64,000 nt of DNA, from positions 133,796,001 to 133,860,000 of the forward strand of contig CM097884.1 in assembly GCA_044892505.1 (NCBI GenBank), read 5' to 3'. Source of the DNA: Schmidtea nova. Its lineage: Eukaryota. Of this stretch, positions 1-64,000 are shown piece after piece. The position numbers were made by a program, and so were the translations under genes. Under the pieces are notes generated by a model. That model saw only the letters and a list, made by a program, of their open reading frames with translations. It ran no database searches and was not told the origin of the DNA. Numbering within the stretch: position 1 is the stretch's first letter; each line of letters begins with the position of its first letter.

Positions 1-2602
1 AAGTTACTGTACATCCACTAGAGACTAGACTTATTTATTTCAAAATATCTTGTATTTAATGGTTAAAGTAATATATTTTTAATGATAGAGTAAATTAAAT
101 GTATTTTTAGAAATAATATTTTTAGTTACAAAATGTCATCATCAAGCGAGGAAGAATGTACACCAAAAAAGCAAAAAATGCAATGCAGAAGGCAAAAATA
201 TAGAAAAGAATGGAGTAACATTTCACCATTTAAACTTTGGGTTTCAGAAGTACACGGAAATGAATTTCAAGCCAGATGTAAATGCTGCAACAAAATATTA
301 AAGGCTGGAAAAAGCGAATTACAGAAGCATGACTCAACTGAAAGTCATAGAAAAGTTATGAGATCTTTAACTTTCTCTAGCAATTTAAATAATTTTGTGC
401 ATGCAAAATTTGATAAGAATGAAGTTGAAGCTGAAATCCGGATAAGTTTACTTGCTGCGGAGCATAATTTAAGTTTCAATGCTTTACAAGGAGTTGTACA
501 AACATTTAAATCTGTATTTAAAGACAGCAGGTTGTCTAATAAGATAAAGCTTGGAAGAACAAAGTGTACCAATATTATAAACAATGTTATTGTTCCTGCT
601 TTGAGCCAAGAACTTGTTTTAGCAACAAAAGATAATTGCTTTTCGGTTTTAGTAGATGAAAGCACCGATCTTGCCAACAACAAAAACTTGTGTATCCTTA
701 TAAAATTTTAAAAAAAAATTCAAAAGTCGAAACACAACTGTTTGATATAATTCAACTGCAAGATAGCTGTAGTGCTGTCACACTTTACATGGAATTTTCT
801 AAATGTTTAGAGAAATTTAACCTTAATGTTTCAAATATTGTTGGTTATTGCAGTGATAATGCAAATGTAATGATGGGAAAAAATGAATCTTTTTTAAGCT
901 ATCTATTAAAAGATAATCCAAATGTATTTGTACTCGGATGTATTTGTCATTCAACACATTTGATAGCTAGTAGTGCTTCAAATGAATTGCCTAAAAATAT
1001 AGAACAACTTTTACACGCGGTTTATTCATATCATTCTCGAAGTCCTAAGCGGCAAGCCTTATTAGAAAAATTTCAGGAAAATATGAATAAAGAAAAACAT
1101 AAAATGATAAATCCTAGTCGCACAAGGGGGCTTGCTTTATTAAATTGTGTAAATAGAATATTGGAACAATGGGAAATTTTACAACAAGAATTCCTTTTGG
1201 CAATTATTGAAGATAATAATTCACAAGCAAAATTAATCTTGGACGAATTAAATAATCCATATACGAAAGCGTATCTTGAATTTATGCAGTTTATATTGCC
1301 ACAATTTAACACCTTCAATATATTATTCCAATCAGATAAAAATTTAATTGGTTCTTTGTATGACGAAAGTATGCGATTTTTTAGATTGCTTGGTTCTAAT
1401 TTTATTAAAGCACCATATATTCAAAATATAAGTACAAGTACAAATATATTTGAAGAAAATAATTTATTACCAATTGAAAATATAAATCTTGGAAGGCAAG
1501 CTGAAAATACATTAAAAAATCTGAATAATAGAGAGCATTATTTATATTTTAAAAAGAGGTGTTTAAATTTTTATCAAGTGGCTACAAATGGTTGTGTAAA
1601 AAGGTTACCGCTGTCTGATAGAATCATTTTTGAATGTCAATTTATTAATCCGAAAACAGCTTTAAAGAAAACAAATCGAATTTCAATAGATTCATTAATT
1701 ACAAAATTCAAGAATATGATTGATATAAATGCAGAAAATGTTAATGAAGAATTCGATAAACTACCATTTTACTTTTCTGACGAAGAAATCATACATTTAG
1801 AAAATTCTACAATTGAAGAATTTTGGAATAAAATAGGTGAAGTAAAAGATTTTTCAAATAAATTTATGTTTAAAAATATTACTAAATTAGCCGATGTGAT
1901 TTTAGTTCTTCCACATTCTAATGCTGTAGTAGAACGTGTGTTTTCTATGTGCACTGATATTAAAACAAAAAAACGAAATAGACTTGGTATAAAAACGCTT
2001 TCATCACTACTACGGATCAAAATGAGAATGAAGGAGGATAACGTAAATTCGCATAATTTTGTAATAACTTCAGAAATGACTGAATTATATAAAACTAAAA
2101 ACAATCAACCAGTACTGTCTGCTGATCAAGAAGAAATTTTCTCTTCGGAAGAATAAATTAAACTATTTTAATATTATTTTATTTAATTTTTAAATGTTTG
2201 CTTACATATATAATATTGTTTGGAATTATTTGTTAATTTTATTTTGTTTCCGGTTTTTTCCTATAAATTGAATGGTTTTTTATTTTATAAATATAGGCTT
2301 ATATTTATACATTACTTCTGTACGTGTAAAGAAAATAAATGTTTACATACACATGTATGTATTTTGTTTCGTATAATTTTTTTAATTTGATTGTATAAAT
2401 TTATTTTTCATAATTTTTACAAATTTAAATTGCTGTTGAAACTATTTGTAAAAATTCAGGTATAGTCGTGTAGCTTTGTATATTTTTATTTTTATTTGAA
2501 TGTATATTTTAGTGTAGGGAAAAATAGCTATTGCTGTAGGGAATTTTTTTCTCTTCAGAGCTAAATGTAAGGAATTTTTCTGCCTACATTTCGGCAACAC
2601 TG
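1..2602 (+). mobile_element. hAT-superfamily DNA transposon (left end outside window)
   Basis: Contains the split hAT transposase. It ends in TTTCGGCAACACTG (2589-2602), whose reverse complement CAGTGTTGCCGAAA is a hAT-like terminus. Subterminal TGTAGGGA/TGTAAGGA motifs occur at about 2512-2573. No left TIR is seen in the window. Confidence 0.7.
133..2156 (+). pseudogene. hAT (ZBED/ZNF862-like) transposase split by a 1-bp frameshift
   Basis: ORF 133-711 has an N-terminal zinc finger (CKCC...KHDSTESH) and SVLVDESTD (first catalytic Asp). ORF 690-2156 has YCSDNANVM, CICH and the C-terminal dimerisation motif LPHSNAVVERVFS. The frames change at the T4/A9 run at 706-718. Confidence 0.85.
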
Positions 2603-2630
2603 CATAAGAGTTTATCAAAGGTGCAAAGTA

Positions 2631-3224
2631 ATGGTCCTAAAATGACAAGATAAGAAAGCAATTTGTGCACTTAGCACAGTTCACAACCCATCGTCGAGTA
2701 TTGTATAATCAAAGAAAGGTGTCGAAGTAATAAAACCACAATTGATATGTGACTACAATTATACAATGGGTGGCGTAGACAGGGCTGATCAAGAACTTTC
2801 TTATTACAAAACCAGTCGGAACCAGCAAAGGAAATATTACAAAAAAGTGTTTTGGCATCTCATCAATCAATCTATATTCAATGCATTTATTGTTTTCCAA
2901 AAGGTTACAAACAACACTAAATAACATTTTTGGAATTTAAAATGGAGATTATTGAAGAGAATTTTGAAAATGTCTACAAACCGTACCCCGACAAGTACAA
3001 GGAGAGAAAAATACAACAAGATTGATATAAAGGCACTTGATATCCCACATTCCTCCAAATCAAATAAAAAGGGAACCTCCAGAAGATTTGCCGTAGGCTG
3101 TTCCAAAAGAAGTGCAGATGGGAAGAAAATACGAAAAGAAACGAGAACCTGGTGCGAGGATTGCAATGCTGGCTTGTACATGGAACCTTGCTTCACAATA
3201 AACCATATACAGAAAAATTATTAG
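2631..3224 (+). pseudogene. Degenerate piggyBac (PGBD-like) transposase, C-terminal fragment
   Basis: In-frame read from 2631 gives K*QDKKAICALSTVH...DYNYTMGGVDRADQ, a piggyBac catalytic region with internal stops. A second frame (2952-3224) gives the Cys-rich C-terminus RKETRTWCEDCNAGLYMEPCF. Confidence 0.85.
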
Positions 3225-3408
3225 CAAGTTTTCTGTTTTCTCGATTGAACGCGATAATCACGTTTCCCGCATCACGTACGCTAAGTGTCAATCAATTTGC
3301 AAATTAACACTCAAATCTTTGTTTTCTTCTTTACATTCCAATAACATAATCCTTATAACTATTATACATAGCGAATACAAATATTTGAAACATAAAATTT
3401 AAAAAATC

Positions 3409-3428
3409 GCCTGCGGCTGGAGGGTTAC
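3409..3428 (+). repeat. Possible piggyBac right terminus (…GCTGGAGGG followed by degenerate TTAA)
   Basis: GCCTGCGGCTGGAGGG then TTAC, about 200 bp after the transposase stop. piggyBac ends are GGG|TTAA. The partner end is not in the window. Confidence 0.3.
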
Positions 3429-3623
3429 ACTTATTTTATCAAATTTTTATATTAACACCTCGCGACATGAATAAGACAATAGAAATGCATTTTCGGCATT
3501 TTTGTTTTAAGTTTTGAATTTTAGCGCCATTTTGTTTAATCAAAGTAAATTTTTAGCGCAATTTTCAAAAGTTTTAAATAATTTTTTTATTTTTATTTTT
3601 ACTATTAATATTTTATAAGTATT

Positions 3624-5026
3624 NNNNNNNNNNNNNNNNNNNNNNNNNNNNNNNNNNNNNNNNNNNNNNNNNNNNNNNNNNNNNNNNNNNNNNNNNNNNN
3701 NNNNNNNNNNNNNNNNNNNNNNNNNNNNNNNNNNNNNNNNNNNNNNNNNNNNNNNNNNNNNNNNNNNNNNNNNNNNNNNNNNNNNNNNNNNNNNNNNNNN
3801 NNNNACATCTCTTGGTTAGCGGTGTGCAAATGTAGCCATTTGGAGGAAATGTTTCGACCGCTAGGATCAGGACCCGTCCTACTAAAAATAAATATACAAT
3901 TTATGTACGGCTGAAAATTGGCTCAAACCCACAGAGAAATAAAAAGGATGTGGGTTAGAGAAGCTTAGAGAAGCTTAACAAAATTCCATTAGTGTTCTTA
4001 ATTTCACTAAATGAACTCATTCGTTCTACATTTCAGATTGGTGCTTTTAAATTGAAAAATAGTTTAAGCGCCTGTGAGCTTATAGAAATTCTCAGTGGCC
4101 GCTTCCTCAATTAACAAGACAAGGTTTGTTATTCTATCGAAAATTCATATGACGTGACATTCCGAATAATTTGACTTTACATTGTAACTTCAAATTCTTG
4201 AAATAATTAAGGAAATAAATTAAAAGTATTAGGAAATTGTTATTTTTAGTATTTATAAACAAATATAAATAAAATAAGATTCATTTCTTACATTTTTTTC
4301 TAATAAAAGATCCTTAAAAATAACCAGATAACTTCATAAATTAAGTTTATAGTTATATTACCAGGCTTGCTTTTAATTTTCTANNNNNNNNNNNNNNNNN
4401 NNNNNNNNNNNNNNNNNNNNNNNNNNNNNNNNNNNNNNNNNNNNNNNNNNNNNNNNNNNNNNNNNNNNNNNNNNNNNNNNNNNNNNNNNNNNNNNNNNNN
4501 NNNNNNNNNNNNNNNNNNNNNNNNNNNNNNNNNNNNNACCTTTGATCTTTTTTTATTATTATTATCAATAATTCTCATAATGACTATAGATCAAATTTTT
4601 TTTTTATAAACAATAACACAATATTTCGGCACAGCCTTTATCAAGTGTGTATTTCTATCGTTATATTTACTTTAGGATTAAGTAAATATAACGATAGAAA
4701 TACACACTTGATAAAGGCTGTGCCGAAATATTGTGTTATTGTTTATAAAAAAAATTTGATCTATAGTNNNNNNNNNNNNNNNNNNNNNNNNNNNNNNNNN
4801 NNNNNNNNNNNNNNNNNNNNNNNNNNNNNNNNNNNNNNNNNNNNNNNNNNNNNNNNNNNNNNNNNNNNNNNNNNNNNNNNNNNNNNNNNNNNNNNNNNNN
4901 NNNNNNNNNNNNNNNNNNNNNNNNNNNNNNNNNNNNNNNNNNNNNNNNNNNNNNNNNNNNNNNNNNNNNNNNNNNNNNNNNNNNNNNNNNNNNNNNNNNN
5001 NNNNNNNNNNNNNNNNNNNNNNNNNN
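3624..5026. other. Three N blocks (3624-3804, 4384-4537, 4768-5026): gaps or hard-masked sequence
   Basis: Runs of 181, 154 and 259 N. Confidence 0.95.
4583..4767. repeat. Near-perfect palindrome (foldback copy A)
   Basis: Arms of about 90 bp (ACTATAGATCAAA…TTTACTT / AAGTAAA…TTTGATCTATAGT) around the loop TAGGATT at 4673-4679. The right arm runs into an N block. Confidence 0.9.
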
Positions 5027-5667
5027 TATCAATAATAATTACAATTTTATTATTAAAACATTCAACTAACATTTTTGACGCATTTCTCAACCAGATTCGT
5101 AAATAAATCAAATTGTTTTTCTCCTAAATCTTGTTTTGAAAAGCAAAATGAAGAGATTTTATTTGTCTAGATAATATTTTAATAAATATAAAATGTAATT
5201 ATTAAAAATTATTAAAAAACATTTAGAATGAAATAAAATTTGTTCTTATATCAAATTAACAATTAGAAGAAAAAATTGCGATATTCTGAACATTTGGGAT
5301 TTAATTACACAAAAAGGTTAATTTTTATTTTTGTATAAATAAAGTGCATCAAACAATTTTTTTGTTTATTCGGGACTCCACAATTTATCTCATAAATACA
5401 TATAAGACTGCATGATTGCAAAAAATTTCAAGATAAGACAAAATCTGACTTCTTAATGCTGTGGAAAACTTTGCAGACACGCACGATGAGTCATGAAATT
5501 TTATTTTTTATTTTTAATGTCATTTTAAGGACAAGCAACGATCTTGACCACATAATGACCTTTACCTCGCGGTGACACTGACCTTAAGATGACCACGTTG
5601 TTAAACTTTTTTAAAAAAGCATGCAAGTCGTTGTTGTGGACGACCGTAATCCAGCATATTGGATAAA

Positions 5668-5697
5668 ATAATAATAATAATAACAATAATAATAATA
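5668..5697. repeat. (AAT)n microsatellite
   Basis: Imperfect AAT run; another at about 5986-6003. Confidence 0.8.
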
Positions 5698-5723
5698 CTT
5701 AAGTAAATAATGATAAAAAGAAA

Positions 5724-5926
5724 TATTATTATTATCAATAATTCTCATAATGACTATAGATCAAATTTTTTTTATAAACAATAACACAATATTTCGGCAC
5801 AGCCTTTATCAAGTGTGTATCTATAATAATACACACTTGATAAAGGCTGTGCCGAAATATTGTGTTATTGTTTATAAAAAAAATTTTGATCTATAGTCAT
5901 TATGAGAATTATTGATAATAATAATA
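5724..5926. repeat. Near-perfect palindrome (foldback copy B, same arm sequence, different centre)
   Basis: Arms of about 97 bp around an 8-nt loop at 5821-5828. The arm sequence is shared with copy A. Bases 5927-5942 (…AGATCAAAGGT) are the reverse complement of the start of 4538 onward. Confidence 0.9.
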
Positions 5927-6060
5927 AAAAAAGATCAAAGGTGAAAAAAGATAATTATGATAAAAAGAAATATATCAATATTAGTAATAATAATAATAAT
6001 AATATACTTAGGAAAATAATGACAATATCACTTGAAAATAATAATAATATTAATCACAAT

Positions 6061-6118
6061 AATGAAGTTGCAGTTTATGCGCAATGAAGTTGCAGTTTAT
6101 GCGCAATGAAGTTGCAGT
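6061..6118. repeat. 22-bp tandem repeat, about 2.6 copies
   Basis: AATGAAGTTGCAGTTTATGCGC starting at 6061, 6083 and 6105 (partial). Confidence 0.9.
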
Positions 6119-6548
6119 ACATGTACATAACATTAGCATACACGTATTACCAAACACACATTAAATTAAAATTGTTGTTCCGGAATTCTTACTTGCAATT
6201 CAATATATACATATATGTGTGTGTGTATAACTAGTTCGTTACTCACCGCCTTATGATGGCTAATTAAATTTTACACTATCAAAATTATTCATTTAAAGAC
6301 TCGGAGAAAATAAAAGAAACAAAACATTCTAGAACATTTTCTTAAACTTCATTGTATTCAGTAGAAACCTGGAAAAAATTTTAGTTCTTTGATTTCAGCT
6401 TGACATTTCGCCTGTAAAAATCAGGGATTGTATTTTAATTAAATTGATTAGTTTATTTCATTTTATTAATTAGTTAAAATTCTTGGTATGGGATCAGCCT
6501 ATTGATTTTAAATTATTATATTTATTGGGTTAACACAACCACCTAAAC

Positions 6549-6805
6549 CAGTGGTTCTCAAACGAGGTGCCGTGAATTATTTTTAGGGGTGCCGTAAAAA
6601 ATCACATTTTATAATTTTTTTAAGCAGAAATTTGCAGAAATTTTTAGTTGTCTCCAATTAAAATTTAGAATAATATTGGTTTGGATCGTCTTCTGTACGT
6701 TGTCATCCGTTTTATCTACATGTGATGATATATCTCTAGTATACATATTTATTAATAAATGTTGTTACGAAAATATAAAACTCGCTTGTGTATAAATGTT
6801 GTTTT
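6549..6805. mobile_element. hAT MITE, left part (interrupted by the giant LTR element)
   Basis: TIR CAGTGGTTCTCAAAC at 6549, preceded by ACCTAAAC (6541-6548). Subterminal GGTGCCGT motifs are present. Confidence 0.9.
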
Positions 6806-7154
6806 TGTTGGGCCCGCCAAATCACCTAAAACCACAATAAAACGAACAAAAGCATGAAACAATAAAGAAATAATAAAAATAAAAATAGCAAGAAAAACAA
6901 ATTAAAAATAACAATAAAACGACAAATAATAATTGATAAATTTTCAGTAAAAGGAAATTTTGAAAATAAACCGGTAAACAACCGCAAAAGGGGGCCTGAA
7001 ATAAGAAAAAATAGAATTAAATAAAATAATAGTGCAAATAATTAATTAATTATTTGAAAAATCAGGACCACCCAGCGAGAAACCGGAAAAGGAAACAAAA
7101 TAATGTTTAGATTAGAATAAAATAATAAAAAATACTTTGATGGACGGCCTGATC

Positions 7155-7192
7155 CTGATTGGTCAATCCAACCAGACGGATCAGTATAAATA
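7155..7192 (+). promoter_or_regulatory. Putative LTR Pol II promoter: reverse CCAAT box and TATA box
   Basis: CTGATTGGTC (about 7155-7164) and TATAAATA (7185-7192). Copies lie at +26723 and +53455. Position is inferred, with no transcript data. Confidence 0.55.
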
Positions 7193-8197
7193 CCGATCCA
7201 AAAATCACAACAAGAGACGTTTTACTTTTCACTTACAATCAAGACTAAACTTTGATTTAAGTAATATTTCATTTAACAAAACGAGAATTTTTTGAAAAAC
7301 AGAATTCAAGTACGGAACGTAATTTTTATTGTTATTTTTTATAATGTACCCATGATTTTTATTCAATTAAAATTTTATATGTAAACGTCATTTTATTTGT
7401 TTTTGATATTGATATTTTAATGCATATAGTTATACTTCCTATGCTGCTCACGCGGCGAGGGAGTCCGAGTCGTCGTTGTGGGGCCTCAGGGTCTCACATG
7501 GCGGTTCAACCTTTTTATTATTTAGTTTAGATGTGGAATTTTATTTAGAAAATTTGATTGAATTCTTAGTCTAGTACAGACCATTTACTAATTATTTAAG
7601 TCTGGGTTGCACAACGGACGAAGGTCGAGGGCCAAATAGGGAGATTGCGGAGGGCGGATTGATAAGGAGGGACACCCCATGGTAGGGCATGCTCATCCTT
7701 TGAATTTTTAGTCAATTGAATCGTAATGGAACCTCCCGCATGGAGAAACAGTGAGCAACAAATAAAATAAATTTGAATAATTTCGCTGAAATGAGAAAAT
7801 TCATCGTAGTCTAAAGTCCGATTTCATTCGGAATCAGCATCTCGCCTACAAAATTATAATATCGATAAATTCCGATCGCGTTGGAATGCGTCGGAAAATC
7901 CAAATTAAATTAGTTACTAAAAATAGGCCGATCGTCGTATATGGCGCGGTTTCCCAAGTTATTCTCCGATCGCTGTATACAGCGCGGAAATCTGTATTAA
8001 ATTCTATATTCCTGAATGCTGTATATAGCACAGGACTAATTATGAACTCTTTATTACGACCGTGGTAGATCACGGCGGAAAAAGATAAAATTAATCTTAT
8101 TTTAAAGTAACTTTTGTGATTATATGCGGTATAAATGAATTATCAACAAATTCCCTCCGGTAAATCACATATTTTATATTCAATAAATGTAATATAG

Positions 8198-8677
8198 ATG
8201 TCGACAGCCGAACTTAGGAATCAATTAACTCAACTACGGAATGTGGAACAAAGGAATATACAGAATGGAAAGATCTCGCAGCTCAAGGATCTACCGGCAT
8301 CGATATTGCGAACCCTCAATTGCCAGATATATAAGTGGCGACATGGGTTTGGCCGAAAATGCCCGTTCTCGATATGGACAGGAGGGAACGACCAAATACT
8401 CTATAGAGGAGGACCGAACTGGCCGATTTCCCAAAGGCCTTATTCAAACAAATTTGGCCGACTTATCGTACTAGTCAAGGACACAGATGGACGGACAAGC
8501 CGTGTAATTTATTGGGGGCATATCCCTCGTCGGGAACTATGCCAACTAGGCCTACACGAATTTCTACCACGAAAACCATTCGGCAAGGAGTGCCAGAAAG
8601 GACAACCCTCATTCTCTTGGGCTCGTCTTCGTCGGAGGCCGATTAACAGCGAATTCCATAGCTTGTTTCGGAGATAA
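8198..8677 (+). CDS. LTR-encoded hypothetical protein A (159 aa); copies at 34921-35400 and 61653-62132
   Basis: ATG-initiated ORF in a GC-richer island of the LTR, flanked by AT-rich spacers. No domain was recognised. Confidence 0.45.
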   Translation: MSTAELRNQLTQLRNVEQRNIQNGKISQLKDLPASILRTLNCQIYKWRHGFGRKCPFSIWTGGNDQILYRGGPNWPISQRPYSNKFGRLIVLVKDTDGRTSRVIYWGHIPRRELCQLGLHEFLPRKPFGKECQKGQPSFSWARLRRRPINSEFHSLFRR

Positions 8678-8864
8678 AAAACTGATTGACAAATGTGTAA
8701 ATTGTGTTCAAATATTAATGTTCAGTGGTGTTTTTATTTTGTTGTTTTGAGTTTTTGTTCAGTGTTTTTTAATAGTTCGTATTCGTAACCTAATAATCCT
8801 ATAATCAGATTTTAATTTTTCACATAATTTAATCATAAAGTAAATCTCCTAAATAAATTATAGA

Positions 8865-9458
8865 ATGACCACCGATTTGATACAGAGAGAATTGGAAAAG
8901 ATGTGGCGGATCCGGAGAGCCCAGGACAAAGAATTGGGTCTCCTCAAGGCACAATTGATCAAAGCAGAGGCACAGATCGCATACTTGCGCAAAAGCTGGT
9001 TTGCTCCGGCCCGAATGAAGGAGCAAATCAGCAAAACCGAACGCGCCCAACAGACCGCAGCCGATTATCAAATGGAATGGGAGGCTACAAAGATAGAGCT
9101 CCGAAAATGCCTCCATTCCGTAACTGCCTCATATATCGAGAAGGAACTCAGAGAGCAAATCCGTCCGGTTACGTACCAAGCTTGGACATCCGAAAAGAAG
9201 ACTGTAAATTCCATTGGCACGGATGTCGCCGATCTAATCGAAAGTCGGAATGAGCCGGTTTCAGCAGTAATTCCATCCACCTCAACGGCAAATGCGCACC
9301 AAAAACGCAAGCGCATTGGGCAGAAAAGGCGAAGACAGAGGAAATTATTCGCGCAGCGATTACAAAGTCAAGTGGATGGTCTACATCAGATGACCGAAGA
9401 GAACTTATTGAAGGAAATTTTCCCTTCAGCTGGAGTTTTTACAGAACTAATTAAATAA
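8865..9458 (+). CDS. LTR-encoded protein B (197 aa), coiled coil plus basic NLS-like patch; copies at 35588-36181 and 62320-62913
   Basis: ATG ORF with a heptad-like N-terminal half and KRKRIGQKRRRQRK. No family was recognised. Confidence 0.55.
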   Translation: MTTDLIQRELEKMWRIRRAQDKELGLLKAQLIKAEAQIAYLRKSWFAPARMKEQISKTERAQQTAADYQMEWEATKIELRKCLHSVTASYIEKELREQIRPVTYQAWTSEKKTVNSIGTDVADLIESRNEPVSAVIPSTSTANAHQKRKRIGQKRRRQRKLFAQRLQSQVDGLHQMTEENLLKEIFPSAGVFTELIK

Positions 9459-9930
9459 AATTTTGGGTTATCTTAAAAAATTTATGTTTCCTTTAAATTG
9501 ATTTGGTAAATTGACAAATAATTAGATCAATATAGTATAAAAGTATAAATTCACATCACGAATTATCTAGTAAAGGCAAATAAATTATTAAGCGAGCAGT
9601 TTGATTTAAACGCTTCCCGCAGAATACGAAATGTTGAAAATAAATTTTCTAAAAAGATTATTGCGGAATATCTAAGCAAATGATTTAAGCATAAGTCCTT
9701 CTAACGGCAGCAATGGACCCGTAAACATAAATGGGGAGTAGTACTAGCGATAGTGCTCACCTGCCCATCATTGTTTAACCACCCTGCGCATCACCAACTT
9801 GATTATATAGGGAAATAATCAAGGGCGCTTGAGTGTAAAATTGCAATTTTATGTATGATCATGGATGAGGGATCCCTAGTCATTGTTAGAACATTTTTCA
9901 TCTAACCCCTCCATGAACCCAGCATAAATT

Positions 9931-9948
9931 TGGGGGCTCAGCCGGGAT
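9931..9948 (+). promoter_or_regulatory. Primer-binding site, tRNA-Pro-like (second copy 36654-36671)
   Basis: TGGGGGCTCAGCCGGGAT lies 6 nt after the LTR end and matches the canonical tRNA-Pro PBS TGGGGGCTCGTCCGGGAT at 16/18 positions. Confidence 0.85.
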
Positions 9949-10253
9949 TAACTTCGTTTTATCGGAAAAATGTAAATGTAAAACCTGCAGAGAAGTTTAA
10001 AATGCTCGTGTCAATTAATTTAATAAAAAACAGAAAGGTTATAATTAAATTTAAATTATTGTATTAAAATAACAACATGGCAGTGAACAAAAGTGAAGTT
10101 AACAATTAAATGCATGCATAGATAATTTGTCGGGACGACAATTTTCGGAAACACGGGGAGGATTGATAAATATTAAAAGATACAAAACGAAACATATTAC
10201 TACTTTAGAAATGAGAAAAAATAACAAAGTTAAAACAATTATTTATTCAGTAA

Positions 10254-10715
10254 ATGGAGGAAAAACTGAAGGAAATCGAAGAATTTCTCAACACGGAAAG
10301 CGAAACATTAGAAACGATTGGCAAGAAAATAAACCGATTTAGAGAAATTGAATTTCAGGAACCCACAACACAGACTGAGGAAACAGAGGAATTAATAAAG
10401 ATAACAGAAAGAACAAGTAAAATCGACATAAAGACCCGCTACAAATGGTACAGAGCACGATTAGAAGATGCAGAACTAAACATTAAGTTCAGGCAAATAG
10501 GACAACAATTAACCCCAACATACAATCGATGGAGGGCGCAAGGGGTAGAAGCAGCGAAAAAATACCGACAGTGCTATATATGTGAGGATAGGGAGATACA
10601 AATTATGTTTTTACCTTGCGGACATTTTCGTTTTTGTAAAATATGTGCCAGCAAGCGCGACCTATGTCCTATGTGCAACCTGATGATAGACGATAAAATT
10701 ATTGTATATTTATAA
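10254..10715 (+). CDS. IAP/MDM2-type C-terminal RING-HC protein (153 aa), no BIR
   Basis: CYICEDREIQIMFLPCGHFRFCKICASKRDLCPMC ends the protein, followed by a short hydrophobic tail (IIVYL), as in IAP-family RINGs. Confidence 0.85.
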   Translation: MEEKLKEIEEFLNTESETLETIGKKINRFREIEFQEPTTQTEETEELIKITERTSKIDIKTRYKWYRARLEDAELNIKFRQIGQQLTPTYNRWRAQGVEAAKKYRQCYICEDREIQIMFLPCGHFRFCKICASKRDLCPMCNLMIDDKIIVYL

Positions 10716-11197
10716 TAAATAAAATTTGAATGGAATTTTATTGGTTTATTAATGATAAAATCATGGGTACAATTGTCATATATAAATAATTTTTGAGCTA
10801 CTGCAAAGTAGTCCGATAAGAATCCATTGGGAGGTACCGATTGATCAACCTAGTCAGGGTGTATAGAAAGGGGCCCATCGCAAATGTTGGAAAGTTTTTG
10901 TGATGTGATTGATCACCACATCCTGCATTAATGGACCAACGCGATCTTTTTGTATATTTTGGTTGGGGAGAGAGATAGGGAAATCGTGATGGAGTAAAGC
11001 GCGCATAGAGAAAAATAAATAAAAAGGCTAACGCAGACTGATCAGTAAATAATCACGATAGAATAGAGAGAAATGACATTTTTGAAAGAATAAAAGGTGC
11101 ATAGTCAGCTCGCATAGAAGTAGTTATAACTCAGCTGAGAAATTTTAATCGCTAGCGAAGTAGGGAATTGTGATTAACCGGTTAAGTAAAGTTATAT

Positions 11198-11547
11198 GAG
11201 ATTTGTCCCTTGAAACAAAGGGTTAGGAGATTTGTCCCTTGAAACAAAGGGTTAGGAGATTTGTCCCTTGAAACAAAGGGTTAGGAGATTTGTCCCTTGA
11301 AACAAAGGGTTATGAGATTTGTCCCTTGAAACAAAGGGTTAGGAGATTTGTCCCTTGAAACAAAGGGTTATGAGATTTGTCCCTTGAAACAAAGGGTTAG
11401 GAGATTTGTCCCTTGAAACAAAGGGTTATGAGATTTGTCCCTTGAAACAAAGGGTTATGAGATTTGTCCCTTGAAACAAAGGGTTATGAGATTTGTCCCT
11501 TGAAACAAAGGGTTATTAGCGGTTTGTCCCTTGAAAAAAAGGGTTGA
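11198..11547. repeat. 29-bp tandem array (11 full units plus 1 degenerate); copy at 37921-38270
   Basis: The unit GAGATTTGTCCCTTGAAACAAAGGGTTA(G/T) starts every 29 bp from 11198 to 11488, with no spacers. Confidence 0.95.
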
Positions 11548-11587
11548 GGCCAATGAGCCTTATTGAATGACCTAGCTAGGCGTTATG

Positions 11588-11940
11588 GAGAAATTAAATT
11601 GAGGCCAAGAGAGCCATTTGAGAGATTAAATTGAGGCCAATAGAGCCATTTGAGAGATTAAATTGAGGCCAAGAGAGCCATTTGAGAGATTAAATTGAGG
11701 CCAAGAGAGCCATTTGAGAGATTAAATTGAGGCCAATAGAGCCATTTGAGAGATTAAATTGAGGCCAAGAGAGCCATTTGAGAGATTAAATTGAAGCCAA
11801 GAGAGCCATTTGAGAGATTAACTTTTGAGGCCAAGAGAGCCATGTGAGAGATTAAATTGAGGCCAATAGAGCCATTTGAGAGATTAAATTGAGGCCAATA
11901 GAGCCATGTGAGATATAAAATTAAGGCCAGAAGAGCCATA
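11588..11940. repeat. 32-bp tandem array (about 11 units); copy at about 38311-38661
   Basis: Unit GAGAGATTAAATTGAGGCCAA(G/T)AGAGCCATTT. One unit in copy 1 is 34 bp (about 11822). Confidence 0.95.
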
Positions 11941-12552
11941 GTGAACTATAGATATATCCGGATAAAATAGTAATAGAGGGAATATAGACCCATAGTGTAA
12001 TCGTCGACGAGATTTAGAGTAGTGCGCACCAGTAGTTAAGAGAATGCGAGTAAAGCTGATTATGCAACCTTAGGTAAAGCATGCAAGGAGAATAATAAAA
12101 ATTGGAGCTGACCGGAGAAACCGGCAGAATAGACAAAAGGATAAGTTAGAGACGAATAATGAGTAGAGATGATAAAATAATGATAAACGAGTCAGAAAGA
12201 CTCAGGGAATTAGAGCGCTCGAGCGACCAATAATTTGGGAAACGGTGGGAAAAGTAATTGATTTGATAAAACATAGATAATTATTACGACATAAACAGAT
12301 AATTGTGACCAGTCTATAGATAATTTAAATAGACTAAAAATAAAGGGGAATCTGGGAATTGGGAAATAATGAAAACCCAGTAATAAGTAATCCCGAAAGA
12401 AAGTGAATAAAAGCGCGACGATAACAATAATGTATCGTTGAGGACCTTTGTATTTTAGATATACAAATCAATCAAATCAAGCAATCAAGCAAGAAGAATC
12501 AGAACACGATAAGAGATAGGACAAGAAAATTGAGTATACAAAAGTAATCCCC

Positions 12553-15500
12553 TTGAGAAAAGGAGCAAAGAGTGTCGTAGTAAAGCCAACGGAAAAGAAA
12601 GTCGGTAGCAACATTAACAAAAAAGACAAAACTAGTACTACAACAAAATCAACAAAAAAGCAGAAAGCCGGCAAAGATAACCCACAAGGGAGTAAATCGA
12701 GGAAAATAATAAGAGATAAATCGATTACCGAAAACGATAAATTGTCAATAGTAAGCAACAGCTCAAGTAACAAAGAAAACCAAGCCGAACCCAAGGAGAA
12801 CCAAGCAAGTGAAATAGAGAGCGACGAAACTAACAACAATAATATCGAAGAAATAGAACACGAGATAGAACAAGAAGAAGAAATCGACGAAACTAACAAC
12901 GATAATATCGAAGAAGTAGAAAACGAGGTAGAACCAGAGATAGAAATCAACGCGAGTGATAACGAAAGTATAATATCAGATAACGAAGGAATAAAAGAAA
13001 CAGAAAGCGATTCAAGCTCGAGTAAAACGGAAGACGAACATAACAACGAACTAGAAACAAGAGGAAACGAAAGTAAAATAACTCAAGACAGCGGAATTGA
13101 AATGGGTGAACCAAGAGAAGAAATAAAGGATAAATTTTCAGGAGAACCGTTTAACGGAGATGCGAGTAAATTAGAAACCTTTTTAAAAGAATTTGGCATA
13201 TTCGTGGAGGTATGCAAGTGGAAAGCTGAAACAACGGTAAGCAGAATTCAGTTATATTTGAAAGATAGTGCATTGGACCTATATTTGGAAGCGAAAAATG
13301 GTACCAATCCACCTACAAGCTGGACAGCGATAAAGGATTTTTTCCAACAAACATTTGGAATAAATAAAGTGCTGAGCGAGGCATTCATAGAATTCTCAAT
13401 GAGGAAACAAAAGATGAATGAATCTAATGCGGTATACGCGAGCGAACTGAAAAAATTAGCAAAATCGGTATTCAAGGATGGAGGCCCAATAAACGAGGAG
13501 TTAATGGCAGCTATCTTCATAGGAGGACTAAAAAGACCCGACATAAGAGCGCAAGTAGGATGTCAAGGATGCAAAACCATAGATCAAGCGTTAGAAACAG
13601 CTAACCGATTTGAATTGCATATGATAGGAAGTGAGGGCAGAATTTATTTAGCCATGGACACAGCACAAACCGAACCAGAGGTAAATCTCAACAATCACAT
13701 TCCAAATTCGCAACAATTAAACCGACCACCCCCTCAACGAAGGAATGAAGGAAATAAAGTGCAGAACTTTGGAAACCAAAACAATTACAACCCTCAAGGA
13801 CAAACAAAACAATGTAAAACATGCGGGAAGTTGGGACACTGGCAACAAGAATGCTATCAAATTTTGAATTGCGGAAAATGTGGAGTTAAAGGACATTCGG
13901 AGAGTAGATGTTCTACAATAATCTGTTTTAATTGCGGACGACCTGGTCACTATTCAAGAAATTGCGGACAAAAAAGTAATCAACGAGGAAACTGGCAGAG
14001 TAATGGGAACCGACCAAATTACGGAAATCAAGCAAATACCGTAAACCGACCAGATTATGGAAACCAACAAAACAACAATAACAATAATCAGAACAAAACT
14101 ACCACCAAAGAAATTCATTTGATGCAAGAAGTTCAAAGGTTGACGGAACTGATAAACAACACGGCGAGAGGAAATCCGCAAATCAATCCACAACAAATTA
14201 GCATGATGAGAAAGATAGAAAGCGAAAACGAACTATTAAATCGAGAAAGTCAGGCACGACACGCTCAGGAATGGGCAAGAATACAAAGGGAAGATGAACA
14301 AAAACAACAAGAAAGAGAACGACAACCTCTAAGAATTAACATGCTAAGAGCAACAAACCAAACAGACACTCGCGAGAAAGAAACCACACTGGAAATGAAT
14401 TCGATAGACCCGAATCCAGCCGACAACAAAAGTCAAAAGGAGATAGTACAAAAAGATGAGGAAGTAGAAAAAGAAACAGAAAAGGAAGTGGAAACTGAGA
14501 TAAACCAGGAAGAGAGAAGAAAAATTTGGAAAAAAGGAATGATGGTAATCATGCCCAACGACCATATGTTTCGATTCCAATATAACGCAAAAGAAAAGGT
14601 GGAAATACTGTTCAATAAAGTAAACCAGATGATTCCAGGAGTGACAAAACTGCCCAGAGAAGCGTTCTTACAAATAGGAGATGCACCATCAGTAAAATTG
14701 AAATTAACGGATATATGGGAAAACGTGGGAGTAACAGAGACAAAAAGAAATGTGATGAGAATTAAAGAAATAGAACCAGAAGAAATTCCACCACCAATAC
14801 GTCACGAAACCCGAATCCGGCGAATATTTGAAGGAAAAATGATAAGAAGACGTTTAAAAGAGATAGACGAGTTGGGAAAGAAAATGGAAAAAGTCGAAGT
14901 AATAGAGGATAAGAGTGAACCAACACCAGAAATTGACAAAAACGAACCAGAACCAACGGAGAATATACAAGGGGAAACGAACCAAACAGCACATATTAAT
15001 ATGCTAAGAAATACCACCAGAGAGTTCTCCGATGAGGAAGAAGATAGTGACATCAGTAGCCTAGCAGGAGACATATTAAACGAATCCGAAGACGAAAATA
15101 AAGAGAGAGAAGTAATAAAGACCTCAGAACCTACACAGATAAAAGTAGATGAAATCCAGAAATTACTAGATAACTCGCTAGAGGTAATATATAACGAAGA
15201 GTTCATGGACAAGAAACAATATCGGAAATTCATGAAAGCATTATTACAAATGAACTACAAAGAATGGTTACAAGACCGGGAAGTAGACATGTTGAATCGA
15301 TACGTAGGGAAATTAATAGAGGAACCACTCCTCAATTACACCATCTCAATAATAATAAATACATCTACACCAAGAATCTGGATCAAAACTCCATTTACAG
15401 ACGATATCTACAGATGGGTAGAGGATAGACTAGGGAGCTCATATAAAAACAAATTCATCTATTCGCAGAATAGACTCGTAAAGAAAAGAACTCACTTAGT

Positions 15501-18087
15501 AGAAACAGGTATATGGCCAGGAGAAATAACCCTGTTATCAATATGTGATGAAAAAGAAGAAGAGAACCTACAAGAAGTTGCAAGGGAAGCAAACGCGTGC
15601 TTCGAAAGGAGAATAAAACCACGGTTAGAATACGAGAAAGAACGAGTTTTGCGAAAGAATCTAAATTCCCTGATAGAACAAATCATACCACAAGTCAAAA
15701 AACATAGAAAAGAGTTAATGAGAAACGAATACGAGAAATTGAAACGATGTATTGAGTGCATACGTGACACAAGCCACACGAGATGGTCACAGATCTCACA
15801 CGACAAATTAATCGCAAAAATGGGAAAAACAATGTTTAGACAAGGGAAAATAACAGATCTAAAAATTTCAGTAGCATTACCTAATGAGGACACCAAAGAA
15901 ATTGAAGTGGTAGCGGATTGCACCATTAAAGAATTAATAAATGTCATCAATGAGACACTAGTGCAAAGAGAACCAGAAGACGAATGGGAAGACGACATAA
16001 TCATACAATACAACGAACATGTATTATGGGATCACGATGAGAGACGACTATATAAAATCGGTATATGGGATAATCACCAAACAATCCACGTTAGCAGAAT
16101 GGACGATACACCAAGGGAAACTGCTAAAGATGAGAAAAGAGAACGGGAACGACGGAAAGAAGTTGTGCGTAAATTACAACAAATAGTAGAAATTTATCGA
16201 AATTGGCGAATTTGGCCAGAGTGGGAAAATGTATTAGAAGAACTCAATCTCAACAGACGAATACGAACACCCGTAGAAAAACAATGGAACGAGAAAGGAA
16301 AATGTTGGGAACCAAAAGAAGGAGAATATGAAGAAGAATATAAAAGAGGGATAGAAGATGACCGCGAACCAGAGATAGGAAGAGTTTGCATGGTAACAAG
16401 GAAAGCTACGCCAATAGACCTAGATGGACCAGAAACAGCGGCCATGTGGTTAGAAAGGGAAAAGCAAAAAACGGAAGAATTTGTCGAAATATTGAAAACT
16501 AATGCGCACGGTAAGAGAAAATTAATAAAGGGTCTCGCAGATTTTTTCGTGGTAAATGGGGAGGATATAACATGCTTGCGTAAAGTAGCAAAAGCAATCG
16601 CGGAATATAAAAGAGTTAACGAGTGGTGCCCGGAACAACTAGACCACGTAATTAGGAAATGGAGAAATCAAGAATTCTCGCAAGAAATTCCACAGAAAGT
16701 ACATTTAAGAATAATATATCCAAACAAGGATAAGGAAGAGTTGTGGGTAGGAATAGCAGAAAAAATTCGAGATATCAAAAAGAAATTGAGATACGAACCA
16801 CCATTCCATTTACAACACCAAGGACGATCATTAGATAACAGTTTAGAAATTGGAATAACGCCAGCACAACTAGATCTCATGAATACCTTGACAGTAGAAG
16901 CAATAGCAGGTCAACCATTGAAACATAAAGAAGAAAACCATAAACCACACGGAAGTATAAGTACGCCGAGCCCGATGAAATCAGTATTAACACCAGGGAC
17001 AAGTTCGAGACGATCTGAGACAACACCCAGAGGAACCAGAGAAAGGACTCCACCACAACCATACGACGTGGACGAAATCCTAACAGATAGCGATGATATG
17101 ATAGAAGAATTAACTGAATTAACAAAGGAAAAAGACGATAACATTTTCGAAAGAATACAAGAATTACCTACGACAATACAAGTAACCAACACCGGAGAAA
17201 CAGAAGTCGAAGAAGAAATAATAATAGAAGAAGTAAACGATCTGACAGAAGACGAAACGAGAAGAGCAAATGTCGAAAATGTACAATTAACACAAGAAAT
17301 GGAAAGATGGTTAGAAGAAAGAGCTAACGAACCAAGAGATGTCACGGAAGAAACCGGACGGGCAACAAGATTTGTGGAAACAGGCACAGGAATGGATAAA
17401 CGACCTAGAGGTAGACCTAAGACAGACCCAGCAACTGTAGTTGTAAGAAATAAAGACGAAAAGAGACAAGATCAATGGGAATTATGTTTAAGGAAACTAA
17501 ATAAAATTGCGGAGATGAAAGAAAAAGAGACAACACCAATATGTCAAGGGGAGGAATGGATATCAAAAACAATAATGGAAATATTGGCAATAATTGATCC
17601 GGAATTGAGAAAATACTGGCGGATAACTGAGATAAGCGAAAAGGCGAAGTCACTACACAGCGCAATCGCACCCATCCTACCAGAATTCATAAAAGAAAAG
17701 ACGAAGTCAAATCATTTAGACTGGCAAGGAACCACGATGTTAATAAAGAAATTGACAGAAGGAGCGGAAACTGATAATAAATACGTAATAGCCATCGCAT
17801 ACACGATCTACAATCTATTAGCACTGAGTAGAGGTCGACCAAAACCCACTGCATTAGAGAGACATATAAAAAATACCGCAAAGATTATAGCTAGAGAAAT
17901 AGAACCTCACGTTATTAACAAAGGAGGATGGGAAACATTTATAAAAACTAACCAGAAGAAAACGCAAGCCAAGAATATGAAAAAGAAATTCGAAAGAATT
18001 AGGAAAAGAACAAGCAGGAACAGGAAACACGAAGCCATCAATGAATTTGAGTTCTATAATAATTATGATGTTGATATGGATGATTAG
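12553..18087 (+). CDS. gag: Unit 1 Gag-containing polyprotein (Gag, 3 CCHC, Ubl-like x3, AT-hook, Bcl-2-like), truncated by an 11-bp deletion
   Basis: Retrotransposon Gag core from about 13120 and knuckles at 13813-13965. It diverges from the unit 2 ORF after 17999. The ORF-track start is TTG; the first ATG is at 13102. Confidence 0.85.
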   Translation: MRKGAKSVVVKPTEKKVGSNINKKDKTSTTTKSTKKQKAGKDNPQGSKSRKIIRDKSITENDKLSIVSNSSSNKENQAEPKENQASEIESDETNNNNIEEIEHEIEQEEEIDETNNDNIEEVENEVEPEIEINASDNESIISDNEGIKETESDSSSSKTEDEHNNELETRGNESKITQDSGIEMGEPREEIKDKFSGEPFNGDASKLETFLKEFGIFVEVCKWKAETTVSRIQLYLKDSALDLYLEAKNGTNPPTSWTAIKDFFQQTFGINKVLSEAFIEFSMRKQKMNESNAVYASELKKLAKSVFKDGGPINEELMAAIFIGGLKRPDIRAQVGCQGCKTIDQALETANRFELHMIGSEGRIYLAMDTAQTEPEVNLNNHIPNSQQLNRPPPQRRNEGNKVQNFGNQNNYNPQGQTKQCKTCGKLGHWQQECYQILNCGKCGVKGHSESRCSTIICFNCGRPGHYSRNCGQKSNQRGNWQSNGNRPNYGNQANTVNRPDYGNQQNNNNNNQNKTTTKEIHLMQEVQRLTELINNTARGNPQINPQQISMMRKIESENELLNRESQARHAQEWARIQREDEQKQQERERQPLRINMLRATNQTDTREKETTLEMNSIDPNPADNKSQKEIVQKDEEVEKETEKEVETEINQEERRKIWKKGMMVIMPNDHMFRFQYNAKEKVEILFNKVNQMIPGVTKLPREAFLQIGDAPSVKLKLTDIWENVGVTETKRNVMRIKEIEPEEIPPPIRHETRIRRIFEGKMIRRRLKEIDELGKKMEKVEVIEDKSEPTPEIDKNEPEPTENIQGETNQTAHINMLRNTTREFSDEEEDSDISSLAGDILNESEDENKEREVIKTSEPTQIKVDEIQKLLDNSLEVIYNEEFMDKKQYRKFMKALLQMNYKEWLQDREVDMLNRYVGKLIEEPLLNYTISIIINTSTPRIWIKTPFTDDIYRWVEDRLGSSYKNKFIYSQNRLVKKRTHLVETGIWPGEITLLSICDEKEEENLQEVAREANACFERRIKPRLEYEKERVLRKNLNSLIEQIIPQVKKHRKELMRNEYEKLKRCIECIRDTSHTRWSQISHDKLIAKMGKTMFRQGKITDLKISVALPNEDTKEIEVVADCTIKELINVINETLVQREPEDEWEDDIIIQYNEHVLWDHDERRLYKIGIWDNHQTIHVSRMDDTPRETAKDEKRERERRKEVVRKLQQIVEIYRNWRIWPEWENVLEELNLNRRIRTPVEKQWNEKGKCWEPKEGEYEEEYKRGIEDDREPEIGRVCMVTRKATPIDLDGPETAAMWLEREKQKTEEFVEILKTNAHGKRKLIKGLADFFVVNGEDITCLRKVAKAIAEYKRVNEWCPEQLDHVIRKWRNQEFSQEIPQKVHLRIIYPNKDKEELWVGIAEKIRDIKKKLRYEPPFHLQHQGRSLDNSLEIGITPAQLDLMNTLTVEAIAGQPLKHKEENHKPHGSISTPSPMKSVLTPGTSSRRSETTPRGTRERTPPQPYDVDEILTDSDDMIEELTELTKEKDDNIFERIQELPTTIQVTNTGETEVEEEIIIEEVNDLTEDETRRANVENVQLTQEMERWLEERANEPRDVTEETGRATRFVETGTGMDKRPRGRPKTDPATVVVRNKDEKRQDQWELCLRKLNKIAEMKEKETTPICQGEEWISKTIMEILAIIDPELRKYWRITEISEKAKSLHSAIAPILPEFIKEKTKSNHLDWQGTTMLIKKLTEGAETDNKYVIAIAYTIYNLLALSRGRPKPTALERHIKNTAKIIAREIEPHVINKGGWETFIKTNQKKTQAKNMKKKFERIRKRTSRNRKHEAINEFEFYNNYDVDMDD

Positions 18088-21000
18088 CACCGATAGCGCA
18101 ACAGCATTCGAAGTGTTTGATTGCGACCAAATGAAGTTAGGAGAAAAGTATTCATTGAGGGGTACGGAGCAATGCAAAGATGCAACTCCAGTAGAGTTAC
18201 AAAAGATTAAAAAGGAACAATGGTACCACGTGTATCAAGAAGCAGAACTCATAAAGACAATGGTGAATGAATGTAAGGTGCAGAAGACGAGATTCGCTTT
18301 CTACTGCGGGAGAGGACATTATTCAGCAATTGTCATGCCAGGAACGGAAAGAGAACCAATCGTGTTACAAGGAGAAGACTGCGAAGCACTGTTTAAACAC
18401 GGAGAAGTAACAACAAGAGATAAAATCAAGATAAGAGGAAAGCCAGGAATGATGATGCAACAGACGTACTATGTAGCAGGACGGATTACGGGAGGAGAAG
18501 GATATTGTCAAGGAGAAACCTACCCGATATTCGGAGTACCCGCAACCAACTTAGTGGTGATGGATACGTACATAGTCGAACTAAAAAGCTACGAAGCATT
18601 CTTTGAACCCACAACGGGAGAAATGAAAACGTTATCCATGTGTAAAATCGACAGGAGCATGTGTCAAACGGGAATGTCAACATTAGTGTACAAACCAAAG
18701 GTAAACGAATGTCAGTTACAACTGCTACAAGGAGCAAAGTTCGACGAAATCCAAGGAAAAACGTTCCAGGAAGAAGACGATGACGACAAAGATAGAGCAA
18801 AGCATCTCAAGGAAGCTTTAGAGAATAAAAGACAACTGAAACCGGATCATAGAGAAAAACGAATAGAGATGAGAGCCACACCAACAGTATTGATAACCAC
18901 AAATCAGGATGTGGGAATGAGGTTCATAAAAGGGAAAGCAACCCTTAAGTGTAGTACAACGGTATACGAAACGAATTACCCAGGAATATATGTGTCAAAA
19001 CAAGAAGTGCCGAATGCGAAACCCAAAATCGACACAATGGATATCAAACTACACTTGTATGTGAATAATAAAATGGATTTCCTATTCCATAGAGGACAAG
19101 CCTCATTACAAAAAGTGTACTACGATCTAATAAACAATGATTGTATACTGAATCGAGAAATATTAAAGACAAAGTTGGCCGTGGCGATTACGAATCCAGA
19201 TAGAGCGATGCCATTATTACCACTGAGAGAAGGACATTTCGGAAGAGTGGTCGGAGAAGCAATGTACGTATACATTTGCGAAAAAACACACGCGTCGCTA
19301 GCAGCAACAACACAGTTGAAACCTGGAACCTGTACAAATGAGTTAGAAATCGATTACAAAGGAAAAGTACGATACGTTCAACCGGTGACGAGAATCATCA
19401 ATCCACCAGGGTTTGAACCAAATCCATTCAACTGTAGTAATGCGTACGGACCGCTCTATCAGAAACCAGATGGTAGATGGGTTATGTTCCCAGGAAGATC
19501 CGAAGTGATAGCACCAAGAGAATTCGAGCTAATGCAGTTGTCAAAGGATAGGCAATTCAGCGACGTAGATGTCTCAAACAACGGAATATATAGTCCGAAA
19601 GATTTAGAAGCAGCAAGGCAGAATATATTATTTCCAGCGAGAAGAGAAGCATTACTGTCAAATATCGTAACGATAACGGGAGGAACGAATTATCGAGAAG
19701 GACCGAATTATGAACTGTTGTTGTCACCAGCACATTTCAAGAAAGCCACCGAAAACATGATGAAAGCAATGTGGGGAAGATTCTTGATATTCGGACAAAT
19801 GATGGCTGGAATACTGGGGGTTATATTAATAATCCAAATCGTCAGAGTGATAATAACGCAAATGCTCGCGTGTTTTGACATCTACAAGAGAGAAAAGAAA
19901 GTGAATTGGAAAATGGTAGTAGGGTTTTTACCATTCCTTGCGAAAACGATGGTGTTACACGGGCACTCAAAAGATATCCACCGAATAAAAAGACTCCTAA
20001 AGATATTAGCAAAAATGAAGGGAACAGATGAAGAAGTAGGACGAAAATTTAAAAAGATAATGAACGACGAACAAGCAAGACAACAGCTCAAGAGAGAAAG
20101 AAAAGGTTTATGGGAGAGGATGAAAGGATATAAAACCCAAAATGATTCGAGTGACGACGATGATGACGATGACGACTATAAGGGAGGACAAGTGTATAAG
20201 AACCAAGCACCACAATACATCGAAAAGAATCCAGCCGACGCATGGAAATGTTACGCACCTCCACCAACAATGTATCAAGAACCACTACAAGGGGGAAAAA
20301 ATAGCACGATGCAAATGATGCCAATGACAAATGTATACCCCATGATACCAGAAGATTATAAAATGAGAAGATGTAGAAGCGTAGATCCACAAGGAGATAC
20401 ACACACGATCGCAGTAATGTCATCCAACACAGGTCCAGTACTAACCACGACAATAGAGATTAACGGAAGAGAAATCGAAGCAATGATCGACACGGGAGCA
20501 AACATTTCCGCCATCGACATCAAATGGATACCACAAGAGCAAAGACGGGAAATAGAAAGGACAAACGTCCATGTAATTGCATGTAGCAAAGAAGTTGTAG
20601 AAGTAGCAGGAAGATGGTGGGTAAAAATACGCCACTTAAATACAGAAATCGATACGTACGTAGCAGTCATACCAGCGTTAAGTGTACCTTGCATCATCGG
20701 AACAGATTTGATGCCAGCATTATTTAAAGAAATTGTAATCGATCTCGGAACAATGAGACTGAAAGATCGCACAGGGCAGATATGCGCAATAGAAGCTAAA
20801 GTGACGAGTTCAAAGCAAATGATCATACCCGCAAGAAAGGAAAAAATATGTTATGTAAAAATAGATCCGACAATCCAAGGGGATATGATTTTCGAACCAA
20901 GTAAAAGATTCGAGAAAAGAAAAGCGTTGCCAATGGCAAGAGGATTAGTCAACATAAATGACAATGGAGAAATCCCAATAAATATGGTAAATTTCGACGA

Positions 21001-24000
21001 GGAGGATAAAATAATCTACGAAAACGAAAGACTAGGTAAATTAACCCCAATGATGGATATCGAATTGCCAATAGAAGGAGCAGAGAAAGATAAAGAGCCA
21101 ACCTGGAATATAGATAGTGAATTATTAAATGAGGATCAAAGGAAGCAGTTAGAAAAACTCCTGATAGAGTATAAGGATATATTTGCAGCATCCGATTTGG
21201 ATCTAGGAACATGTGATGTCACACTACATACAATACCATTAACAGATGAAACACCAATTGCATTAAGGCCGTACAAATTAGCGGAAGCACAGAAAGCAGT
21301 AGCAGAAGCAGAAGTGAAGAAAATGTTGGATGCAGAAGTAATCGAACCAAGTTGTTCACCCTGGCAATTTCCAGTGGTAATGGTAAAGAAAAAAGACGGA
21401 ACACAGAGATTCTGCATCGACTATCGAAGATTGAATACAGTGACAAAAAGAGATACCTACCCATTACCGGACATCAATGAAATGTTATTAACCTTACAGG
21501 GAGCAGCATATTTTACGTCGTTAGATCTGAAAAGCGGATATTGGCAAATAAAAATGAAGGAAGAAGATAAAGAGAAAACTGCCTTTACCATCGGGAGAGA
21601 TTTATATCAATTTCGGAAAATGCCATTTGGATTAACGAACGCACCAGCATCATTTCAGAGATGCATGAATTTCGTCACCCACGGAATAAAGCAGTGCATG
21701 GTCTACATCGACGACTTATTGATTTACTCTAGTACATTCAAACAACACATACATGATATTCGAGATGTATTCGTTAGGCTTAGACAATGGAAGTTAAAAC
21801 TCAAGCCATCAAAATGCGATTGGGCAAAAGAAAAGGTTACATTTTTAGGACATATAGTGTCAGCAAAAGGAAAAGAACCGGATCCTAGAAATATCGACAA
21901 GGTAAAAGAATGCCCAGTACCAAAAACAATAACCCAAATACAAGAATTTCTCGGATTATGCGGATATTATAGAAAGTTTATAAAAGATTACGCCGGAATC
22001 GCAAAACCTATACAGGAACTGGTAAAGAAAGATGTATCATTCATATGGGGGGATGAACAACAAACAGCTTTTGAAACATTGAGAGATAAACTGATAACCG
22101 CACCCATATTGGTACACCCAGACTTCAAGAAGCCATTCCTACTTGCAACGGATGCAAGCGGATATGCAGCAGGAGCAGTATTAGGACAATACGATGATGA
22201 AGGAAAAGAACGTGTAATCGGATATTATAGCCGGACATTCAAAAAGCATGAGAAAAATTATTCAGTGACAGAACGGGAAGCATTAGCAATTATATTAGCA
22301 ATTAAACATTTTAAATATTTATTATGGGGACACATCATCTGCATAACAACAGATCACCAACCGCTTGTATGGTTAGGACAGCATAAGGAAACCTCCAGTA
22401 GACTAATGCGATGGGCAATGCAGTTACAGGAGTACTCACCAGACATAAAATTTAAATCAGGAAGAGCGAATGCGAATGCGGATTGTATGTCAAGACTGAC
22501 ATTTCCAGAACTAACCGATCCTGATGTACAACGGATTTGTGTATTAATAGCAGAAGATCTAGATTTTAGTGAGTTAAAGAAAGATCAACAGGAAGACAAA
22601 GAATTGGGACAGATCATAGAGTTCCTAACGTCTCGAAATATGGAGGTATTCAAGGATAATAAGGAATTAAAGGAACACATAGGAAAATATCAACATCGCT
22701 ACATAATAAATAAAGGATGGTTGTTAATACAAGACGGGGAAAAGAGATTGATGTGTTTACCGGAAAACAGAAGGAAAGAGATAATGATCCAGTACCATGA
22801 TGGGAAATTAGGAGGTCATATGTCCGAGAAAAAGACAATAAACCGTATGAGACAAAAATATTATTGGCGAACAATGGAAGAAGATATAAAAGAATGGATT
22901 AAAAATTGCCTAACTTGCGCAACCAGAAAGGATAGTGGGAAGAAATGGAAAAACCCGCTACAACCAATGCCGATACCAGCAGAGCCAATGACAACTATAG
23001 CAATGGACGTAATAGGACCATTACCAGAAAGTTTAAACGGAAATATTTATATATTGGTAATAACGGATTATCTGACGAAATTCCCGGAAGCATTTGCCAT
23101 GCAAGACCAAAAAGCAAAAACCGTAGCAAAAATTCTAGTGGAAGAAATATGTTGCAGATACGGAACTCCAAAACAAATACTCACAGACCAAGGAACTAAT
23201 TTTATGAGTGAATTATTGAACGAGGTGACAAACTACTTCAGAATAGCAAAATTGAGAACTTCACCATATCACCCGCAAACGAATGGACAAACGGAGCGAT
23301 TCAACGGCACATTGATTAGAATGTTATCAAATTACGTCAGCAGACATCAAACTGATTGGGACGAATACATAAAATTATGTTTAATGGCATACCGAATGTC
23401 GATACATGCAGCAACAAAACTAAGCCCATTTCAACTTATGTATGGAAGAGAATGCAACATGCCCATAGATTTAGAGTATCAGCCACCATTATCGCAATAT
23501 ATGGAAGATGACGACTACGTAACCAAATTCAAAGAAAGGATGCAAGAAATATGGAAAACGGCAGAACTCAACATTAAATTTTATCAGGAAAGTTATAAGG
23601 ATTTACACGACCAGAAGAAAAATGTTAAAGCGAACGATCTAAAACCAGGAGATTGGGTGATAATAGAAACTCCCGAAATAATACCAGGAACTGTTAAGAA
23701 ACTCCAAAGACCTGGAAGAGGACCTTATGAAATTATATACAAAAAGGACAATAATGTCAAAGTTAAGCTAATAAATCGACCGTTAATACGACCCATATAT
23801 GTAAACACCTGCAGATGTAAGAAAGTGCCTAAAACGATAACTACCACACCAGAAAATCGAATAATAACCAGATCACAAACAGCCAGGATAAATATGCTCA
23901 GAGCTAATGCAACGGAAGACGACAAAGCAGAAATAAGGCAAAAAGAAATCAGAAATAAAGAAATCATATTGAAGGCGAGAGAGATAATGGGAAGATGGCA

Positions 24001-27000
24001 TGTTAAAGACGAAGTAGGCATATCAAGGGATATTAGACATATAATTAGCCGTTACGCACAAGGATTACCAACCGAACCAATTATTTCTGAATTATTGGAA
24101 AAAATCCCTGAAATACTCTTATTGAAAGATGTAGGAGGACAACCAGCCTTACACAATGCGATAGAGTGTAAAAACATTGAAAGAGCAAAAGAATTCCTAA
24201 AAATCGCAAAAGAAACAAACCAAAACTTGGACGTAGGGAATCGTGAACAAGAAACTCCATTAATGACAGCCGCAATCCACCAAGCAGATAAAGAAATGGT
24301 AGATTTATTGATAAAAGCCCATTTCAGTTGGACAGAACGAGATAGAGAGGACAAAACAGTGCTAAATCACGTAATATGGAGTTCTCACCAACCAATGCTG
24401 AAATACATAATAGCTAACTCCACTTGGGAGATAGACGAACTAGTTAAAGGAGACATTATCAAAGAGGCAATCAAAATTGGTAAATGCAACACGATCCGTA
24501 AGTTAGTCAAATGGAAACGACCAGAAGATGATACATGGGTCTTAGACATAAACGAAGTATACAGCGAAGGACAAAACGCACTGTTAAGATACCTTTTGAA
24601 ATTTACTTGTGATCAGAAGACATTACTAACCTTATTAGACAGAGGAAACATAAACATCACAAAGAATGAAGAAGAACATCAATTCGATAAAGAAAAGAAT
24701 GCCTTATTCAACAAGATTAGGAAATGGTGTGCGAAACCACTTGATAAACTAATAACATACAAAGACATAAACAATTTTAACGAGAAATACCAAACGATAG
24801 TAAGCGAATATGAGGAATTAGTAAAAATCTTAAACCATCCCGAAAAATGCAAACAGGTTTTGGAGAAAAAAGAAAGAGAAAGTAACAAGAAACTCACACC
24901 ACTCTTTAAAGCAGAAGCACCATACCAAGCTAGACTAGATGCGATACAAAAAAAAGCAAAAGAATTGTTACCGGAATTCGAGAATAGCAAACATGCACTG
25001 GAAATACTCGGCGCATTAGTTGAAAAAGTACACGCATACGCAAAAGGAACATACAATGGTAACGATATAACGACTATAAAAAAGGAGATGCCAGTAACAT
25101 TTTTACTACCAAAGGACGGAATAATGCCCATACATAGAGCTTTACGAAATGGCAAAGATAGAAAAGTAATGGAAATTGCAAGAGTAATGCTAAATTGCGG
25201 AAGCAATATGAATATGATAGACGAGAAAGGAGATACACTTATGGTATTTGCAGCAAGGGCCAAAACGAAAACAAAGGTATTAGAGGAACTATACAAAGCA
25301 GGTGCAGGACTTACAGGTAAAACAGATAAAGATAATTCAATATTGGATGTAGCATTACTAACACATAATTGGGAAATGGTCAACTTCATTAAAACCATCT
25401 CAAATCAGGAAGAAATAGAATACCTAACTAAAACAATTAAGAAACCCAGTTTACTGACAATGATGCACAATGCCGAACTAACAGAATCAATACTTACGTG
25501 GATAAATCCTAATACCAACGAACCAGCATTCAAGATTAATGAGTTTACAGAACATAACCAAAACTGGTGTATAAGAAGTGCCTTAATAACGTATAAATGG
25601 CCCGAGATATTGAAGATGTTTATGGAAAGAAAGGATCTAAGAATCACAACCAGCCCGAAAGAAGAAAAATACACAGGCAAATGGAAAGAATTGATGAAGA
25701 CATACATCAACAATTGGATCAAGGCCAAAAAGGAAATCTTGGAATATAAATCCACTAACAAAGTAATACCGGAGCAGGTAGAAACACAAGAATTTGAGGC
25801 AAGTAACCTAACGACATTAGCATATGCAAAATTGATAGAAGAAATCAATGTCGAGGACGACATTTTCGACGAGCCAGGGGGAGATGACAATACAGATAGT
25901 GACGACGGTAACAACTCAGAAAATTCAAACGATCACGAACCACCCGATAAAGAGGAAAACGAGAGAAAAGACAAGAAACGAGACAAGGAAGAAAAGGAAA
26001 GTGAAGACGAAAAACAAAGAGATGAAGATGGAGAACAAGGAAAAAACGACCAAGGAGATAAAAATGACACCCAAAGAACAAGTTATAAATCAACCATAAA
26101 ACCATTCTTCAAACCAGAATTACTATTATTAACAGTGATTTTAACGTTAATTAACCCAAGTCAAGGAATGACATGTGAAGAAAGGGCAATAATACAAATA
26201 AAAAACGCAAAAGGAATCGAACGAGTATGTTGGTCAAAAAAGGACAAAATCACGGAACAAAATAGCCCGATGGATTGCAGAATCTCAAAACACGAGCAAG
26301 AGATCATAGAGATCAACGACCTAGATCTAGACACCTGGTACAAAATATGCACCGTTAGGAAACAAAAACATCCAAGATCACACAACACAATCGCATGTGC
26401 AAAATACCAAACACCTAAAGTAGCCATGACAATACAACAGTCACCCAAAGGAGATTACATCCTCGGAAAATGTGGAAGAACAGAGACACAAGGAACAGAA
26501 AACAAAAAACCCCAGGCAATAGATAAGCAAACAACACCAACCCTACGAATTACAATAGAGAGGCCCGAAACAAGAATTGCCACAAACGAAACCGAAAGAG
26601 TGTCTTACCAAATGGAAGTATTATGCTTAGCACTCATACTAATAATAATAAAACGATTAGAGGAAGGAATAGAAATTGAAACTATGACAATAACAGAAGT
26701 GGAGGATACACAGAACACTAACATAAAATGTTGGGCGAGGAATGACGAAGAAATCGGCGTAAACGAAATAAGGAAAAGTCGAAAGCCAACAACAAACAAA
26801 GTAATTAAAGTATCCGAAATAAGAGCAGACAAGATGTACAAACTATGCCTACTTGAAAAAGAGAGGAACAAGAAAGGTACCACAAAATGTAAAACATTCC
26901 AACCTGGAGAGGTAATAAAGTTCAGAAGGAGAACGAGGAAGAGAAATAAACAAATCAAGCAGAAACTAAACATAACATTAGAAATAAAAGAAATAGAACC

Positions 27001-29557
27001 AAATGTGAAAGGAGTATGCTGGAGGAAGTACGAAAAAGAAACGAATGAAAGAAAGACACCACAATGTCGAACAAGCACAGGAGCAACGACGATACAAATA
27101 AAAGGTTTAGAAAGTAAACAAACTTACGAAATATGTCTGGTAAAGAAAAATGATCAGATAACGATAAACGACCTAGAATGCGGAATATACACCACTTCAT
27201 CCGGAACCAGAACTAAAACGTTAACACGAAAAAATAAAAGAAGACAACGAAACAAAGGGAAACCGAAGTACACCACTACCTTTAAAAACAATAAACAACC
27301 GATAAGCCAGGAAGTTACGACAAAACCCGAGAGAAAGACATCAGCAACTCTAACATTATGGAAAATAGAGAATAAAACACTAGAAATATGTTGGATAATA
27401 GTTCAGAAACATATAAGAAGACAATCAAGAGAGTGCAGGAAAACAAATAAAGAAATCAAGATCGAAAAACTACAATTTAATAGCGAGTATGAAGTATGTA
27501 CAATAGAAAAAATGGACACACTAGGAAACCAACAAGAAAGATGCGAAACCTACTATACACCAGCAAACGCGACATCAAAAGGAGTAGCAAGGAAACTCGA
27601 ATTCAAAGAACTAAGCCAAACGAATGAACAAATGGACGCAGAAAAAACAATAACCGACCCTCAAGCAAAATGGACACCCGAAGAAGTTATCAAGGAAGTC
27701 AAAAGAAAGCAAGAGGAACGGGAACAATTAATGAGAAAACTAAAGGGACAATACGGAATAATGTTCAACCAAAGCGAACCTATACAAACAGACGAGAATA
27801 AAGAAATTAAAGAACTAATCGGCTTAGGAATATTAACAGCAACCATACCAGTAATAATCGCGTTATCAGCTATATGGATACGCAAGATGAGCCCAAGAAA
27901 ATCAACAACCCAATGGCTAAATATAGATAATACAAGCCATGGAGTAGAAATACTAGAAGAAAAAGCACGAGAAGAACCAAATAAGAAAGAAGCGAAAAGC
28001 GGAAAACTAGGAATAAACAACAAAGACAAGGAAATAAAAGAGATTAAAGGCGAAGAGAAAAAATATGAAAGGCGAACCAGAAGCCTACCGCAGAGTTCAA
28101 AATGGTTGAGTCTAACAATAATATTGACATTAATCAATAGGGAAGAAGCAACAAACCTACAAGCAGGGATAAAAATAGTAAATGTCCAGGAGGTCGAGAA
28201 AATATGCTGGAATAGAGAGGATGAACCAATTGGGAAAGATAACCCACTAAAATGTATAATCAGAAAATCCGACCAGGATATAGTACGAATAGAAGGGATG
28301 GACAGAGGAATCATACATAGGATATGCATAATAGGAAAGGAAAAGAAGTCGGGGCTACCTAAGACAGTCGTATGTCAAAAATACGAAACGCCTGGACTCG
28401 AATGGTATAGAGTAAAACCAACAAAGAAAGAAATCAAAAACACCATAGATCAACCAGCAACTCAGATAAGAAACACAACGGATAAACCAGGAGAAGGAGA
28501 GAAAAGCACCAATAAAACGAGAGAAAGAATATTACCCCAACAGGAGTGCGTATGCATAGCATTAATACTAGCAATGTCCAAACGTATCGATAAAGGAATA
28601 ATAATAGAACAAATGGCCATAACAATAAGGAAAACAAGTAGCAACAAACTATGCTGGGGAACATACAACGAACCAAGGAAGGAATACCAAGTTCAGACAA
28701 GCGACGAATCACGAACAAACAAGGAAATCGAAATACAAGAAATACAAATGAATGAAGAAGGAAGTATATGTATCTGGGAGAGAGGAATCCAAGAGGGAAT
28801 AGAGCATTGCAAGACATTCCAAAAAGGAGAGATACTGAAATTCGATGAAGAAGAATTAACAAAAACAGAAAGAACTCTGACATTAACAGGACTCGATCAG
28901 ACAGTTAAAGGAATATGTTGGACAAAGCATAACCCAGAAGGGGAAGAAGACAACCTAACCCACTGTAAAGAAATAAAGAATAAAGAAAAAATCGAATTAA
29001 GGAAAATGGAAGTAAATAAGACATACGCGATATGTACCTTCACTAGAAAAGGTTCAGAAAAACCAGAATGCGGATTATATCAGATCTCAGAGAAACTACA
29101 ACAACAGATCGAACCAGGAAACGTGGAAAACCGAACAAAAGAAAATAACGTCAAACAACTACTAAATCGCCATTGGTCTACACAAGAAGTAATGAACAAA
29201 GTCAAGAATCAAGTACAGAAGGAGAAGAAGCCAGAGGCTCAAACCCAAAATGAGATAAAAGCGAATCAGAATAAAATCAAAGCAACAAACCGTGGAAAAA
29301 CAGTAATAGGATTAATCAGTATAGGAATATTAATAGCATATGGGATAATGACGACAAGCATAATAAAATATTGGAGATACAGAAAGAGAAACAAAGCGAC
29401 AGCCATACAATGGCCAGATATTAAAATTATGAAGCAAAGAATAGAAATACCAGAAGAGATACAGCAAGAATTCCAAAGAAGAACGAAAGGTAAAGAATTC
29501 TGGAAACAAATAGAAGACGAAGAACGATACGAGGAAAAGACGATAATGATGGTATAG
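18041..29557 (+). CDS. pol: Unit 1 Env-Pol-accessory polyprotein (3838 aa)
   Basis: Signal peptide plus glycoprotein (18041 to about 19956), protease DTG at 20489, RT YIDD at 21704, RNase H (LATDASG at about 22142), integrase (about 22796-23830), ankyrin repeats (about 24127-25390) and FN3-like modules (about 26117-29373). Confidence 0.9.
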   Translation: MNLSSIIIMMLIWMISTDSATAFEVFDCDQMKLGEKYSLRGTEQCKDATPVELQKIKKEQWYHVYQEAELIKTMVNECKVQKTRFAFYCGRGHYSAIVMPGTEREPIVLQGEDCEALFKHGEVTTRDKIKIRGKPGMMMQQTYYVAGRITGGEGYCQGETYPIFGVPATNLVVMDTYIVELKSYEAFFEPTTGEMKTLSMCKIDRSMCQTGMSTLVYKPKVNECQLQLLQGAKFDEIQGKTFQEEDDDDKDRAKHLKEALENKRQLKPDHREKRIEMRATPTVLITTNQDVGMRFIKGKATLKCSTTVYETNYPGIYVSKQEVPNAKPKIDTMDIKLHLYVNNKMDFLFHRGQASLQKVYYDLINNDCILNREILKTKLAVAITNPDRAMPLLPLREGHFGRVVGEAMYVYICEKTHASLAATTQLKPGTCTNELEIDYKGKVRYVQPVTRIINPPGFEPNPFNCSNAYGPLYQKPDGRWVMFPGRSEVIAPREFELMQLSKDRQFSDVDVSNNGIYSPKDLEAARQNILFPARREALLSNIVTITGGTNYREGPNYELLLSPAHFKKATENMMKAMWGRFLIFGQMMAGILGVILIIQIVRVIITQMLACFDIYKREKKVNWKMVVGFLPFLAKTMVLHGHSKDIHRIKRLLKILAKMKGTDEEVGRKFKKIMNDEQARQQLKRERKGLWERMKGYKTQNDSSDDDDDDDDYKGGQVYKNQAPQYIEKNPADAWKCYAPPPTMYQEPLQGGKNSTMQMMPMTNVYPMIPEDYKMRRCRSVDPQGDTHTIAVMSSNTGPVLTTTIEINGREIEAMIDTGANISAIDIKWIPQEQRREIERTNVHVIACSKEVVEVAGRWWVKIRHLNTEIDTYVAVIPALSVPCIIGTDLMPALFKEIVIDLGTMRLKDRTGQICAIEAKVTSSKQMIIPARKEKICYVKIDPTIQGDMIFEPSKRFEKRKALPMARGLVNINDNGEIPINMVNFDEEDKIIYENERLGKLTPMMDIELPIEGAEKDKEPTWNIDSELLNEDQRKQLEKLLIEYKDIFAASDLDLGTCDVTLHTIPLTDETPIALRPYKLAEAQKAVAEAEVKKMLDAEVIEPSCSPWQFPVVMVKKKDGTQRFCIDYRRLNTVTKRDTYPLPDINEMLLTLQGAAYFTSLDLKSGYWQIKMKEEDKEKTAFTIGRDLYQFRKMPFGLTNAPASFQRCMNFVTHGIKQCMVYIDDLLIYSSTFKQHIHDIRDVFVRLRQWKLKLKPSKCDWAKEKVTFLGHIVSAKGKEPDPRNIDKVKECPVPKTITQIQEFLGLCGYYRKFIKDYAGIAKPIQELVKKDVSFIWGDEQQTAFETLRDKLITAPILVHPDFKKPFLLATDASGYAAGAVLGQYDDEGKERVIGYYSRTFKKHEKNYSVTEREALAIILAIKHFKYLLWGHIICITTDHQPLVWLGQHKETSSRLMRWAMQLQEYSPDIKFKSGRANANADCMSRLTFPELTDPDVQRICVLIAEDLDFSELKKDQQEDKELGQIIEFLTSRNMEVFKDNKELKEHIGKYQHRYIINKGWLLIQDGEKRLMCLPENRRKEIMIQYHDGKLGGHMSEKKTINRMRQKYYWRTMEEDIKEWIKNCLTCATRKDSGKKWKNPLQPMPIPAEPMTTIAMDVIGPLPESLNGNIYILVITDYLTKFPEAFAMQDQKAKTVAKILVEEICCRYGTPKQILTDQGTNFMSELLNEVTNYFRIAKLRTSPYHPQTNGQTERFNGTLIRMLSNYVSRHQTDWDEYIKLCLMAYRMSIHAATKLSPFQLMYGRECNMPIDLEYQPPLSQYMEDDDYVTKFKERMQEIWKTAELNIKFYQESYKDLHDQKKNVKANDLKPGDWVIIETPEIIPGTVKKLQRPGRGPYEIIYKKDNNVKVKLINRPLIRPIYVNTCRCKKVPKTITTTPENRIITRSQTARINMLRANATEDDKAEIRQKEIRNKEIILKAREIMGRWHVKDEVGISRDIRHIISRYAQGLPTEPIISELLEKIPEILLLKDVGGQPALHNAIECKNIERAKEFLKIAKETNQNLDVGNREQETPLMTAAIHQADKEMVDLLIKAHFSWTERDREDKTVLNHVIWSSHQPMLKYIIANSTWEIDELVKGDIIKEAIKIGKCNTIRKLVKWKRPEDDTWVLDINEVYSEGQNALLRYLLKFTCDQKTLLTLLDRGNINITKNEEEHQFDKEKNALFNKIRKWCAKPLDKLITYKDINNFNEKYQTIVSEYEELVKILNHPEKCKQVLEKKERESNKKLTPLFKAEAPYQARLDAIQKKAKELLPEFENSKHALEILGALVEKVHAYAKGTYNGNDITTIKKEMPVTFLLPKDGIMPIHRALRNGKDRKVMEIARVMLNCGSNMNMIDEKGDTLMVFAARAKTKTKVLEELYKAGAGLTGKTDKDNSILDVALLTHNWEMVNFIKTISNQEEIEYLTKTIKKPSLLTMMHNAELTESILTWINPNTNEPAFKINEFTEHNQNWCIRSALITYKWPEILKMFMERKDLRITTSPKEEKYTGKWKELMKTYINNWIKAKKEILEYKSTNKVIPEQVETQEFEASNLTTLAYAKLIEEINVEDDIFDEPGGDDNTDSDDGNNSENSNDHEPPDKEENERKDKKRDKEEKESEDEKQRDEDGEQGKNDQGDKNDTQRTSYKSTIKPFFKPELLLLTVILTLINPSQGMTCEERAIIQIKNAKGIERVCWSKKDKITEQNSPMDCRISKHEQEIIEINDLDLDTWYKICTVRKQKHPRSHNTIACAKYQTPKVAMTIQQSPKGDYILGKCGRTETQGTENKKPQAIDKQTTPTLRITIERPETRIATNETERVSYQMEVLCLALILIIIKRLEEGIEIETMTITEVEDTQNTNIKCWARNDEEIGVNEIRKSRKPTTNKVIKVSEIRADKMYKLCLLEKERNKKGTTKCKTFQPGEVIKFRRRTRKRNKQIKQKLNITLEIKEIEPNVKGVCWRKYEKETNERKTPQCRTSTGATTIQIKGLESKQTYEICLVKKNDQITINDLECGIYTTSSGTRTKTLTRKNKRRQRNKGKPKYTTTFKNNKQPISQEVTTKPERKTSATLTLWKIENKTLEICWIIVQKHIRRQSRECRKTNKEIKIEKLQFNSEYEVCTIEKMDTLGNQQERCETYYTPANATSKGVARKLEFKELSQTNEQMDAEKTITDPQAKWTPEEVIKEVKRKQEEREQLMRKLKGQYGIMFNQSEPIQTDENKEIKELIGLGILTATIPVIIALSAIWIRKMSPRKSTTQWLNIDNTSHGVEILEEKAREEPNKKEAKSGKLGINNKDKEIKEIKGEEKKYERRTRSLPQSSKWLSLTIILTLINREEATNLQAGIKIVNVQEVEKICWNREDEPIGKDNPLKCIIRKSDQDIVRIEGMDRGIIHRICIIGKEKKSGLPKTVVCQKYETPGLEWYRVKPTKKEIKNTIDQPATQIRNTTDKPGEGEKSTNKTRERILPQQECVCIALILAMSKRIDKGIIIEQMAITIRKTSSNKLCWGTYNEPRKEYQVQTSDESRTNKEIEIQEIQMNEEGSICIWERGIQEGIEHCKTFQKGEILKFDEEELTKTERTLTLTGLDQTVKGICWTKHNPEGEEDNLTHCKEIKNKEKIELRKMEVNKTYAICTFTRKGSEKPECGLYQISEKLQQQIEPGNVENRTKENNVKQLLNRHWSTQEVMNKVKNQVQKEKKPEAQTQNEIKANQNKIKATNRGKTVIGLISIGILIAYGIMTTSIIKYWRYRKRNKATAIQWPDIKIMKQRIEIPEEIQQEFQRRTKGKEFWKQIEDEERYEEKTIMMV

Positions 29558-29681
29558 GGGCGGATTATGACTGTAAATAATAGTGTAAATAACAAAGCAT
29601 TACCGTAATAGTATGGGTATCGATATTATAAAAATTGTAAAAAGCTAGAAAAACAAAGTAAATGATGTATATAATTTAGAA

Positions 29682-30038
29682 ATGACCGAACAGGACGAAA
29701 CAACTGAAATAACTATGGCTATGAGATGGAAGGCACAATGTGATTTATTAGTACGAACAGTCAACTCATTACAGAACCAATTAGCGGAAAGACAAATGTT
29801 ATTATCAGAAAGTTATAACAACTGTTTTGAACAATTACACAGAATAGAAGAACAACAAAGAGCGATAACTGAACTCACCAGAGAAAATCAAACGATAAGC
29901 AACACCAATCAAAGACAAGCAATAGAAATAAACCATTTAACACGAGGAGAAAGAGAAGGATCCGAAGAAGGATGGATGAGTTGGGTAATAAATAGATTAA
30001 ACAACGAAGCGGAACCAGATTCAACGAATGAGCCATAG
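29682..30038 (+). CDS. Hypothetical coiled-coil protein (118 aa); copy at 56414-56770
   Basis: ATG ORF rich in Q/E/L with heptad character; same A-rich codon style as the element. Confidence 0.6.
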   Translation: MTEQDETTEITMAMRWKAQCDLLVRTVNSLQNQLAERQMLLSESYNNCFEQLHRIEEQQRAITELTRENQTISNTNQRQAIEINHLTRGEREGSEEGWMSWVINRLNNEAEPDSTNEP

Positions 30039-30131
30039 ATAAATAAAGCGGAAAACTGTAAATATGTAAAAATAAAAACAAGAAAAATCAAAAAATAAAT
30101 GACAAGTCGAATGTATATATTATTGTAGAAA

Positions 30132-31508
30132 ATGGACAGAGAAGAACGAATAATCGAAATTTTGAGACTAGAAAACAGAAAATGGAGCAAGAGACTCACA
30201 TGCGGAAAATGTAATAATTTATTGCGAGAACCCAGACAAACGATATGTGGATGTAGAATATGTACAAAATGTATACAAGAATTAGAGGCAACAGGAATAA
30301 CAACATGTCCAGAATGTAAAGAGGGAAGAATAGTGTTGGACGAAACTAGAACGGACAAAGCAACCCAAAGAGAAATTATGAGCACCACAACGGAGTGCGT
30401 AAATACACCTTGTACATGGCAAGGACAAATAAGCAATCTAGTGAATCATATGGGAAAATGCGAGGAAAAGAGAGCCGAATGTGAGAAATGCCAACAGACA
30501 ATAACTCTAAAGAAGAGAGAACAACACAAGGAAGAATGTAAAGAAGAAGAAATCGCATGCGAGTATTGTGAAACTCGAGAAACGAGGAGAAAAATCGAAG
30601 AAGAACATTTGAATATAACAGAGGAGAAAGTATGCGGACAATATGCAAGTAAATGTCCAAACGATTGTGAAATAACAGAAGAAATAAAGTTACATGAACA
30701 TTGGAAAGTATGTACCGAAAGGCCAAGAGAATGCCCATATAACAAGCATGGATGCAAGGAAAAGCGGACGCGACAAACAATGAACAAACATCTAGAAGAA
30801 GCAGCACTTACGCATGTGGAAATGACAAACGAAACGACAAGAGAAACGGAACAGACAATCCAGAAATTAGGAAAAGAAGTAGAATCACATAAGATAATGA
30901 TGAGTTTACTACTAGAAACAAGAGAGCAGTTTGAACTAACTCGCGAAAGAATGGAAAAGAAAATAATAGCCATAGAAGAATTAGGAAAAGGAATGAAAAT
31001 ACAATATAATCAATTAATACGAGAAATTGACGAAAGAAGGGACTTACCAATCGCACCTTACCTATGGAAAGTAACAGATTTCAGAGACAAACTAGCAGAA
31101 GCCAGAAATATGACGAAAACAGCAGTAATAAGCCCACCATTTTATTTATGGAAAAACGGGGTTAAAATAAGATTGAAAGTATACCCAAATGGAGACGGAA
31201 GAGGACAAGGAACACACGTGTCAATATTCTTCTCACTATGTAAAGGAGAATACGATGACCTAATAGAATGGCCCTTGAAAGTAGGAGTCATTATAAGAAT
31301 CAAAAGTATGGGAAAACCAGTAGAAAAATTCTTTGAAACAGACAAACATACGAGTACAAGTGAAAAACCAACAACGGAATGCGGACTAGCAGCAGGAGAA
31401 CCAATGTTTATAAGGAAGGAAAACCTATGGGAACGACTATATGCAGACACGCTATACATAGAGATGGAGAGGCATGAGAAAACGGATAAAAAAGGATGGT
31501 TGGCGTAA
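30132..31508 (+). CDS. TRAF: TRAF-family protein (RING, TRAF zinc fingers, coiled coil, MATH), 458 aa, intronless
   Basis: RING CGKC…CGCRICTKC…CPEC, zinc fingers (CVNTPCTW…HMGKC, CPYNKHGC…H) and MATH YLWKVTDF…SPPFY…KVYPNGDGRGQGTHVSIFFSLCKGEYDDLIEWP. Confidence 0.92.
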   Translation: MDREERIIEILRLENRKWSKRLTCGKCNNLLREPRQTICGCRICTKCIQELEATGITTCPECKEGRIVLDETRTDKATQREIMSTTTECVNTPCTWQGQISNLVNHMGKCEEKRAECEKCQQTITLKKREQHKEECKEEEIACEYCETRETRRKIEEEHLNITEEKVCGQYASKCPNDCEITEEIKLHEHWKVCTERPRECPYNKHGCKEKRTRQTMNKHLEEAALTHVEMTNETTRETEQTIQKLGKEVESHKIMMSLLLETREQFELTRERMEKKIIAIEELGKGMKIQYNQLIREIDERRDLPIAPYLWKVTDFRDKLAEARNMTKTAVISPPFYLWKNGVKIRLKVYPNGDGRGQGTHVSIFFSLCKGEYDDLIEWPLKVGVIIRIKSMGKPVEKFFETDKHTSTSEKPTTECGLAAGEPMFIRKENLWERLYADTLYIEMERHEKTDKKGWLA

Positions 31509-31619
31509 TGAAGGAAATAACCATGTAAATAAAATGTAGAAACAATATGAAATAACAAATAATCAAAAACAATAAAAATAAAAACTGATTAAATATTCTC
31601 TTTATCTGTAATTATAGAA

Positions 31620-32681
31620 ATGGGAAATATAGAGGTAACCTTACAAGAAGTAACCGTACATCAAGACGAAATGATCAGAAATCACATGGAGCGGATTGGG
31701 AGATGGATTCATGCCTATTATCGAAAACAGGAGGAATTAGAAAGACAAACCGAAGCACTAAGAGAAGCCGAGAAAACGAATCAAAGAAGTCGAGAAAAAA
31801 TAGAAGAAGTCTACAAACTGCTAAGACAACAAAACGAATACTACAAAGAGATGATGAAAGAGCGAAGAGAGGATAGGGATAGACAACAGATAAAAACAGA
31901 CCATAAGATCCAGTCAATCACCGAACAAGCAAGATATTGGAAGAAAGAGGCAAAAGACTCTTACAAGGAAGCAAGGGAGATAATAGAACGAACAGCGTAT
32001 AGCGATGATTGGAAACTATTTAAAGAGATCGATGAATTAAAAGAGGAATTAGGGCAAAAGATCAGTCAAGAAGCGTCAAATAAAGTATGGAGTAAGAAAA
32101 GACAACAATTTATCAGAGAACAAGCCAAGAAAATTAAAGAATTAACTTATCAAGTGCAAAGAATGGGAGAAGATTTGGCCAATCAAGAACAGTTAAAAGG
32201 TATGCTGACCGGAATGTGGAATCACAAGGAAGAAAACATGAAAAGAGACATAAATGGATATCAAGGAGTGATTACCCAGAAGAAAATAGAATTAAAAAGA
32301 ACTAAAGAAAGACTGGAAGAAACGAGGCAGAGTTATGAAGAGAACATAACAAATTTGACAAAAGAAAACGAAGAACTGAGAAAGAAGTTGGCAGAAAAAC
32401 CAATACCAATAAAAGAAACAAGTATCACAGCAGCAGTGACCGAAATGATGGAGAAGGAAGAGAGAGAGAAAAAATTGACAGAACTGGAAAAACAAATTGA
32501 AACCCTAACAGAACAGGCGAACTATCTGGAATACTTATTAGATGAAGAGATCCAGATATCCCACACATACCGAGAAGAAGTAGAAATGTGGAGGAGCACG
32601 GTAATATGGATGCCACTCCCCATAAACCAAGTGGAACCTCAAGACGAAGGTTTTCACGAACCCAACGAAACCCTGGTATAA
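31620..32681 (+). CDS. Long coiled-coil protein (353 aa); copy at 58352-59413
   Basis: ATG ORF, E/K/R/Q-rich heptads throughout; no family recognised. Confidence 0.7.
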   Translation: MGNIEVTLQEVTVHQDEMIRNHMERIGRWIHAYYRKQEELERQTEALREAEKTNQRSREKIEEVYKLLRQQNEYYKEMMKERREDRDRQQIKTDHKIQSITEQARYWKKEAKDSYKEAREIIERTAYSDDWKLFKEIDELKEELGQKISQEASNKVWSKKRQQFIREQAKKIKELTYQVQRMGEDLANQEQLKGMLTGMWNHKEENMKRDINGYQGVITQKKIELKRTKERLEETRQSYEENITNLTKENEELRKKLAEKPIPIKETSITAAVTEMMEKEEREKKLTELEKQIETLTEQANYLEYLLDEEIQISHTYREEVEMWRSTVIWMPLPINQVEPQDEGFHEPNETLV

Positions 32682-32723
32682 ATGCGCGGAAACCAAGTGT
32701 AAATAAATTATGTAAAATAAAAA

Positions 32724-33326
32724 ATGTCAAACTGTATTGACCAATGTATAAAAGAGATGAGAAAGCTCACAATAGCAACCCTCCTATGGTTAACAACCAT
32801 TACCCTACAGAGAGAAGATTTACAACTAACCGAAACCCAATTACGAGCTCTACCCGACAAAACCTACCAGAAAGTAGACAACCTAATCGAGGAAGTAATT
32901 AAAGAAATCAACGAATTCCGACAGAAATACCCCCACAATCAAGACCATCAAATCCAACAAATTTTCGGTAACCAACAACTGAAATTAAAAGAAACCCGAA
33001 AAATCCTGAGAGAGGGTAGAGAGCCCATAAAAAGCCTATCCCAAGCTGAAATAGAATATCAAGAAAAATGGATCATAGCAATCATCATAATCCTATCAGT
33101 CAGCACAACTATCATCGCAATCACAATCCTACTTGCCTCATATAGAATAAAAATCCTAAAACAAAAGCAGAAAATCTACAACCAAACCTCCAGACGAGAT
33201 AACCGAGCTCAAAGACGAATAAGGAGCCATCTCAACCACATTCAAACCCACTACGAGCTACAAATAATCAACGAGAGGACCCGAACTCAACCCCAAGCGA
33301 GCCAGACGATCGAACAAATTGTATAA
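32724..33326 (+). CDS. Hypothetical single-pass membrane protein (200 aa); copy at 59456-60058
   Basis: N-terminal hydrophobic stretch (LTIATLLWLTTITL) and TM WIIAIIIILSVSTTIIAITILLASY followed by basic residues. Confidence 0.65.
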   Translation: MSNCIDQCIKEMRKLTIATLLWLTTITLQREDLQLTETQLRALPDKTYQKVDNLIEEVIKEINEFRQKYPHNQDHQIQQIFGNQQLKLKETRKILREGREPIKSLSQAEIEYQEKWIIAIIIILSVSTTIIAITILLASYRIKILKQKQKIYNQTSRRDNRAQRRIRSHLNHIQTHYELQIINERTRTQPQASQTIEQIV

Positions 33327-33493
33327 ACATTATGATAACTTATCGAACTATTGTGACAAATCATTACATTTTGACTATTTAGTGACAAACTTTATGATAT
33401 GTATAAATTCGATCACCTTATGTGATTTTTCTTTGCATGTATAACTTTATAAAACTTTTTATGGATGATGAATATAAGTAGTTATGTATAATT

Positions 33494-33528
33494 AATTGCG
33501 GGACGCAATTTTAGGGGTCCCCGGGTGA
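33494..33528 (+). promoter_or_regulatory. 3' priming region (PPT position): hairpin plus G-tract/palindrome; copy at 60226-60260
   Basis: AATTGCG-GGA-CGCAATT stem-loop, then TTAGGGGTCCCCGGGTGA abutting the LTR. It is not a clean polypurine tract. Confidence 0.5.
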
Positions 33529-36500
33529 TGTTGGGCCCGCCAAATCACCTAAAACCACAATAAAACGAACAAAAGCATGAAACAATAAAGAAATAATAAA
33601 AATAAAAATAGCAAGAAAAACAAATTAAAAATAACAATAAAACGACAAATAATAATTGATAAATTTTCAGTAAAAGGAAATTTTGAAAATAAACCGGTAA
33701 ACAACCGCAAAAGGGGGCCTGAAATAAGAAAAAATAGAATTAAATAAAATAATAGTGCAAATAATTAATTAATTATTTGAAAAATCAGGACCACCCAGCG
33801 AGAAACCGGAAAAGGAAACAAAATAATGTTTAGATTAGAATAAAATAATAAAAAATACTTTGATGGACGGCCTGATCCTGATTGGTCAATCCAACCAGAC
33901 GGATCAGTATAAATACCGATCCAAAAATCACAACAAGAGACGTTTTACTTTTCACTTACAATCAAGACTAAACTTTGATTTAAGTAATATTTCATTTAAC
34001 AAAACGAGAATTTTTTGAAAAACAGAATTCAAGTACGGAACGTAATTTTTATTGTTATTTTTTATAATGTACCCATGATTTTTATTCAATTAAAATTTTA
34101 TATGTAAACGTCATTTTATTTGTTTTTGATATTGATATTTTAATGCATATAGTTATACTTCCTATGCTGCTCACGCGGCGAGGGAGTCCGAGTCGTCGTT
34201 GTGGGGCCTCAGTGTCTCACATGGCGGTTCAACCTTTTTATTATTTAGTTTAGATGTGGAATTTTATTTAGAAAATTTGATTGAATTCTTAGTCTAGTAC
34301 AGACCATTTACTAATTATTTAAGTCTGGGTTGCACAACGGACGAAGGTCGAGGGCCAAATAGGGAGATTGCGGAGGGCGGATTGATAAGGAGGGACACCC
34401 CATGGTAGGGCATGCTCATCCTTTGAATTTTTAGTCAATTGAATCGTAATGGAACCTCCCGCATGGAGAAACAGTGAGCAACAAATAAAATAAATTTGAA
34501 TAATTTCGCTGAAATGAGAAAATTCATCGTAGTCTAAAGTCCGATTTCATTCGGAATCAGCATCTCGCCTACAAAATTATAATATCGATAAATTCCGATC
34601 GCGTTGGAATGCGTCGGAAAATCCAAATTAAATTAGTTACTAAAAATAGGCCGATCGTCGTATATGGCGCGGTTTCCCAAGTTATTCTCCGATCGCTGTA
34701 TACAGCGCGGAAATCTGTATTAAATTCTATATTCCTGAATGCTGTATATAGCACAGGACTAATTATGAACTCTTTATTACGACCGTGGTAGATCACGGCG
34801 GAAAAAGATAAAATTAATCTTATTTTAAAGTAACTTTTGTGATTATATGCGGTATAAATGAATTATCAACAAATTCCCTCCGGTAAATCACATATTTTAT
34901 ATTCAATAAATGTAATATAGATGTCGACAGCCGAACTTAGGAATCAATTAACTCAACTACGGAATGTGGAACAAAGGAATATACAGAATGGAAAGATCTC
35001 GCAGCTCAAGGATCTACCGGCATCGATATTGCGAACCCTCAATTGCCAGATATATAAGTGGCGACATGGGTTTGGCCGAAAATGCCCGTTCTCGATATGG
35101 ACAGGAGGGAACGACCAAATACTCTATAGAGGAGGACCGAACTGGCCGATTTCCCAAAGGCCTTATTCAAACAAATTTGGCCGACTTATCGTACTAGTCA
35201 AGGACACAGATGGACGGACAAGCCGTGTAATTTATTGGGGGCATATCCCTCGTCGGGAACTATGCCAACTAGGCCTACACGAATTTCTACCACGAAAACC
35301 ATTCGGCAAGGAGTGCCAGAAAGGACAACCCTCATTCTCTTGGGCTCGTCTTCGTCGGAGGCCGATTAACAGCGAATTCCATAGCTTGTTTCGGAGATAA
35401 AAAACTGATTGACAAATGTGTAAATTGTGTTCAAATATTAATGTTCAGTGGTGTTTTTATTTTGTTGTTTTGAGTTTTTGTTCAGTGTTTTTTAATAGTT
35501 CGTATTCGTAACCTAATAATCCTATAATCAGATTTTAATTTTTCACATAATTTAATCATAAAGTAAATCTCCTAAATAAATTATAGAATGACCACCGATT
35601 TGATACAGAGAGAATTGGAAAAGATGTGGCGGATCCGGAGAGCCCAGGACAAAGAATTGGGTCTCCTCAAGGCACAATTGATCAAAGCAGAGGCACAGAT
35701 CGCATACTTGCGCAAAAGCTGGTTTGCTCCGGCCCGAATGAAGGAGCAAATCAGCAAAACCGAACGCGCCCAACAGACCGCAGCCGATTATCAAATGGAA
35801 TGGGAGGCTACAAAGATAGAGCTCCGAAAATGCCTCCATTCCGTAACTGCCTCATATATCGAGAAGGAACTCAGAGAGCAAATCCGTCCGGTTACGTACC
35901 AAGCTTGGACATCCGAAAAGAAGACTGTAAATTCCATTGGCACGGATGTCGCCGATCTAATCGAAAGTCGGAATGAGCCGGTTTCAGCAGTAATTCCATC
36001 CACCTCAACGGCAAATGCGCACCAAAAACGCAAGCGCATTGGGCAGAAAAGGCGAAGACAGAGGAAATTATTCGCGCAGCGATTACAAAGTCAAGTGGAT
36101 GGTCTACATCAGATGACCGAAGAGAACTTATTGAAGGAAATTTTCCCTTCAGCTGGAGTTTTTACAGAACTAATTAAATAAAATTTTGGGTTATCTTAAA
36201 AAATTTATGTTTCCTTTAAATTGATTTGGTAAATTGACAAATAATTAGATCAATATAGTATAAAAGTATAAATTCACATCACGAATTATCTAGTAAAGGC
36301 AAATAAATTATTAAGCGAGCAGTTTGATTTAAACGCTTCCCGCAGAATACGAAATGTTGAAAATAAATTTTCTAAAAAGATTATTGCGGAATATCTAAGC
36401 AAATGATTTAAGCATAAGTCCTTCTAACGGCAGCAATGGACCCGTAAACATAAATGGGGAGTAGTACTAGCGATAGTGCTCACCTGCCCATCATTGTTTA

Positions 36501-36647
36501 ACCACCCTGCGCATCACCAACTTGATTATATAGGGAAATAATCAAGGGCGCTTGAGTGTAAAATTGCAATTTTATGTATGATCATGGATGAGGGATCCCT
36601 AGTCATTGTTAGAACATTTTTCATCTAACCCCTCCATGAACCCAGCA
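33529..36647 (+). repeat. LTR2 (shared central LTR, 3119 bp)
   Basis: Same sequence as LTR1. One private SNP was spotted (T at 34213 versus G at 7490 and 60945). It is preceded by the 3' priming region and followed by a PBS. Confidence 0.95.
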
Positions 36648-36976
36648 TAAATTTGGGGGCTCAGCCGGGATTAACTTCGTTTTATCGGAAAAATGTAAAT
36701 GTAAAACCTGCAGAGAAGTTTAAAATGCTCGTGTCAATTAATTTAATAAAAAACAGAAAGGTTATAATTAAATTTAAATTATTGTATTAAAATAACAACA
36801 TGGCAGTGAACAAAAGTGAAGTTAACAATTAAATGCATGCATAGATAATTTGTCGGGACGACAATTTTCGGAAACACGGGGAGGATTGATAAATATTAAA
36901 AGATACAAAACGAAACATATTACTACTTTAGAAATGAGAAAAAATAACAAAGTTAAAACAATTATTTATTCAGTAA

Positions 36977-37438
36977 ATGGAGGAAAAACTGAAGGAAATC
37001 GAAGAATTTCTCAACACGGAAAGCGAAACATTAGAAACGATTGGCAAGAAAATAAACCGATTTAGAGAAATTGAATTTCAGGAACCCACAACACAGACTG
37101 AGGAAACAGAGGAATTAATAAAGATAACAGAAAGAACAAGTAAAATCGACATAAAGACCCGCTACAAATGGTACAGAGCACGATTAGAAGATGCAGAACT
37201 AAACATTAAGTTCAGGCAAATAGGACAACAATTAACCCCAACATACAATCGATGGAGGGCGCAAGGGGTAGAAGCAGCGAAAAAATACCGACAGTGCTAT
37301 ATATGTGAGGATAGGGAGATACAAATTATGTTTTTACCTTGCGGACATTTTCGTTTTTGTAAAATATGTGCCAGCAAGCGCGACCTATGTCCTATGTGCA
37401 ACCTGATGATAGACGATAAAATTATTGTATATTTATAA
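36977..37438 (+). CDS. IAP-type RING protein, unit 2 copy
   Basis: Identical translation to 10254-10715. Confidence 0.85.
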   Translation: MEEKLKEIEEFLNTESETLETIGKKINRFREIEFQEPTTQTEETEELIKITERTSKIDIKTRYKWYRARLEDAELNIKFRQIGQQLTPTYNRWRAQGVEAAKKYRQCYICEDREIQIMFLPCGHFRFCKICASKRDLCPMCNLMIDDKIIVYL

Positions 37439-39273
37439 TAAATAAAATTTGAATGGAATTTTATTGGTTTATTAATGATAAAATCATGGGTACAATTGTC
37501 ATATATAAATAATTTTTGAGCTACTGCAAAGTAGTCCGATAAGAATCCATTGGGAGGTACCGATTGATCAACCTAGTCAGGGTGTATAGAAAGGGGCCCA
37601 TCGCAAATGTTGGAAAGTTTTTGTGATGTGATTGATCACCACATCCTGCATTAATGGACCAACGCGATCTTTTTGTATATTTTGGTTGGGGAGAGAGATA
37701 GGGAAATCGTGATGGAGTAAAGCGCGCATAGAGAAAAATAAATAAAAAGGCTAACGCAGACTGATCAGTAAATAATCACGATAGAATAGAGAGAAATGAC
37801 ATTTTTGAAAGAATAAAAGGTGCATAGTCAGCTCGCATAGAAGTAGTTATAACTCAGCTGAGAAATTTTAATCGCTAGCGAAGTAGGGAATTGTGATTAA
37901 CCGGTTAAGTAAAGTTATATGAGATTTGTCCCTTGAAACAAAGGGTTAGGAGATTTGTCCCTTGAAACAAAGGGTTAGGAGATTTGTCCCTTGAAACAAA
38001 GGGTTAGGAGATTTGTCCCTTGAAACAAAGGGTTATGAGATTTGTCCCTTGAAACAAAGGGTTAGGAGATTTGTCCCTTGAAACAAAGGGTTATGAGATT
38101 TGTCCCTTGAAACAAAGGGTTAGGAGATTTGTCCCTTGAAACAAAGGGTTATGAGATTTGTCCCTTGAAACAAAGGGTTATGAGATTTGTCCCTTGAAAC
38201 AAAGGGTTATGAGATTTGTCCCTTGAAACAAAGGGTTATTAGCGGTTTGTCCCTTGAAAAAAAGGGTTGAGGCCAATGAGCCTTATTGAATGACCTAGCT
38301 AGGCGTTATGGAGAAATTAAATTGAGGCCAAGAGAGCCATTTGAGAGATTAAATTGAGGCCAATAGAGCCATTTGAGAGATTAAATTGAGGCCAAGAGAG
38401 CCATTTGAGAGATTAAATTGAGGCCAAGAGAGCCATTTGAGAGATTAAATTGAGGCCAATAGAGCCATTTGAGAGATTAAATTGAGGCCAAGAGAGCCAT
38501 TTGAGAGATTAAATTGAAGCCAAGAGAGCCATTTGAGAGATTAAATTGAGGCCAAGAGAGCCATGTGAGAGATTAAATTGAGGCCAATAGAGCCATTTGA
38601 GAGATTAAATTGAGGCCAATAGAGCCATGTGAGATATAAAATTAAGGCCAGAAGAGCCATAGTGAACTATAGATATATCCGGATAAAATAGTAATAGAGG
38701 GAATATAGACCCATAGTGTAATCGTCGACGAGATTTAGAGTAGTGCGCACCAGTAGTTAAGAGAATGCGAGTAAAGCTGATTATGCAACCTTAGGTAAAG
38801 CATGCAAGGAGAATAATAAAAATTGGAGCTGACCGGAGAAACCGGCAGAATAGACAAAAGGATAAGTTAGAGACGAATAATGAGTAGAGATGATAAAATA
38901 ATGATAAACGAGTCAGAAAGACTCAGGGAATTAGAGCGCTCGAGCGACCAATAATTTGGGAAACGGTGGGAAAAGTAATTGATTTGATAAAACATAGATA
39001 ATTATTACGACATAAACAGATAATTGTGACCAGTCTATAGATAATTTAAATAGACTAAAAATAAAGGGGAATCTGGGAATTGGGAAATAATGAAAACCCA
39101 GTAATAAGTAATCCCGAAAGAAAGTGAATAAAAGCGCGACGATAACAATAATGTATCGTTGAGGACCTTTGTATTTTAGATATACAAATCAATCAAATCA
39201 AGCAATCAAGCAAGAAGAATCAGAACACGATAAGAGATAGGACAAGAAAATTGAGTATACAAAAGTAATCCCC

Positions 39274-42200
39274 TTGAGAAAAGGAGCAAAGAGTGTCGTA
39301 GTAAAGCCAACGGAAAAGAAAGTCGGTAGCAACATTAACAAAAAAGACAAAACTAGTACTACAACAAAATCAACAAAAAAGCAGAAAGCCGGCAAAGATA
39401 ACCCACAAGGGAGTAAATCGAGGAAAATAATAAGAGATAAATCGATTACCGAAAACGATAAATTGTCAATAGTAAGCAACAGCTCAAGTAACAAAGAAAA
39501 CCAAGCCGAACCCAAGGAGAACCAAGCAAGTGAAATAGAGAGCGACGAAACTAACAACAATAATATCGAAGAAATAGAACACGAGATAGAACAAGAAGAA
39601 GAAATCGACGAAACTAACAACGATAATATCGAAGAAGTAGAAAACGAGGTAGAACCAGAGATAGAAATCAACGCGAGTGATAACGAAAGTATAATATCAG
39701 ATAACGAAGGAATAAAAGAAACAGAAAGCGATTCAAGCTCGAGTAAAACGGAAGACGAACATAACAACGAACTAGAAACAAGAGGAAACGAAAGTAAAAT
39801 AACTCAAGACAGCGGAATTGAAATGGGTGAACCAAGAGAAGAAATAAAGGATAAATTTTCAGGAGAACCGTTTAACGGAGATGCGAGTAAATTAGAAACC
39901 TTTTTAAAAGAATTTGGCATATTCGTGGAGGTATGCAAGTGGAAAGCTGAAACAACGGTAAGCAGAATTCAGTTATATTTGAAAGATAGTGCATTGGACC
40001 TATATTTGGAAGCGAAAAATGGTACCAATCCACCTACAAGCTGGACAGCGATAAAGGATTTTTTCCAACAAACATTTGGAATAAATAAAGTGCTGAGCGA
40101 GGCATTCATAGAATTCTCAATGAGGAAACAAAAGATGAATGAATCTAATGCGGTATACGCGAGCGAACTGAAAAAATTAGCAAAATCGGTATTCAAGGAT
40201 GGAGGCCCAATAAACGAGGAGTTAATGGCAGCTATCTTCATAGGAGGACTAAAAAGACCCGACATAAGAGCGCAAGTAGGATGTCAAGGATGCAAAACCA
40301 TAGATCAAGCGTTAGAAACAGCTAACCGATTTGAATTGCATATGATAGGAAGTGAGGGCAGAATTTATTTAGCCATGGACACAGCACAAACCGAACCAGA
40401 GGTAAATCTCAACAATCACATTCCAAATTCGCAACAATTAAACCGACCACCCCCTCAACGAAGGAATGAAGGAAATAAAGTGCAGAACTTTGGAAACCAA
40501 AACAATTACAACCCTCAAGGACAAACAAAACAATGTAAAACATGCGGGAAGTTGGGACACTGGCAACAAGAATGCTATCAAATTTTGAATTGCGGAAAAT
40601 GTGGAGTTAAAGGACATTCGGAGAGTAGATGTTCTACAATAATCTGTTTTAATTGCGGACGACCTGGTCACTATTCAAGAAATTGCGGACAAAAAAGTAA
40701 TCAACGAGGAAACTGGCAGAGTAATGGGAACCGACCAAATTACGGAAATCAAGCAAATACCGTAAACCGACCAGATTATGGAAACCAACAAAACAACAAT
40801 AACAATAATCAGAACAAAACTACCACCAAAGAAATTCATTTGATGCAAGAAGTTCAAAGGTTGACGGAACTGATAAACAACACGGCGAGAGGAAATCCGC
40901 AAATCAATCCACAACAAATTAGCATGATGAGAAAGATAGAAAGCGAAAACGAACGATTAAATCGAGAAAGTCAGGCACGACACGCTCAGGAATGGGCAAG
41001 AATACAAAGGGAAGATGAACAAAAACAACAAGAAAGAGAACGACAACCTCTAAGAATTAACATGCTAAGAGCAACAAACCAAACAGACACTCGCGAGAAA
41101 GAAACCACACTGGAAATGAATTCGATAGACCCGAATCCAGCCGACAACAAAAGTCAAAAGGAGATAGTACAAAAAGATGAGGAAGTAGAAAAAGAAACAG
41201 AAAAGGAAGTGGAAACTGAGATAAACCAGGAAGAGAGAAGAAAAATTTGGAAAAAAGGAATGATGGTAATCATGCCCAACGACCATATGTTTCGATTCCA
41301 ATATAACGCAAAAGAAAAGGTGGAAATACTGTTCAATAAAGTAAACCAGATGATTCCAGGAGTGACAAAACTGCCCAGAGAAGCGTTCTTACAAATAGGA
41401 GATGCACCATCAGTAAAATTGAAATTAACGGATATATGGGAAAACGTGGGAGTAACAGAGACAAAAAGAAATGTGATGAGAATTAAAGAAATAGAACCAG
41501 AAGAAATTCCACCACCAATACGTCACGAAACCCGAATCCGGCGAATATTTGAAGGAAAAATGATAAGAAGACGTTTAAAAGAGATAGACGAGTTGGGAAA
41601 GAAAATGGAAAAAGTCGAAGTAATAGAGGATAAGAGTGAACCAACACCAGAAATTGACAAAAACGAACCAGAACCAACGGAGAATATACAAGGGGAAACG
41701 AACCAAACAGCACATATTAATATGCTAAGAAATACCACCAGAGAGTTCTCCGATGAGGAAGAAGATAGTGACATCAGTAGCCTAGCAGGAGACATATTAA
41801 ACGAATCCGAAGACGAAAATAAAGAGAGAGAAGTAATAAAGACCTCAGAACCTACACAGATAAAAGTAGATGAAATCCAGAAATTACTAGATAACTCGCT
41901 AGAGGTAATATATAACGAAGAGTTCATGGACAAGAAACAATATCGGAAATTCATGAAAGCATTATTACAAATGAACTACAAAGAATGGTTACAAGACCGG
42001 GAAGTAGACATGTTGAATCGATACGTAGGGAAATTAATAGAGGAACCACTCCTCAATTACACCATCTCAATAATAATAAATACATCTACACCAAGAATCT
42101 GGATCAAAACTCCATTTACAGACGATATCTACAGATGGGTAGAGGATAGACTAGGGAGCTCATATAAAAACAAATTCATCTATTCGCAGAATAGACTCGT

Positions 42201-45200
42201 AAAGAAAAGAACTCACTTAGTAGAAACAGGTATATGGCCAGGAGAAATAACCCTGTTATCAATATGTGATGAAAAAGAAGAAGAGAACCTACAAGAAGTT
42301 GCAAGGGAAGCAAACGCGTGCTTCGAAAGGAGAATAAAACCACGGTTAGAATACGAGAAAGAACGAGTTTTGCGAAAGAATCTAAATTCCCTGATAGAAC
42401 AAATCATACCACAAGTCAAAAAACATAGAAAAGAGTTAATGAGAAACGAATACGAGAAATTGAAACGATGTATTGAGTGCATACGTGACACAAGCCACAC
42501 GAGATGGTCACAGATCTCACACGACAAATTAATCGCAAAAATGGGAAAAACAATGTTTAGACAAGGGAAAATAACAGATCTAAAAATTTCAGTAGCATTA
42601 CCTAATGAGGACACCAAAGAAATTGAAGTGGTAGCGGATTGCACCATTAAAGAATTAATAAATGTCATCAATGAGACACTAGTGCAAAGAGAACCAGAAG
42701 ACGAATGGGAAGACGACATAATCATACAATACAACGAACATGTATTATGGGATCACGATGAGAGACGACTATATAAAATCGGTATATGGGATAATCACCA
42801 AACAATCCACGTTAGCAGAATGGACGATACACCAAGGGAAACTGCTAAAGATGAGAAAAGAGAACGGGAACGACGGAAAGAAGTTGTGCGTAAATTACAA
42901 CAAATAGTAGAAATTTATCGAAATTGGCGAATTTGGCCAGAGTGGGAAAATGTATTAGAAGAACTCAATCTCAACAGACGAATACGAACACCCGTAGAAA
43001 AACAATGGAACGAGAAAGGAAAATGTTGGGAACCAAAAGAAGGAGAATATGAAGAAGAATATAAAAGAGGGATAGAAGATGACCGCGAACCAGAGATAGG
43101 AAGAGTTTGCATGGTAACAAGGAAAGCTACGCCAATAGACCTAGATGGACCAGAAACAGCGGCCATGTGGTTAGAAAGGGAAAAGCAAAAAACGGAAGAA
43201 TTTGTCGAAATATTGAAAACTAATGCGCACGGTAAGAGAAAATTAATAAAGGGTCTCGCAGATTTTTTCGTGGTAAATGGGGAGGATATAACATGCTTGC
43301 GTAAAGTAGCAAAAGCAATCGCGGAATATAAAAGAGTTAACGAGTGGTGCCCGGAACAACTAGACCACGTAATTAGGAAATGGAGAAATCAAGAATTCTC
43401 GCAAGAAATTCCACAGAAAGTACATTTAAGAATAATATATCCAAACAAGGATAAGGAAGAGTTGTGGGTAGGAATAGCAGAAAAAATTCGAGATATCAAA
43501 AAGAAATTGAGATACGAACCACCATTCCATTTACAACACCAAGGACGATCATTAGATAACAGTTTAGAAATTGGAATAACGCCAGCACAACTAGATCTCA
43601 TGAATACCTTGACAGTAGAAGCAATAGCAGGTCAACCATTGAAACATAAAGAAGAAAACCATAAACCACACGGAAGTATAAGTACGCCGAGCCCGATGAA
43701 ATCAGTATTAACACCAGGGACAAGTTCGAGACGATCTGAGACAACACCCAGAGGAACCAGAGAAAGGACTCCACCACAACCATACGACGTGGACGAAATC
43801 CTAACAGATAGCGATGATATGATAGAAGAATTAACTGAATTAACAAAGGAAAAAGACGATAACATTTTCGAAAGAATACAAGAATTACCTACGACAATAC
43901 AAGTAACCAACACCGGAGAAACAGAAGTCGAAGAAGAAATAATAATAGAAGAAGTAAACGATCTGACAGAAGACGAAACGAGAAGAGCAAATGTCGAAAA
44001 TGTACAATTAACACAAGAAATGGAAAGATGGTTAGAAGAAAGAGCTAACGAACCAAGAGATGTCACGGAAGAAACCGGACGGGCAACAAGATTTGTGGAA
44101 ACAGGCACAGGAATGGATAAACGACCTAGAGGTAGACCTAAGACAGACCCAGCAACTGTAGTTGTAAGAAATAAAGACGAAAAGAGACAAGATCAATGGG
44201 AATTATGTTTAAGGAAACTAAATAAAATTGCGGAGATGAAAGAAAAAGAGACAACACCAATATGTCAAGGGGAGGAATGGATATCAAAAACAATAATGGA
44301 AATATTGGCAATAATTGATCCGGAATTGAGAAAATACTGGCGGATAACTGAGATAAGCGAAAAGGCGAAGTCACTACACAGCGCAATCGCACCCATCCTA
44401 CCAGAATTCATAAAAGAAAAGACGAAGTCAAATCATTTAGACTGGCAAGGAACCACGATGTTAATAAAGAAATTGACAGAAGGAGCGGAAACTGATAATA
44501 AATACGTAATAGCCATCGCATACACGATCTACAATCTATTAGCACTGAGTAGAGGTCGACCAAAACCCACTGCATTAGAGAGACATATAAAAAATACCGC
44601 AAAGATTATAGCTAGAGAAATAGAACCTCACGTTATTAACAAAGGAGGATGGGAAACATTTATAAAAACTAACCAGAAGAAAACGCAAGCCAAGAATATG
44701 AAAAAGAAATTCGAAAGAATATTGGAAGAATTAGGAAAAGAACAAGCAGGAACAGGAAACACGAAGCCATCAATGAATTTGAGTTCTATAATAATTATGA
44801 TGTTGATATGGATGATTAGCACCGATAGCGCAACAGCATTCGAAGTGTTTGATTGCGACCAAATGAAGTTAGGAGAAAAGTATTCATTGAGGGGTACGGA
44901 GCAATGCAAAGATGCAACTCCAGTAGAGTTACAAAAGATTAAAAAGGAACAATGGTACCACGTGTATCAAGAAGCAGAACTCATAAAGACAATGGTGAAT
45001 GAATGTAAGGTGCAGAAGACGAGATTCGCTTTCTACTGCGGGAGAGGACATTATTCAGCAATTGTCATGCCAGGAACGGAAAGAGAACCAATCGTGTTAC
45101 AAGGAGAAGACTGCGAAGCACTGTTTAAACACGGAGAAGTAACAACAAGAGATAAAATCAAGATAAGAGGAAAGCCAGGAATGATGATGCAACAGACGTA

Positions 45201-54200: not shown

Positions 54201-56289
54201 ACTACAATTTAATAGCGAGTATGAAGTATGTACAATAGAAAAAATGGACACACTAGGAAACCAACAAGAAAGATGCGAAACCTACTATACACCAGCAAAC
54301 GCGACATCAAAAGGAGTAGCAAGGAAACTCGAATTCAAAGAACTAAGCCAAACGAATGAACAAATGGACGCAGAAAAAACAATAACCGACCCTCAAGCAA
54401 AATGGACACCCGAAGAAGTTATCAAGGAAGTCAAAAGAAAGCAAGAGGAACGGGAACAATTAATGAGAAAACTAAAGGGACAATACGGAATAATGTTCAA
54501 CCAAAGCGAACCTATACAAACAGACGAGAATAAAGAAATTAAAGAACTAATCGGCTTAGGAATATTAACAGCAACCATACCAGTAATAATCGCGTTATCA
54601 GCTATATGGATACGCAAGATGAGCCCAAGAAAATCAACAACCCAATGGCTAAATATAGATAATACAAGCCATGGAGTAGAAATACTAGAAGAAAAAGCAC
54701 GAGAAGAACCAAATAAGAAAGAAGCGAAAAGCGGAAAACTAGGAATAAACAACAAAGACAAGGAAATAAAAGAGATTAAAGGCGAAGAGAAAAAATATGA
54801 AAGGCGAACCAGAAGCCTACCGCAGAGTTCAAAATGGTTGAGTCTAACAATAATATTGACATTAATCAATAGGGAAGAAGCAACAAACCTACAAGCAGGG
54901 ATAAAAATAGTAAATGTCCAGGAGGTCGAGAAAATATGCTGGAATAGAGAGGATGAACCAATTGGGAAAGATAACCCACTAAAATGTATAATCAGAAAAT
55001 CCGACCAGGATATAGTACGAATAGAAGGGATGGACAGAGGAATCATACATAGGATATGCATAATAGGAAAGGAAAAGAAGTCGGGGCTACCTAAGACAGT
55101 CGTATGTCAAAAATACGAAACGCCTGGACTCGAATGGTATAGAGTAAAACCAACAAAGAAAGAAATCAAAAACACCATAGATCAACCAGCAACTCAGATA
55201 AGAAACACAACGGATAAACCAGGAGAAGGAGAGAAAAGCACCAATAAAACGAGAGAAAGAATATTACCCCAACAGGAGTGCGTATGCATAGCATTAATAC
55301 TAGCAATGTCCAAACGTATCGATAAAGGAATAATAATAGAACAAATGGCCATAACAATAAGGAAAACAAGTAGCAACAAACTATGCTGGGGAACATACAA
55401 CGAACCAAGGAAGGAATACCAAGTTCAGACAAGCGACGAATCACGAACAAACAAGGAAATCGAAATACAAGAAATACAAATGAATGAAGAAGGAAGTATA
55501 TGTATCTGGGAGAGAGGAATCCAAGAGGGAATAGAGCATTGCAAGACATTCCAAAAAGGAGAGATACTGAAATTCGATGAAGAAGAATTAACAAAAACAG
55601 AAAGAACTCTGACATTAACAGGACTCGATCAGACAGTTAAAGGAATATGTTGGACAAAGCATAACCCAGAAGGGGAAGAAGACAACCTAACCCACTGTAA
55701 AGAAATAAAGAATAAAGAAAAAATCGAATTAAGGAAAATGGAAGTAAATAAGACATACGCGATATGTACCTTCACTAGAAAAGGTTCAGAAAAACCAGAA
55801 TGCGGATTATATCAGATCTCAGAGAAACTACAACAACAGATCGAACCAGGAAACGTGGAAAACCGAACAAAAGAAAATAACGTCAAACAACTACTAAATC
55901 GCCATTGGTCTACACAAGAAGTAATGAACAAAGTCAAGAATCAAGTACAGAAGGAGAAGAAGCCAGAGGCTCAAACCCAAAATGAGATAAAAGCGAATCA
56001 GAATAAAATCAAAGCAACAAACCGTGGAAAAACAGTAATAGGATTAATCAGTATAGGAATATTAATAGCATATGGGATAATGACGACAAGCATAATAAAA
56101 TATTGGAGATACAGAAAGAGAAACAAAGCGACAGCCATACAATGGCCAGATATTAAAATTATGAAGCAAAGAATAGAAATACCAGAAGAGATACAGCAAG
56201 AATTCCAAAGAAGAACGAAAGGTAAAGAATTCTGGAAACAAATAGAAGACGAAGAACGATACGAGGAAAAGACGATAATGATGGTATAG
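39274..56289 (+). CDS. gag-env-pol: Unit 2 intact Gag-Env-Pol-accessory polyprotein (5671 aa)
   Basis: Single stop-free frame of 17,016 nt containing all the modules listed for unit 1. Confidence 0.93.
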   Translation: MRKGAKSVVVKPTEKKVGSNINKKDKTSTTTKSTKKQKAGKDNPQGSKSRKIIRDKSITENDKLSIVSNSSSNKENQAEPKENQASEIESDETNNNNIEEIEHEIEQEEEIDETNNDNIEEVENEVEPEIEINASDNESIISDNEGIKETESDSSSSKTEDEHNNELETRGNESKITQDSGIEMGEPREEIKDKFSGEPFNGDASKLETFLKEFGIFVEVCKWKAETTVSRIQLYLKDSALDLYLEAKNGTNPPTSWTAIKDFFQQTFGINKVLSEAFIEFSMRKQKMNESNAVYASELKKLAKSVFKDGGPINEELMAAIFIGGLKRPDIRAQVGCQGCKTIDQALETANRFELHMIGSEGRIYLAMDTAQTEPEVNLNNHIPNSQQLNRPPPQRRNEGNKVQNFGNQNNYNPQGQTKQCKTCGKLGHWQQECYQILNCGKCGVKGHSESRCSTIICFNCGRPGHYSRNCGQKSNQRGNWQSNGNRPNYGNQANTVNRPDYGNQQNNNNNNQNKTTTKEIHLMQEVQRLTELINNTARGNPQINPQQISMMRKIESENERLNRESQARHAQEWARIQREDEQKQQERERQPLRINMLRATNQTDTREKETTLEMNSIDPNPADNKSQKEIVQKDEEVEKETEKEVETEINQEERRKIWKKGMMVIMPNDHMFRFQYNAKEKVEILFNKVNQMIPGVTKLPREAFLQIGDAPSVKLKLTDIWENVGVTETKRNVMRIKEIEPEEIPPPIRHETRIRRIFEGKMIRRRLKEIDELGKKMEKVEVIEDKSEPTPEIDKNEPEPTENIQGETNQTAHINMLRNTTREFSDEEEDSDISSLAGDILNESEDENKEREVIKTSEPTQIKVDEIQKLLDNSLEVIYNEEFMDKKQYRKFMKALLQMNYKEWLQDREVDMLNRYVGKLIEEPLLNYTISIIINTSTPRIWIKTPFTDDIYRWVEDRLGSSYKNKFIYSQNRLVKKRTHLVETGIWPGEITLLSICDEKEEENLQEVAREANACFERRIKPRLEYEKERVLRKNLNSLIEQIIPQVKKHRKELMRNEYEKLKRCIECIRDTSHTRWSQISHDKLIAKMGKTMFRQGKITDLKISVALPNEDTKEIEVVADCTIKELINVINETLVQREPEDEWEDDIIIQYNEHVLWDHDERRLYKIGIWDNHQTIHVSRMDDTPRETAKDEKRERERRKEVVRKLQQIVEIYRNWRIWPEWENVLEELNLNRRIRTPVEKQWNEKGKCWEPKEGEYEEEYKRGIEDDREPEIGRVCMVTRKATPIDLDGPETAAMWLEREKQKTEEFVEILKTNAHGKRKLIKGLADFFVVNGEDITCLRKVAKAIAEYKRVNEWCPEQLDHVIRKWRNQEFSQEIPQKVHLRIIYPNKDKEELWVGIAEKIRDIKKKLRYEPPFHLQHQGRSLDNSLEIGITPAQLDLMNTLTVEAIAGQPLKHKEENHKPHGSISTPSPMKSVLTPGTSSRRSETTPRGTRERTPPQPYDVDEILTDSDDMIEELTELTKEKDDNIFERIQELPTTIQVTNTGETEVEEEIIIEEVNDLTEDETRRANVENVQLTQEMERWLEERANEPRDVTEETGRATRFVETGTGMDKRPRGRPKTDPATVVVRNKDEKRQDQWELCLRKLNKIAEMKEKETTPICQGEEWISKTIMEILAIIDPELRKYWRITEISEKAKSLHSAIAPILPEFIKEKTKSNHLDWQGTTMLIKKLTEGAETDNKYVIAIAYTIYNLLALSRGRPKPTALERHIKNTAKIIAREIEPHVINKGGWETFIKTNQKKTQAKNMKKKFERILEELGKEQAGTGNTKPSMNLSSIIIMMLIWMISTDSATAFEVFDCDQMKLGEKYSLRGTEQCKDATPVELQKIKKEQWYHVYQEAELIKTMVNECKVQKTRFAFYCGRGHYSAIVMPGTEREPIVLQGEDCEALFKHGEVTTRDKIKIRGKPGMMMQQTYYVAGRITGGEGYCQGETYPIFGVPATNLVVMDTYIVELKSYEAFFEPTTGEMKTLSMCKIDRSMCQTGMSTLVYKPKVNECQLQLLQGAKFDEIQGKTFQEEDDDDKDRAKHLKEALENKRQLKPDHREKRIEMRATPTVLITTNQDVGMRFIKGKATLKCSTTVYETNYPGIYVSKQEVPNAKPKIDTMDIKLHLYVNNKMDFLFHRGQASLQKVYYDLINNDCILNREILKTKLAVAITNPDRAMPLLPLREGHFGRVVGEAMYVYICEKTHASLAATTQLKPGTCTNELEIDYKGKVRYVQPVTRIINPPGFEPNPFNCSNAYGPLYQKPDGRWVMFPGRSEVIAPREFELMQLSKDRQFSDVDVSNNGIYSPKDLEAARQNILFPARREALLSNIVTITGGTNYREGPNYELLLSPAHFKKATENMMKAMWGRFLIFGQMMAGILGVILIIQIVRVIITQMLACFDIYKREKKVNWKMVVGFLPFLAKTMVLHGHSKDIHRIKRLLKILAKMKGTDEEVGRKFKKIMNDEQARQQLKRERKGLWERMKGYKTQNDSSDDDDDDDDYKGGQVYKNQAPQYIEKNPADAWKCYAPPPTMYQEPLQGGKNSTMQMMPMTNVYPMIPEDYKMRRCRSVDPQGDTHTIAVMSSNTGPVLTMTIEINGREIEAMIDTGANISAIDIKWIPQEQRREIERTNVHVIACSKEVVEVAGRWWVKIRHLNTEIDTYVAVIPALSVPCIIGTDLMPALFKEIVIDLGTMRLKDRTGQICAIEAKVTSSKQMIIPARKEKICYVKIDPTIQGDMIFEPSKRFEKRKALPMARGLVNINDNGEIPINMVNFDEEDKIIYENERLGKLTPMMDIELPIEGAEKDKEPTWNIDSELLNEDQRKQLEKLLIEYKDIFAASDLDLGTCDVTLHTIPLTDETPIALRPYKLAEAQKAVAEAEVKKMLDAEVIEPSCSPWQFPVVMVKKKDGTQRFCIDYRRLNTVTKRDTYPLPDINEMLLTLQGAAYFTSLDLKSGYWQIKMKEEDKEKTAFTIGRDLYQFRKMPFGLTNAPASFQRCMNFVTHGIKQCMVYIDDLLIYSSTFKQHIHDIRDVFVRLRQWKLKLKPSKCDWAKEKVTFLGHIVSAKGKEPDPRNIDKVKECPVPKTITQIQEFLGLCGYYRKFIKDYAGIAKPIQELVKKDVSFIWGDEQQTAFETLRDKLITAPILVHPDFKKPFLLATDASGYAAGAVLGQYDDEGKERVIGYYSRTFKKHEKNYSVTEREALAIILAIKHFKYLLWGHIICITTDHQPLVWLGQHKETSSRLMRWAMQLQEYSPDIKFKSGRANANADCMSRLTFPELTDPDVQRICVLIAEDLDFSELKKDQQEDKELGQIIEFLTSRNMEVFKDNKELKEHIGKYQHRYIINKGWLLIQDGEKRLMCLPENRRKEIMIQYHDGKLGGHMSEKKTINRMRQKYYWRTMEEDIKEWIKNCLTCATRKDSGKKWKNPLQPMPIPAEPMTTIAMDVIGPLPESLNGNIYILVITDYLTKFPEAFAMQDQKAKTVAKILVEEICCRYGTPKQILTDQGTNFMSELLNEVTNYFRIAKLRTSPYHPQTNGQTERFNGTLIRMLSNYVSRHQTDWDEYIKLCLMAYRMSIHAATKLSPFQLMYGRECNMPIDLEYQPPLSQYMEDDDYVTKFKERMQEIWKTAELNIKFYQESYKDLHDQKKNVKANDLKPGDWVIIETPEIIPGTVKKLQRPGRGPYEIIYKKDNNVKVKLINRPLIRPIYVNTCRCKKVPKTITTTPENRIITRSQTARINMLRANATEDDKAEIRQKEIRNKEIILKAREIMGRWHVKDEVGISRDIRHIISRYAQGLPTEPIISELLEKIPEILLLKDVGGQPALHNAIECKNIERAKEFLKIAKETNQNLDVGNREQETPLMTAAIHQADKEMVDLLIKAHFSWTERDREDKTVLNHVIWSSHQPMLKYIIANSTWEIDELVKGDIIKEAIKIGKCNTIRKLVKWKRPEDDTWVLDINEVYSEGQNALLRYLLKFTCDQKTLLTLLDRGNINITKNEEEHQFDKEKNALFNKIRKWCAKPLDKLITYKDINNFNEKYQTIVSEYEELVKILNHPEKCKQVLEKKERESNKKLTPLFKAEAPYQARLDAIQKKAKELLPEFENSKHALEILGALVEKVHAYAKGTYNGNDITTIKKEMPVTFLLPKDGIMPIHRALRNGKDRKVMEIARVMLNCGSNMNMIDEKGDTLMVFAARAKTKTKVLEELYKAGAGLTGKTDKDNSILDVALLTHNWEMVNFIKTISNQEEIEYLTKTIKKPSLLTMMHNAELTESILTWINPNTNEPAFKINEFTEHNQNWCIRSALITYKWPEILKMFMERKDLRITTSPKEEKYTGKWKELMKTYINNWIKAKKEILEYKSTNKVIPEQVETQEFEASNLTTLAYAKLIEEINVEDDIFDEPGGDDNTDSDDGNNSENSNDHEPPDKEENERKDKKRDKEEKESEDEKQRDEDGEQGKNDQGDKNDTQRTSYKSTIKPFFKPELLLLTVILTLINPSQGMTCEERAIIQIKNAKGIERVCWSKKDKITEQNSPMDCRISKHEQEIIEINDLDLDTWYKICTVRKQKHPRSHNTIACAKYQTPKAAMTIQQSPKGDYILGKCGRTETQGTENKKPQAIDKQTTPTLRITIERPETRIATNETERVSYQMEVLCLALILIIIKRLEEGIEIETMTITEVEDTQNTNIKCWARNDEEIGVNEIRKSRKPTTNKVIKVSEIRADKMYKLCLLEKERNKKGTTKCKTFQPGEVIKFRRRTRKRNKQIKQKLNITLEIKEIEPNVKGVCWRKYEKETNERKTPQCRTSTGATTIQIKGLESKQTYEICLVKKNDQITINDLECGIYTTSSGTRTKTLTRKNKRRQRNKGKPKYTTTFKNNKQPISQEVTTKPERKTSATLTLWKIENKTLEICWIIVQKHIRRQSRECRKTNKEIKIEKLQFNSEYEVCTIEKMDTLGNQQERCETYYTPANATSKGVARKLEFKELSQTNEQMDAEKTITDPQAKWTPEEVIKEVKRKQEEREQLMRKLKGQYGIMFNQSEPIQTDENKEIKELIGLGILTATIPVIIALSAIWIRKMSPRKSTTQWLNIDNTSHGVEILEEKAREEPNKKEAKSGKLGINNKDKEIKEIKGEEKKYERRTRSLPQSSKWLSLTIILTLINREEATNLQAGIKIVNVQEVEKICWNREDEPIGKDNPLKCIIRKSDQDIVRIEGMDRGIIHRICIIGKEKKSGLPKTVVCQKYETPGLEWYRVKPTKKEIKNTIDQPATQIRNTTDKPGEGEKSTNKTRERILPQQECVCIALILAMSKRIDKGIIIEQMAITIRKTSSNKLCWGTYNEPRKEYQVQTSDESRTNKEIEIQEIQMNEEGSICIWERGIQEGIEHCKTFQKGEILKFDEEELTKTERTLTLTGLDQTVKGICWTKHNPEGEEDNLTHCKEIKNKEKIELRKMEVNKTYAICTFTRKGSEKPECGLYQISEKLQQQIEPGNVENRTKENNVKQLLNRHWSTQEVMNKVKNQVQKEKKPEAQTQNEIKANQNKIKATNRGKTVIGLISIGILIAYGIMTTSIIKYWRYRKRNKATAIQWPDIKIMKQRIEIPEEIQQEFQRRTKGKEFWKQIEDEERYEEKTIMMV
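40534..40686 (+). other. Three CCHC zinc knuckles of Gag (unit 1: 13813-13965)
   Basis: CKTCGKLGHWQQEC, CGKCGVKGHSESRC and CFNCGRPGHYSRNC. Confidence 0.95.
44773..46688 (+). other. env: Envelope-like glycoprotein, chuvirus-G-like (unit 1: 18041 to about 19956)
   Basis: Hydrophobic signal MNLSSIIIMMLIWMISTDSATA, then FDC…YSL…C, CKV…FYCGRGHYSAIV, CTNEL, GIYSPKDL…ILFPA and TM FLIFGQMMAGILGVILIIQIV. By eye this matches the chuvirus/Anakin glycoprotein pattern. Confidence 0.75.
47152..50562 (+). other. pol: Pol: aspartic protease, RT, RNase H, integrase with GPY/F-like motif
   Basis: AMIDTGA (47221), RFCIDYRRLN, MPFGLTNAPASFQR, YIDD (48436), TDASG, ADCMSR, HDGKLGGH…CLTC, MDVIG…TDQG…QTERFN and RPGRGPY. 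Gypsy order; no chromodomain seen. Confidence 0.97.
50859..52122 (+). other. Ankyrin repeats, two blocks, fused after integrase (unit 1 about 24127-25390)
   Basis: GQPALHNAI, QETPLMTAAI…EMVDLLIK, DKTVLNHVI, GIMPIHRAL…VMLNCGSNMNMIDEKGDTLMVFAA and DNSILDVAL. Confidence 0.85.
52849..56289 (+). other. Two duplicated membrane-anchored modules of Cys-containing FN3-like domains (unit 1 about 26117-29557)
   Basis: Seven CW…C…I.I..L…Y.IC…C..Y units, two signal-like segments (LLTVILTLINP, LSLTIILTLINR) and two TM segments (LIGLGILTATIPVIIALSAIWI, VIGLISIGILIAYGIMTTSII). Confidence 0.65.
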
Positions 56290-56863
56290 GGGCGGATTAT
56301 GACTGTAAATAATAGTGTAAATAACAAAGCATTACCGTAATAGTATGGGTATCGATATTATAAAAATTGTAAAAAGCTAGAAAAACAAAGTAAATGATGT
56401 ATATAATTTAGAAATGACCGAACAGGACGAAACAACTGAAATAACTATGGCTATGAGATGGAAGGCACAATGTGATTTATTAGTACGAACAGTCAACTCA
56501 TTACAGAACCAATTAGCGGAAAGACAAATGTTATTATCAGAAAGTTATAACAACTGTTTTGAACAATTACACAGAATAGAAGAACAACAAAGAGCGATAA
56601 CTGAACTCACCAGAGAAAATCAAACGATAAGCAACACCAATCAAAGACAAGCAATAGAAATAAACCATTTAACACGAGGAGAAAGAGAAGGATCCGAAGA
56701 AGGATGGATGAGTTGGGTAATAAATAGATTAAACAACGAAGCGGAACCAGATTCAACGAATGAGCCATAGATAAATAAAGCGGAAAACTGTAAATATGTA
56801 AAAATAAAAACAAGAAAAATCAAAAAATAAATGACAAGTCGAATGTATATATTATTGTAGAAA

Positions 56864-58240
56864 ATGGACAGAGAAGAACGAATAATCGAAATTTTGAGAC
56901 TAGAAAACAGAAAATGGAGCAAGAGACTCACATGCGGAAAATGTAATAATTTATTGCGAGAACCCAGACAAACGATATGTGGATGTAGAATATGTACAAA
57001 ATGTATACAAGAATTAGAGGCAACAGGAATAACAACATGTCCAGAATGTAAAGAGGGAAGAATAGTGTTGGACGAAACTAGAACGGACAAAGCAACCCAA
57101 AGAGAAATTATGAGCACCACAACGGAGTGCGTAAATACACCTTGTACATGGCAAGGACAAATAAGCAATCTAGAGAATCATATGGGAAAATGCGAGGAAA
57201 AGAGAGCCGAATGTGAGAAATGCCAACAGACAATAACTCTAAAGAAGAGAGAACAACACAAGGAAGAATGTAAAGAAGAAGAAATCGCATGCGAGTATTG
57301 TGAAACTCGAGAAACGAGGAGAAAAATCGAAGAAGAACATTTGAATATAACAGAGGAGAAAGTATGCGGACAATATGCAAGTAAATGTCCAAACGATTGT
57401 GAAATAACAGAAGAAATAAAGTTACATGAACATTGGAAAGTATGTACCGAAAGGCCAAGAGAATGCCCATATAACAAGCATGGATGCAAGGAAAAGCGGA
57501 CGCGACAAACAATGAACAAACATCTAGAAGAAGCAGCACTTACGCATGTGGAAATGACAAACGAAACGACAAGAGAAACGGAACAGACAATCCAGAAATT
57601 AGGAAAAGAAGTAGAATCACATAAGATAATGATGAGTTTACTACTAGAAACAAGAGAGCAGTTTGAACTAACTCGCGAAAGAATGGAAAAGAAAATAATA
57701 GCCATAGAAGAATTAGGAAAAGGAATGAAAATACAATATAATCAATTAATACGAGAAATTGACGAAAGAAGGGACTTACCAATCGCACCTTACCTATGGA
57801 AAGTAACAGATTTCAGAGACAAACTAGCAGAAGCCAGAAATATGACGAAAACAGCAGTAATAAGCCCACCATTTTATTTATGGAAAAACGGGGTTAAAAT
57901 AAGATTGAAAGTATACCCAAATGGAGACGGAAGAGGACAAGGAACACACGTGTCAATATTCTTCTCACTATGTAAAGGAGAATACGATGACCTAATAGAA
58001 TGGCCCTTGAAAGTAGGAGTCATTATAAGAATCAAAAGTATGGGAAAACCAGTAGAAAAATTCTTTGAAACAGACAAACATACGAGTACAAGTGAAAAAC
58101 CAACAACGGAATGCGGACTAGCAGCAGGAGAACCAATGTTTATAAGGAAGGAAAACCTATGGGAACGACTATATGCAGACACGCTATACATAGAGATGGA
58201 GAGGCATGAGAAAACGGATAAAAAAGGATGGTTGGCGTAA
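56864..58240 (+). CDS. TRAF: TRAF-family protein, unit 2 copy
   Basis: Same as 30132-31508 except V/E in NL(V/E)NH. Confidence 0.92.
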   Translation: MDREERIIEILRLENRKWSKRLTCGKCNNLLREPRQTICGCRICTKCIQELEATGITTCPECKEGRIVLDETRTDKATQREIMSTTTECVNTPCTWQGQISNLENHMGKCEEKRAECEKCQQTITLKKREQHKEECKEEEIACEYCETRETRRKIEEEHLNITEEKVCGQYASKCPNDCEITEEIKLHEHWKVCTERPRECPYNKHGCKEKRTRQTMNKHLEEAALTHVEMTNETTRETEQTIQKLGKEVESHKIMMSLLLETREQFELTRERMEKKIIAIEELGKGMKIQYNQLIREIDERRDLPIAPYLWKVTDFRDKLAEARNMTKTAVISPPFYLWKNGVKIRLKVYPNGDGRGQGTHVSIFFSLCKGEYDDLIEWPLKVGVIIRIKSMGKPVEKFFETDKHTSTSEKPTTECGLAAGEPMFIRKENLWERLYADTLYIEMERHEKTDKKGWLA

Positions 58241-60260
58241 TGAAGGAAATAACCATGTAAATAAAATGTAGAAACAATATGAAATAACAAATAATCAAAA
58301 ACAATAAAAATAAAAACTGATTAAATATTCTCTTTATCTGTAATTATAGAAATGGGAAATATAGAGGTAACCTTACAAGAAGTAACCGTACATCAAGACG
58401 AAATGATCAGAAATCACATGGAGCGGATTGGGAGATGGATTCATGCCTATTATCGAAAACAGGAGGAATTAGAAAGACAAACCGAAGCACTAAGAGAAGC
58501 CGAGAAAACGAATCAAAGAAGTCGAGAAAAAATAGAAGAAGTCTACAAACTGCTAAGACAACAAAACGAATACTACAAAGAGATGATGAAAGAGCGAAGA
58601 GAGGATAGGGATAGACAACAGATAAAAACAGACCATAAGATCCAGTCAATCACCGAACAAGCAAGATATTGGAAGAAAGAGGCAAAAGACTCTTACAAGG
58701 AAGCAAGGGAGATAATAGAACGAACAGCGTATAGCGATGATTGGAAACTATTTAAAGAGATCGATGAATTAAAAGAGGAATTAGGGCAAAAGATCAGTCA
58801 AGAAGCGTCAAATAAAGTATGGAGTAAGAAAAGACAACAATTTATCAGAGAACAAGCCAAGAAAATTAAAGAATTAACTTATCAAGTGCAAAGAATGGGA
58901 GAAGATTTGGCCAATCAAGAACAGTTAAAAGGTATGCTGACCGGAATGTGGAATCACAAGGAAGAAAACATGAAAAGAGACATAAATGGATATCAAGGAG
59001 TGATTACCCAGAAGAAAATAGAATTAAAAAGAACTAAAGAAAGACTGGAAGAAACGAGGCAGAGTTATGAAGAGAACATAACAAATTTGACAAAAGAAAA
59101 CGAAGAACTGAGAAAGAAGTTGGCAGAAAAACCAATACCAATAAAAGAAACAAGTATCACAGCAGCAGTGACCGAAATGATGGAGAAGGAAGAGAGAGAG
59201 AAAAAATTGACAGAACTGGAAAAACAAATTGAAACCCTAACAGAACAGGCGAACTATCTGGAATACTTATTAGATGAAGAGATCCAGATATCCCACACAT
59301 ACCGAGAAGAAGTAGAAATGTGGAGGAGCACGGTAATATGGATGCCACTCCCCATAAACCAAGTGGAACCTCAAGACGAAGGTTTTCACGAACCCAACGA
59401 AACCCTGGTATAAATGCGCGGAAACCAAGTGTAAATAAATTATGTAAAATAAAAAATGTCAAACTGTATTGACCAATGTATAAAAGAGATGAGAAAGCTC
59501 ACAATAGCAACCCTCCTATGGTTAACAACCATTACCCTACAGAGAGAAGATTTACAACTAACCGAAACCCAATTACGAGCTCTACCCGACAAAACCTACC
59601 AGAAAGTAGACAACCTAATCGAGGAAGTAATTAAAGAAATCAACGAATTCCGACAGAAATACCCCCACAATCAAGACCATCAAATCCAACAAATTTTCGG
59701 TAACCAACAACTGAAATTAAAAGAAACCCGAAAAATCCTGAGAGAGGGTAGAGAGCCCATAAAAAGCCTATCCCAAGCTGAAATAGAATATCAAGAAAAA
59801 TGGATCATAGCAATCATCATAATCCTATCAGTCAGCACAACTATCATCGCAATCACAATCCTACTTGCCTCATATAGAATAAAAATCCTAAAACAAAAGC
59901 AGAAAATCTACAACCAAACCTCCAGACGAGATAACCGAGCTCAAAGACGAATAAGGAGCCATCTCAACCACATTCAAACCCACTACGAGCTACAAATAAT
60001 CAACGAGAGGACCCGAACTCAACCCCAAGCGAGCCAGACGATCGAACAAATTGTATAAACATTATGATAACTTATCGAACTATTGTGACAAATCATTACA
60101 TTTTGACTATTTAGTGACAAACTTTATGATATGTATAAATTCGATCACCTTATGTGATTTTTCTTTGCATGTATAACTTTATAAAACTTTTTATGGATGA
60201 TGAATATAAGTAGTTATGTATAATTAATTGCGGGACGCAATTTTAGGGGTCCCCGGGTGA

Positions 60261-63200
60261 TGTTGGGCCCGCCAAATCACCTAAAACCACAATAAAACGA
60301 ACAAAAGCATGAAACAATAAAGAAATAATAAAAATAAAAATAGCAAGAAAAACAAATTAAAAATAACAATAAAACGACAAATAATAATTGATAAATTTTC
60401 AGTAAAAGGAAATTTTGAAAATAAACCGGTAAACAACCGCAAAAGGGGGCCTGAAATAAGAAAAAATAGAATTAAATAAAATAATAGTGCAAATAATTAA
60501 TTAATTATTTGAAAAATCAGGACCACCCAGCGAGAAACCGGAAAAGGAAACAAAATAATGTTTAGATTAGAATAAAATAATAAAAAATACTTTGATGGAC
60601 GGCCTGATCCTGATTGGTCAATCCAACCAGACGGATCAGTATAAATACCGATCCAAAAATCACAACAAGAGACGTTTTACTTTTCACTTACAATCAAGAC
60701 TAAACTTTGATTTAAGTAATATTTCATTTAACAAAACGAGAATTTTTTGAAAAACAGAATTCAAGTACGGAACGTAATTTTTATTGTTATTTTTTATAAT
60801 GTACCCATGATTTTTATTCAATTAAAATTTTATATGTAAACGTCATTTTATTTGTTTTTGATATTGATATTTTAATGCATATAGTTATACTTCCTATGCT
60901 GCTCACGCGGCGAGGGAGTCCGAGTCGTCGTTGTGGGGCCTCAGGGTCTCACATGGCGGTTCAACCTTTTTATTATTTAGTTTAGATGTGGAATTTTATT
61001 TAGAAAATTTGATTGAATTCTTAGTCTAGTACAGACCATTTACTAATTATTTAAGTCTGGGTTGCACAACGGACGAAGGTCGAGGGCCAAATAGGGAGAT
61101 TGCGGAGGGCGGATTGATAAGGAGGGACACCCCATGGTAGGGCATGCTCATCCTTTGAATTTTTAGTCAATTGAATCGTAATGGAACCTCCCGCATGGAG
61201 AAACAGTGAGCAACAAATAAAATAAATTTGAATAATTTCGCTGAAATGAGAAAATTCATCGTAGTCTAAAGTCCGATTTCATTCGGAATCAGCATCTCGC
61301 CTACAAAATTATAATATCGATAAATTCCGATCGCGTTGGAATGCGTCGGAAAATCCAAATTAAATTAGTTACTAAAAATAGGCCGATCGTCGTATATGGC
61401 GCGGTTTCCCAAGTTATTCTCCGATCGCTGTATACAGCGCGGAAATCTGTATTAAATTCTATATTCCTGAATGCTGTATATAGCACAGGACTAATTATGA
61501 ACTCTTTATTACGACCGTGGTAGATCACGGCGGAAAAAGATAAAATTAATCTTATTTTAAAGTAACTTTTGTGATTATATGCGGTATAAATGAATTATCA
61601 ACAAATTCCCTCCGGTAAATCACATATTTTATATTCAATAAATGTAATATAGATGTCGACAGCCGAACTTAGGAATCAATTAACTCAACTACGGAATGTG
61701 GAACAAAGGAATATACAGAATGGAAAGATCTCGCAGCTCAAGGATCTACCGGCATCGATATTGCGAACCCTCAATTGCCAGATATATAAGTGGCGACATG
61801 GGTTTGGCCGAAAATGCCCGTTCTCGATATGGACAGGAGGGAACGACCAAATACTCTATAGAGGAGGACCGAACTGGCCGATTTCCCAAAGGCCTTATTC
61901 AAACAAATTTGGCCGACTTATCGTACTAGTCAAGGACACAGATGGACGGACAAGCCGTGTAATTTATTGGGGGCATATCCCTCGTCGGGAACTATGCCAA
62001 CTAGGCCTACACGAATTTCTACCACGAAAACCATTCGGCAAGGAGTGCCAGAAAGGACAACCCTCATTCTCTTGGGCTCGTCTTCGTCGGAGGCCGATTA
62101 ACAGCGAATTCCATAGCTTGTTTCGGAGATAAAAAACTGATTGACAAATGTGTAAATTGTGTTCAAATATTAATGTTCAGTGGTGTTTTTATTTTGTTGT
62201 TTTGAGTTTTTGTTCAGTGTTTTTTAATAGTTCGTATTCGTAACCTAATAATCCTATAATCAGATTTTAATTTTTCACATAATTTAATCATAAAGTAAAT
62301 CTCCTAAATAAATTATAGAATGACCACCGATTTGATACAGAGAGAATTGGAAAAGATGTGGCGGATCCGGAGAGCCCAGGACAAAGAATTGGGTCTCCTC
62401 AAGGCACAATTGATCAAAGCAGAGGCACAGATCGCATACTTGCGCAAAAGCTGGTTTGCTCCGGCCCGAATGAAGGAGCAAATCAGCAAAACCGAACGCG
62501 CCCAACAGACCGCAGCCGATTATCAAATGGAATGGGAGGCTACAAAGATAGAGCTCCGAAAATGCCTCCATTCCGTAACTGCCTCATATATCGAGAAGGA
62601 ACTCAGAGAGCAAATCCGTCCGGTTACGTACCAAGCTTGGACATCCGAAAAGAAGACTGTAAATTCCATTGGCACGGATGTCGCCGATCTAATCGAAAGT
62701 CGGAATGAGCCGGTTTCAGCAGTAATTCCATCCACCTCAACGGCAAATGCGCACCAAAAACGCAAGCGCATTGGGCAGAAAAGGCGAAGACAGAGGAAAT
62801 TATTCGCGCAGCGATTACAAAGTCAAGTGGATGGTCTACATCAGATGACCGAAGAGAACTTATTGAAGGAAATTTTCCCTTCAGCTGGAGTTTTTACAGA
62901 ACTAATTAAATAAAATTTTGGGTTATCTTAAAAAATTTATGTTTCCTTTAAATTGATTTGGTAAATTGACAAATAATTAGATCAATATAGTATAAAAGTA
63001 TAAATTCACATCACGAATTATCTAGTAAAGGCAAATAAATTATTAAGCGAGCAGTTTGATTTAAACGCTTCCCGCAGAATACGAAATGTTGAAAATAAAT
63101 TTTCTAAAAAGATTATTGCGGAATATCTAAGCAAATGATTTAAGCATAAGTCCTTCTAACGGCAGCAATGGACCCGTAAACATAAATGGGGAGTAGTACT

Positions 63201-63379
63201 AGCGATAGTGCTCACCTGCCCATCATTGTTTAACCACCCTGCGCATCACCAACTTGATTATATAGGGAAATAATCAAGGGCGCTTGAGTGTAAAATTGCA
63301 ATTTTATGTATGATCATGGATGAGGGATCCCTAGTCATTGTTAGAACATTTTTCATCTAACCCCTCCATGAACCCAGCA
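60261..63379 (+). repeat. LTR3 (3119 bp)
   Basis: Same sequence. Identity with LTR1 and LTR2 stops exactly after …GAACCCAGCA at 63379. Confidence 0.95.
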
Positions 63380-63497
63380 TTTTAATATATAAGTACATAT
63401 CTTTACTTATACATGGGAGATGAGAGGATGCAGGGTGCCGTGAGTTTCAATACATTATTTTAGGGTGCCAGCAGTAAAAAAAGTTTGCGAACCACTG
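63380..63497. mobile_element. hAT MITE, right part
   Basis: Ends in GTTTGCGAACCACTG (reverse complement CAGTGGTTCGCAAAC, 14/15 match to the left TIR), followed by ACCTAAAC (63498-63505), an exact 8-bp TSD. GGTGCC motifs are present. The reconstructed MITE is about 371 bp. Confidence 0.9.
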
Positions 63498-64000
63498 ACC
63501 TAAACAAACAGGAATAAAATAAGAAAAATAAAAGATCAAAAAAAAGTAAATGTCACATTTGATTAAAGTAAATAAAAGGGAAAATAAGAAATAAAAGTGC
63601 TTATAAAATAAAAATAATAGAAGAATAAAGTAGGTGAATTTAATTAAATAGTTAATAACAAAACCCCGAATGAAAAGATTTATCTGAAATAAGTAAAATT
63701 TAAACCAAATTTACATAATTTAAAACAAAATAATAAAATATAAAAAAAACAAAAATTTGTTGATAAAAATTACTATTTTAATTGGGTAAATCAATTGAAT
63801 TTATTTAACAAATAGTAGGCGGCTAAAATGTAATTGGCTAACAACATTGAAAAAAAGTATATAAGGAGCGGCCAAATTCTGTGAAACTTATGCAATTTAA
63901 AAGCATTTTTAAGCATTAAGCAAAAGGCATTAGGCCTTCTTTTAACAGCTAAATAGTTTACTTAAATCAATGTGAAGTAGAAGATCTTTGTAATTCTAAT

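Follow-up and report, generated by a model that had tools for sequence, protein, structure and literature searches.

Probable tandem copies of a young and abundant Burro-like Ty3/Gypsy retrotransposon with envelope and cell-death-type cargo in Schmidtea nova

The closest described relatives of the locus analysed here are the giant Burro retroelements of planarians. According to the text of PMC6431247, Burro elements encode, in this order, a Gag with CCHC knuckles, Ubi2/SUMO-like, BCL2-like, env, dUTPase-like, ankyrin, MATH/TRAF and BIR domains; env is mononegavirus-like and lies in frame between gag and pol, and in errantiviruses it is a separate third ORF. The same text proposed that Burros are integrated proviruses which meddle with apoptosis and ubiquitination. 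A RING- and BIR-containing protein of Burro1 (B-IAP) is reported in PMC13465017, citing Lee et al. 2026 (Dev Cell), to shield planarian stem cells from caspase-mediated apoptosis. Burro-type elements blur the boundary between transposon and virus, one of them being reported to protect the stem cells of its host.

The window, that is, the whole stretch of 64,000 nt from Schmidtea nova (contig CM097884.1), holds, with a probability of roughly 0.8, two tandem copies of a Ty3/Gypsy retrotransposon that is Burro-like, young and present in many copies, and whose Env and cargo, under purifying selection, likely aid its survival and spread in host cells. An earlier note had treated positions 6806-63379 as one element; self-BLAST of the window instead gives LTR-element-LTR-element-LTR, with 6806-36648 recurring at 33529-63380 at 99.93% identity, that is, two units with a common middle LTR. 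The Gypsy type and the size given there (~29.85 kb) hold for each unit, and Gag and Pol are present. The three LTRs (6806-9924, with ORFs of 159 aa and 201 aa inside it; 33529-36647; 60261-63379) are 3,119 bp each with TG...CA ends; LTR 1 and LTR 3 are identical, and the middle one differs from both by one private base. The two internal regions, 23.6 kb in one unit, are five substitutions and two small indels apart. One 4-bp target-site duplication (TSD; 6802-6805 and 63380-63383, strandless) brackets the whole pair; all other features lie on the plus strand. The primer-binding site of copy 1 (9931-9948) is complementary to the 3′ end, plus CCA, of the host tRNA-Pro(TGG), and copy 2 carries a tRNA-Pro site at 36654-36671. 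Tandem repeats of 29-bp and then 32-bp units fill part of the leader (37918-38665, with a twin at 11195-11944).

In copy 2 a single open frame of 5,682 aa (39241-56289; first Met at aa 195) encodes, in this order, Gag, ubiquitin-like, Bcl-2-like, Env, PR, RT, RH, IN, ankyrin and FN3-like modules. The corresponding region of copy 1 (12520-29557) is interrupted near 18.0 kb, where a frameshift leaves one frame at 12520-18087 and another at 17981-29557; it is preceded by a 153-aa ORF with an IAP-type RING lacking a BIR (10254-10715; domains tested on the twin at 36977) and followed by ORFs at 30129-33326 for a TRAF (30129-31508), a coiled-coil protein (31593-32681) and a membrane protein (32721-33326). 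Most likely, a single insertion gave rise to the pair when its LTRs recombined unequally. That it is an assembly artefact, through a doubled repeat path or the joining of two haplotypes, is unlikely: the near-identity of the units would fit such an error, and the locus was checked on contigs rather than long reads, contigs being unable to test the tandem junction, but the differences between the internal regions and the private base of the middle LTR speak against it, as do other head-to-tail spacings in the family (four copies ~33 kb apart on C1). The retrotransposon family is real whether or not the tandem arrangement is an artefact. In contigs of three sequencing runs (X1, X2 and X3) the flanks are joined across one TSD copy, as in an empty target site; since the target sequence is repetitive in its own right, this does not establish that the insertion is polymorphic.

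The capsid region of Gag and three CCHC knuckles lie at 39823-40686 (Retrotrans_gag, 5.5e-4; Pfam zf-CCHC, 1.9e-7 to 3.7e-10). Pol (47143-50520) comprises protease, a weak dUTPase-like segment, RT, RNase H and an integrase with GPY motif; its catalytic motifs were found, its RT is closest to that of Ty3, and its top PDB match is Ty3-G Gag-Pol (6e-119). Between PR and RT, all five PDB matches are to dUTPase/dCTP deaminase, at weak E-values of 0.18-0.55 and without a Pfam match. In frame and just before PR, Env (44779-46617) was recognized by hydropathy and as a Monjiviricetes_fusion glycoprotein (PF24664, 4.7e-73), with an internal signal peptide, a 14-Cys ectodomain and a transmembrane segment; dN/dS over its N-terminal 356 codons is 0.03, and a search of 5.8 billion clustered proteins, limited to a length range, yielded only two relatives, at 35-39% identity.

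Similarly clear are three of the cargo modules. The ORF upstream of the long frame (36977-37438) ends in an IAP-type RING (Pfam zf-C3HC4_3, 5.9e-12), nearest to that of XIAP/cIAP (2e-10), with dN/dS of 0.43; a BIR was found neither by Pfam on the scanned ORFs nor by a six-frame search for the BIR Cys/His motif. Ankyrin repeats (50620-52500; Ank_2) score 3.6e-13 to 3.6e-15 in Pfam. Downstream of pol, a separate ORF (56861-58240) encodes a complete TRAF of 459 aa, in which RING and zinc fingers match TRAF6 (1e-13), followed by a coiled coil and a MATH domain matching TRAF3 (2e-23); its dN/dS is 0.10-0.16. Env, ankyrin, TRAF and RING can be assigned firmly, which bears out the viral-type glycoprotein, the complete TRAF and the ankyrin repeats of the earlier note; its IAP-type RING also stands, and lacks a BIR.

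The Bcl-2-like, ubiquitin-like and FN3-like modules of the same note stand less squarely: in the window itself none scores above the Pfam cut-off, and the assignments are weak, though profile and fold matches agree (Foldseek E-values of 0.02-0.15 in the fold searches of weak modules). The Bcl-2-like helical domain (44188-44700; dN/dS 0.04) ends in a GGW (BH2-like) motif, and every listed Foldseek match is to the Bcl-2 family, from a model with pLDDT of 52; a PDB search with the single sequence found nothing. At the same position two sister families score as Pfam Bcl-2 (1.1e-4 and 6.2e-6), and to one of these the domain is 24% identical (E 8e-4). The order Bcl-2, signal, Env recurs in two other families of the genome whose RTs are ~47-48% identical. 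The BH1 motif of Bcl-2 proteins, NWGR, is absent from the domain; binding of BH3 is therefore doubtful. As many as four ubiquitin-like domains (41251-41493, 42055-42270, 42577-42822 and 43417-43626; the last two better supported; dN/dS 0.02-0.20) precede it. One of the four matches Ubiquitin_4 below the cut-off (E 0.056), and a profile (A4) which leaves out the two weakest domains, and which replaced a poor seven-sequence alignment (A3), matches ISG15/ubiquitin with E 0.0045. No homologues of the ubiquitin-like/Bcl-2 region were found in the 5.8-billion protein set at lengths of 3,125-9,944.

The long frame ends in seven FN3-like repeats and two membrane anchors. Membrane block 1 (52846-54618) consists of a signal-like segment, four Cys-bearing repeats (dN/dS 0.04-0.14) and a transmembrane anchor; block 2 (54826-56100; dN/dS 0.30), with three repeats and an anchor, is a diverged duplicate at 31% identity. 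An additional hydrophobic segment inside each block makes the topology uncertain. The best Pfam scores on the window sequence are sub-significant (Fn3_Dep-1, 0.062; Fn3_ELFN, 0.23), a profile of the repeats found nothing among PDB sequences, and the first block is without homologues in the 5.8-billion protein set. Three further ORFs encode a small coiled-coil protein of 129 aa (56381-56770; dN/dS 0.05), a coiled-coil protein of 362 aa without a named family (58325-59413; dN/dS 0.05), and a protein of 201 aa with signal-like and transmembrane segments (59453-60058; dN/dS 0.27).

The family is large and young. It comprises 976 candidates, of which 150 were scored (92-100% aa identity); by hand count, about 33 of these lie in frames that reach 5,600 aa or more. 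All ten sampled copies have 4-bp TSDs and LTR pairs which are 99.87-100% identical; despite this near-identity of their own pairs, their LTRs are only ~88-91% identical to that of the window, which indicates that many lineages inserted recently. In all 20 segments, including every cargo module tested, dN/dS is 0.02-0.45 among full-length copies, although all comparisons share the window copy and are thus not independent; judged by these ratios, purifying selection acts on the cargo throughout the young copies. A gene with BIR and RING occurs at no fewer than 1,295 candidate places in the genome, and the sampled copies belong to a related element from which Gag, Env, RT and integrase are missing and in which the 129-aa coiled-coil ORF is kept and the homologous ubiquitin-like domain matches Rad60-SLD (E 0.023). 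The genome is AT-rich and 1.25 Gb in size. The window sequence is present in four sequencing runs, all from one study, with no RNA run among those listed. One genome presents a graded series, from smaller Gag-Bcl-2-Env-Pol families through this family with its rich cargo to an IAP carrier that is non-autonomous, and the series could reveal how cargo was gained and traded.

In a proposed scheme, a single polyprotein would be woven through the ER membrane. Its Gag, ubiquitin-like and Bcl-2-like domains would remain cytosolic, the internal signal peptide would direct Env to the lumen, Pol and ankyrin would be cytosolic again past the Env anchor, and the later signals and anchors would yield one or more FN3-type surface proteins; these are predicted to share their precursor polyprotein with Gag, Env and Pol. 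The signal peptide of Env may also act as a tail anchor for Bcl-2. The element's protease likely releases the modules at a hydrophobic motif recurring on domain borders: sites flank PR and also the RH/IN and IN/ankyrin borders, and there are 12 matches versus 3.2 in shuffles (one of 2000 shuffles was as high), the motif having been defined after the sites were seen; INML occurs three times (0 of 2000 shuffles). Three sister ORFs contain 0, 0 and 1 matches to the motif. In cells that produce the element, the RING, TRAF and Bcl-2-like proteins would dampen death signalling and stress signalling.

Whether this agent leaves the cell as an infectious virus, its cargo forming a set of immune-evasion tools such as large DNA viruses have and its FN3 proteins serving as adhesins or decoys, is doubtful. 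The signal peptide, Cys-rich ectodomain and anchor of an Env with low dN/dS would fit, as would the many recent lineages, and a provirus was proposed for Burro in the text of PMC6431247; however, selection on Env is also expected from cell-to-cell spread in one animal, or from a role in budding, and the length-limited protein search gave only two Env relatives. The evasion reading also competes with the role in host benefit which PMC13465017, citing Lee et al. 2026, reports for the Burro1 IAP. Retention of the cargo chiefly for the host, in stem-cell survival and regeneration, can be entertained tentatively: B-IAP and the abundance of the BIR+RING gene favour it, but the window family lacks a BIR, and selection among young, dispersed copies operates while the element replicates and is by itself no proof of benefit to the host. 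Somewhat improbable, too, is an arrangement in which an enveloped giant metavirus with FN3 surface proteins acts as helper for the abundant BIR+RING satellite, replication being split from the control of cell death. If so, the family would still be spreading, its FN3 proteins would be adhesins, decoys or superinfection blockers, and the satellite would have lost Gag, Env, RT and integrase and kept protease, TRAF and the BIR+RING IAP. Apart from these alternatives, element-borne TRAFs may explain some of the TRAF/MATH expansion that PMC6109357 reports from planarian transcriptomes.

Direct LTRs with TG...CA ends, a TSD, a tRNA primer site, Gag CCHC knuckles and the order PR-RT-RH-IN were all found, and place the element in Ty3/Gypsy (Metaviridae), with which it shares the domain order, the primer site and the 4-bp TSD. 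Its env, a gene of the Monjiviricetes glycoprotein type, shares one frame with gag and pol and sits between them, unlike the separate third ORF of errantiviruses. Poxviruses and baculoviruses carry host-modulation genes of the Bcl-2-fold, ankyrin and IAP-type RING families; the likeness is an analogy by domain family, and the modules in the window are mostly parts of a polyprotein. The element is not Burro1 itself, with MATH outside ORF1, no BIR, and a poor match of three published BURRO1 primers, whose best hits in the window (16, 14 and 14 of 20 bases) are near those of reversed-primer controls. MATH lies inside ORF1 in Burro1 and in an upstream ORF in the D. tigrina element, whereas here a complete TRAF gene stands downstream of pol; B-IAP combines BIR and RING, whereas the IAP-type protein of the window family has the RING alone. 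ORF1 is longer than that of Burro, its last part being two FN3-like membrane blocks unmentioned in the text of PMC6431247. The membrane-protein block and the lack of a BIR may be new, and the downstream TRAF is a further difference, although figures and supplements of that article may already show such a block or a BIR-less Burro. These variant features are what the element adds, the layout, the provirus idea and that of meddling with apoptosis and ubiquitination having been published for Burro; the suspicion of a Burro relative with similar cargo in the earlier note agrees with that published layout. The Burro-like nature is supported by layout, judged from the published description rather than a sequence tree: ~30 kb with an internal region of up to 25 kb for Burro1-4/GYPSM1 of Schmidtea mediterranea and the Burro-like element of Dugesia tigrina, against 29.85 and 23.6 kb; one ORF of ~5,000 aa with two to three CCHC knuckles in Gag, against 5,682 aa with three; a dUTPase-like domain between PR and RT, against the weak matches there; and, alike in both, Ubi2/SUMO-like and BCL2-like domains, env in frame and then PR, ankyrin, MATH/TRAF and tandem repeats in the leader.

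The segment 6806-36648 recurs at 33529-63380 with 99.93% identity in a self-comparison of the window, in the layout LTR-internal-LTR-internal-LTR, with TG...CA ends on each of the three 3,119-bp LTRs (6806-9924, 33529-36647 and 60261-63379). The giant Gypsy-type element of ~29.85 kb with its cargo, placed at 6806..63379 by the earlier note, is thereby confirmed, but by self-comparison and LTR structure this interval holds two units, not one. The outer LTRs are identical to each other and one base different from the middle LTR; the internal regions are 5 substitutions and 2 small indels apart. Copy 2, the right unit, is open in one frame of 5,682 aa; the frame of copy 1 is broken by a frameshift near 18.0 kb. 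LTR 1 and the middle LTR are each followed by an 18-nt primer site matching the 3′ end of host tRNA-Pro(TGG) genes. A single 4-bp duplication flanks the entire pair, and because one target site duplication (TSD) encloses two units, unequal LTR-LTR recombination best explains the arrangement. In contigs of three sequencing runs (X1, X2 and X3) the flanks are joined over one copy of the 4 bp, although the target is itself a repeat; that the tandem arrangement was produced by the assembly is considered rather unlikely. Four further copies of the family lie in the same orientation, ~33 kb apart, at G000:C1:590855609-590956163 of the same genome, possibly a longer tandem array.

Further features were observed in and around the pair. 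The coding strand of 36648-60260 is strongly A-biased (A 43.8%, T 19.2%). Each LTR carries ORFs of 159 and 201 aa (8198-8677 and 8853-9458, with twins in the other two LTRs), neither of which has a Pfam match; homologues of the 201-aa ORF occur in the loci L011 (33%, 6e-20) and L073 (27%, 6e-15). At 39241-39822, 194 codons ahead of the first Met are open in all ten copies compared, with a dN/dS of 0.43, a sign of a possible non-AUG start or spliced leader. To the left of the pair lie a hAT-type transposase over two frames (94-2156; Dimer_Tnp_hAT 2e-6), where window position 709, in the frame overlap, has a different letter in contigs of both runs compared, and, at 4538-5942 and 2925-3224, palindromic MITE-like repeats at very high depth and a short ORF that ends in a piggyBac-like Cys-rich motif. 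At G000:C1:459.61-459.66 Mb, tRNA-Pro(TGG) genes form large tandem arrays with a repeat unit of 308 bp, and the 3′ pattern of this tRNA has 899 matches genome-wide.

Pfam matches in the element comprise zf-CCHC, Monjiviricetes_fusion (4.7e-73, between Gag and protease), PR, RT, RH, IN and ankyrin, which bears out the Gag, Pol, viral-type glycoprotein and ankyrin repeats read earlier; the nearest solved structure to Pol is Ty3-G (6e-119), and the catalytic motifs are present. A 459-aa ORF downstream of the polyprotein is, by homology, the complete TRAF that had been claimed, since its RING and zinc fingers match TRAF6/TRAF2 and its MATH domain TRAF3/5/2. The proposed IAP-type RING holds, with one correction: a 153-aa upstream ORF has a C-terminal RING nearest to XIAP and cIAP, but Pfam detects no BIR in it, and no BIR motif occurs in the element's six frames.

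The other domains named in the earlier note are weaker calls. A profile built from five sequences of ubiquitin-like domains (UBLs) finds ISG15 and ubiquitin (E 0.0045-0.01). For the receptor-like FN3 ectodomains, the seven repeats downstream of the ankyrins share four invariant residues; the repeat is predicted as a beta-sandwich (pLDDT 83.5) that matches mainly FN3 and some Ig domains (E 0.04-0.15), and its profile retrieves 54 proteins at E <=0.001 among 1.84 billion, with Pfam fn3 present in 8 of 10 scanned. The segment between PR and RT gave five weak matches, every one of dUTPase fold. The Bcl-2-like segment has neither a Pfam nor a direct PDB match in the window; at the equivalent position in two other families of the genome, to one of which it aligns at 24%, Pfam Bcl-2 appears at 1.1e-4 and 6.2e-6, under the cut-off. 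In agreement with this, a three-sequence profile finds Bax and Bcl-xL (E 0.005-0.02), and the listed structure matches of a low-confidence model (pLDDT 52) all belong to the Bcl-2 family (E 0.02-0.08). Since the canonical BH1 motif is missing, the domain may be a scaffold and not a BH3 trap. The Env signal peptide follows it within ~35-45 residues in three families and could double as its tail anchor.

By hydropathy, Env is preceded by an internal signal and has an anchor, and further segments of both kinds surround the FN3 blocks, a pattern that fits a single polyprotein threading the ER membrane several times; Pol would then extend from Env on the cytosolic side. As a candidate protease site, a hydrophobic motif occurs where capsid meets nucleocapsid, on either side of PR, and at the RH/IN and IN/ankyrin junctions; it has 12 matches versus 3.2 expected, as defined post hoc after the sites were seen, and did not carry over to sister ORFs.

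For the Bcl-2-like segment, the genome search gave 976 candidates; the 150 scored are 92-100% identical, and ~33 of these, counted by hand, lie in frames of 5,600 aa or more. Ten full-length copies, picked from an LTR search for comparison of TSDs, LTRs and dN/dS, all have 4-bp TSDs and the same primer site; their LTR pairs are 99.87-100% identical internally and ~88-91% identical to the window LTR. Against the window copy, which all ten comparisons share and which makes them non-independent, all 20 segments have a dN/dS of 0.02-0.45, ankyrin and Pol being left out of the set (UBLs 0.02-0.20, Bcl-2-like 0.04, Env 0.03, FN3 0.04-0.30, TRAF 0.10-0.16, RING ORF 0.43).

A search for BIR (at least 1,295 candidates in the genome) turned up another and very abundant element with UBL, protease, ankyrin, FN3-like repeat, TRAF and a BIR+RING IAP. 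Two copies of 25 kb (L002:4793 to L004:9850 and L008:4711 to L010:9340, loci on G000:C1) have LTRs of 4.1-4.2 kb, 99.9% identical in pairs and without a match to the window LTR, and the same tRNA-Pro primer site. Their ORFs encode a RING, a UBL-PR-ankyrin-FN3-like protein, a small protein, TRAF, the IAP, a coiled-coil and a membrane protein; tblastn found no Gag, Env, RT, RH or IN in either copy, and none of the 150 scored protease matches lies in a frame longer than 1,070 aa. The sequence suggests a non-autonomous element that carries cargo. Searches for Env and Bcl-2 turned up smaller families whose Gag, Bcl-2-like, Env and Pol parts share a single frame. The loci L014-L015 and L018-L019 (G000:C1:60.08 Mb and C2:373.5 Mb) have one frame of 3,393-3,401 aa with Gag, two UBL-like domains, Bcl-2-like, Env, Pol, signal, ectodomain and anchor, and a 483-aa downstream ORF with DEDDh exonuclease-like motifs by eye and no Pfam match; a third family (L071-L073; G000:C2:375.6 Mb and C1:288.8 Mb; ~3,060-aa frame) has the clearest Bcl-2 match, immediately ahead of the Env signal peptide.

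No giant planarian LTR retrotransposon with fibronectin type III was met in the literature search, though the primary Burro papers may describe the membrane block. Burro/GYPSM1 of Schmidtea mediterranea has a giant ORF1, Gag knuckles, Ubi2/SUMO-like, BCL2-like, dUTPase-like, ankyrin, MATH/TRAF and BIR domains and a mononegavirus-like env in frame between gag and pol, and has already been proposed to be proviral and to interfere with apoptosis and ubiquitination (PMC6431247); BURRO1 is transcribed upon PIWI loss (PMC8532177), and the RING+BIR protein of Burro1 is reported, from Lee et al. 2026, to protect stem cells (PMC13465017). The earlier note's picture of a retrovirus-like agent with a host-manipulation arsenal is partly supported, in its Burro-like layout, and its concept is largely anticipated in print for Burro. 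The window element shares the size, the giant ORF1 and most of the domain set described in PMC6431247, but lacks BIR and keeps TRAF as a downstream gene; with the BURRO1 primers also unmatched in it, it is, as judged from sequence, not Burro1. Judged by domain layout, and with BIR missing, it is best called Burro-like, a putative rather than an established member of that lineage.

Follow-up and report, generated by a model that had tools for sequence, protein, structure and literature searches.

A shared-LTR tandem of a giant Burro-like Ty3/gypsy element in the Schmidtea nova assembly

The window, a 64,000-nucleotide stretch of the Schmidtea nova assembly, contains two nearly identical copies of a giant retroelement that share a central LTR, an arrangement whose most likely origin, in our tentative view, is unequal exchange between LTRs. 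The array (LTR-I-LTR-I-LTR) extends over 56,574 bp without a gap and consists of three LTRs of 3,119 bp each and, between them, two internal regions of 23.6 kb. Self-alignment gave a single match of 29,854 columns (6806-36648 versus 33529-63380; 99.93% identity), in which LTR and internal region alternate with an LTR at both termini and with repeat periods of 26,723 and 26,732 bp. On the forward strand, LTR1 (6806-9924) is followed by the internal region of unit 1 (9925-33528; 23,604 bp), LTR2 (33529-36647), the internal region of unit 2 (36648-60260; 23,613 bp), in which all reading frames are open, and LTR3 (60261-63379). The LTRs begin with TG and end with CA, and LTR1 contains two ORFs (8198-8677 and 8853-9458) without a Pfam match. 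A complete element built with the unit 2 internal region measures 29,851 bp. A scan of the window found no N between 5027 and 64000, and runs of N lie 1.8-3.2 kb upstream of the tandem. The flank has a GC content of 27%, a value that would suit a planarian host without being diagnostic of one.

The array is bracketed by a TTTT target site duplication (TSD; 6802-6805 and 63380-63383). The two sides agree at 4 bp and this agreement is lost at 5-8 bp; by itself the duplication is weak evidence, since random flanking 4-mers agree with p of about 0.01. LTR2 has neither a TSD nor a spacer, and the 500 bp on either side of it are normal element flanks. Self-alignment and TSD comparison thus bear out the original prediction of a single outer TTTT duplication and a common central LTR. 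The absence of a TSD or spacer at LTR2 rules out a double insertion at one site or a nested insertion.

The tandem is inserted into a small non-autonomous element whose own 8-bp TSD survives on both sides (6541-6548, identical to 63498-63505; chance agreement of 8-mers is about 1e-4). The left half of this miniature element (6549-6805) is 257 bp long including the LTR TSD, the right half (63380-63497) is 118 bp long, and 14 of 16 bases of the terminal inverted repeat match the end at 63497. We take the element to be of hAT type from its 8-bp TSD and CAG termini. Because its TSD is kept on both sides, the flanks of the tandem represent one locus, and the interrupted element strengthens the case for a single insertion locus. 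Recombination between two neighbouring insertions is ruled out by the matching outer TSD and by flanks that are halves of one host element.

Alignment of the two units over their full length, which had been suggested as a check on the original prediction, revealed seven events in total. Four are SNPs (14234/40955, 20448/47180, 26421/53153 and 30442/57174), and translation confirmed that all are missense, with the L/R, T/M, V/A and V/E changes first reported. An 11-bp indel at about 17993/44715, a deletion in unit 1, and a SNP private to LTR2 at 34213 (LTR position 685) were also found as predicted; LTR1 and LTR3 are identical. The seventh difference had been described as a 2-bp indel at about 11822. 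A difference is indeed present there, but it is a 3-for-1 replacement (11822-11824) that includes a substitution and alters one unit of a 32-bp array in unit 1 only; the corresponding site in unit 2 is 38545. Both indels are located in unit 1, and the widest spacing between successive diagnostic sites is 5,973 bp.

The minisatellite region, with 29-bp (11.9 copies) and 32-bp (10.9 copies) arrays, occupies 11198-11939 in unit 1 and 37921-38660 in unit 2 (forward strand). Copy number and variant order of both arrays are the same in the two units, and the G/T order of the 29-bp array reads GGGTGTGTTTT in each, as had been noted. The differences between the units look biological, because none of the 184 homopolymer runs of 5 or more differs and because the deletion is flanked by 6 bp of microhomology, a context seen at 0.35% of positions. 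The same substitutions, microhomology deletion and unchanged homopolymer runs rule out an assembler looping over the same reads.

The repeated element is a Burro-like giant Ty3/gypsy element, as judged against the published description of Burro. All of its ORFs lie on the forward strand. In unit 2, ORF1 (39823-56289; frame open from 39241) encodes 5,488 aa from the first ATG and runs from Gag and three CCHC knuckles through a probable Bcl-2-like domain, env, protease (PR), reverse transcriptase (RT), RNase H (RH), integrase (IN) and ankyrin repeats to FN3-like cassettes. In unit 1, the 11-bp deletion splits this ORF before env. The first piece (12520-18087), from Gag to the Bcl-2-like domain, stops 31 codons past the deletion, and the second (17981-29557), in a different frame, carries env, PR, RT, RNase H, IN and ankyrin repeats. 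The Gag match (PF03732, E 3e-4) is below the cut-off. Pol (47179-50550) has the Ty3/gypsy order PR-RT-RNase H-IN with catalytic motifs present, and the ankyrin region (50860-52500; PF12796, E 3.6e-15) consists of three stretches. A candidate primer-binding site (9931-9948, forward strand) starts 6 nt from the LTR end and presumably resembles the 3′ end of tRNA-Pro; the purine tract, a candidate polypurine tract, is interrupted. Rfam gave no match in 1-40000 of the window.

Accessory ORFs lie on both sides of ORF1. A 153-aa RING-finger ORF is upstream (10254-10715 in unit 1, with no difference from the unit 2 copy at 36977-37438; PF13920, E 5.9e-12). Downstream in unit 2, a 458-aa TRAF-like ORF (56861-58240) combines zinc fingers (PF02176) with a MATH domain (PF22486, E 5e-21) and has only distant matches, with 24-27% identity to animal TRAFs along most of its length. 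It is followed by a 353-aa coiled-coil ORF (PF00038, E 0.005, below cut-off) and a 200-aa ORF that has a hydrophobic stretch and no match (together 58325-60058). The TRAF-like, coiled-coil and small hydrophobic ORFs of unit 1 occupy 30129-33326.

Three parts of ORF1 merit separate description. The Env-like glycoprotein (44773-46620), in frame between Gag and protease, is predicted from its profile match (PF24664 Monjiviricetes_fusion, E 1.6e-71; atlas score 0.94) to be a fusion protein of the negative-strand-virus type. It has a signal peptide, and a transmembrane segment is located at 46531. The preceding helical domain (44203-44703) probably adopts a Bcl-2-like fold, as suggested by fold searches with a low-confidence model (pLDDT 56). 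Bcl-2-family entries filled 41 of 41 Foldseek rows among the matches listed (best E 5e-3) and 21 of the best 24 VIA rows (Z up to 7.7), both below threshold, and Pfam and PDB sequence searches found no Bcl-2 relative. Toward the C terminus (52846-56100), two cassettes bounded by hydrophobic segments contain seven Cys-bearing repeats of about 80 aa each. These membrane cassettes appear FN3-like on weaker fold evidence (model pLDDT 83; VIA Z 7.9, rmsd 2.6 over 73 aligned residues; atlas lead 0.85). The first cassette has no sequence match among 1.84 billion representatives, and a profile search with the repeat found no relative of solved structure. In the main texts covered by a literature search, no paper links FN3 to such elements, which is not proof of absence.

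Burro/GYPSM1 elements are giant gypsy-like elements of planarians according to the Burro section of PMC6431247, and that section is the basis for the following comparison. Both are about 30 kb long (just under 30 kb here) with close to 25 kb of internal sequence, and both encode one polyprotein of roughly 5,000 aa. Gag has CCHC knuckles in each case, 2-3 in Burro and three here. Env is related to mononegavirus fusion proteins in both and lies in frame ahead of protease; the domain before it is Bcl-2-like in Burro and probably so here. Ankyrin repeats, tandem repeats and a MATH/TRAF domain are also common to both. The window element encodes TRAF in a separate ORF downstream of ORF1, whereas it lies inside ORF1 in S. 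mediterranea Burro and upstream in that of D. tigrina. Further differences are the upstream RING ORF of the window element and its C-terminal FN3-like cassettes, of which that section makes no mention. Burro is also described with an Smc-like domain; the window element has the coiled-coil ORF with its below-cut-off match. No BIR domain, a feature of Burro, was matched by Pfam at E 0.01 in ORF1 and six other ORFs of the element, a threshold that a divergent BIR could escape. Pfam likewise found no SUMO/ubiquitin-like or dUTPase-like domain in three candidate segments; HHpred is the method used in PMC6431247.

Protein searches returned no named Burro protein among the relatives found. All eight gag-env-pol polyproteins recovered (P0027, P0031, P0032, P0034, P0035, P0037, P0038 and P0040; 3,036-4,057 aa) place PF24664 ahead of PR-RT-RH-IN. 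The window element shares 50-58% identity with them in RT/RNase H and 42-46% over Pol, and P0032 has ankyrin and ubiquitin-like domains as well. None of the eight aligns with the C-terminal 1,800 aa of the window element. A quick RT/RNase H tree was built from 61 of the 65 matches; P0047, P0058, P0059 and P0066 were dropped for short coverage, and no named Burro is included. In this tree the window element groups with the eight polyproteins (SH-aLRT 99) as sister to all of them. A search for shorter env relatives gave one match among 8,000 candidates scored.

These features suggest the following history. A 29.85-kb Burro-like element would have integrated once into the hAT-type element, its integrase probably generating the TTTT duplication. 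Soon after, misaligned sister chromatids or homologues would have brought the 3′ LTR opposite the 5′ LTR of the same insertion, and a crossover between the paired LTRs would yield LTR-I-LTR-I-LTR, with a solo LTR as the presumed reciprocal product. The seven differences would be unselected genomic mutations that arose since the doubling or that distinguished two alleles. The microhomology-flanked deletion would then have cut the unit 1 polyprotein just after the Bcl-2-like domain, and unit 2, with its frames open, may use the central LTR as promoter. Unequal exchange is favoured by the one outer TSD, the lack of one at LTR2 and flanks that come from one interrupted host element. Unequal LTR-LTR recombination had been among the mechanisms first proposed and becomes the leading one here, although recombination of cDNA into a resident copy had been overlooked.

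The sequence divergence bears on timing. Per branch, the LTRs differ at 1 in 9,357 bp (1.07e-4) and the internal regions at 6 in 47,217 bp (1.27e-4). Because these values match, at about 1.2e-4, the doubling should fall near the time of insertion. The identity of the outer LTRs limits the insertion age to at most about five times the duplication age (P = 0.048 at ratio 5). At assumed mutation rates, about 1.2e-4 changes per site per branch correspond to 10^4 to 10^5 generations, so that the original description of the event as very recent holds as to recency but not as to a fresh event; the whole dating argument rests on seven events. That four of four coding SNPs are missense has a probability of 0.41 under neutrality and 0.039 at dN/dS 0.2, a pattern that agrees with chromosomal drift but not with repeated cycles of transposition under selection.

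The first rival, which we consider unlikely though it is the strongest of the three, is an assembly artefact in which the assembler used the 3.1-kb LTR to bridge the two alleles of a single-copy insertion; in a variant, the I-LTR-I junction could come from reads of a one-LTR circle or another locus. The units do derive from two separate templates that diverge as alleles might (6 events in 23.6 kb), the 56.6-kb structure is longer than ordinary reads and has N runs upstream, and false duplications in long-read assemblies are mostly on the same scaffold according to the relevant passage of PMC9516828. However, the repeat unit begins and ends precisely at LTR boundaries without duplication of any unique flanking sequence, no homopolymer-type errors were seen, and with diagnostic sites so spaced, a true tandem could be traversed by overlapping accurate reads of 10-20 kb. 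In addition, a rice tandem of the same form has been confirmed by spanning reads (PMC11899658). Concatenation of haplotypes, originally named as the main alternative, keeps its place as the main non-biological one. Exchange between homologues gives the same sequence as allele concatenation, and the two cannot be separated by sequence alone.

Slightly less probable again is that cDNA or a one-LTR circle from a sister copy recombined, independently of integrase, upstream into the resident element and supplied unit 1 and the central LTR. This route predicts identical LTR1 and LTR3 with a private central LTR. The observed pattern has a probability of 0.11-0.34 under an incoming copy, compared with 0.109 for early exchange and 0.049 if the exchange came at a random later point, so it is less probable under unequal exchange, although an incoming copy gains only a factor of about 1 to 3 over early exchange. 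The single LTR difference equals the expectation from internal divergence, and the location of both indels in the upstream unit would be equally explained. A precedent is fission yeast, where Tf1 cDNA inserts upstream of a resident Tf2 to form tandems with a single LTR between them, as described in the Tf1 passages of PMC11042837, but it is in that organism that the route was shown. An incoming copy frameshifted before env and pol would need complementation, and the differences bear no sign of purifying selection. Moreover, part of PMC3187697 puts the rate at which retroviral RT deleted a direct repeat of 110 bp at 41% per single cycle. If that rate carries over to this element, arrays that kept their copy number and order through a supposed RT pass would speak for unequal exchange.

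Integration of a preformed dimer, made by cDNA-cDNA recombination or one-LTR-circle read-through and inserted whole by integrase with the differences arising later, is improbable. It makes insertion and doubling simultaneous, in keeping with equal LTR and internal divergence (pattern probability 0.109, indistinguishable from early unequal exchange on present data), and was left open by PMC11899658, but it presupposes an RNA or cDNA intermediate of 53-57 kb, and RT frequently removes long direct repeats (more than 90% for a 701-bp repeat at more than 1.5 kb spacing, in the same part of PMC3187697). Integration of a dimeric cDNA, as in the original prediction, is the least likely biological route.

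Shared-LTR tandems are known from rice (TLI1, TLI2 and 266 candidates; PMC11899658), from Drosophila (in the section of PMC5932611 that attributes LTR tandems generally to LTR recombination) and from fission yeast. Since the class is well documented, the window tandem is a further instance of it and not unusual as such. It resembles the known cases in its LTR-I-LTR-I-LTR order, one outer TSD, gypsy superfamily and very high identity, and rice TLI2, too, sits within a DNA transposon whose own TSD is preserved (PMC11899658). It differs in its 4-bp TSD and in being an env-bearing animal element known here from assembled sequence alone; with a 26.7-kb unit and 56.6 kb overall, it is larger than the 40 kb that the rice pipeline allows for a locus (PMC11899658). 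The main-text Burro passages of PMC6431247, PMC11410931 and PMC8532177 do not mention a tandem Burro, which is not proof of absence.

The element itself is more unusual than its doubling, adding FN3-like membrane cassettes without detectable sequence relatives to a Burro-like architecture. Newly found are the interruption of a hAT-type element by the tandem and the splitting of the unit 1 main ORF by the 11-bp deletion. A stronger combined reading is doubtful: that a real tandem arose by integrase-independent recombination of a 30-kb env-bearing cDNA into its own resident copy, and that the element belongs to a branch of Burro-like endogenous viruses not described so far, with a single polyprotein that would release a pair of FN3-like membrane proteins along with Bcl-2-like, TRAF and RING regulators. 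Seven phased markers at most 6 kb apart make the locus a cheap test case for unequal exchange versus cDNA-mediated recombination, the question left open by PMC11899658. Should the array be an artefact, it would be a clean example of giant LTR elements creating gapless false duplications. An incoming-cDNA origin, if true, would mean that the Tf1 route also operates in a giant element of an animal. If the tandem is real, a 30-kb envelope-bearing retroelement would have amplified in place to a 57-kb array soon after insertion.

Self-alignment of the window revealed one long direct repeat, in which positions 6806-36648 match 33529-63380 with 99.93% identity. Three LTRs (LTR1, 6806-9924; LTR2, 33529-36647; LTR3, 60261-63379), each 3,119 bp in length and bounded by TG...CA, enclose internal regions of 23,604 bp (upstream unit 1) and 23,613 bp (downstream unit 2). 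The full tandem spans 56,574 bp without N. TTTT is present at both outer ends, where the match covers 4 bp and is lost at 5 bp. Full alignment of the two units, LTRs included, yields seven differences. Four are internal SNPs, each of them missense; the others are an 11-bp indel between the internal regions, a SNP private to LTR2, and a 3-for-1 replacement within one unit of a 32-bp array. The two alignments bear out the original prediction of a three-LTR tandem of near-identical units with TTTT only at the outer ends, and recover its missense SNPs, 11-bp deletion and LTR2-private SNP. The array replacement had been described as a 2-bp indel; the difference is real, but its kind is corrected here. 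The variant order in a 29-bp array is as predicted. The observation holds, and its interpretation is supported in part.

By itself, the TTTT match is weak (p of about 0.01 in these flanks). The sequence farther out gives stronger evidence: a small element of about 370 bp has its inverted ends at positions 6549 and 63497 (14 of 16 bases match), each flanked immediately on the outside by the same 8-mer (chance of about 1e-4). Therefore, the entire tandem lies inside one host element. An 8-bp duplication and CAG ends are typical of hAT elements, and we take the interrupted element to be hAT-type from these features. Farther upstream are a hAT-family transposase in two overlapping ORFs (94-2156; PF05699 on the second, E 2e-6), a piggyBac-type transposase fragment (2712-2915; PF13843, E 1.3e-10) and a pair of related, nearly perfect palindromic elements whose ends are ATA-rich (4538-4767, which runs into an N stretch, and 5724-5942). 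Three N runs, either gaps or masks, all lie outside the tandem (3624-3804, 181 bases; 4384-4537, 154; 4768-5026, 259).

DNA-level unequal exchange would give the order LTR-I-LTR-I-LTR, and we place its probability as the origin of the tandem a little short of even. The occurrence of four missense SNPs among four has P 0.41 under neutral drift versus 0.039 at dN/dS 0.2 (selected transposition), and so fits drift better. The unchanged minisatellite arrays would speak against a reverse-transcription step between units, provided that retroviral repeat-deletion rates (PMC3187697, covered portion) carry over to this element. On these grounds, and on the divergence figures given below, DNA-level unequal exchange is favoured, which is also the route favoured for Drosophila LTR tandems in the covered text of PMC5932611.

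It is rather unlikely, though next in probability, that the assembly concatenated two alleles into an apparent tandem. None of 184 homopolymer runs of at least 5 differs between units, and the 11-bp deletion carries 6 bp of microhomology, a state found at 0.35% of positions. The differences between units are unlike sequencing errors in type, and therefore two distinct templates exist, as neighbours on one chromosome or as two alleles. Two points favour concatenation: the units diverge about as alleles would, and there are N runs 1.8-3.2 kb upstream of the tandem. Crossing-over between homologues and allele concatenation yield identical sequence.

Recombination of an incoming cDNA with a resident copy is unlikely. 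Identical outer LTRs with a private LTR2 have a probability of 0.11-0.34 under an incoming copy versus 0.049-0.109 for exchange or for a preformed dimer, a pattern that runs counter to unequal exchange; with seven events no such ratio is decisive. Both indels lie in unit 1, and Tf1 cDNA builds such tandems by inserting upstream of the resident copy (PMC11042837, covered portion). In contrast, the arrays would have to remain unchanged despite reverse transcription, and the missense SNPs fit selected transposition less well. Integration of a preformed dimer is improbable, with an LTR pattern less expected than under an incoming copy. Recombination between neighbouring insertions is ruled out by flanks that form one interrupted host element, and double insertion by ordinary internal sequence on either side of LTR2.

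Per-branch divergence is 1.07e-4 for LTRs and 1.27e-4 for internal regions. If mutation rates of 2.5e-9 to 1e-8 per site per generation are assumed for illustration, this gives a point estimate of roughly 12,000-50,000 generations, and the identical outer LTRs cap insertion age at about five times duplication age.

In unit 2, the long polyprotein frame (ORF1) is open at 39241-56289 and encodes 5,488 aa from its first ATG. It carries three CCHC knuckles (motif scan) and a Monjiviricetes-type fusion glycoprotein (Pfam, E 1.6e-71); protease, RT, RNase H and integrase come next, and then ankyrin repeats. A RING finger is encoded by an ORF of its own upstream, and a TRAF-like protein by another downstream. 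The segment preceding env may be a Bcl-2-like domain: its single-sequence model, low in confidence (pLDDT 56), hits Bcl-2-family folds in all 41 of the Foldseek rows listed and in 21 of the 24 top VIA rows, below the threshold of either tool. In unit 1, the 11-bp deletion at residue 1631, between this putative domain and the env signal peptide, splits ORF1. The 194 codons open ahead of the ATG (39241-39822) include a 63-bp tandem repeat that codes for acidic residues; translation may start at a non-ATG codon, or splicing may be involved. The motif R/H-I-N-M-L-R occurs three times (41053, 41713 and 50617), at the domain boundaries that follow Gag and integrase, and possibly marks protease cleavage sites.

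The C-terminal 1,150 aa comprise seven repeats in two cassettes (52846-56100 in unit 2, with a counterpart in unit 1) with hydrophobic segments at their borders. One repeat, modelled at pLDDT 83, has its best matches among FN3 domains (Z 7.9, rmsd 2.6, 73 aligned), and the atlas gives FN3 as a lead only (0.85). The first cassette has no sequence relative among 1.84 billion representatives. These FN3-like cassettes may be released as membrane proteins.

Each LTR carries a CCAAT-like box, TATAAA (380) and ATTAAA (561) within LTR positions 353-561 (33881-34089 in LTR2), which suggest that U3-R is short and that U5, at about 2.5 kb and with two ORFs, is unusually long. Between the LTR end and the candidate primer-binding site lie six bases (9925-9930 and 36648-36653), against a usual spacing of 0-3.

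The layout closely matches that described for planarian Burro elements (PMC6431247, section 7). Because Pfam shows no BIR domain in the element, unlike Burro, and the comparison is with the published description and not with named sequences, we term it Burro-like. Eight related gag-env-pol polyproteins (P0027, P0031, P0032, P0034, P0035, P0037, P0038 and P0040) share its env-before-Pol order and fall into one group with it in a quick tree; several of them (P0027, P0031, P0034, P0037, P0038 and P0040) carry two or three aspartyl-protease-like stretches, whereas this element has one. The covered text of PMC6431247, PMC11410931 and PMC8532177 makes no mention of a tandem Burro, nor do the covered portions of the literature searched mention FN3 repeats in such elements.

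In rice, 266 shared-LTR tandem candidates are reported, one of them confirmed by spanning reads, with their mechanism left undecided (PMC11899658, covered portion). A rice tandem nested in a DNA transposon much resembles the present tandem in its small hAT-type host. Shared-LTR tandems are common as a class, and this one, known here from assembled sequence, is thus a further instance that is set apart by its size and the nature of its element. A Burro-like element with FN3-like cassettes merits separate attention.

Follow-up and report, generated by a model that had tools for sequence, protein, structure and literature searches.

A strongly diverged Bcl-2-like domain upstream of the Env signal in a tandem Burro-type Ty3/gypsy element of Schmidtea nova

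Burro and GYPSM1 are giant Ty3/gypsy elements that an excerpt of PMC6431247 traces to Grohme 2018 and Jurka 2007. The same excerpt cites Grohme 2018 for a BCL2-like motif in Burro elements, assigns the region from BCL2 to the protease to Env, and places a ubiquitin-like region between MATH and BCL-2; the presence of the domain before Env in Burro is already in print. In this excerpt, the account of Burro makes no mention of anchoring, the state of BH1, an additional helix or hydrophobic segments after the integrase. Burro1 is abundant and active (PMC8532177, in excerpt), and an IAP-like protein of Burro1 has a protective effect on stem cells (Lee 2026, via an excerpt of PMC13465017). Even when they lack BH motifs, viral Bcl-2 proteins can block death (PMC11209288, in excerpt). 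The literature searched, outside Grohme 2018, Lee 2026 and the supplements, listed no study that tests the function of the BCL2 motif in Burro.

The window is a stretch of 64,000 nucleotides of Schmidtea nova, covered by four contig runs of unstated kind, all from one study; no RNA data set was listed as containing it. It contains two tandem units of one Burro-type Ty3/gypsy LTR element, 26.7 kb apart and with three 3.1-kb LTRs (Table 1), which form an LTR-internal-LTR-internal-LTR tandem from 6806 to 63379 with TTTT at both flanks. This spacing, the LTR length and the frame of 5682 amino acids agree with the definition of Burro as an LTR element of more than 25 kb with one frame of about 5000 amino acids. 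Furthermore, the locus shares with Burro (PMC6431247, in excerpt) a giant Gag-Env-Pol frame, CCHC, a BCL2-like domain followed by an in-frame Env, the order PR-RT-RH-IN, ankyrin repeats and MATH/TRAF. It differs in the length of its frame, in the location of MATH/TRAF in a downstream frame, in a RING frame without BIR match and in a domain that lies below Pfam detection. A BIR domain was not matched in any of the frames scanned, which included the RING frame and some of the small frames. The sister family L181, whose RT is 88% and whose domain is about 30% identical, shows MATH within a frame of about 5000 amino acids, like Burro1 (PMC6431247, in excerpt). The window family may be an undescribed Burro member, set beside the named Burro families by published layout only.

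The insertion is probably very young, because LTR 1 and LTR 3 are identical and the coding regions of units 1 and 2 are only 3 substitutions and one deletion apart. This deletion, near 17,994, separates the domain of unit 1 from the Env signal; 29 of the 30 genomic copies examined read through from the domain to Env, and the hydrophobic segment follows. In the leader before Gag, repeats of 29 and 32 bases are arrayed in tandem (11043-12050 and 37766-38771), with copy numbers that differ between the two units of the element. A RINMLR-type motif is found five times in the polyprotein (40918, 41056, 41716, 43105 and 50620), also after the integrase, and marks candidate protease sites. Two stretches in 42600-43700 are ubiquitin-like by eye, and gave no Pfam match for ubiquitin. 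After the integrase and ankyrin repeats, the region 53300-56100 shows extra hydrophobic segments, Cys-containing repeats and a weak Fn3 match (E 0.066), and resembles additional membrane proteins. Outside the element, a frame at 660-2156 is similar to hAT transposases (PF05699, E 2.1e-6).

Table 1. Location of the element's features in the window
Feature	Position	Strand	Remarks
LTR 1	6806..9924	+	TG...CA; primer-site-like stretch next
LTR 2	33529..36647	+	Common to both units
LTR 3	60261..63379	+	Equal to LTR 1 over 3120 bases
RING-finger accessory frame	36977..37438 (unit 1 copy 10254-10715)	+	Upstream of the 5682-aa frame
5682-aa frame, unit 2	39241..56289	+	Gag (CCHC), Bcl-2-like, Env, PR, RT, RH, IN, ankyrin repeats, more hydrophobic segments
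5682-aa-type frame, unit 1	12520..29557	+	Split: 12520-18087 and 17981-29557
Unit 1 break	17990..18000	+	Short frameshifting deletion near 17,994; first frame stops at 18087 without hydrophobic segment
TRAF-like accessory frame	30129..31508 (unit 2 copy 56861-58240)	+	zf-TRAF, MATH; weak RING; downstream of polyprotein
RINMLR-type motif, copy nearest upstream of domain	43090..43135	+	Putative site of the element's protease
AT-hook-like KRPRGRPK	17398..17421	+	Just 5' of domain
Additional helix, LxKIA[ED] motif	17461..17526	+	Outside canonical fold; BH3-like by eye only
Bcl-2-like fold, unit 1 (helices 1-8 as predicted)	17536..17955	+	Profile matches; boundaries from model alignment range
BH1 position	17770..17784	+	TDNKY versus NWGRI of Bcl-xL; basic residue alone kept
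BH2-like motif	17896..17943	+	EIEPHVINKGGWETFI
Bcl-2-like fold, unit 2	44257..44676	+	In frame with Gag and Env
Predicted Env signal peptide, unit 2	44776..44838	+	Candidate C-terminal anchor of domain
Env-like glycoprotein	44839..46620	+	Mononegavirus-type fusion protein, PF24664 E 4.6e-72; transmembrane segment 46513-46614

A first-pass annotation of the window had proposed a Bcl-2-like helical domain from 17470 to 17943, ending in a BH2 motif and lying immediately before the Env signal. The motif was borne out, as EIEPHVINKGGWETFI falls opposite LEPWIQENGGWDTFV of Bcl-xL in the alignment; the two structure models consist entirely of helices, the predicted unit 2 copy (44191-44664) is letter-identical to 17470-17943, and the reported erosion of BH1 was found again in both the profile alignment and the family alignment. 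The start of the domain was moved downstream, since solved Bcl-2 chains align from model residue 24-30 approximately (about 17536). Likewise, the order of domain and signal held and their adjacency did not: GGW is separated by 62 residues from the predicted Env start and by about 40 from the hydrophobic core.

GGW of BH2 and a helix 5 Tyr are invariant in the 25 aligned sequences, and the first Trp of BH2 is His or Tyr in the window's clade. In BH1, the same clade has an invariant Lys at the Arg position and has lost the Gly; family C shows NWDR or NRDR, and six of the 10 aligned families retain the basic residue. A strict BH2-like pattern, drawn up after the sequence had been seen, is found once in the polyprotein and in none of 2000 shuffles, and a loose one in 33 of 2000. 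For BH3, no profile match reaches over helix 2, where a degenerate pattern is visible by eye only.

The window domain alone gave no match in Pfam (including PF00452) or among PDB sequences, and nothing useful in the ESM Atlas. Homologue searches retained none of 7997 candidates with the domain plus Env, and three of 1729 with the polyprotein. The sole match among 1.84 billion representatives was an ankyrin protein. The relationship emerged through profiles. Six sister families supplied 18 sequences, all matching PF00452 at E<=1, for a profile with the window left out, which found one significant place among the 5682 residues (1686-1812, E 9.7e-7); it scored 26.0 bits on the domain, 1.9 on its reversed sequence and at most 11.2 on shuffles (991 of 1000 shuffles reported), and gave no significant match to the three Gag-Env-Pol proteins from outside (best E 0.33). 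A 19-row family profile reached Bcl-xL with E 3.5e-9 over helices 4-8 (1.7e-7 in a further run), and a profile of 10 host exons matches the window domain with E 1.4e-4. The profile of the window's clade alone obtained a best E of only 0.77, with 53 of 54 rows from the Bcl-2 family.

Two AlphaFold models were both of low confidence (pLDDT 54.8 and 54.0), the 18-row alignment giving no better model (54.0 versus 54.8). With these low-confidence models, Foldseek returned Bcl-2 chains in 47 of 47 and 43 of 43 rows shown, with E values of at least 0.005; of the VIA fold rows, Bcl-2 takes 15 of the first 16 in one search and all of the first 20 in another, and a viral structure library placed viral Bcl-2 first (E 0.067). 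Each fold result is weak taken singly. Nevertheless, Bcl-2 ancestry is very likely because they combine with the profiles, and on these comparisons the domain is very probably a strongly diverged Bcl-2-family homologue. The identity proposed by the first-pass annotation is supported by the transitive profiles, and more weakly by the fold searches. An unrelated helical bundle that contains GGW by chance would fit the lack of a direct match of the window sequence and the weak models; it appears extremely improbable, and already largely refuted at the sequence level, given the leave-one-out profile, the shuffles, the positional identity with Pfam-positive sisters and the host-exon profile.

In the fold search, A46 comes well below the pro-survival and Bak/Bok-type chains. 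This bears on the possibility, unlikely in our estimate, that the fold is Bcl-2 but its job is not apoptosis, the domain acting as a poxviral A46/B14-like adaptor which blocks innate or ubiquitin signalling, or in Gag-to-Env sorting at the ER. Together with the ranking, the invariance of the BH2 GGW in 25 of 25 sequences and the BH1 basic residue in six of 10 families argue against an adaptor.

A genome search, with 150 candidates scored of 925, showed that all 150 match the domain with 93-100% identity. Families were recovered by different queries: B and C with the Pfam Bcl-2 model, E, F and G with Env, H, I, J and K with RNase H, and D, L and M with the domain. All 13 element families sampled, the window's included, end the domain in GGW before the Env signal (family K is partial), with a domain-to-Env distance of 42-67 residues where measured, and the seven families recovered without a domain query still carry it. 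Domain identity across clades is only 12-30%; between families A and H it is 52-57%, versus 35-37% just upstream. Three Gag-Env-Pol relatives from ENA (P0004, P0005 and P0006) show Env in the same position and keep the signal, and have no Bcl-2-like domain. They also show more than one protease-like DTG motif and terminate in signal- and transmembrane-like segments.

Of 29 copies picked by Env, three had an indel or a foreign flank and were left out; in the other 26, the piN/piS ratio was 0.058 for the domain core and 0.092 for the linker upstream of it (P about 0.10 for the difference), and Env gave 0.024. Purifying selection acts on the domain, as it does on the whole frame. A 72:15 synonymous count was set aside because copy choice biases it. 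A mere spacer, folded and serving to position the Env signal, with vestigial Bcl-2 chemistry, would account for the three relatives that make Gag-Env-Pol without the domain, for the low identity across clades and for a selection not clearly above the linker; however, none of the 13 sampled families has lost the domain, its identity between A and H exceeds that of the adjacent upstream sequence, and surface BH2 residues are kept, so that we consider a spacer highly unlikely.

Host Bcl-2 loci were found in the same genome (L031-L039 and L050). The element domain shares with them profile homology over helices 4-8, L036 being the best of the 10 exons (E 7e-11), and differs from the host genes, which keep a W-containing BH1. 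L036, L038 and L050 form a divergent host subfamily whose helix 5 Tyr is common with all element domains. In L036, GGW is followed by a splice donor, and the element has no intron there, which would fit the capture of a spliced message. A scan of about 60 kb near two Bak/Bax-like exons of the host gave no convincing BH3 exon. In the trees, three element clades are supported and each of them has the domain, and the RT (64/52) and Env trees conflict on one gain versus losses. In the domain tree, from which two BOK-like host exons were skipped, the 10 element rows lie on one side (94/92, not starred), and it names no donor.

The hydrophobic segment that follows the domain is best read, from its sequence, as an ordinary cleavable Env signal. 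In 12 of 14 elements, small residues occupy positions -3/-1 of the Env start that the elements share, and the core is short, with a best 19-residue hydropathy of 1.59 (the Env transmembrane segment reaches 2.63 over 17). The segment is probably not the captured gene's own tail, because the domain-less relatives have it. With an internal signal, the preceding part of the protein stays cytosolic and tied to the ER until further cleavage. It is topologically plausible that the Env signal serves as the domain's membrane anchor, and the topology points to the ER rather than mitochondria if so.

The most likely role of the domain is that of a pro-survival protein which keeps the producing cell alive, although we judge the odds of the whole proposed chain to be about even. 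In an ancestor, the spliced message of a host Bcl-2 gene would have been captured and placed between the ubiquitin-like region and a pre-existing Env leader. The internal signal would enter the ER membrane with its N-side cytosolic, signal peptidase would free Env, and the domain would be left facing the cytosol, with the cleaved signal as its tether; the element's protease would cut it from Gag. There it may dampen Bcl-2-family death signalling via a non-canonical groove, beside the RING and TRAF-like proteins of the element. Viral Bcl-2 proteins (KsBcl-2, A179L, BHRF1, DPV022 and F1L), which are among the best fold matches, are likewise captured and diverged folds with eroded BH motifs. In large DNA viruses they are encoded by free-standing genes and have their own tail anchors, whereas that of the element is part of a retroelement polyprotein and precedes a cleavable signal. 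Should the element's domain be pro-survival, a Bcl-2 arm would stand beside the IAP arm reported for Burro1, as in large DNA viruses, and this would bear on the persistence of very abundant retroelements in flatworm stem cells. To the published layout, this analysis adds the domain boundary, a family alignment, the BH1 and BH2 states, relatives that lack the domain and, in unit 1, a natural copy without the anchor.

The additional N-terminal helix corresponds to about the first 20 residues of the earlier span and is conserved. Its resemblance to BH3, which is a sequence lead only, suggests a self-gated domain or a decoy, in which the helix would fill its own groove or bind host Bcl-2. The helix-to-GGW distance is ungapped in families A, H, I, L and M, which are 28-83% identical, LxxIA coincides, family by family, with a retained basic residue in BH1, and family H shows LGKIADTI in the seven copies printed, which we take to be a full match to the BH3 pattern. 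On the other hand, a profile of the helix finds BH3 peptides in none of seven rows and mostly coiled coils, the window family has Glu instead of Asp, the covariation draws on no more than three clades, and the helix is of low confidence in both models; self-gating or a decoy function is quite unlikely. The composite of a self-cut, ER-tethered viral-type Bcl-2 with the Env signal as tail anchor and gating by this helix seems very unlikely. The AT-hook-like stretch 5' of the domain is also present in families B, H, I, L and M, with a weak Pfam AT_hook match in relatives only, and short minus-strand frames overlie the domain region.

Follow-up and report, generated by a model that had tools for sequence, protein, structure and literature searches.

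The window analysed here is a stretch of 64,000 nucleotides of Schmidtea nova (GenBank assembly GCA_044892505.1, contig CM097884.1, forward strand, positions 133,796,001 to 133,860,000). Self-comparison reveals that the region from 6806 to 63379 is arranged as LTR-internal-LTR-internal-LTR, that is, as two tandem copies of a 29.85-kb element whose LTRs, leader features, polyprotein and accessory open reading frames (ORFs) all lie on the + strand. LTR 1 (6806..9924) measures 3119 bp, begins with TG and ends with CA, and is preceded by TTTT; LTR 3 (60261..63379) is identical to it and is followed by TTTT, which makes this tetranucleotide a candidate 4-bp target-site duplication. LTR 2 (33529..36647), common to both tandem copies, is one base off LTR 1 and LTR 3. 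The copies are 99.93% identical (seven mismatches and two gaps over 29,853 columns), and the near-identity of LTRs and copies indicates that the insertion is very recent. The presence of two copies and a middle LTR inside one target-site duplication may be due to insertion of a concatemer, unequal recombination or an assembly effect. A primer-binding-site-like sequence is found at 9931..9948, presumably for tRNA-Pro; no tRNA genes were found in the window. The leader contains tandem repeats with units of 29 and 32 nt (11043..12050). Outside the element, a hAT-type transposase is encoded in two overlapping frames at 94-2156, and the nested near-perfect inverted repeats beside N gaps at 4538-5942 may be a foldback element or else stem from the assembly.

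The polyprotein of copy 2 (39241..56289) is a single frame of 5682 codons, and that of copy 1 (12520..29557) is read in two frames, 12520-18087 and 17981-29557, with a frameshift near 18.0 kb. Its domains occur in the order Gag with CCHC knuckles, a Bcl-2-like segment, a Monjiviricetes-type fusion glycoprotein (Env; E 1.6e-73), PR, RT, RH, IN, ankyrins and fibronectin type III (FN3)-like repeats. At 12520-13101 the frame is open for about 190 codons ahead of the first polyprotein ATG, and translation may in fact begin at a non-AUG codon or at a start supplied by splicing. The Bcl-2-like segment (44278..44676) lies directly ahead of Env and had no match by sequence in Pfam or among PDB sequences. 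Its predicted structure is poor (pLDDT 52.9); all of the Foldseek matches listed for it belong to the Bcl-2 family, at a best E of only 6e-3, and comparison of this low-confidence model with VIA gave the best Z score, 7.9 (rmsd 4.0, 119 residues aligned). Three segments that look ubiquitin-like by eye (41218-41490, 42568-42840 and 43363-43590) yielded one weak Ubiquitin_4 match (E 0.081) and no BLAST match to the relatives, and the PR-RT spacer had no match to dUTPase; ubiquitin/SUMO-like and dUTPase-like motifs both belong to the Burro pattern.

The polyprotein tail (52738-56289; about 26000-29557 in copy 1) contains approximately six FN3-like repeats in two groups, both of which close with a hydrophobic segment followed by a short tail; the FN3 call is a lead only (atlas score 0.80). 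None of the eight related polyproteins tested has it. One of the short tails carries a W-P-D-I stretch which we take to resemble the Box1 of cytokine receptors, and the FN3-like region may represent a receptor-like decoy. TRAF-binding motifs, of which there are eight in the 5682-aa polyprotein and none in four accessory ORFs or in the tails after the hydrophobic segments, proved uninformative.

The accessory ORFs lie on either side of the polyprotein. Upstream, an IAP-type RING ORF (10254..10715; copy 2 at 36977-37438) matches the XIAP RING at E 2e-10; no Pfam match to BIR was found in it or elsewhere among the 11 ORFs scanned. Two ORFs inside LTR 1 (8198-8677 and 8865-9458) have no Pfam match, and their codon usage departs from that of the remaining element. 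Downstream, the TRAF ORF described below is accompanied by ORFs of 118 aa (29682..30038) and 353 aa (31620..32681; probably a coiled coil), both without a confident family match, and by one of 200 aa (32724..33326) with a single hydrophobic stretch. The last of these has C-richer codons than the rest of the element, with 46% C at fourfold sites, which sets it apart from the other internal ORFs, and may be a later capture.

The TRAF ORF is intronless and full-length, running open throughout from ATG to TAA at 30132..31508 (458 aa). Its second copy (56864..58240) differs by one non-synonymous change, base 30442 being the sole mismatch. The predicted protein possesses an all-Cys (C4C4) RING (C24-C62; 30201..30317), five TRAF-type zinc fingers (aa 89-228; 30396..30815) with 20/20 ligands in place, a TRAF-N coiled coil (helix aa 225-302 in the AlphaFold model; 30804..31037) and a MATH/TRAF-C domain (aa 310-448; 31059..31475) with a receptor groove that is degenerate in part. 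Pfam matches include MATH_2 (E 4.7e-21; aa 310-445), TRAF-mep_MATH (E 3e-19) and zf-TRAF (E 6.6e-7); the RING matches only weakly, to zf-C3HC4_4 (E 0.018, under the cut-off of that family). The N-terminal half matches the RING-zinc finger region of TRAF6 (E 4.9e-13) with 28 ligands in register. The AlphaFold model, built on a 12-row alignment, has a mean pLDDT of 81.9 and reveals the RING, the fingers, a 78-residue helix (225-302; pLDDT about 90) and a beta-sandwich (310-448). With this model Foldseek returned 148 PDB matches at E <= 0.001, headed by the domains of TRAF1/3/5/2 (E 2.6e-14 to 1e-12). A six-frame search with a TRAF profile found the two accessory ORFs only and nothing in the polyprotein. 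The sequence-only reading, which had proposed a complete TRAF with all of its modules on a retroelement, is thus borne out, since RING, fingers, coiled coil and MATH occur in a single ORF between the LTRs of the element in both copies.

A T-rich tract with a terminal TAG (30107..30128), a candidate 3' splice acceptor, ends 3 nt before the TRAF ATG. Acceptor-like YAG trinucleotides stand directly ahead of the ATGs at 8198, 8865, 10254, 29682, 30132 and 31620. A YAG within 0-3 nt of the ATG is found for 6/7 accessory ORFs, against 70/580 ATGs of the element (binomial p 2e-5) and, with the same rule in LTR, leader and spacer regions, 11/114 ATGs (p 5e-6), a statistic which was set up post hoc, after the sites had been seen, and in which the TAG is in two cases also an upstream in-frame stop. 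This pattern suggests spliced subgenomic mRNAs, for which the LTR could supply the donor in cis or a spliced leader could be joined in trans. The spacers on either side of the TRAF ORF, 93 and 111 nt in length, are more than 80% AT and contain three AATAAA each as poly(A)-like signals, which gives an operon-like layout.

The codon style of the TRAF ORF had been described as that of the element, and composition agrees, following the env/pol core and not the flanking hAT transposase. At fourfold sites it has A at a frequency of 0.68 (75/110), close to PR-RT-IN with 0.66 (p 0.87) and unlike the hAT ORFs with 0.46 (p 8e-7), and the bias is seen in all four TRAF domains; relative to the ankyrin and tail part of the polyprotein the fourfold composition is weakly different (p 0.037). 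With amino acids fixed, the codon log-likelihood ratio of 74.4 falls inside simulations under the element model (76.8 +/- 11.3) and above 3000/3000 simulations under the hAT model, which represents a transposase and not a host gene. Such a composition points to long residence of the TRAF on the element while giving no date.

The fourth RING ligand is Cys41 (codon 30252-30254), within C39-G-C41-R-I-C44, where the five TRAF6, TRAF2 and TRAF5 chains aligned show CGHRFC or CGHRYC. By the genetic code the change from His to Cys needs two base substitutions and is therefore no one-step slip. The homologue set comprised 150 representatives out of 5751 matches at E <= 0.001, and a CGC RING is present in 22 of them (24 fitted a non-His pattern, including a spurious match and a protein with Phe, both set aside). 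Among the 39 homologues scoring at least 160 bits, 11 have Cys, one Phe and nine His, and 18 have no RING match. The sole named CGC protein among the 22 is TRAF-5 of Dendrocoelum lacteum (UniRef T1D122; P0039), and each of the five named species sampled outside the planarians has His.

The trees leave out rows below 160 bits without the Cys motif, and His-type TRAFs are accordingly under-sampled in them. In the full-length tree (34 rows) the element TRAF groups with homologues P0011, P0026 and P0037 at 98/95, inside a 20-row non-His group (88/90). These four proteins have in common a make-up rich in K, E, T, R, I and Q and all fail the composition test, so the grouping may be partly compositional attraction; from the same likeness, P0011, P0026 and P0037 may also be element-borne. 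P0026 and P0037, the closest N-terminal relatives (41-43% identity), have no MATH domain and show RING deletions, features that would fit decayed TRAFs of related elements. The tree based on MATH alone, hence free of RING data, contained 29 rows after two long rows and three rows without or with a truncated MATH domain were excluded. It reveals a 17-row clade (96/96) which holds the element TRAF, P0039 and P0023 and has no His-type member; four further Cys rows fall outside it. On MATH alone the element TRAF joins P0011 at 81/55 only, and it sits on a long branch (1.82; median 0.73). This tree implies two changes for the Cys, with a single origin not rejected (p-AU 0.10). An innovation of the RING on this element is ruled out by the 22 CGC homologues and the 96/96 clade. 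The CGCRIC motif that had been pointed out is therefore real, but the accompanying statement that TRAFs have CGHRFC is wrong as a generalisation, and the proposed phylogeny, while recovering an all-Cys clade that includes a planarian TRAF-5, makes the RING change characteristic of a broader clade of invertebrate TRAFs instead of a peculiarity of the element.

The same homologues bear on constraint. All 28 zinc ligands are common to the element TRAF and P0011, P0030, P0032, P0033, P0035, P0039 and P0047 (seven of the 22 rows compared), which are 16-29% identical to it elsewhere in residues 20-230 (P0011 29%, D. lacteum TRAF-5 22%). A neutral passenger subject to the synonymous bias of the element would lose ligands; their retention argues for selection and against a decaying passenger, and makes neutral evolution, the outcome that was to have told against the initial proposal, improbable. 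The single TRAF difference between the copies gives no estimate of dN/dS.

Element-borne TRAFs appear to recur. An RT-IN search returned 37 long proteins, among which six at 48-53% identity have an in-frame Env and a seventh relative (45% identity) has a weak Env match. Within the eight related polyproteins no TRAF was found (0/8; best E 0.2), a count that covers polyproteins only. The N-terminus of P0023, a member of the all-Cys clade, matches an integrase-tail profile made from this element and eight relatives at E 1.5e-15, the only match among 33 TRAFs; the score is 53.3 bits against at most 14.3 in 2000 shuffles, and the pairwise E is 4e-4. Unless the record is chimeric, P0023 reads as a full all-Cys TRAF in frame behind a Burro-type integrase on another element, in agreement with the suggestion that other elements carry TRAFs. 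A sister relationship between P0023 and the element TRAF is not rejected (p-AU 0.085), which is compatible with a single capture.

What the RING can do is suggested less by the Cys than by its surroundings. C4C4 RINGs can be working E3 ligases, as described for Not4, which binds the E2 Ubc4 (PMC4431670), and the His-to-Cys change is therefore by itself a poor guide to activity. In the first RING loop, K26 and N28 take the place of Ile/Leu in TRAF6, Ala/Arg in TRAF2 and Phe/His in TRAF5; on this alignment, the polar residues at E2-contact sites would weigh more for E3 activity than the Cys. The second-loop Pro (P60), the basic residue after the last Cys (K63), L51 and the linker-helix Arg (R80) are kept. 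By one account (PMC5702613), TRAF2 apparently does not bind E2, and for TRAF5 reduced activity with Ubc13 is described together with complementation of TRAF6 in heterodimers.

For the MATH domain we assumed a mapping of receptor sites to TRAF2 numbering. On it, F366, I388, F401, T407-S408-T409, K349 and Y351 are kept or conservative, and S410 and E423 (F and C in TRAF3) are non-conservative, which affects 2/5 of the hydrophobic-pocket residues. The sites are those given for receptor hot spots 1-3 of the TRAF1/2/3/5 class in PMC6125299.

The reading we prefer, at a probability of about one half, is that of a TRAF2/3/5-like adaptor whose specificity is altered and whose ligase activity is weak, forming part of a pro-survival cassette. 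In the distant past a Burro-like, env-bearing element of Ty3/gypsy type would have captured a host TRAF of the all-Cys invertebrate clade, which would then have been retained by selection as a 3' accessory gene, probably expressed from a spliced subgenomic RNA via the acceptor just ahead of its ATG. The product, presumably a trimeric adaptor of TRAF2/3/5 type and itself a poor ligase, would enter or crowd the TNF-receptor and innate-immune complexes of the host, and together with the IAP-type RING, Bcl-2-like and ankyrin modules would tilt the expressing cell to survival. A pro-survival role is favoured because of this co-cargo, because the IAP of Burro1 is reported to protect planarian stem cells (PMC13465017), and because knock-downs of planarian TRAFs are reported to raise cell death (PMC7586133). 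Against the adaptor, the partly degenerate MATH groove and long MATH branch fit changed or decaying binding as well; against weak ligase activity, the second-loop Pro, the basic residue after the last Cys and R80 are all kept. Cellular IAPs bind TRAF2 via a BIR, and with no BIR match in the IAP-type ORF a direct TRAF-IAP link is unsupported.

A dominant-negative decoy, which would oligomerise with host TRAFs or take their partners and so damp antiviral or JNK signalling with no recruitment of a pro-survival ligase, is the rival that survives best, although we regard it as distinctly less probable than the adaptor. The polar E2-contact residues of the first loop, the partly degenerate MATH pocket and an IAP-type ORF lacking a BIR would all suit it, as would the hetero-oligomers known for TRAFs (PMC5702613). 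A decoy, however, needs only coiled coil and MATH, whereas the eight RING ligands and five zinc fingers are all kept; the sequence alone cannot separate it from the adaptor. An active C4C4 ligase, with restriction or death factors of the host as its ubiquitylation targets, is unlikely: the Not4-Ubc4 precedent (PMC4431670), the retention of P60, K63, L51 and R80 and the conservation of the RING through the clade are in its favour, but K26 and N28 sit where TRAF6 is hydrophobic, as is Not4 (L35 and I37 on a putative mapping).

It is quite improbable that the ORF is a neutral passenger, a host gene that lately inserted into the element, or a product of assembly error. The near-identity of the copies, which makes dN/dS unobtainable, the lone TRAF difference being non-synonymous, and a tandem that could be mis-assembled are compatible with such an origin. 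Against it stand a 458-codon open frame with 28/28 ligands and element-like synonymous sites in all four domains, the location between LTRs with a target-site duplication, a spacer and acceptor layout like that of the neighbouring ORFs, and the element-linked P0023. Least probable of all is a pro-apoptotic or lytic effector, for example one aiding particle release: the viral TRAF ISKNV ORF111L, which is described as binding TRADD and triggering caspase-8 apoptosis (PMC3352826) and so runs counter to a pro-survival role, and the Env of the element would favour it, but the IAP-type RING and Bcl-2-like modules carried alongside suggest the opposite and a resident element needs its host cell lineage alive.

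The TRAF would be a second testable host-survival gene beside the IAP of Burro1, and Cys at the fourth RING ligand together with the compositional bias provides cheap markers for telling element-borne from host TRAFs. In S. mediterranea 121 MATH domains (PMC6109357) and 282 MATH/TRAF contigs, many of them partial (PMC7586133), have been reported, and the meaning of the planarian expansion has been called unresolved (PMC8807557); the parts of this literature available draw no link to Burro. It is plausible that element TRAFs inflate such counts. More speculatively, all-Cys TRAFs may have shuttled between planarian genomes and Burro-like elements, much of the TRAF/MATH expansion of 121-282 transcripts being element or re-domesticated cargo, with these elements carrying a spliced, multi-gene mimic of a TNF/IAP/Bcl-2/IkB survival module that includes receptor-like FN3 decoys; this broader scenario we regard as less likely than not.

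Among known proteins, the element TRAF resembles vertebrate TRAF2/3/5 in domain order, in its best MATH match (TRAF3, E 2e-23), in K349/Y351 and in the T-S-T hydroxyl triad, and differs in the RING Cys, in 2/5 hydrophobic-pocket residues and in an identity of about 25-30%. With D. lacteum TRAF-5 it has in common the CGC RING, the same 28 ligands and the MATH clade, whereas that protein is only 29% identical, lies on another sub-branch and is without the K/E/T/R/I/Q-rich make-up. Not4/CNOT4 likewise has eight Cys ligands in a C4C4 RING but is an unrelated protein in which the hydrophobic E2 contacts of loop 1 are kept. Viral TRAF-like proteins are common: a BFVD structure search gave 49 matches at E <= 0.001, with an iridovirus TRAF as match 2/49. 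ISKNV ORF111L and the megalocytivirus TRAFs are similarly host-derived and combine RING, coiled coil and MATH within the genome of a virus; ORF111L, by contrast, is a fish-derived, pro-apoptotic protein of 296 aa from a DNA virus, and structural alignment with this viral group shows 18% identity.

The closest known counterparts of the element as a whole are the Burro elements of planarians, described as encoding Gag, a Bcl-2-like domain, in-frame Env, PR-RT-RH-IN and ankyrins, with MATH/TRAF and IAP-related cargo (PMC6431247). Like Burro/GYPSM1 in that description, the present element is about 30 kb (29.85 kb) with long LTRs (3119 bp), tandem repeats (29- and 32-nt arrays), Gag CCHC knuckles, a mononegavirus-like Env and ankyrins, Env being in frame and ankyrins present in copy 2; the putative BCL2-like segment may be a further parallel. 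Together with the nearest named TRAF, this architecture would by itself point to a planarian host. The element differs in that no BIR was found, in its FN3-like tail and in a polyprotein of 5682 codons from stop to stop, compared with 4873 and 5140 aa (PMC6431247); the MATH domain inside the polyprotein, the BIR and the 4873-aa ORF1 of Burro1/GYPSM1 were not found in it. The literature searched gave no account of a complete TRAF carried by an LTR element, nor of the RING variant, and earlier Burro descriptions may cover them. Capture of TRAF domains by Burro is already known from PMC6431247, which locates MATH_TRAF_C within the polyprotein of Burro1 and, for a D. tigrina element, in an accessory ORF lying upstream, the description not stating whether the latter is full-length; here, in contrast, the TRAF is complete and occupies its own ORF downstream of the polyprotein. 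The additions made here are a complete stand-alone 3' TRAF gene, the acceptor pattern and a second element-linked member of the clade. The known Burro cargo thereby goes beyond a MATH motif and includes an entire TRAF under selection, with a probable splice acceptor, next to IAP-type, Bcl-2-like and ankyrin modules.

Follow-up and report, generated by a model that had tools for sequence, protein, structure and literature searches.

The current analysis identifies one stop-free frame at positions 39241-56289 of the forward strand of a 64,000-nucleotide stretch of Schmidtea nova DNA (hereafter the window). This frame is probably the single polyprotein gene of a Ty3/gypsy LTR element that is young and of the Burro type, with its gB-type env placed in frame between gag and pol. 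The protein is likely to pass back and forth across the ER membrane and to be processed by host signal peptidase as well as by the element's own protease. The single frame, the domain order, the LTRs, a tRNA-Pro primer site, many recent copies and selection on every part tested are all evident from the DNA itself. Between its flanking stops the frame holds 5,682 codons, and its translation from 39274 comprises 5,671 residues with zero internal stops. Along it lie Gag, three ubiquitin-like domains, a Bcl-2-like domain, a signal, an Env of the gB/chuvirus type, a TM segment, PR-RT-RH-IN, ankyrin repeats and two signal-ectodomain-TM modules, in that order (Table 1). The Pfam matches on the frame comprise zf-CCHC (E 4.6e-9), Monjiviricetes_fusion (PF24664, E 2.7e-73), RVP (7e-8), RVT_1 (5e-37), RT_RNaseH (1e-38), Integrase_H2C2 (2e-20), rve (3e-11) and Ank_2 (7e-15), while a Retrotrans_gag match within Gag (E 1.8e-4) falls below the Pfam cut-off. 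These matches occur in the order claimed by a preliminary description of this DNA, and the unbroken gag-env-pol frame, free of stops and frameshifts, is borne out.

Purifying selection acts across the frame, with pN/pS values of 0.06-0.33 in 11 of 11 segments tested; the copies compared were mostly picked for their long frames (17 of the 33 described below, plus 3 shorter ones), which biases any counts of stops and frameshifts among them. Both the long frame and the tandem array that contains it might be suspected of being products of assembly or base composition, as the strand is strongly A-rich and T-poor, which lowers the frequency of stop codons, and the tandem units are 99.93% identical. 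We regard this as extremely improbable, and for the frame it is already refuted. All 150 scored genomic matches to the start of env (the best 150 of 2,740 candidates) are 97-100% identical, and frames of 5,641-5,736 aa surround them at 33 of these 150 independent loci, from which it follows that the long frame is neither chance nor artefact. Furthermore, selection is seen at the protein level, relatives from other sources exhibit the same plan, and both a target duplication and an empty site are present.

The element measures 29,851 bp from LTR to LTR. Its pol order of PR-RT-RH-IN is that of the Ty3/gypsy group (Metaviridae), as are the TG..CA ends of the LTRs, the tRNA primer site and the short target duplication. 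The window is laid out as LTR-internal-LTR-internal-LTR, that is, as tandem units of 26.7 kb with the middle LTR common to both, and the three LTRs differ from one another at 0-1 positions. Among five host tRNA genes found by ARAGORN in the host sequence searched, four are tRNA-Pro(TGG). The polyprotein frame of the first unit is interrupted shortly before the Env signal, by a frameshift near 17.98 kb. Contigs from four sequencing runs of one study contain the empty site (with the loose end at 63380), and these contigs look DNA-derived, given that they span the non-coding leader and host flank in addition to showing the empty site; the insertion is therefore recent. A second family in the same genome, with a polyprotein of 3,442 aa, keeps the single-frame plan.

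Table 1. Features of the tandem array and its polyprotein gene, in window coordinates.
Feature	Positions	Strand	Remarks
5'-most LTR of the array	6806-9924	+	4-bp target duplication TTTT on its left
Polyprotein gene, first tandem unit	12520-29557	+	two frames, 12520-18087 and 17981-29557
Middle LTR, common to both units	33529-36647	+	3,119 bp, TG..CA (as the other two); two ORFs, 34921-35400 and 35588-36181
Primer-binding site	36654-36671	+	18 nt complementary to the 3' end of host tRNA-Pro
RING-finger ORF	36977-37438	+	zf-C3HC4_3 E 6e-12; pN/pS 0.24; YAG 3 nt before ATG
Splice-acceptor-like site upstream of the polyprotein	39165-39179	+	in 17/17 copies; about 160 genomic matches; no ATG within the next 643 nt
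N-terminal extension without ATG	39241-39822	+	194 codons, basic then acidic; likely non-AUG start (ATT 39250 or TTG 39274)
Gag	39823-40686	+	capsid-like domain and three CCHC knuckles
Three ubiquitin-like domains	41251-43629 (41251-41493, 42580-42813, 43423-43629)	+	profile matches
Bcl-2-like helical domain	44191-44688	+	GGW (BH2-like) motif at its end; Env signal follows after about 40 aa
Internal signal S1	44776-44838	+	predicted cleavage after S-A-T-A
Class III (herpes gB/chuvirus-type) fusion-protein ectodomain	44839-46518	+	PF24664; 14 cysteines; one furin-type REKR site
TM1 and conserved amphipathic helix C-terminal to it	46519-46690	+	hydropathy, alignment
Pol: protease, insert of about 100 aa, RT (YIDD), RNase H, integrase	47170-50568	+	Pfam; 43-44% identical to relatives
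Ankyrin-repeat region	50881-52143	+	Pfam; pN/pS 0.14
Membrane module 1	52843-54615	+	signal S2, four FN3-like domains, extra core 53353-53382 after the first, stalk, TM2; pN/pS 0.26
Membrane module 2	54832-56100	+	signal S3, three FN3-like domains, extra core 55279-55308, TM3; 62-aa tail; pN/pS 0.33
Four 3' accessory ORFs	56414-60058	+	118 aa; full TRAF-like 56864-58240; 353-aa coiled coil; 200 aa with hydrophobic segments
3' LTR	60261-63379	+	followed by TTTT

One of the key features of the gene is that its frame opens well upstream of any ATG. The preliminary description had the protein begin at 39274, a position that does lie in the frame; the codon there is TTG, and the first ATG occurs at 39823, where the capsid domain begins. 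The intervening extension exhibits coding-type periodicity, with 18 and 21 stops in the other two frames, and among 17 copies its pN/pS is 0.32 and its indel calls are 11 in-frame and 0 frameshifting, an indel count biased by the choice of long-frame copies. In the same copies, the leader directly upstream carries many 1-bp indels. The acceptor-like site at 39179 would be unable to supply an in-frame AUG, because its phase relative to the frame differs in 3 of 17 copies and an in-frame stop intervenes in all 17. The context of ATT 39250, with A at -3 and G at +4, is the same in 17 of 17 copies, and TTG 39274 is also kept among copies. Judging from this pattern of conservation, initiation at a non-AUG codon near 39250-39274 appears to be the likeliest reading of the polyprotein start. 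Flatworms possess a spliced leader with a terminal AUG; a start on such an AUG, added at the TAG immediately upstream of the frame, ranks below a non-AUG start, the trinucleotide being TAA in 2 of 17 copies and the site purine-rich.

Downstream of the extension, the capsid domain has a pN/pS of 0.06 and is followed by what appears to be cytosolic cargo. A profile of eight aligned ubiquitin-like domains matches ubiquitin and ISG15, with a best single-domain E of 2.5e-6, while single-sequence Pfam searches gave E 0.05 for one of the three domains here. The Bcl-2-like assignment comes from a two-sequence profile that matches Bcl-xL weakly (E 0.008, over the BH2 part only), and the domain had no match in Pfam or in the ESM Atlas.

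The Env region provides much of the evidence for membrane topology. TM-length hydrophobic segments lie at aa 2420, 5095 and 5587 and signal-like cores at aa 1839, 4527 and 5189 (numbered from 39274), as judged on an approximate hydrophobicity scale after Hessa 2005, used without position weights. On this scale the amphipathic segment behind TM1 is too polar for a TM (+7.6), and the TM1 segments of five relatives fall below the 19-aa threshold, yet align with TM1 here. Cysteine content is 2.5-3.4% in the predicted lumenal parts versus 1.3-1.6% in the cytosolic ones; TM2 is flanked by 2 basic and 4 acidic residues before and by 4 basic and 0 acidic residues after, and TM3 has basic residues on both sides. 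A search for relatives among proteins of 3,119-9,925 aa yielded 4 among 1,404 candidates. The gag-env-pol order expected of related sequences was recovered as a single-frame plan in all four (3,761-4,029 aa) and in the second family of the same genome, the shared arrangement being Gag, signal, Env, TM with amphipathic helix, Pol, signal, ectodomain, TM and short tail. The six polyproteins, which are 37-41% identical in Env, share the full set of 14 Env cysteines without exception. In all six, moreover, the N-terminal xxxDC motif of Env comes immediately after a signal-like segment, and a signal-ectodomain-TM unit follows integrase. The ectodomain agrees with the description of gB-type errantiviruses by Chary & Hayashi, for which a position between signal and TM, conserved cysteine bridges and multiple copies more than 98% identical are characteristic. 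Env had no relative among PDB sequences. As for its earlier designation as a luminal glycoprotein, the homology to fusion proteins holds, whereas a single N-glycosylation sequon is present in the ectodomain and the word glycoprotein applies by homology only. Taken as a whole, hydropathy, flanking charges, invariant cysteines and the five divergent relatives support a threaded topology of the alternating kind first suggested, although the scheme of signal, ectodomain and TM repeated twice behind Pol was a simplification, each module having an extra short hydrophobic segment. Likewise, the equimolar amounts of the parts originally envisaged would follow for primary translation only.

It is conceivable, though unlikely in our estimation, that the element now moves solely within cells, with its Env and FN3-like proteins used for anchoring to membranes or for manipulating the host, and not for the release of particles and entry into cells. 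The TRAF, RING, Bcl-2-like, ankyrin and ubiquitin-like cargo does point to host manipulation, and Env has its single sequon. Nevertheless, Env is among the most constrained parts of the frame (pN/pS 0.06 over its first 240 aa) and keeps all of its cysteines, its furin-type site and its TM.

Between Env and the tail modules, the insert of about 100 aa separating PR from RT, where Burro elements have a dUTPase-like domain, had no Pfam match. An R-I-N-M-L-type motif repeats at the CA/NC, pre-PR, post-PR, RH/IN and IN/ankyrin borders. INML itself occurs 3 times against 0.06 expected, and a tighter pattern, drawn from this same protein, gave 5 matches, whereas shuffled sequences averaged 0.63 and 0 of 500 shuffles reached 5. 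A looser protease-type pattern places 12 of its 13 matches in predicted cytosolic parts, a partly circular result, as it too was drawn from this protein. We infer that such placement fits cytosolic processing by the element's protease combined with cleavage by ER signal peptidase.

The two membrane modules behind the ankyrin region are paralogous (27% identity over 469 columns, E 4e-52) and, while under purifying selection, evolve faster than Env (pN/pS 0.26 and 0.33 versus 0.06, from 20 and 17 copies). Their seven repeats, four in one and three in the other, have a C-W..C..C pattern in common. One repeat folded with a seven-sequence alignment gave a six-strand sandwich (pLDDT 79.8), for which 8 of the 10 best Foldseek rows were FN3 or FN3-derived scaffolds by title (prob 0.97-1.0, TM about 0.5, E 0.014 or worse), there being no structural match at E <= 0.001; the ESM Atlas provided a lead of 0.85 to fn3 clusters. 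No FN3 match in the tail rose above the Pfam cut-off or was found among PDB sequences, module 1 folded poorly from its sequence alone (pLDDT 42.8) and had 0 relatives among 1.84 billion representative sequences. Based upon the modeled fold, the ectodomain repeats are likely FN3-like.

The signals, ectodomains and TMs of the two post-Pol units described earlier were all observed, whereas hydrophobic cores at aa 4694-4703 (S2') and 5336-5345 (S3') within the ectodomains had been overlooked. S2' is kept in 20 of 20 copies and is followed by KR, and at -4.6 no other 10-aa core in the protein is stronger, while the signal S3 is weak (core -2.1). S2' sits in a predicted lumenal part and misfits a simple in-out scheme; it may represent a lumenal passage, or an in-plane anchor and cleavage site resembling that of Erns. 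This raises the possibility, which we hold to be real but not the favored one, that the tail does not consist of two plain type I proteins. S2' and S3' could be extra signal-peptidase sites or in-plane anchors that yield four products, i.e. a released FN3-like domain and a membrane-bound remainder per module, or the chain could be partly flipped to the cytosol. The two cores are homologous and occupy the same place in both modules, a domain begins right after their terminal G, the copies examined retain them, and they are predicted with low confidence to be helical. There is also a precedent in pestivirus Erns: according to the portions of two reports available to us, signal peptidase separates it from E1 behind an in-plane helix (PMC8002126, PMC3937272). 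However, the cores span 10-11 residues only, E and D at their -3 positions suit signal peptidase poorly, the domains that follow have the paired-cysteine pattern, and the orientation of TM2 requires these domains to be lumenal.

The accessory ORFs bear on how the frame might be expressed. A YAG lies 0-3 nt before the ATG in 6 of 7 accessory ORFs, while among the remaining ATGs not in the main frame the proportion is 19 of 196 (p 1.3e-5). For the RING ORF the YAG is CAG or TAG in 17 of 17 copies. The 3' ORFs are separated by spacers of 42-124 nt. All 5 TGTAAATA motifs of the unit, identical to the Pumilio element, occur in the four 3' spacers, 15-27 nt past a stop codon, and every spacer has one that begins its distance at 15-19 nt from the stop of the ORF before it. 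In S. mansoni operons, the median distance between cistrons is 99 bp, as given in the section of the source available to us (PMC12582326). The spacers of 93-124 nt match flatworm operon spacing; ordinary cis-splicing fits too. Patterns for genomic copies of RNA spliced at 39179 or at 39240 returned 0 matches each, compared to 163 for a control pattern, of which 99 of the first 100 were unspliced; these patterns catch some junctions only, and the zero matches are therefore no evidence against splicing. Similarly, no GT..AG joint occurs among the joints listed in the DNA-like runs (15 of 27, and 10), which says nothing on splicing. A search for sequencing runs that contain the element listed no RNA run.

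Such observations invite the question of whether the frame is real while its output is set at the RNA level, with spliced or frameshifted messages providing excess Gag or separate Env and tail RNAs, and the threaded equimolar polyprotein being a minor product. In its favor, besides the apparent use of splice acceptors by accessory ORFs, a Met stands just before S1 in this protein, as it does in 4 of 6 polyproteins, and another before S2'; the frame contains 14 acceptor-like sites, and slippery-type heptamers are numerous. Capsid assembly also normally requires excess Gag. On balance we find this scenario rather unlikely. No acceptor-like site directly precedes S1, the nearest being at 42189 and 45824, and 2 of 6 relatives lack the Met there; GTRAGT donors occur at 49301 and 51230 only, with none in gag; and the frame is unbroken across families as divergent in Env as those described above, which separate RNAs would not need.

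A route consistent with the threaded polyprotein would be as follows. Firstly, translation of an RNA spliced to the acceptor at 39179 would begin at a non-AUG codon near 39250-39274. Gag would remain in the cytosol together with the ubiquitin-like and Bcl-2-like domains, and S1 would direct Env into the lumen. The cleaved stub of S1 would stay about 40 aa behind the Bcl-2-like domain as a C-terminal anchor; Bcl-2 proteins have a tail anchor at the matching place. TM1 would then halt transfer, leaving PR-RT-RH-IN and ankyrin in the cytosol, tethered at both ends by TM1 and S2, and the element's protease would free the parts at the R-I-N-M-L-type motifs. Lastly, S2-TM2 and S3-TM3 would each define a type I surface protein whose FN3-like domains are of the disulfide type, the two presumably being attachment proteins or host-signalling decoys beside the fusogen. 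Membrane tethering would thereby unite Gag, Env and Pol without a Gag-Pol frameshift.

Polyproteins of flaviviruses, pestiviruses and alphaviruses are organized by internal signals and stop-transfer segments and are cut by host signal peptidase together with a viral protease. The likeness to flaviviruses and alphaviruses originally drawn for this gene is apt with respect to topology, but it does not extend to an RNA-dependent RNA polymerase or a class II fusion protein, in place of which RT, integrase and a class III-type env are found. There is no sequence relationship to these viruses, and in this reverse-transcribing LTR element the enzymes lie between the membrane proteins instead of after all of them. 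Among LTR retroelements, Anakin elements reportedly carry env 3' of pol. They resemble the present element in having a chuvirus-related class III glycoprotein, but belong to another superfamily, BEL/Pao, according to the available part of their description (PMC7642597).

The single-frame gag-env-pol arrangement itself is already published and is not new. Planarian Burro elements with env in frame between gag and pol were reported in 2019, and the available sections of that report describe Burro1-4/GYPSM1 of Schmidtea mediterranea and a Burro-like element of Dugesia tigrina as about 30 kb in size with one giant ORF (4,873 and 5,140 aa there), a CCHC Gag, Ubi/SUMO-like and BCL2-like domains, env in frame before PR-RT-RH-IN, ankyrin repeats and MATH/TRAF cargo, the latter a separate ORF in D. 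tigrina (PMC6431247). The present element has the same giant size, one ORF of about 5,000 aa, a mononegavirus-like env before the protease, and ubiquitin/SUMO-like, ankyrin and MATH/TRAF domains. It is filed here as Burro-type by architecture and by-eye env comparison, the named Burro1-4 sequences having been compared by description only. Relative to those sections, its frame is longer (5,682 codons) and starts without an ATG, its TRAF ORF lies downstream rather than upstream, and it has two post-ankyrin signal-FN3-like-TM modules, which are absent from the Burro description there, as are topology and processing. A BIR domain, reported for Burro1 in a group whose cargo varies among members, had no match in the 15 pieces scanned, while a RING ORF is present. 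GAG-ENV-POL order is likewise on record in nematodes, bryozoans and flatworms, where Smed_errantivirus_1-6 and other HSV/gB-type errantiviruses share with our element a Ty3/gypsy pol, a gB-type env upstream of pol and near-identical copies (PMC13524379). As judged by eye against the sequences available from that study, the env here is closest to those of Smed_errantivirus_5 and _6, and that of the second family to Smed_errantivirus_1. The available text treats these errantiviruses as ORF arrangements, with no mention in it of ankyrin, single-ORF translation, splicing, frameshift or a second membrane protein. What was not found in the literature searched are the duplicated post-Pol FN3-like membrane modules, the constrained ATG-less extension and a supported processing model; Grohme 2018 or Sacco 2022 may describe tail modules or topology.

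Several implications can be drawn. The constrained ATG-less extension suggests that the annotated starts of such polyproteins are too late. As far as the accessible literature goes, the manufacture and processing of these proteins are unaddressed, even though their gene order is known. We tentatively propose that Burro-type elements could be enveloped endogenous flatworm viruses, in which a whole virion would be derived from one threaded polyprotein initiated at a non-AUG codon. A gB-type fusogen would precede Pol and FN3-like attachment proteins, duplicated and diversifying here, would follow it, a division of labor as in herpesviruses and paramyxoviruses but undescribed for any reverse-transcribing element, and signal stubs would anchor the Bcl-2-like and ankyrin cargo. 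If the threaded model is true, Pol would be packaged via a membrane tether and not by Gag-Pol fusion, and this would be a retroelement with separate fusion and attachment proteins. Burro RNA is expressed and PIWI-controlled in the planarian lineage, as stated in the consulted part of one study (PMC8532177), and the element is both young and abundant, which leaves its endogenous products open to direct study.

In all but one of the seven accessory ORFs of the Burro-type element, a YAG trinucleotide lies immediately 5' of the ATG (spacers 56290-59455 downstream of the polyprotein, and positions 36973, 34920 and 35586), and within the spacers 56290-59455 the sequence TGTAAATA is located 15-19 nt downstream of every 3' stop. 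Judged from the sequence, the accessory-ORF array may be operon-like or splice-resolved. A Pfam scan of the two ORFs within the LTR returned no match, and the tandem arrays of the leader could possibly serve as a packaging or export element. These ORFs and arrays are listed below, together with a transposase remnant and inverted repeats in the window.

Accessory and repeat features of the window
Feature	Position	Remark
hAT-type transposase remnant, two overlapping frames	94-2156	Pfam Dimer_Tnp_hAT, E 2e-6
Nested inverted repeats, 58-75 nt, MITE- or foldback-like	4538-5942	Adjoin N stretches
Two ORFs within LTR, 159 and 197 aa counted from ATG	34921-35400, 35588-36181	Copy in each LTR
Tandem array, 29 nt x 11.9	37921-38268	Leader, between RING ORF and polyprotein
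Tandem array, 32 nt x 10.9	38311-38660	Leader, between RING ORF and polyprotein

The same genome encodes a second family with env inside its polyprotein (3,427-3,442 aa), located at 209.25-209.27 Mb of the genomic sequence searched (G000:C1) and having an LTR of ~760 bp. Its polyprotein carries a single membrane module after integrase that terminates in ETFV, and downstream lies an ORF that by eye appears exonuclease-like, with TTTCAG 2 bases 5' of its ATG. Among the four database relatives (P0001-P0004), each polyprotein contains two or three protease-like domains, one positioned behind the Env tail and one behind integrase, and the C-terminal motif of three is of the class I PDZ type.

The tRNA-Pro that is the primer tRNA of the main element is encoded in a very large tandem array with a period of 308 bp (G000:C1:459.6 Mb), and the 3' pattern has 899 matches genome-wide. 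The element family itself forms a further tandem array, evident as four env matches at ~33-kb spacing (G000:C1:590.85-590.96 Mb). At 90% likeness, contig depth over env (44613-46583), albeit a poor measure, was ~2x that of the rest in all four sequencing runs, which suggests that this env is common to related families.
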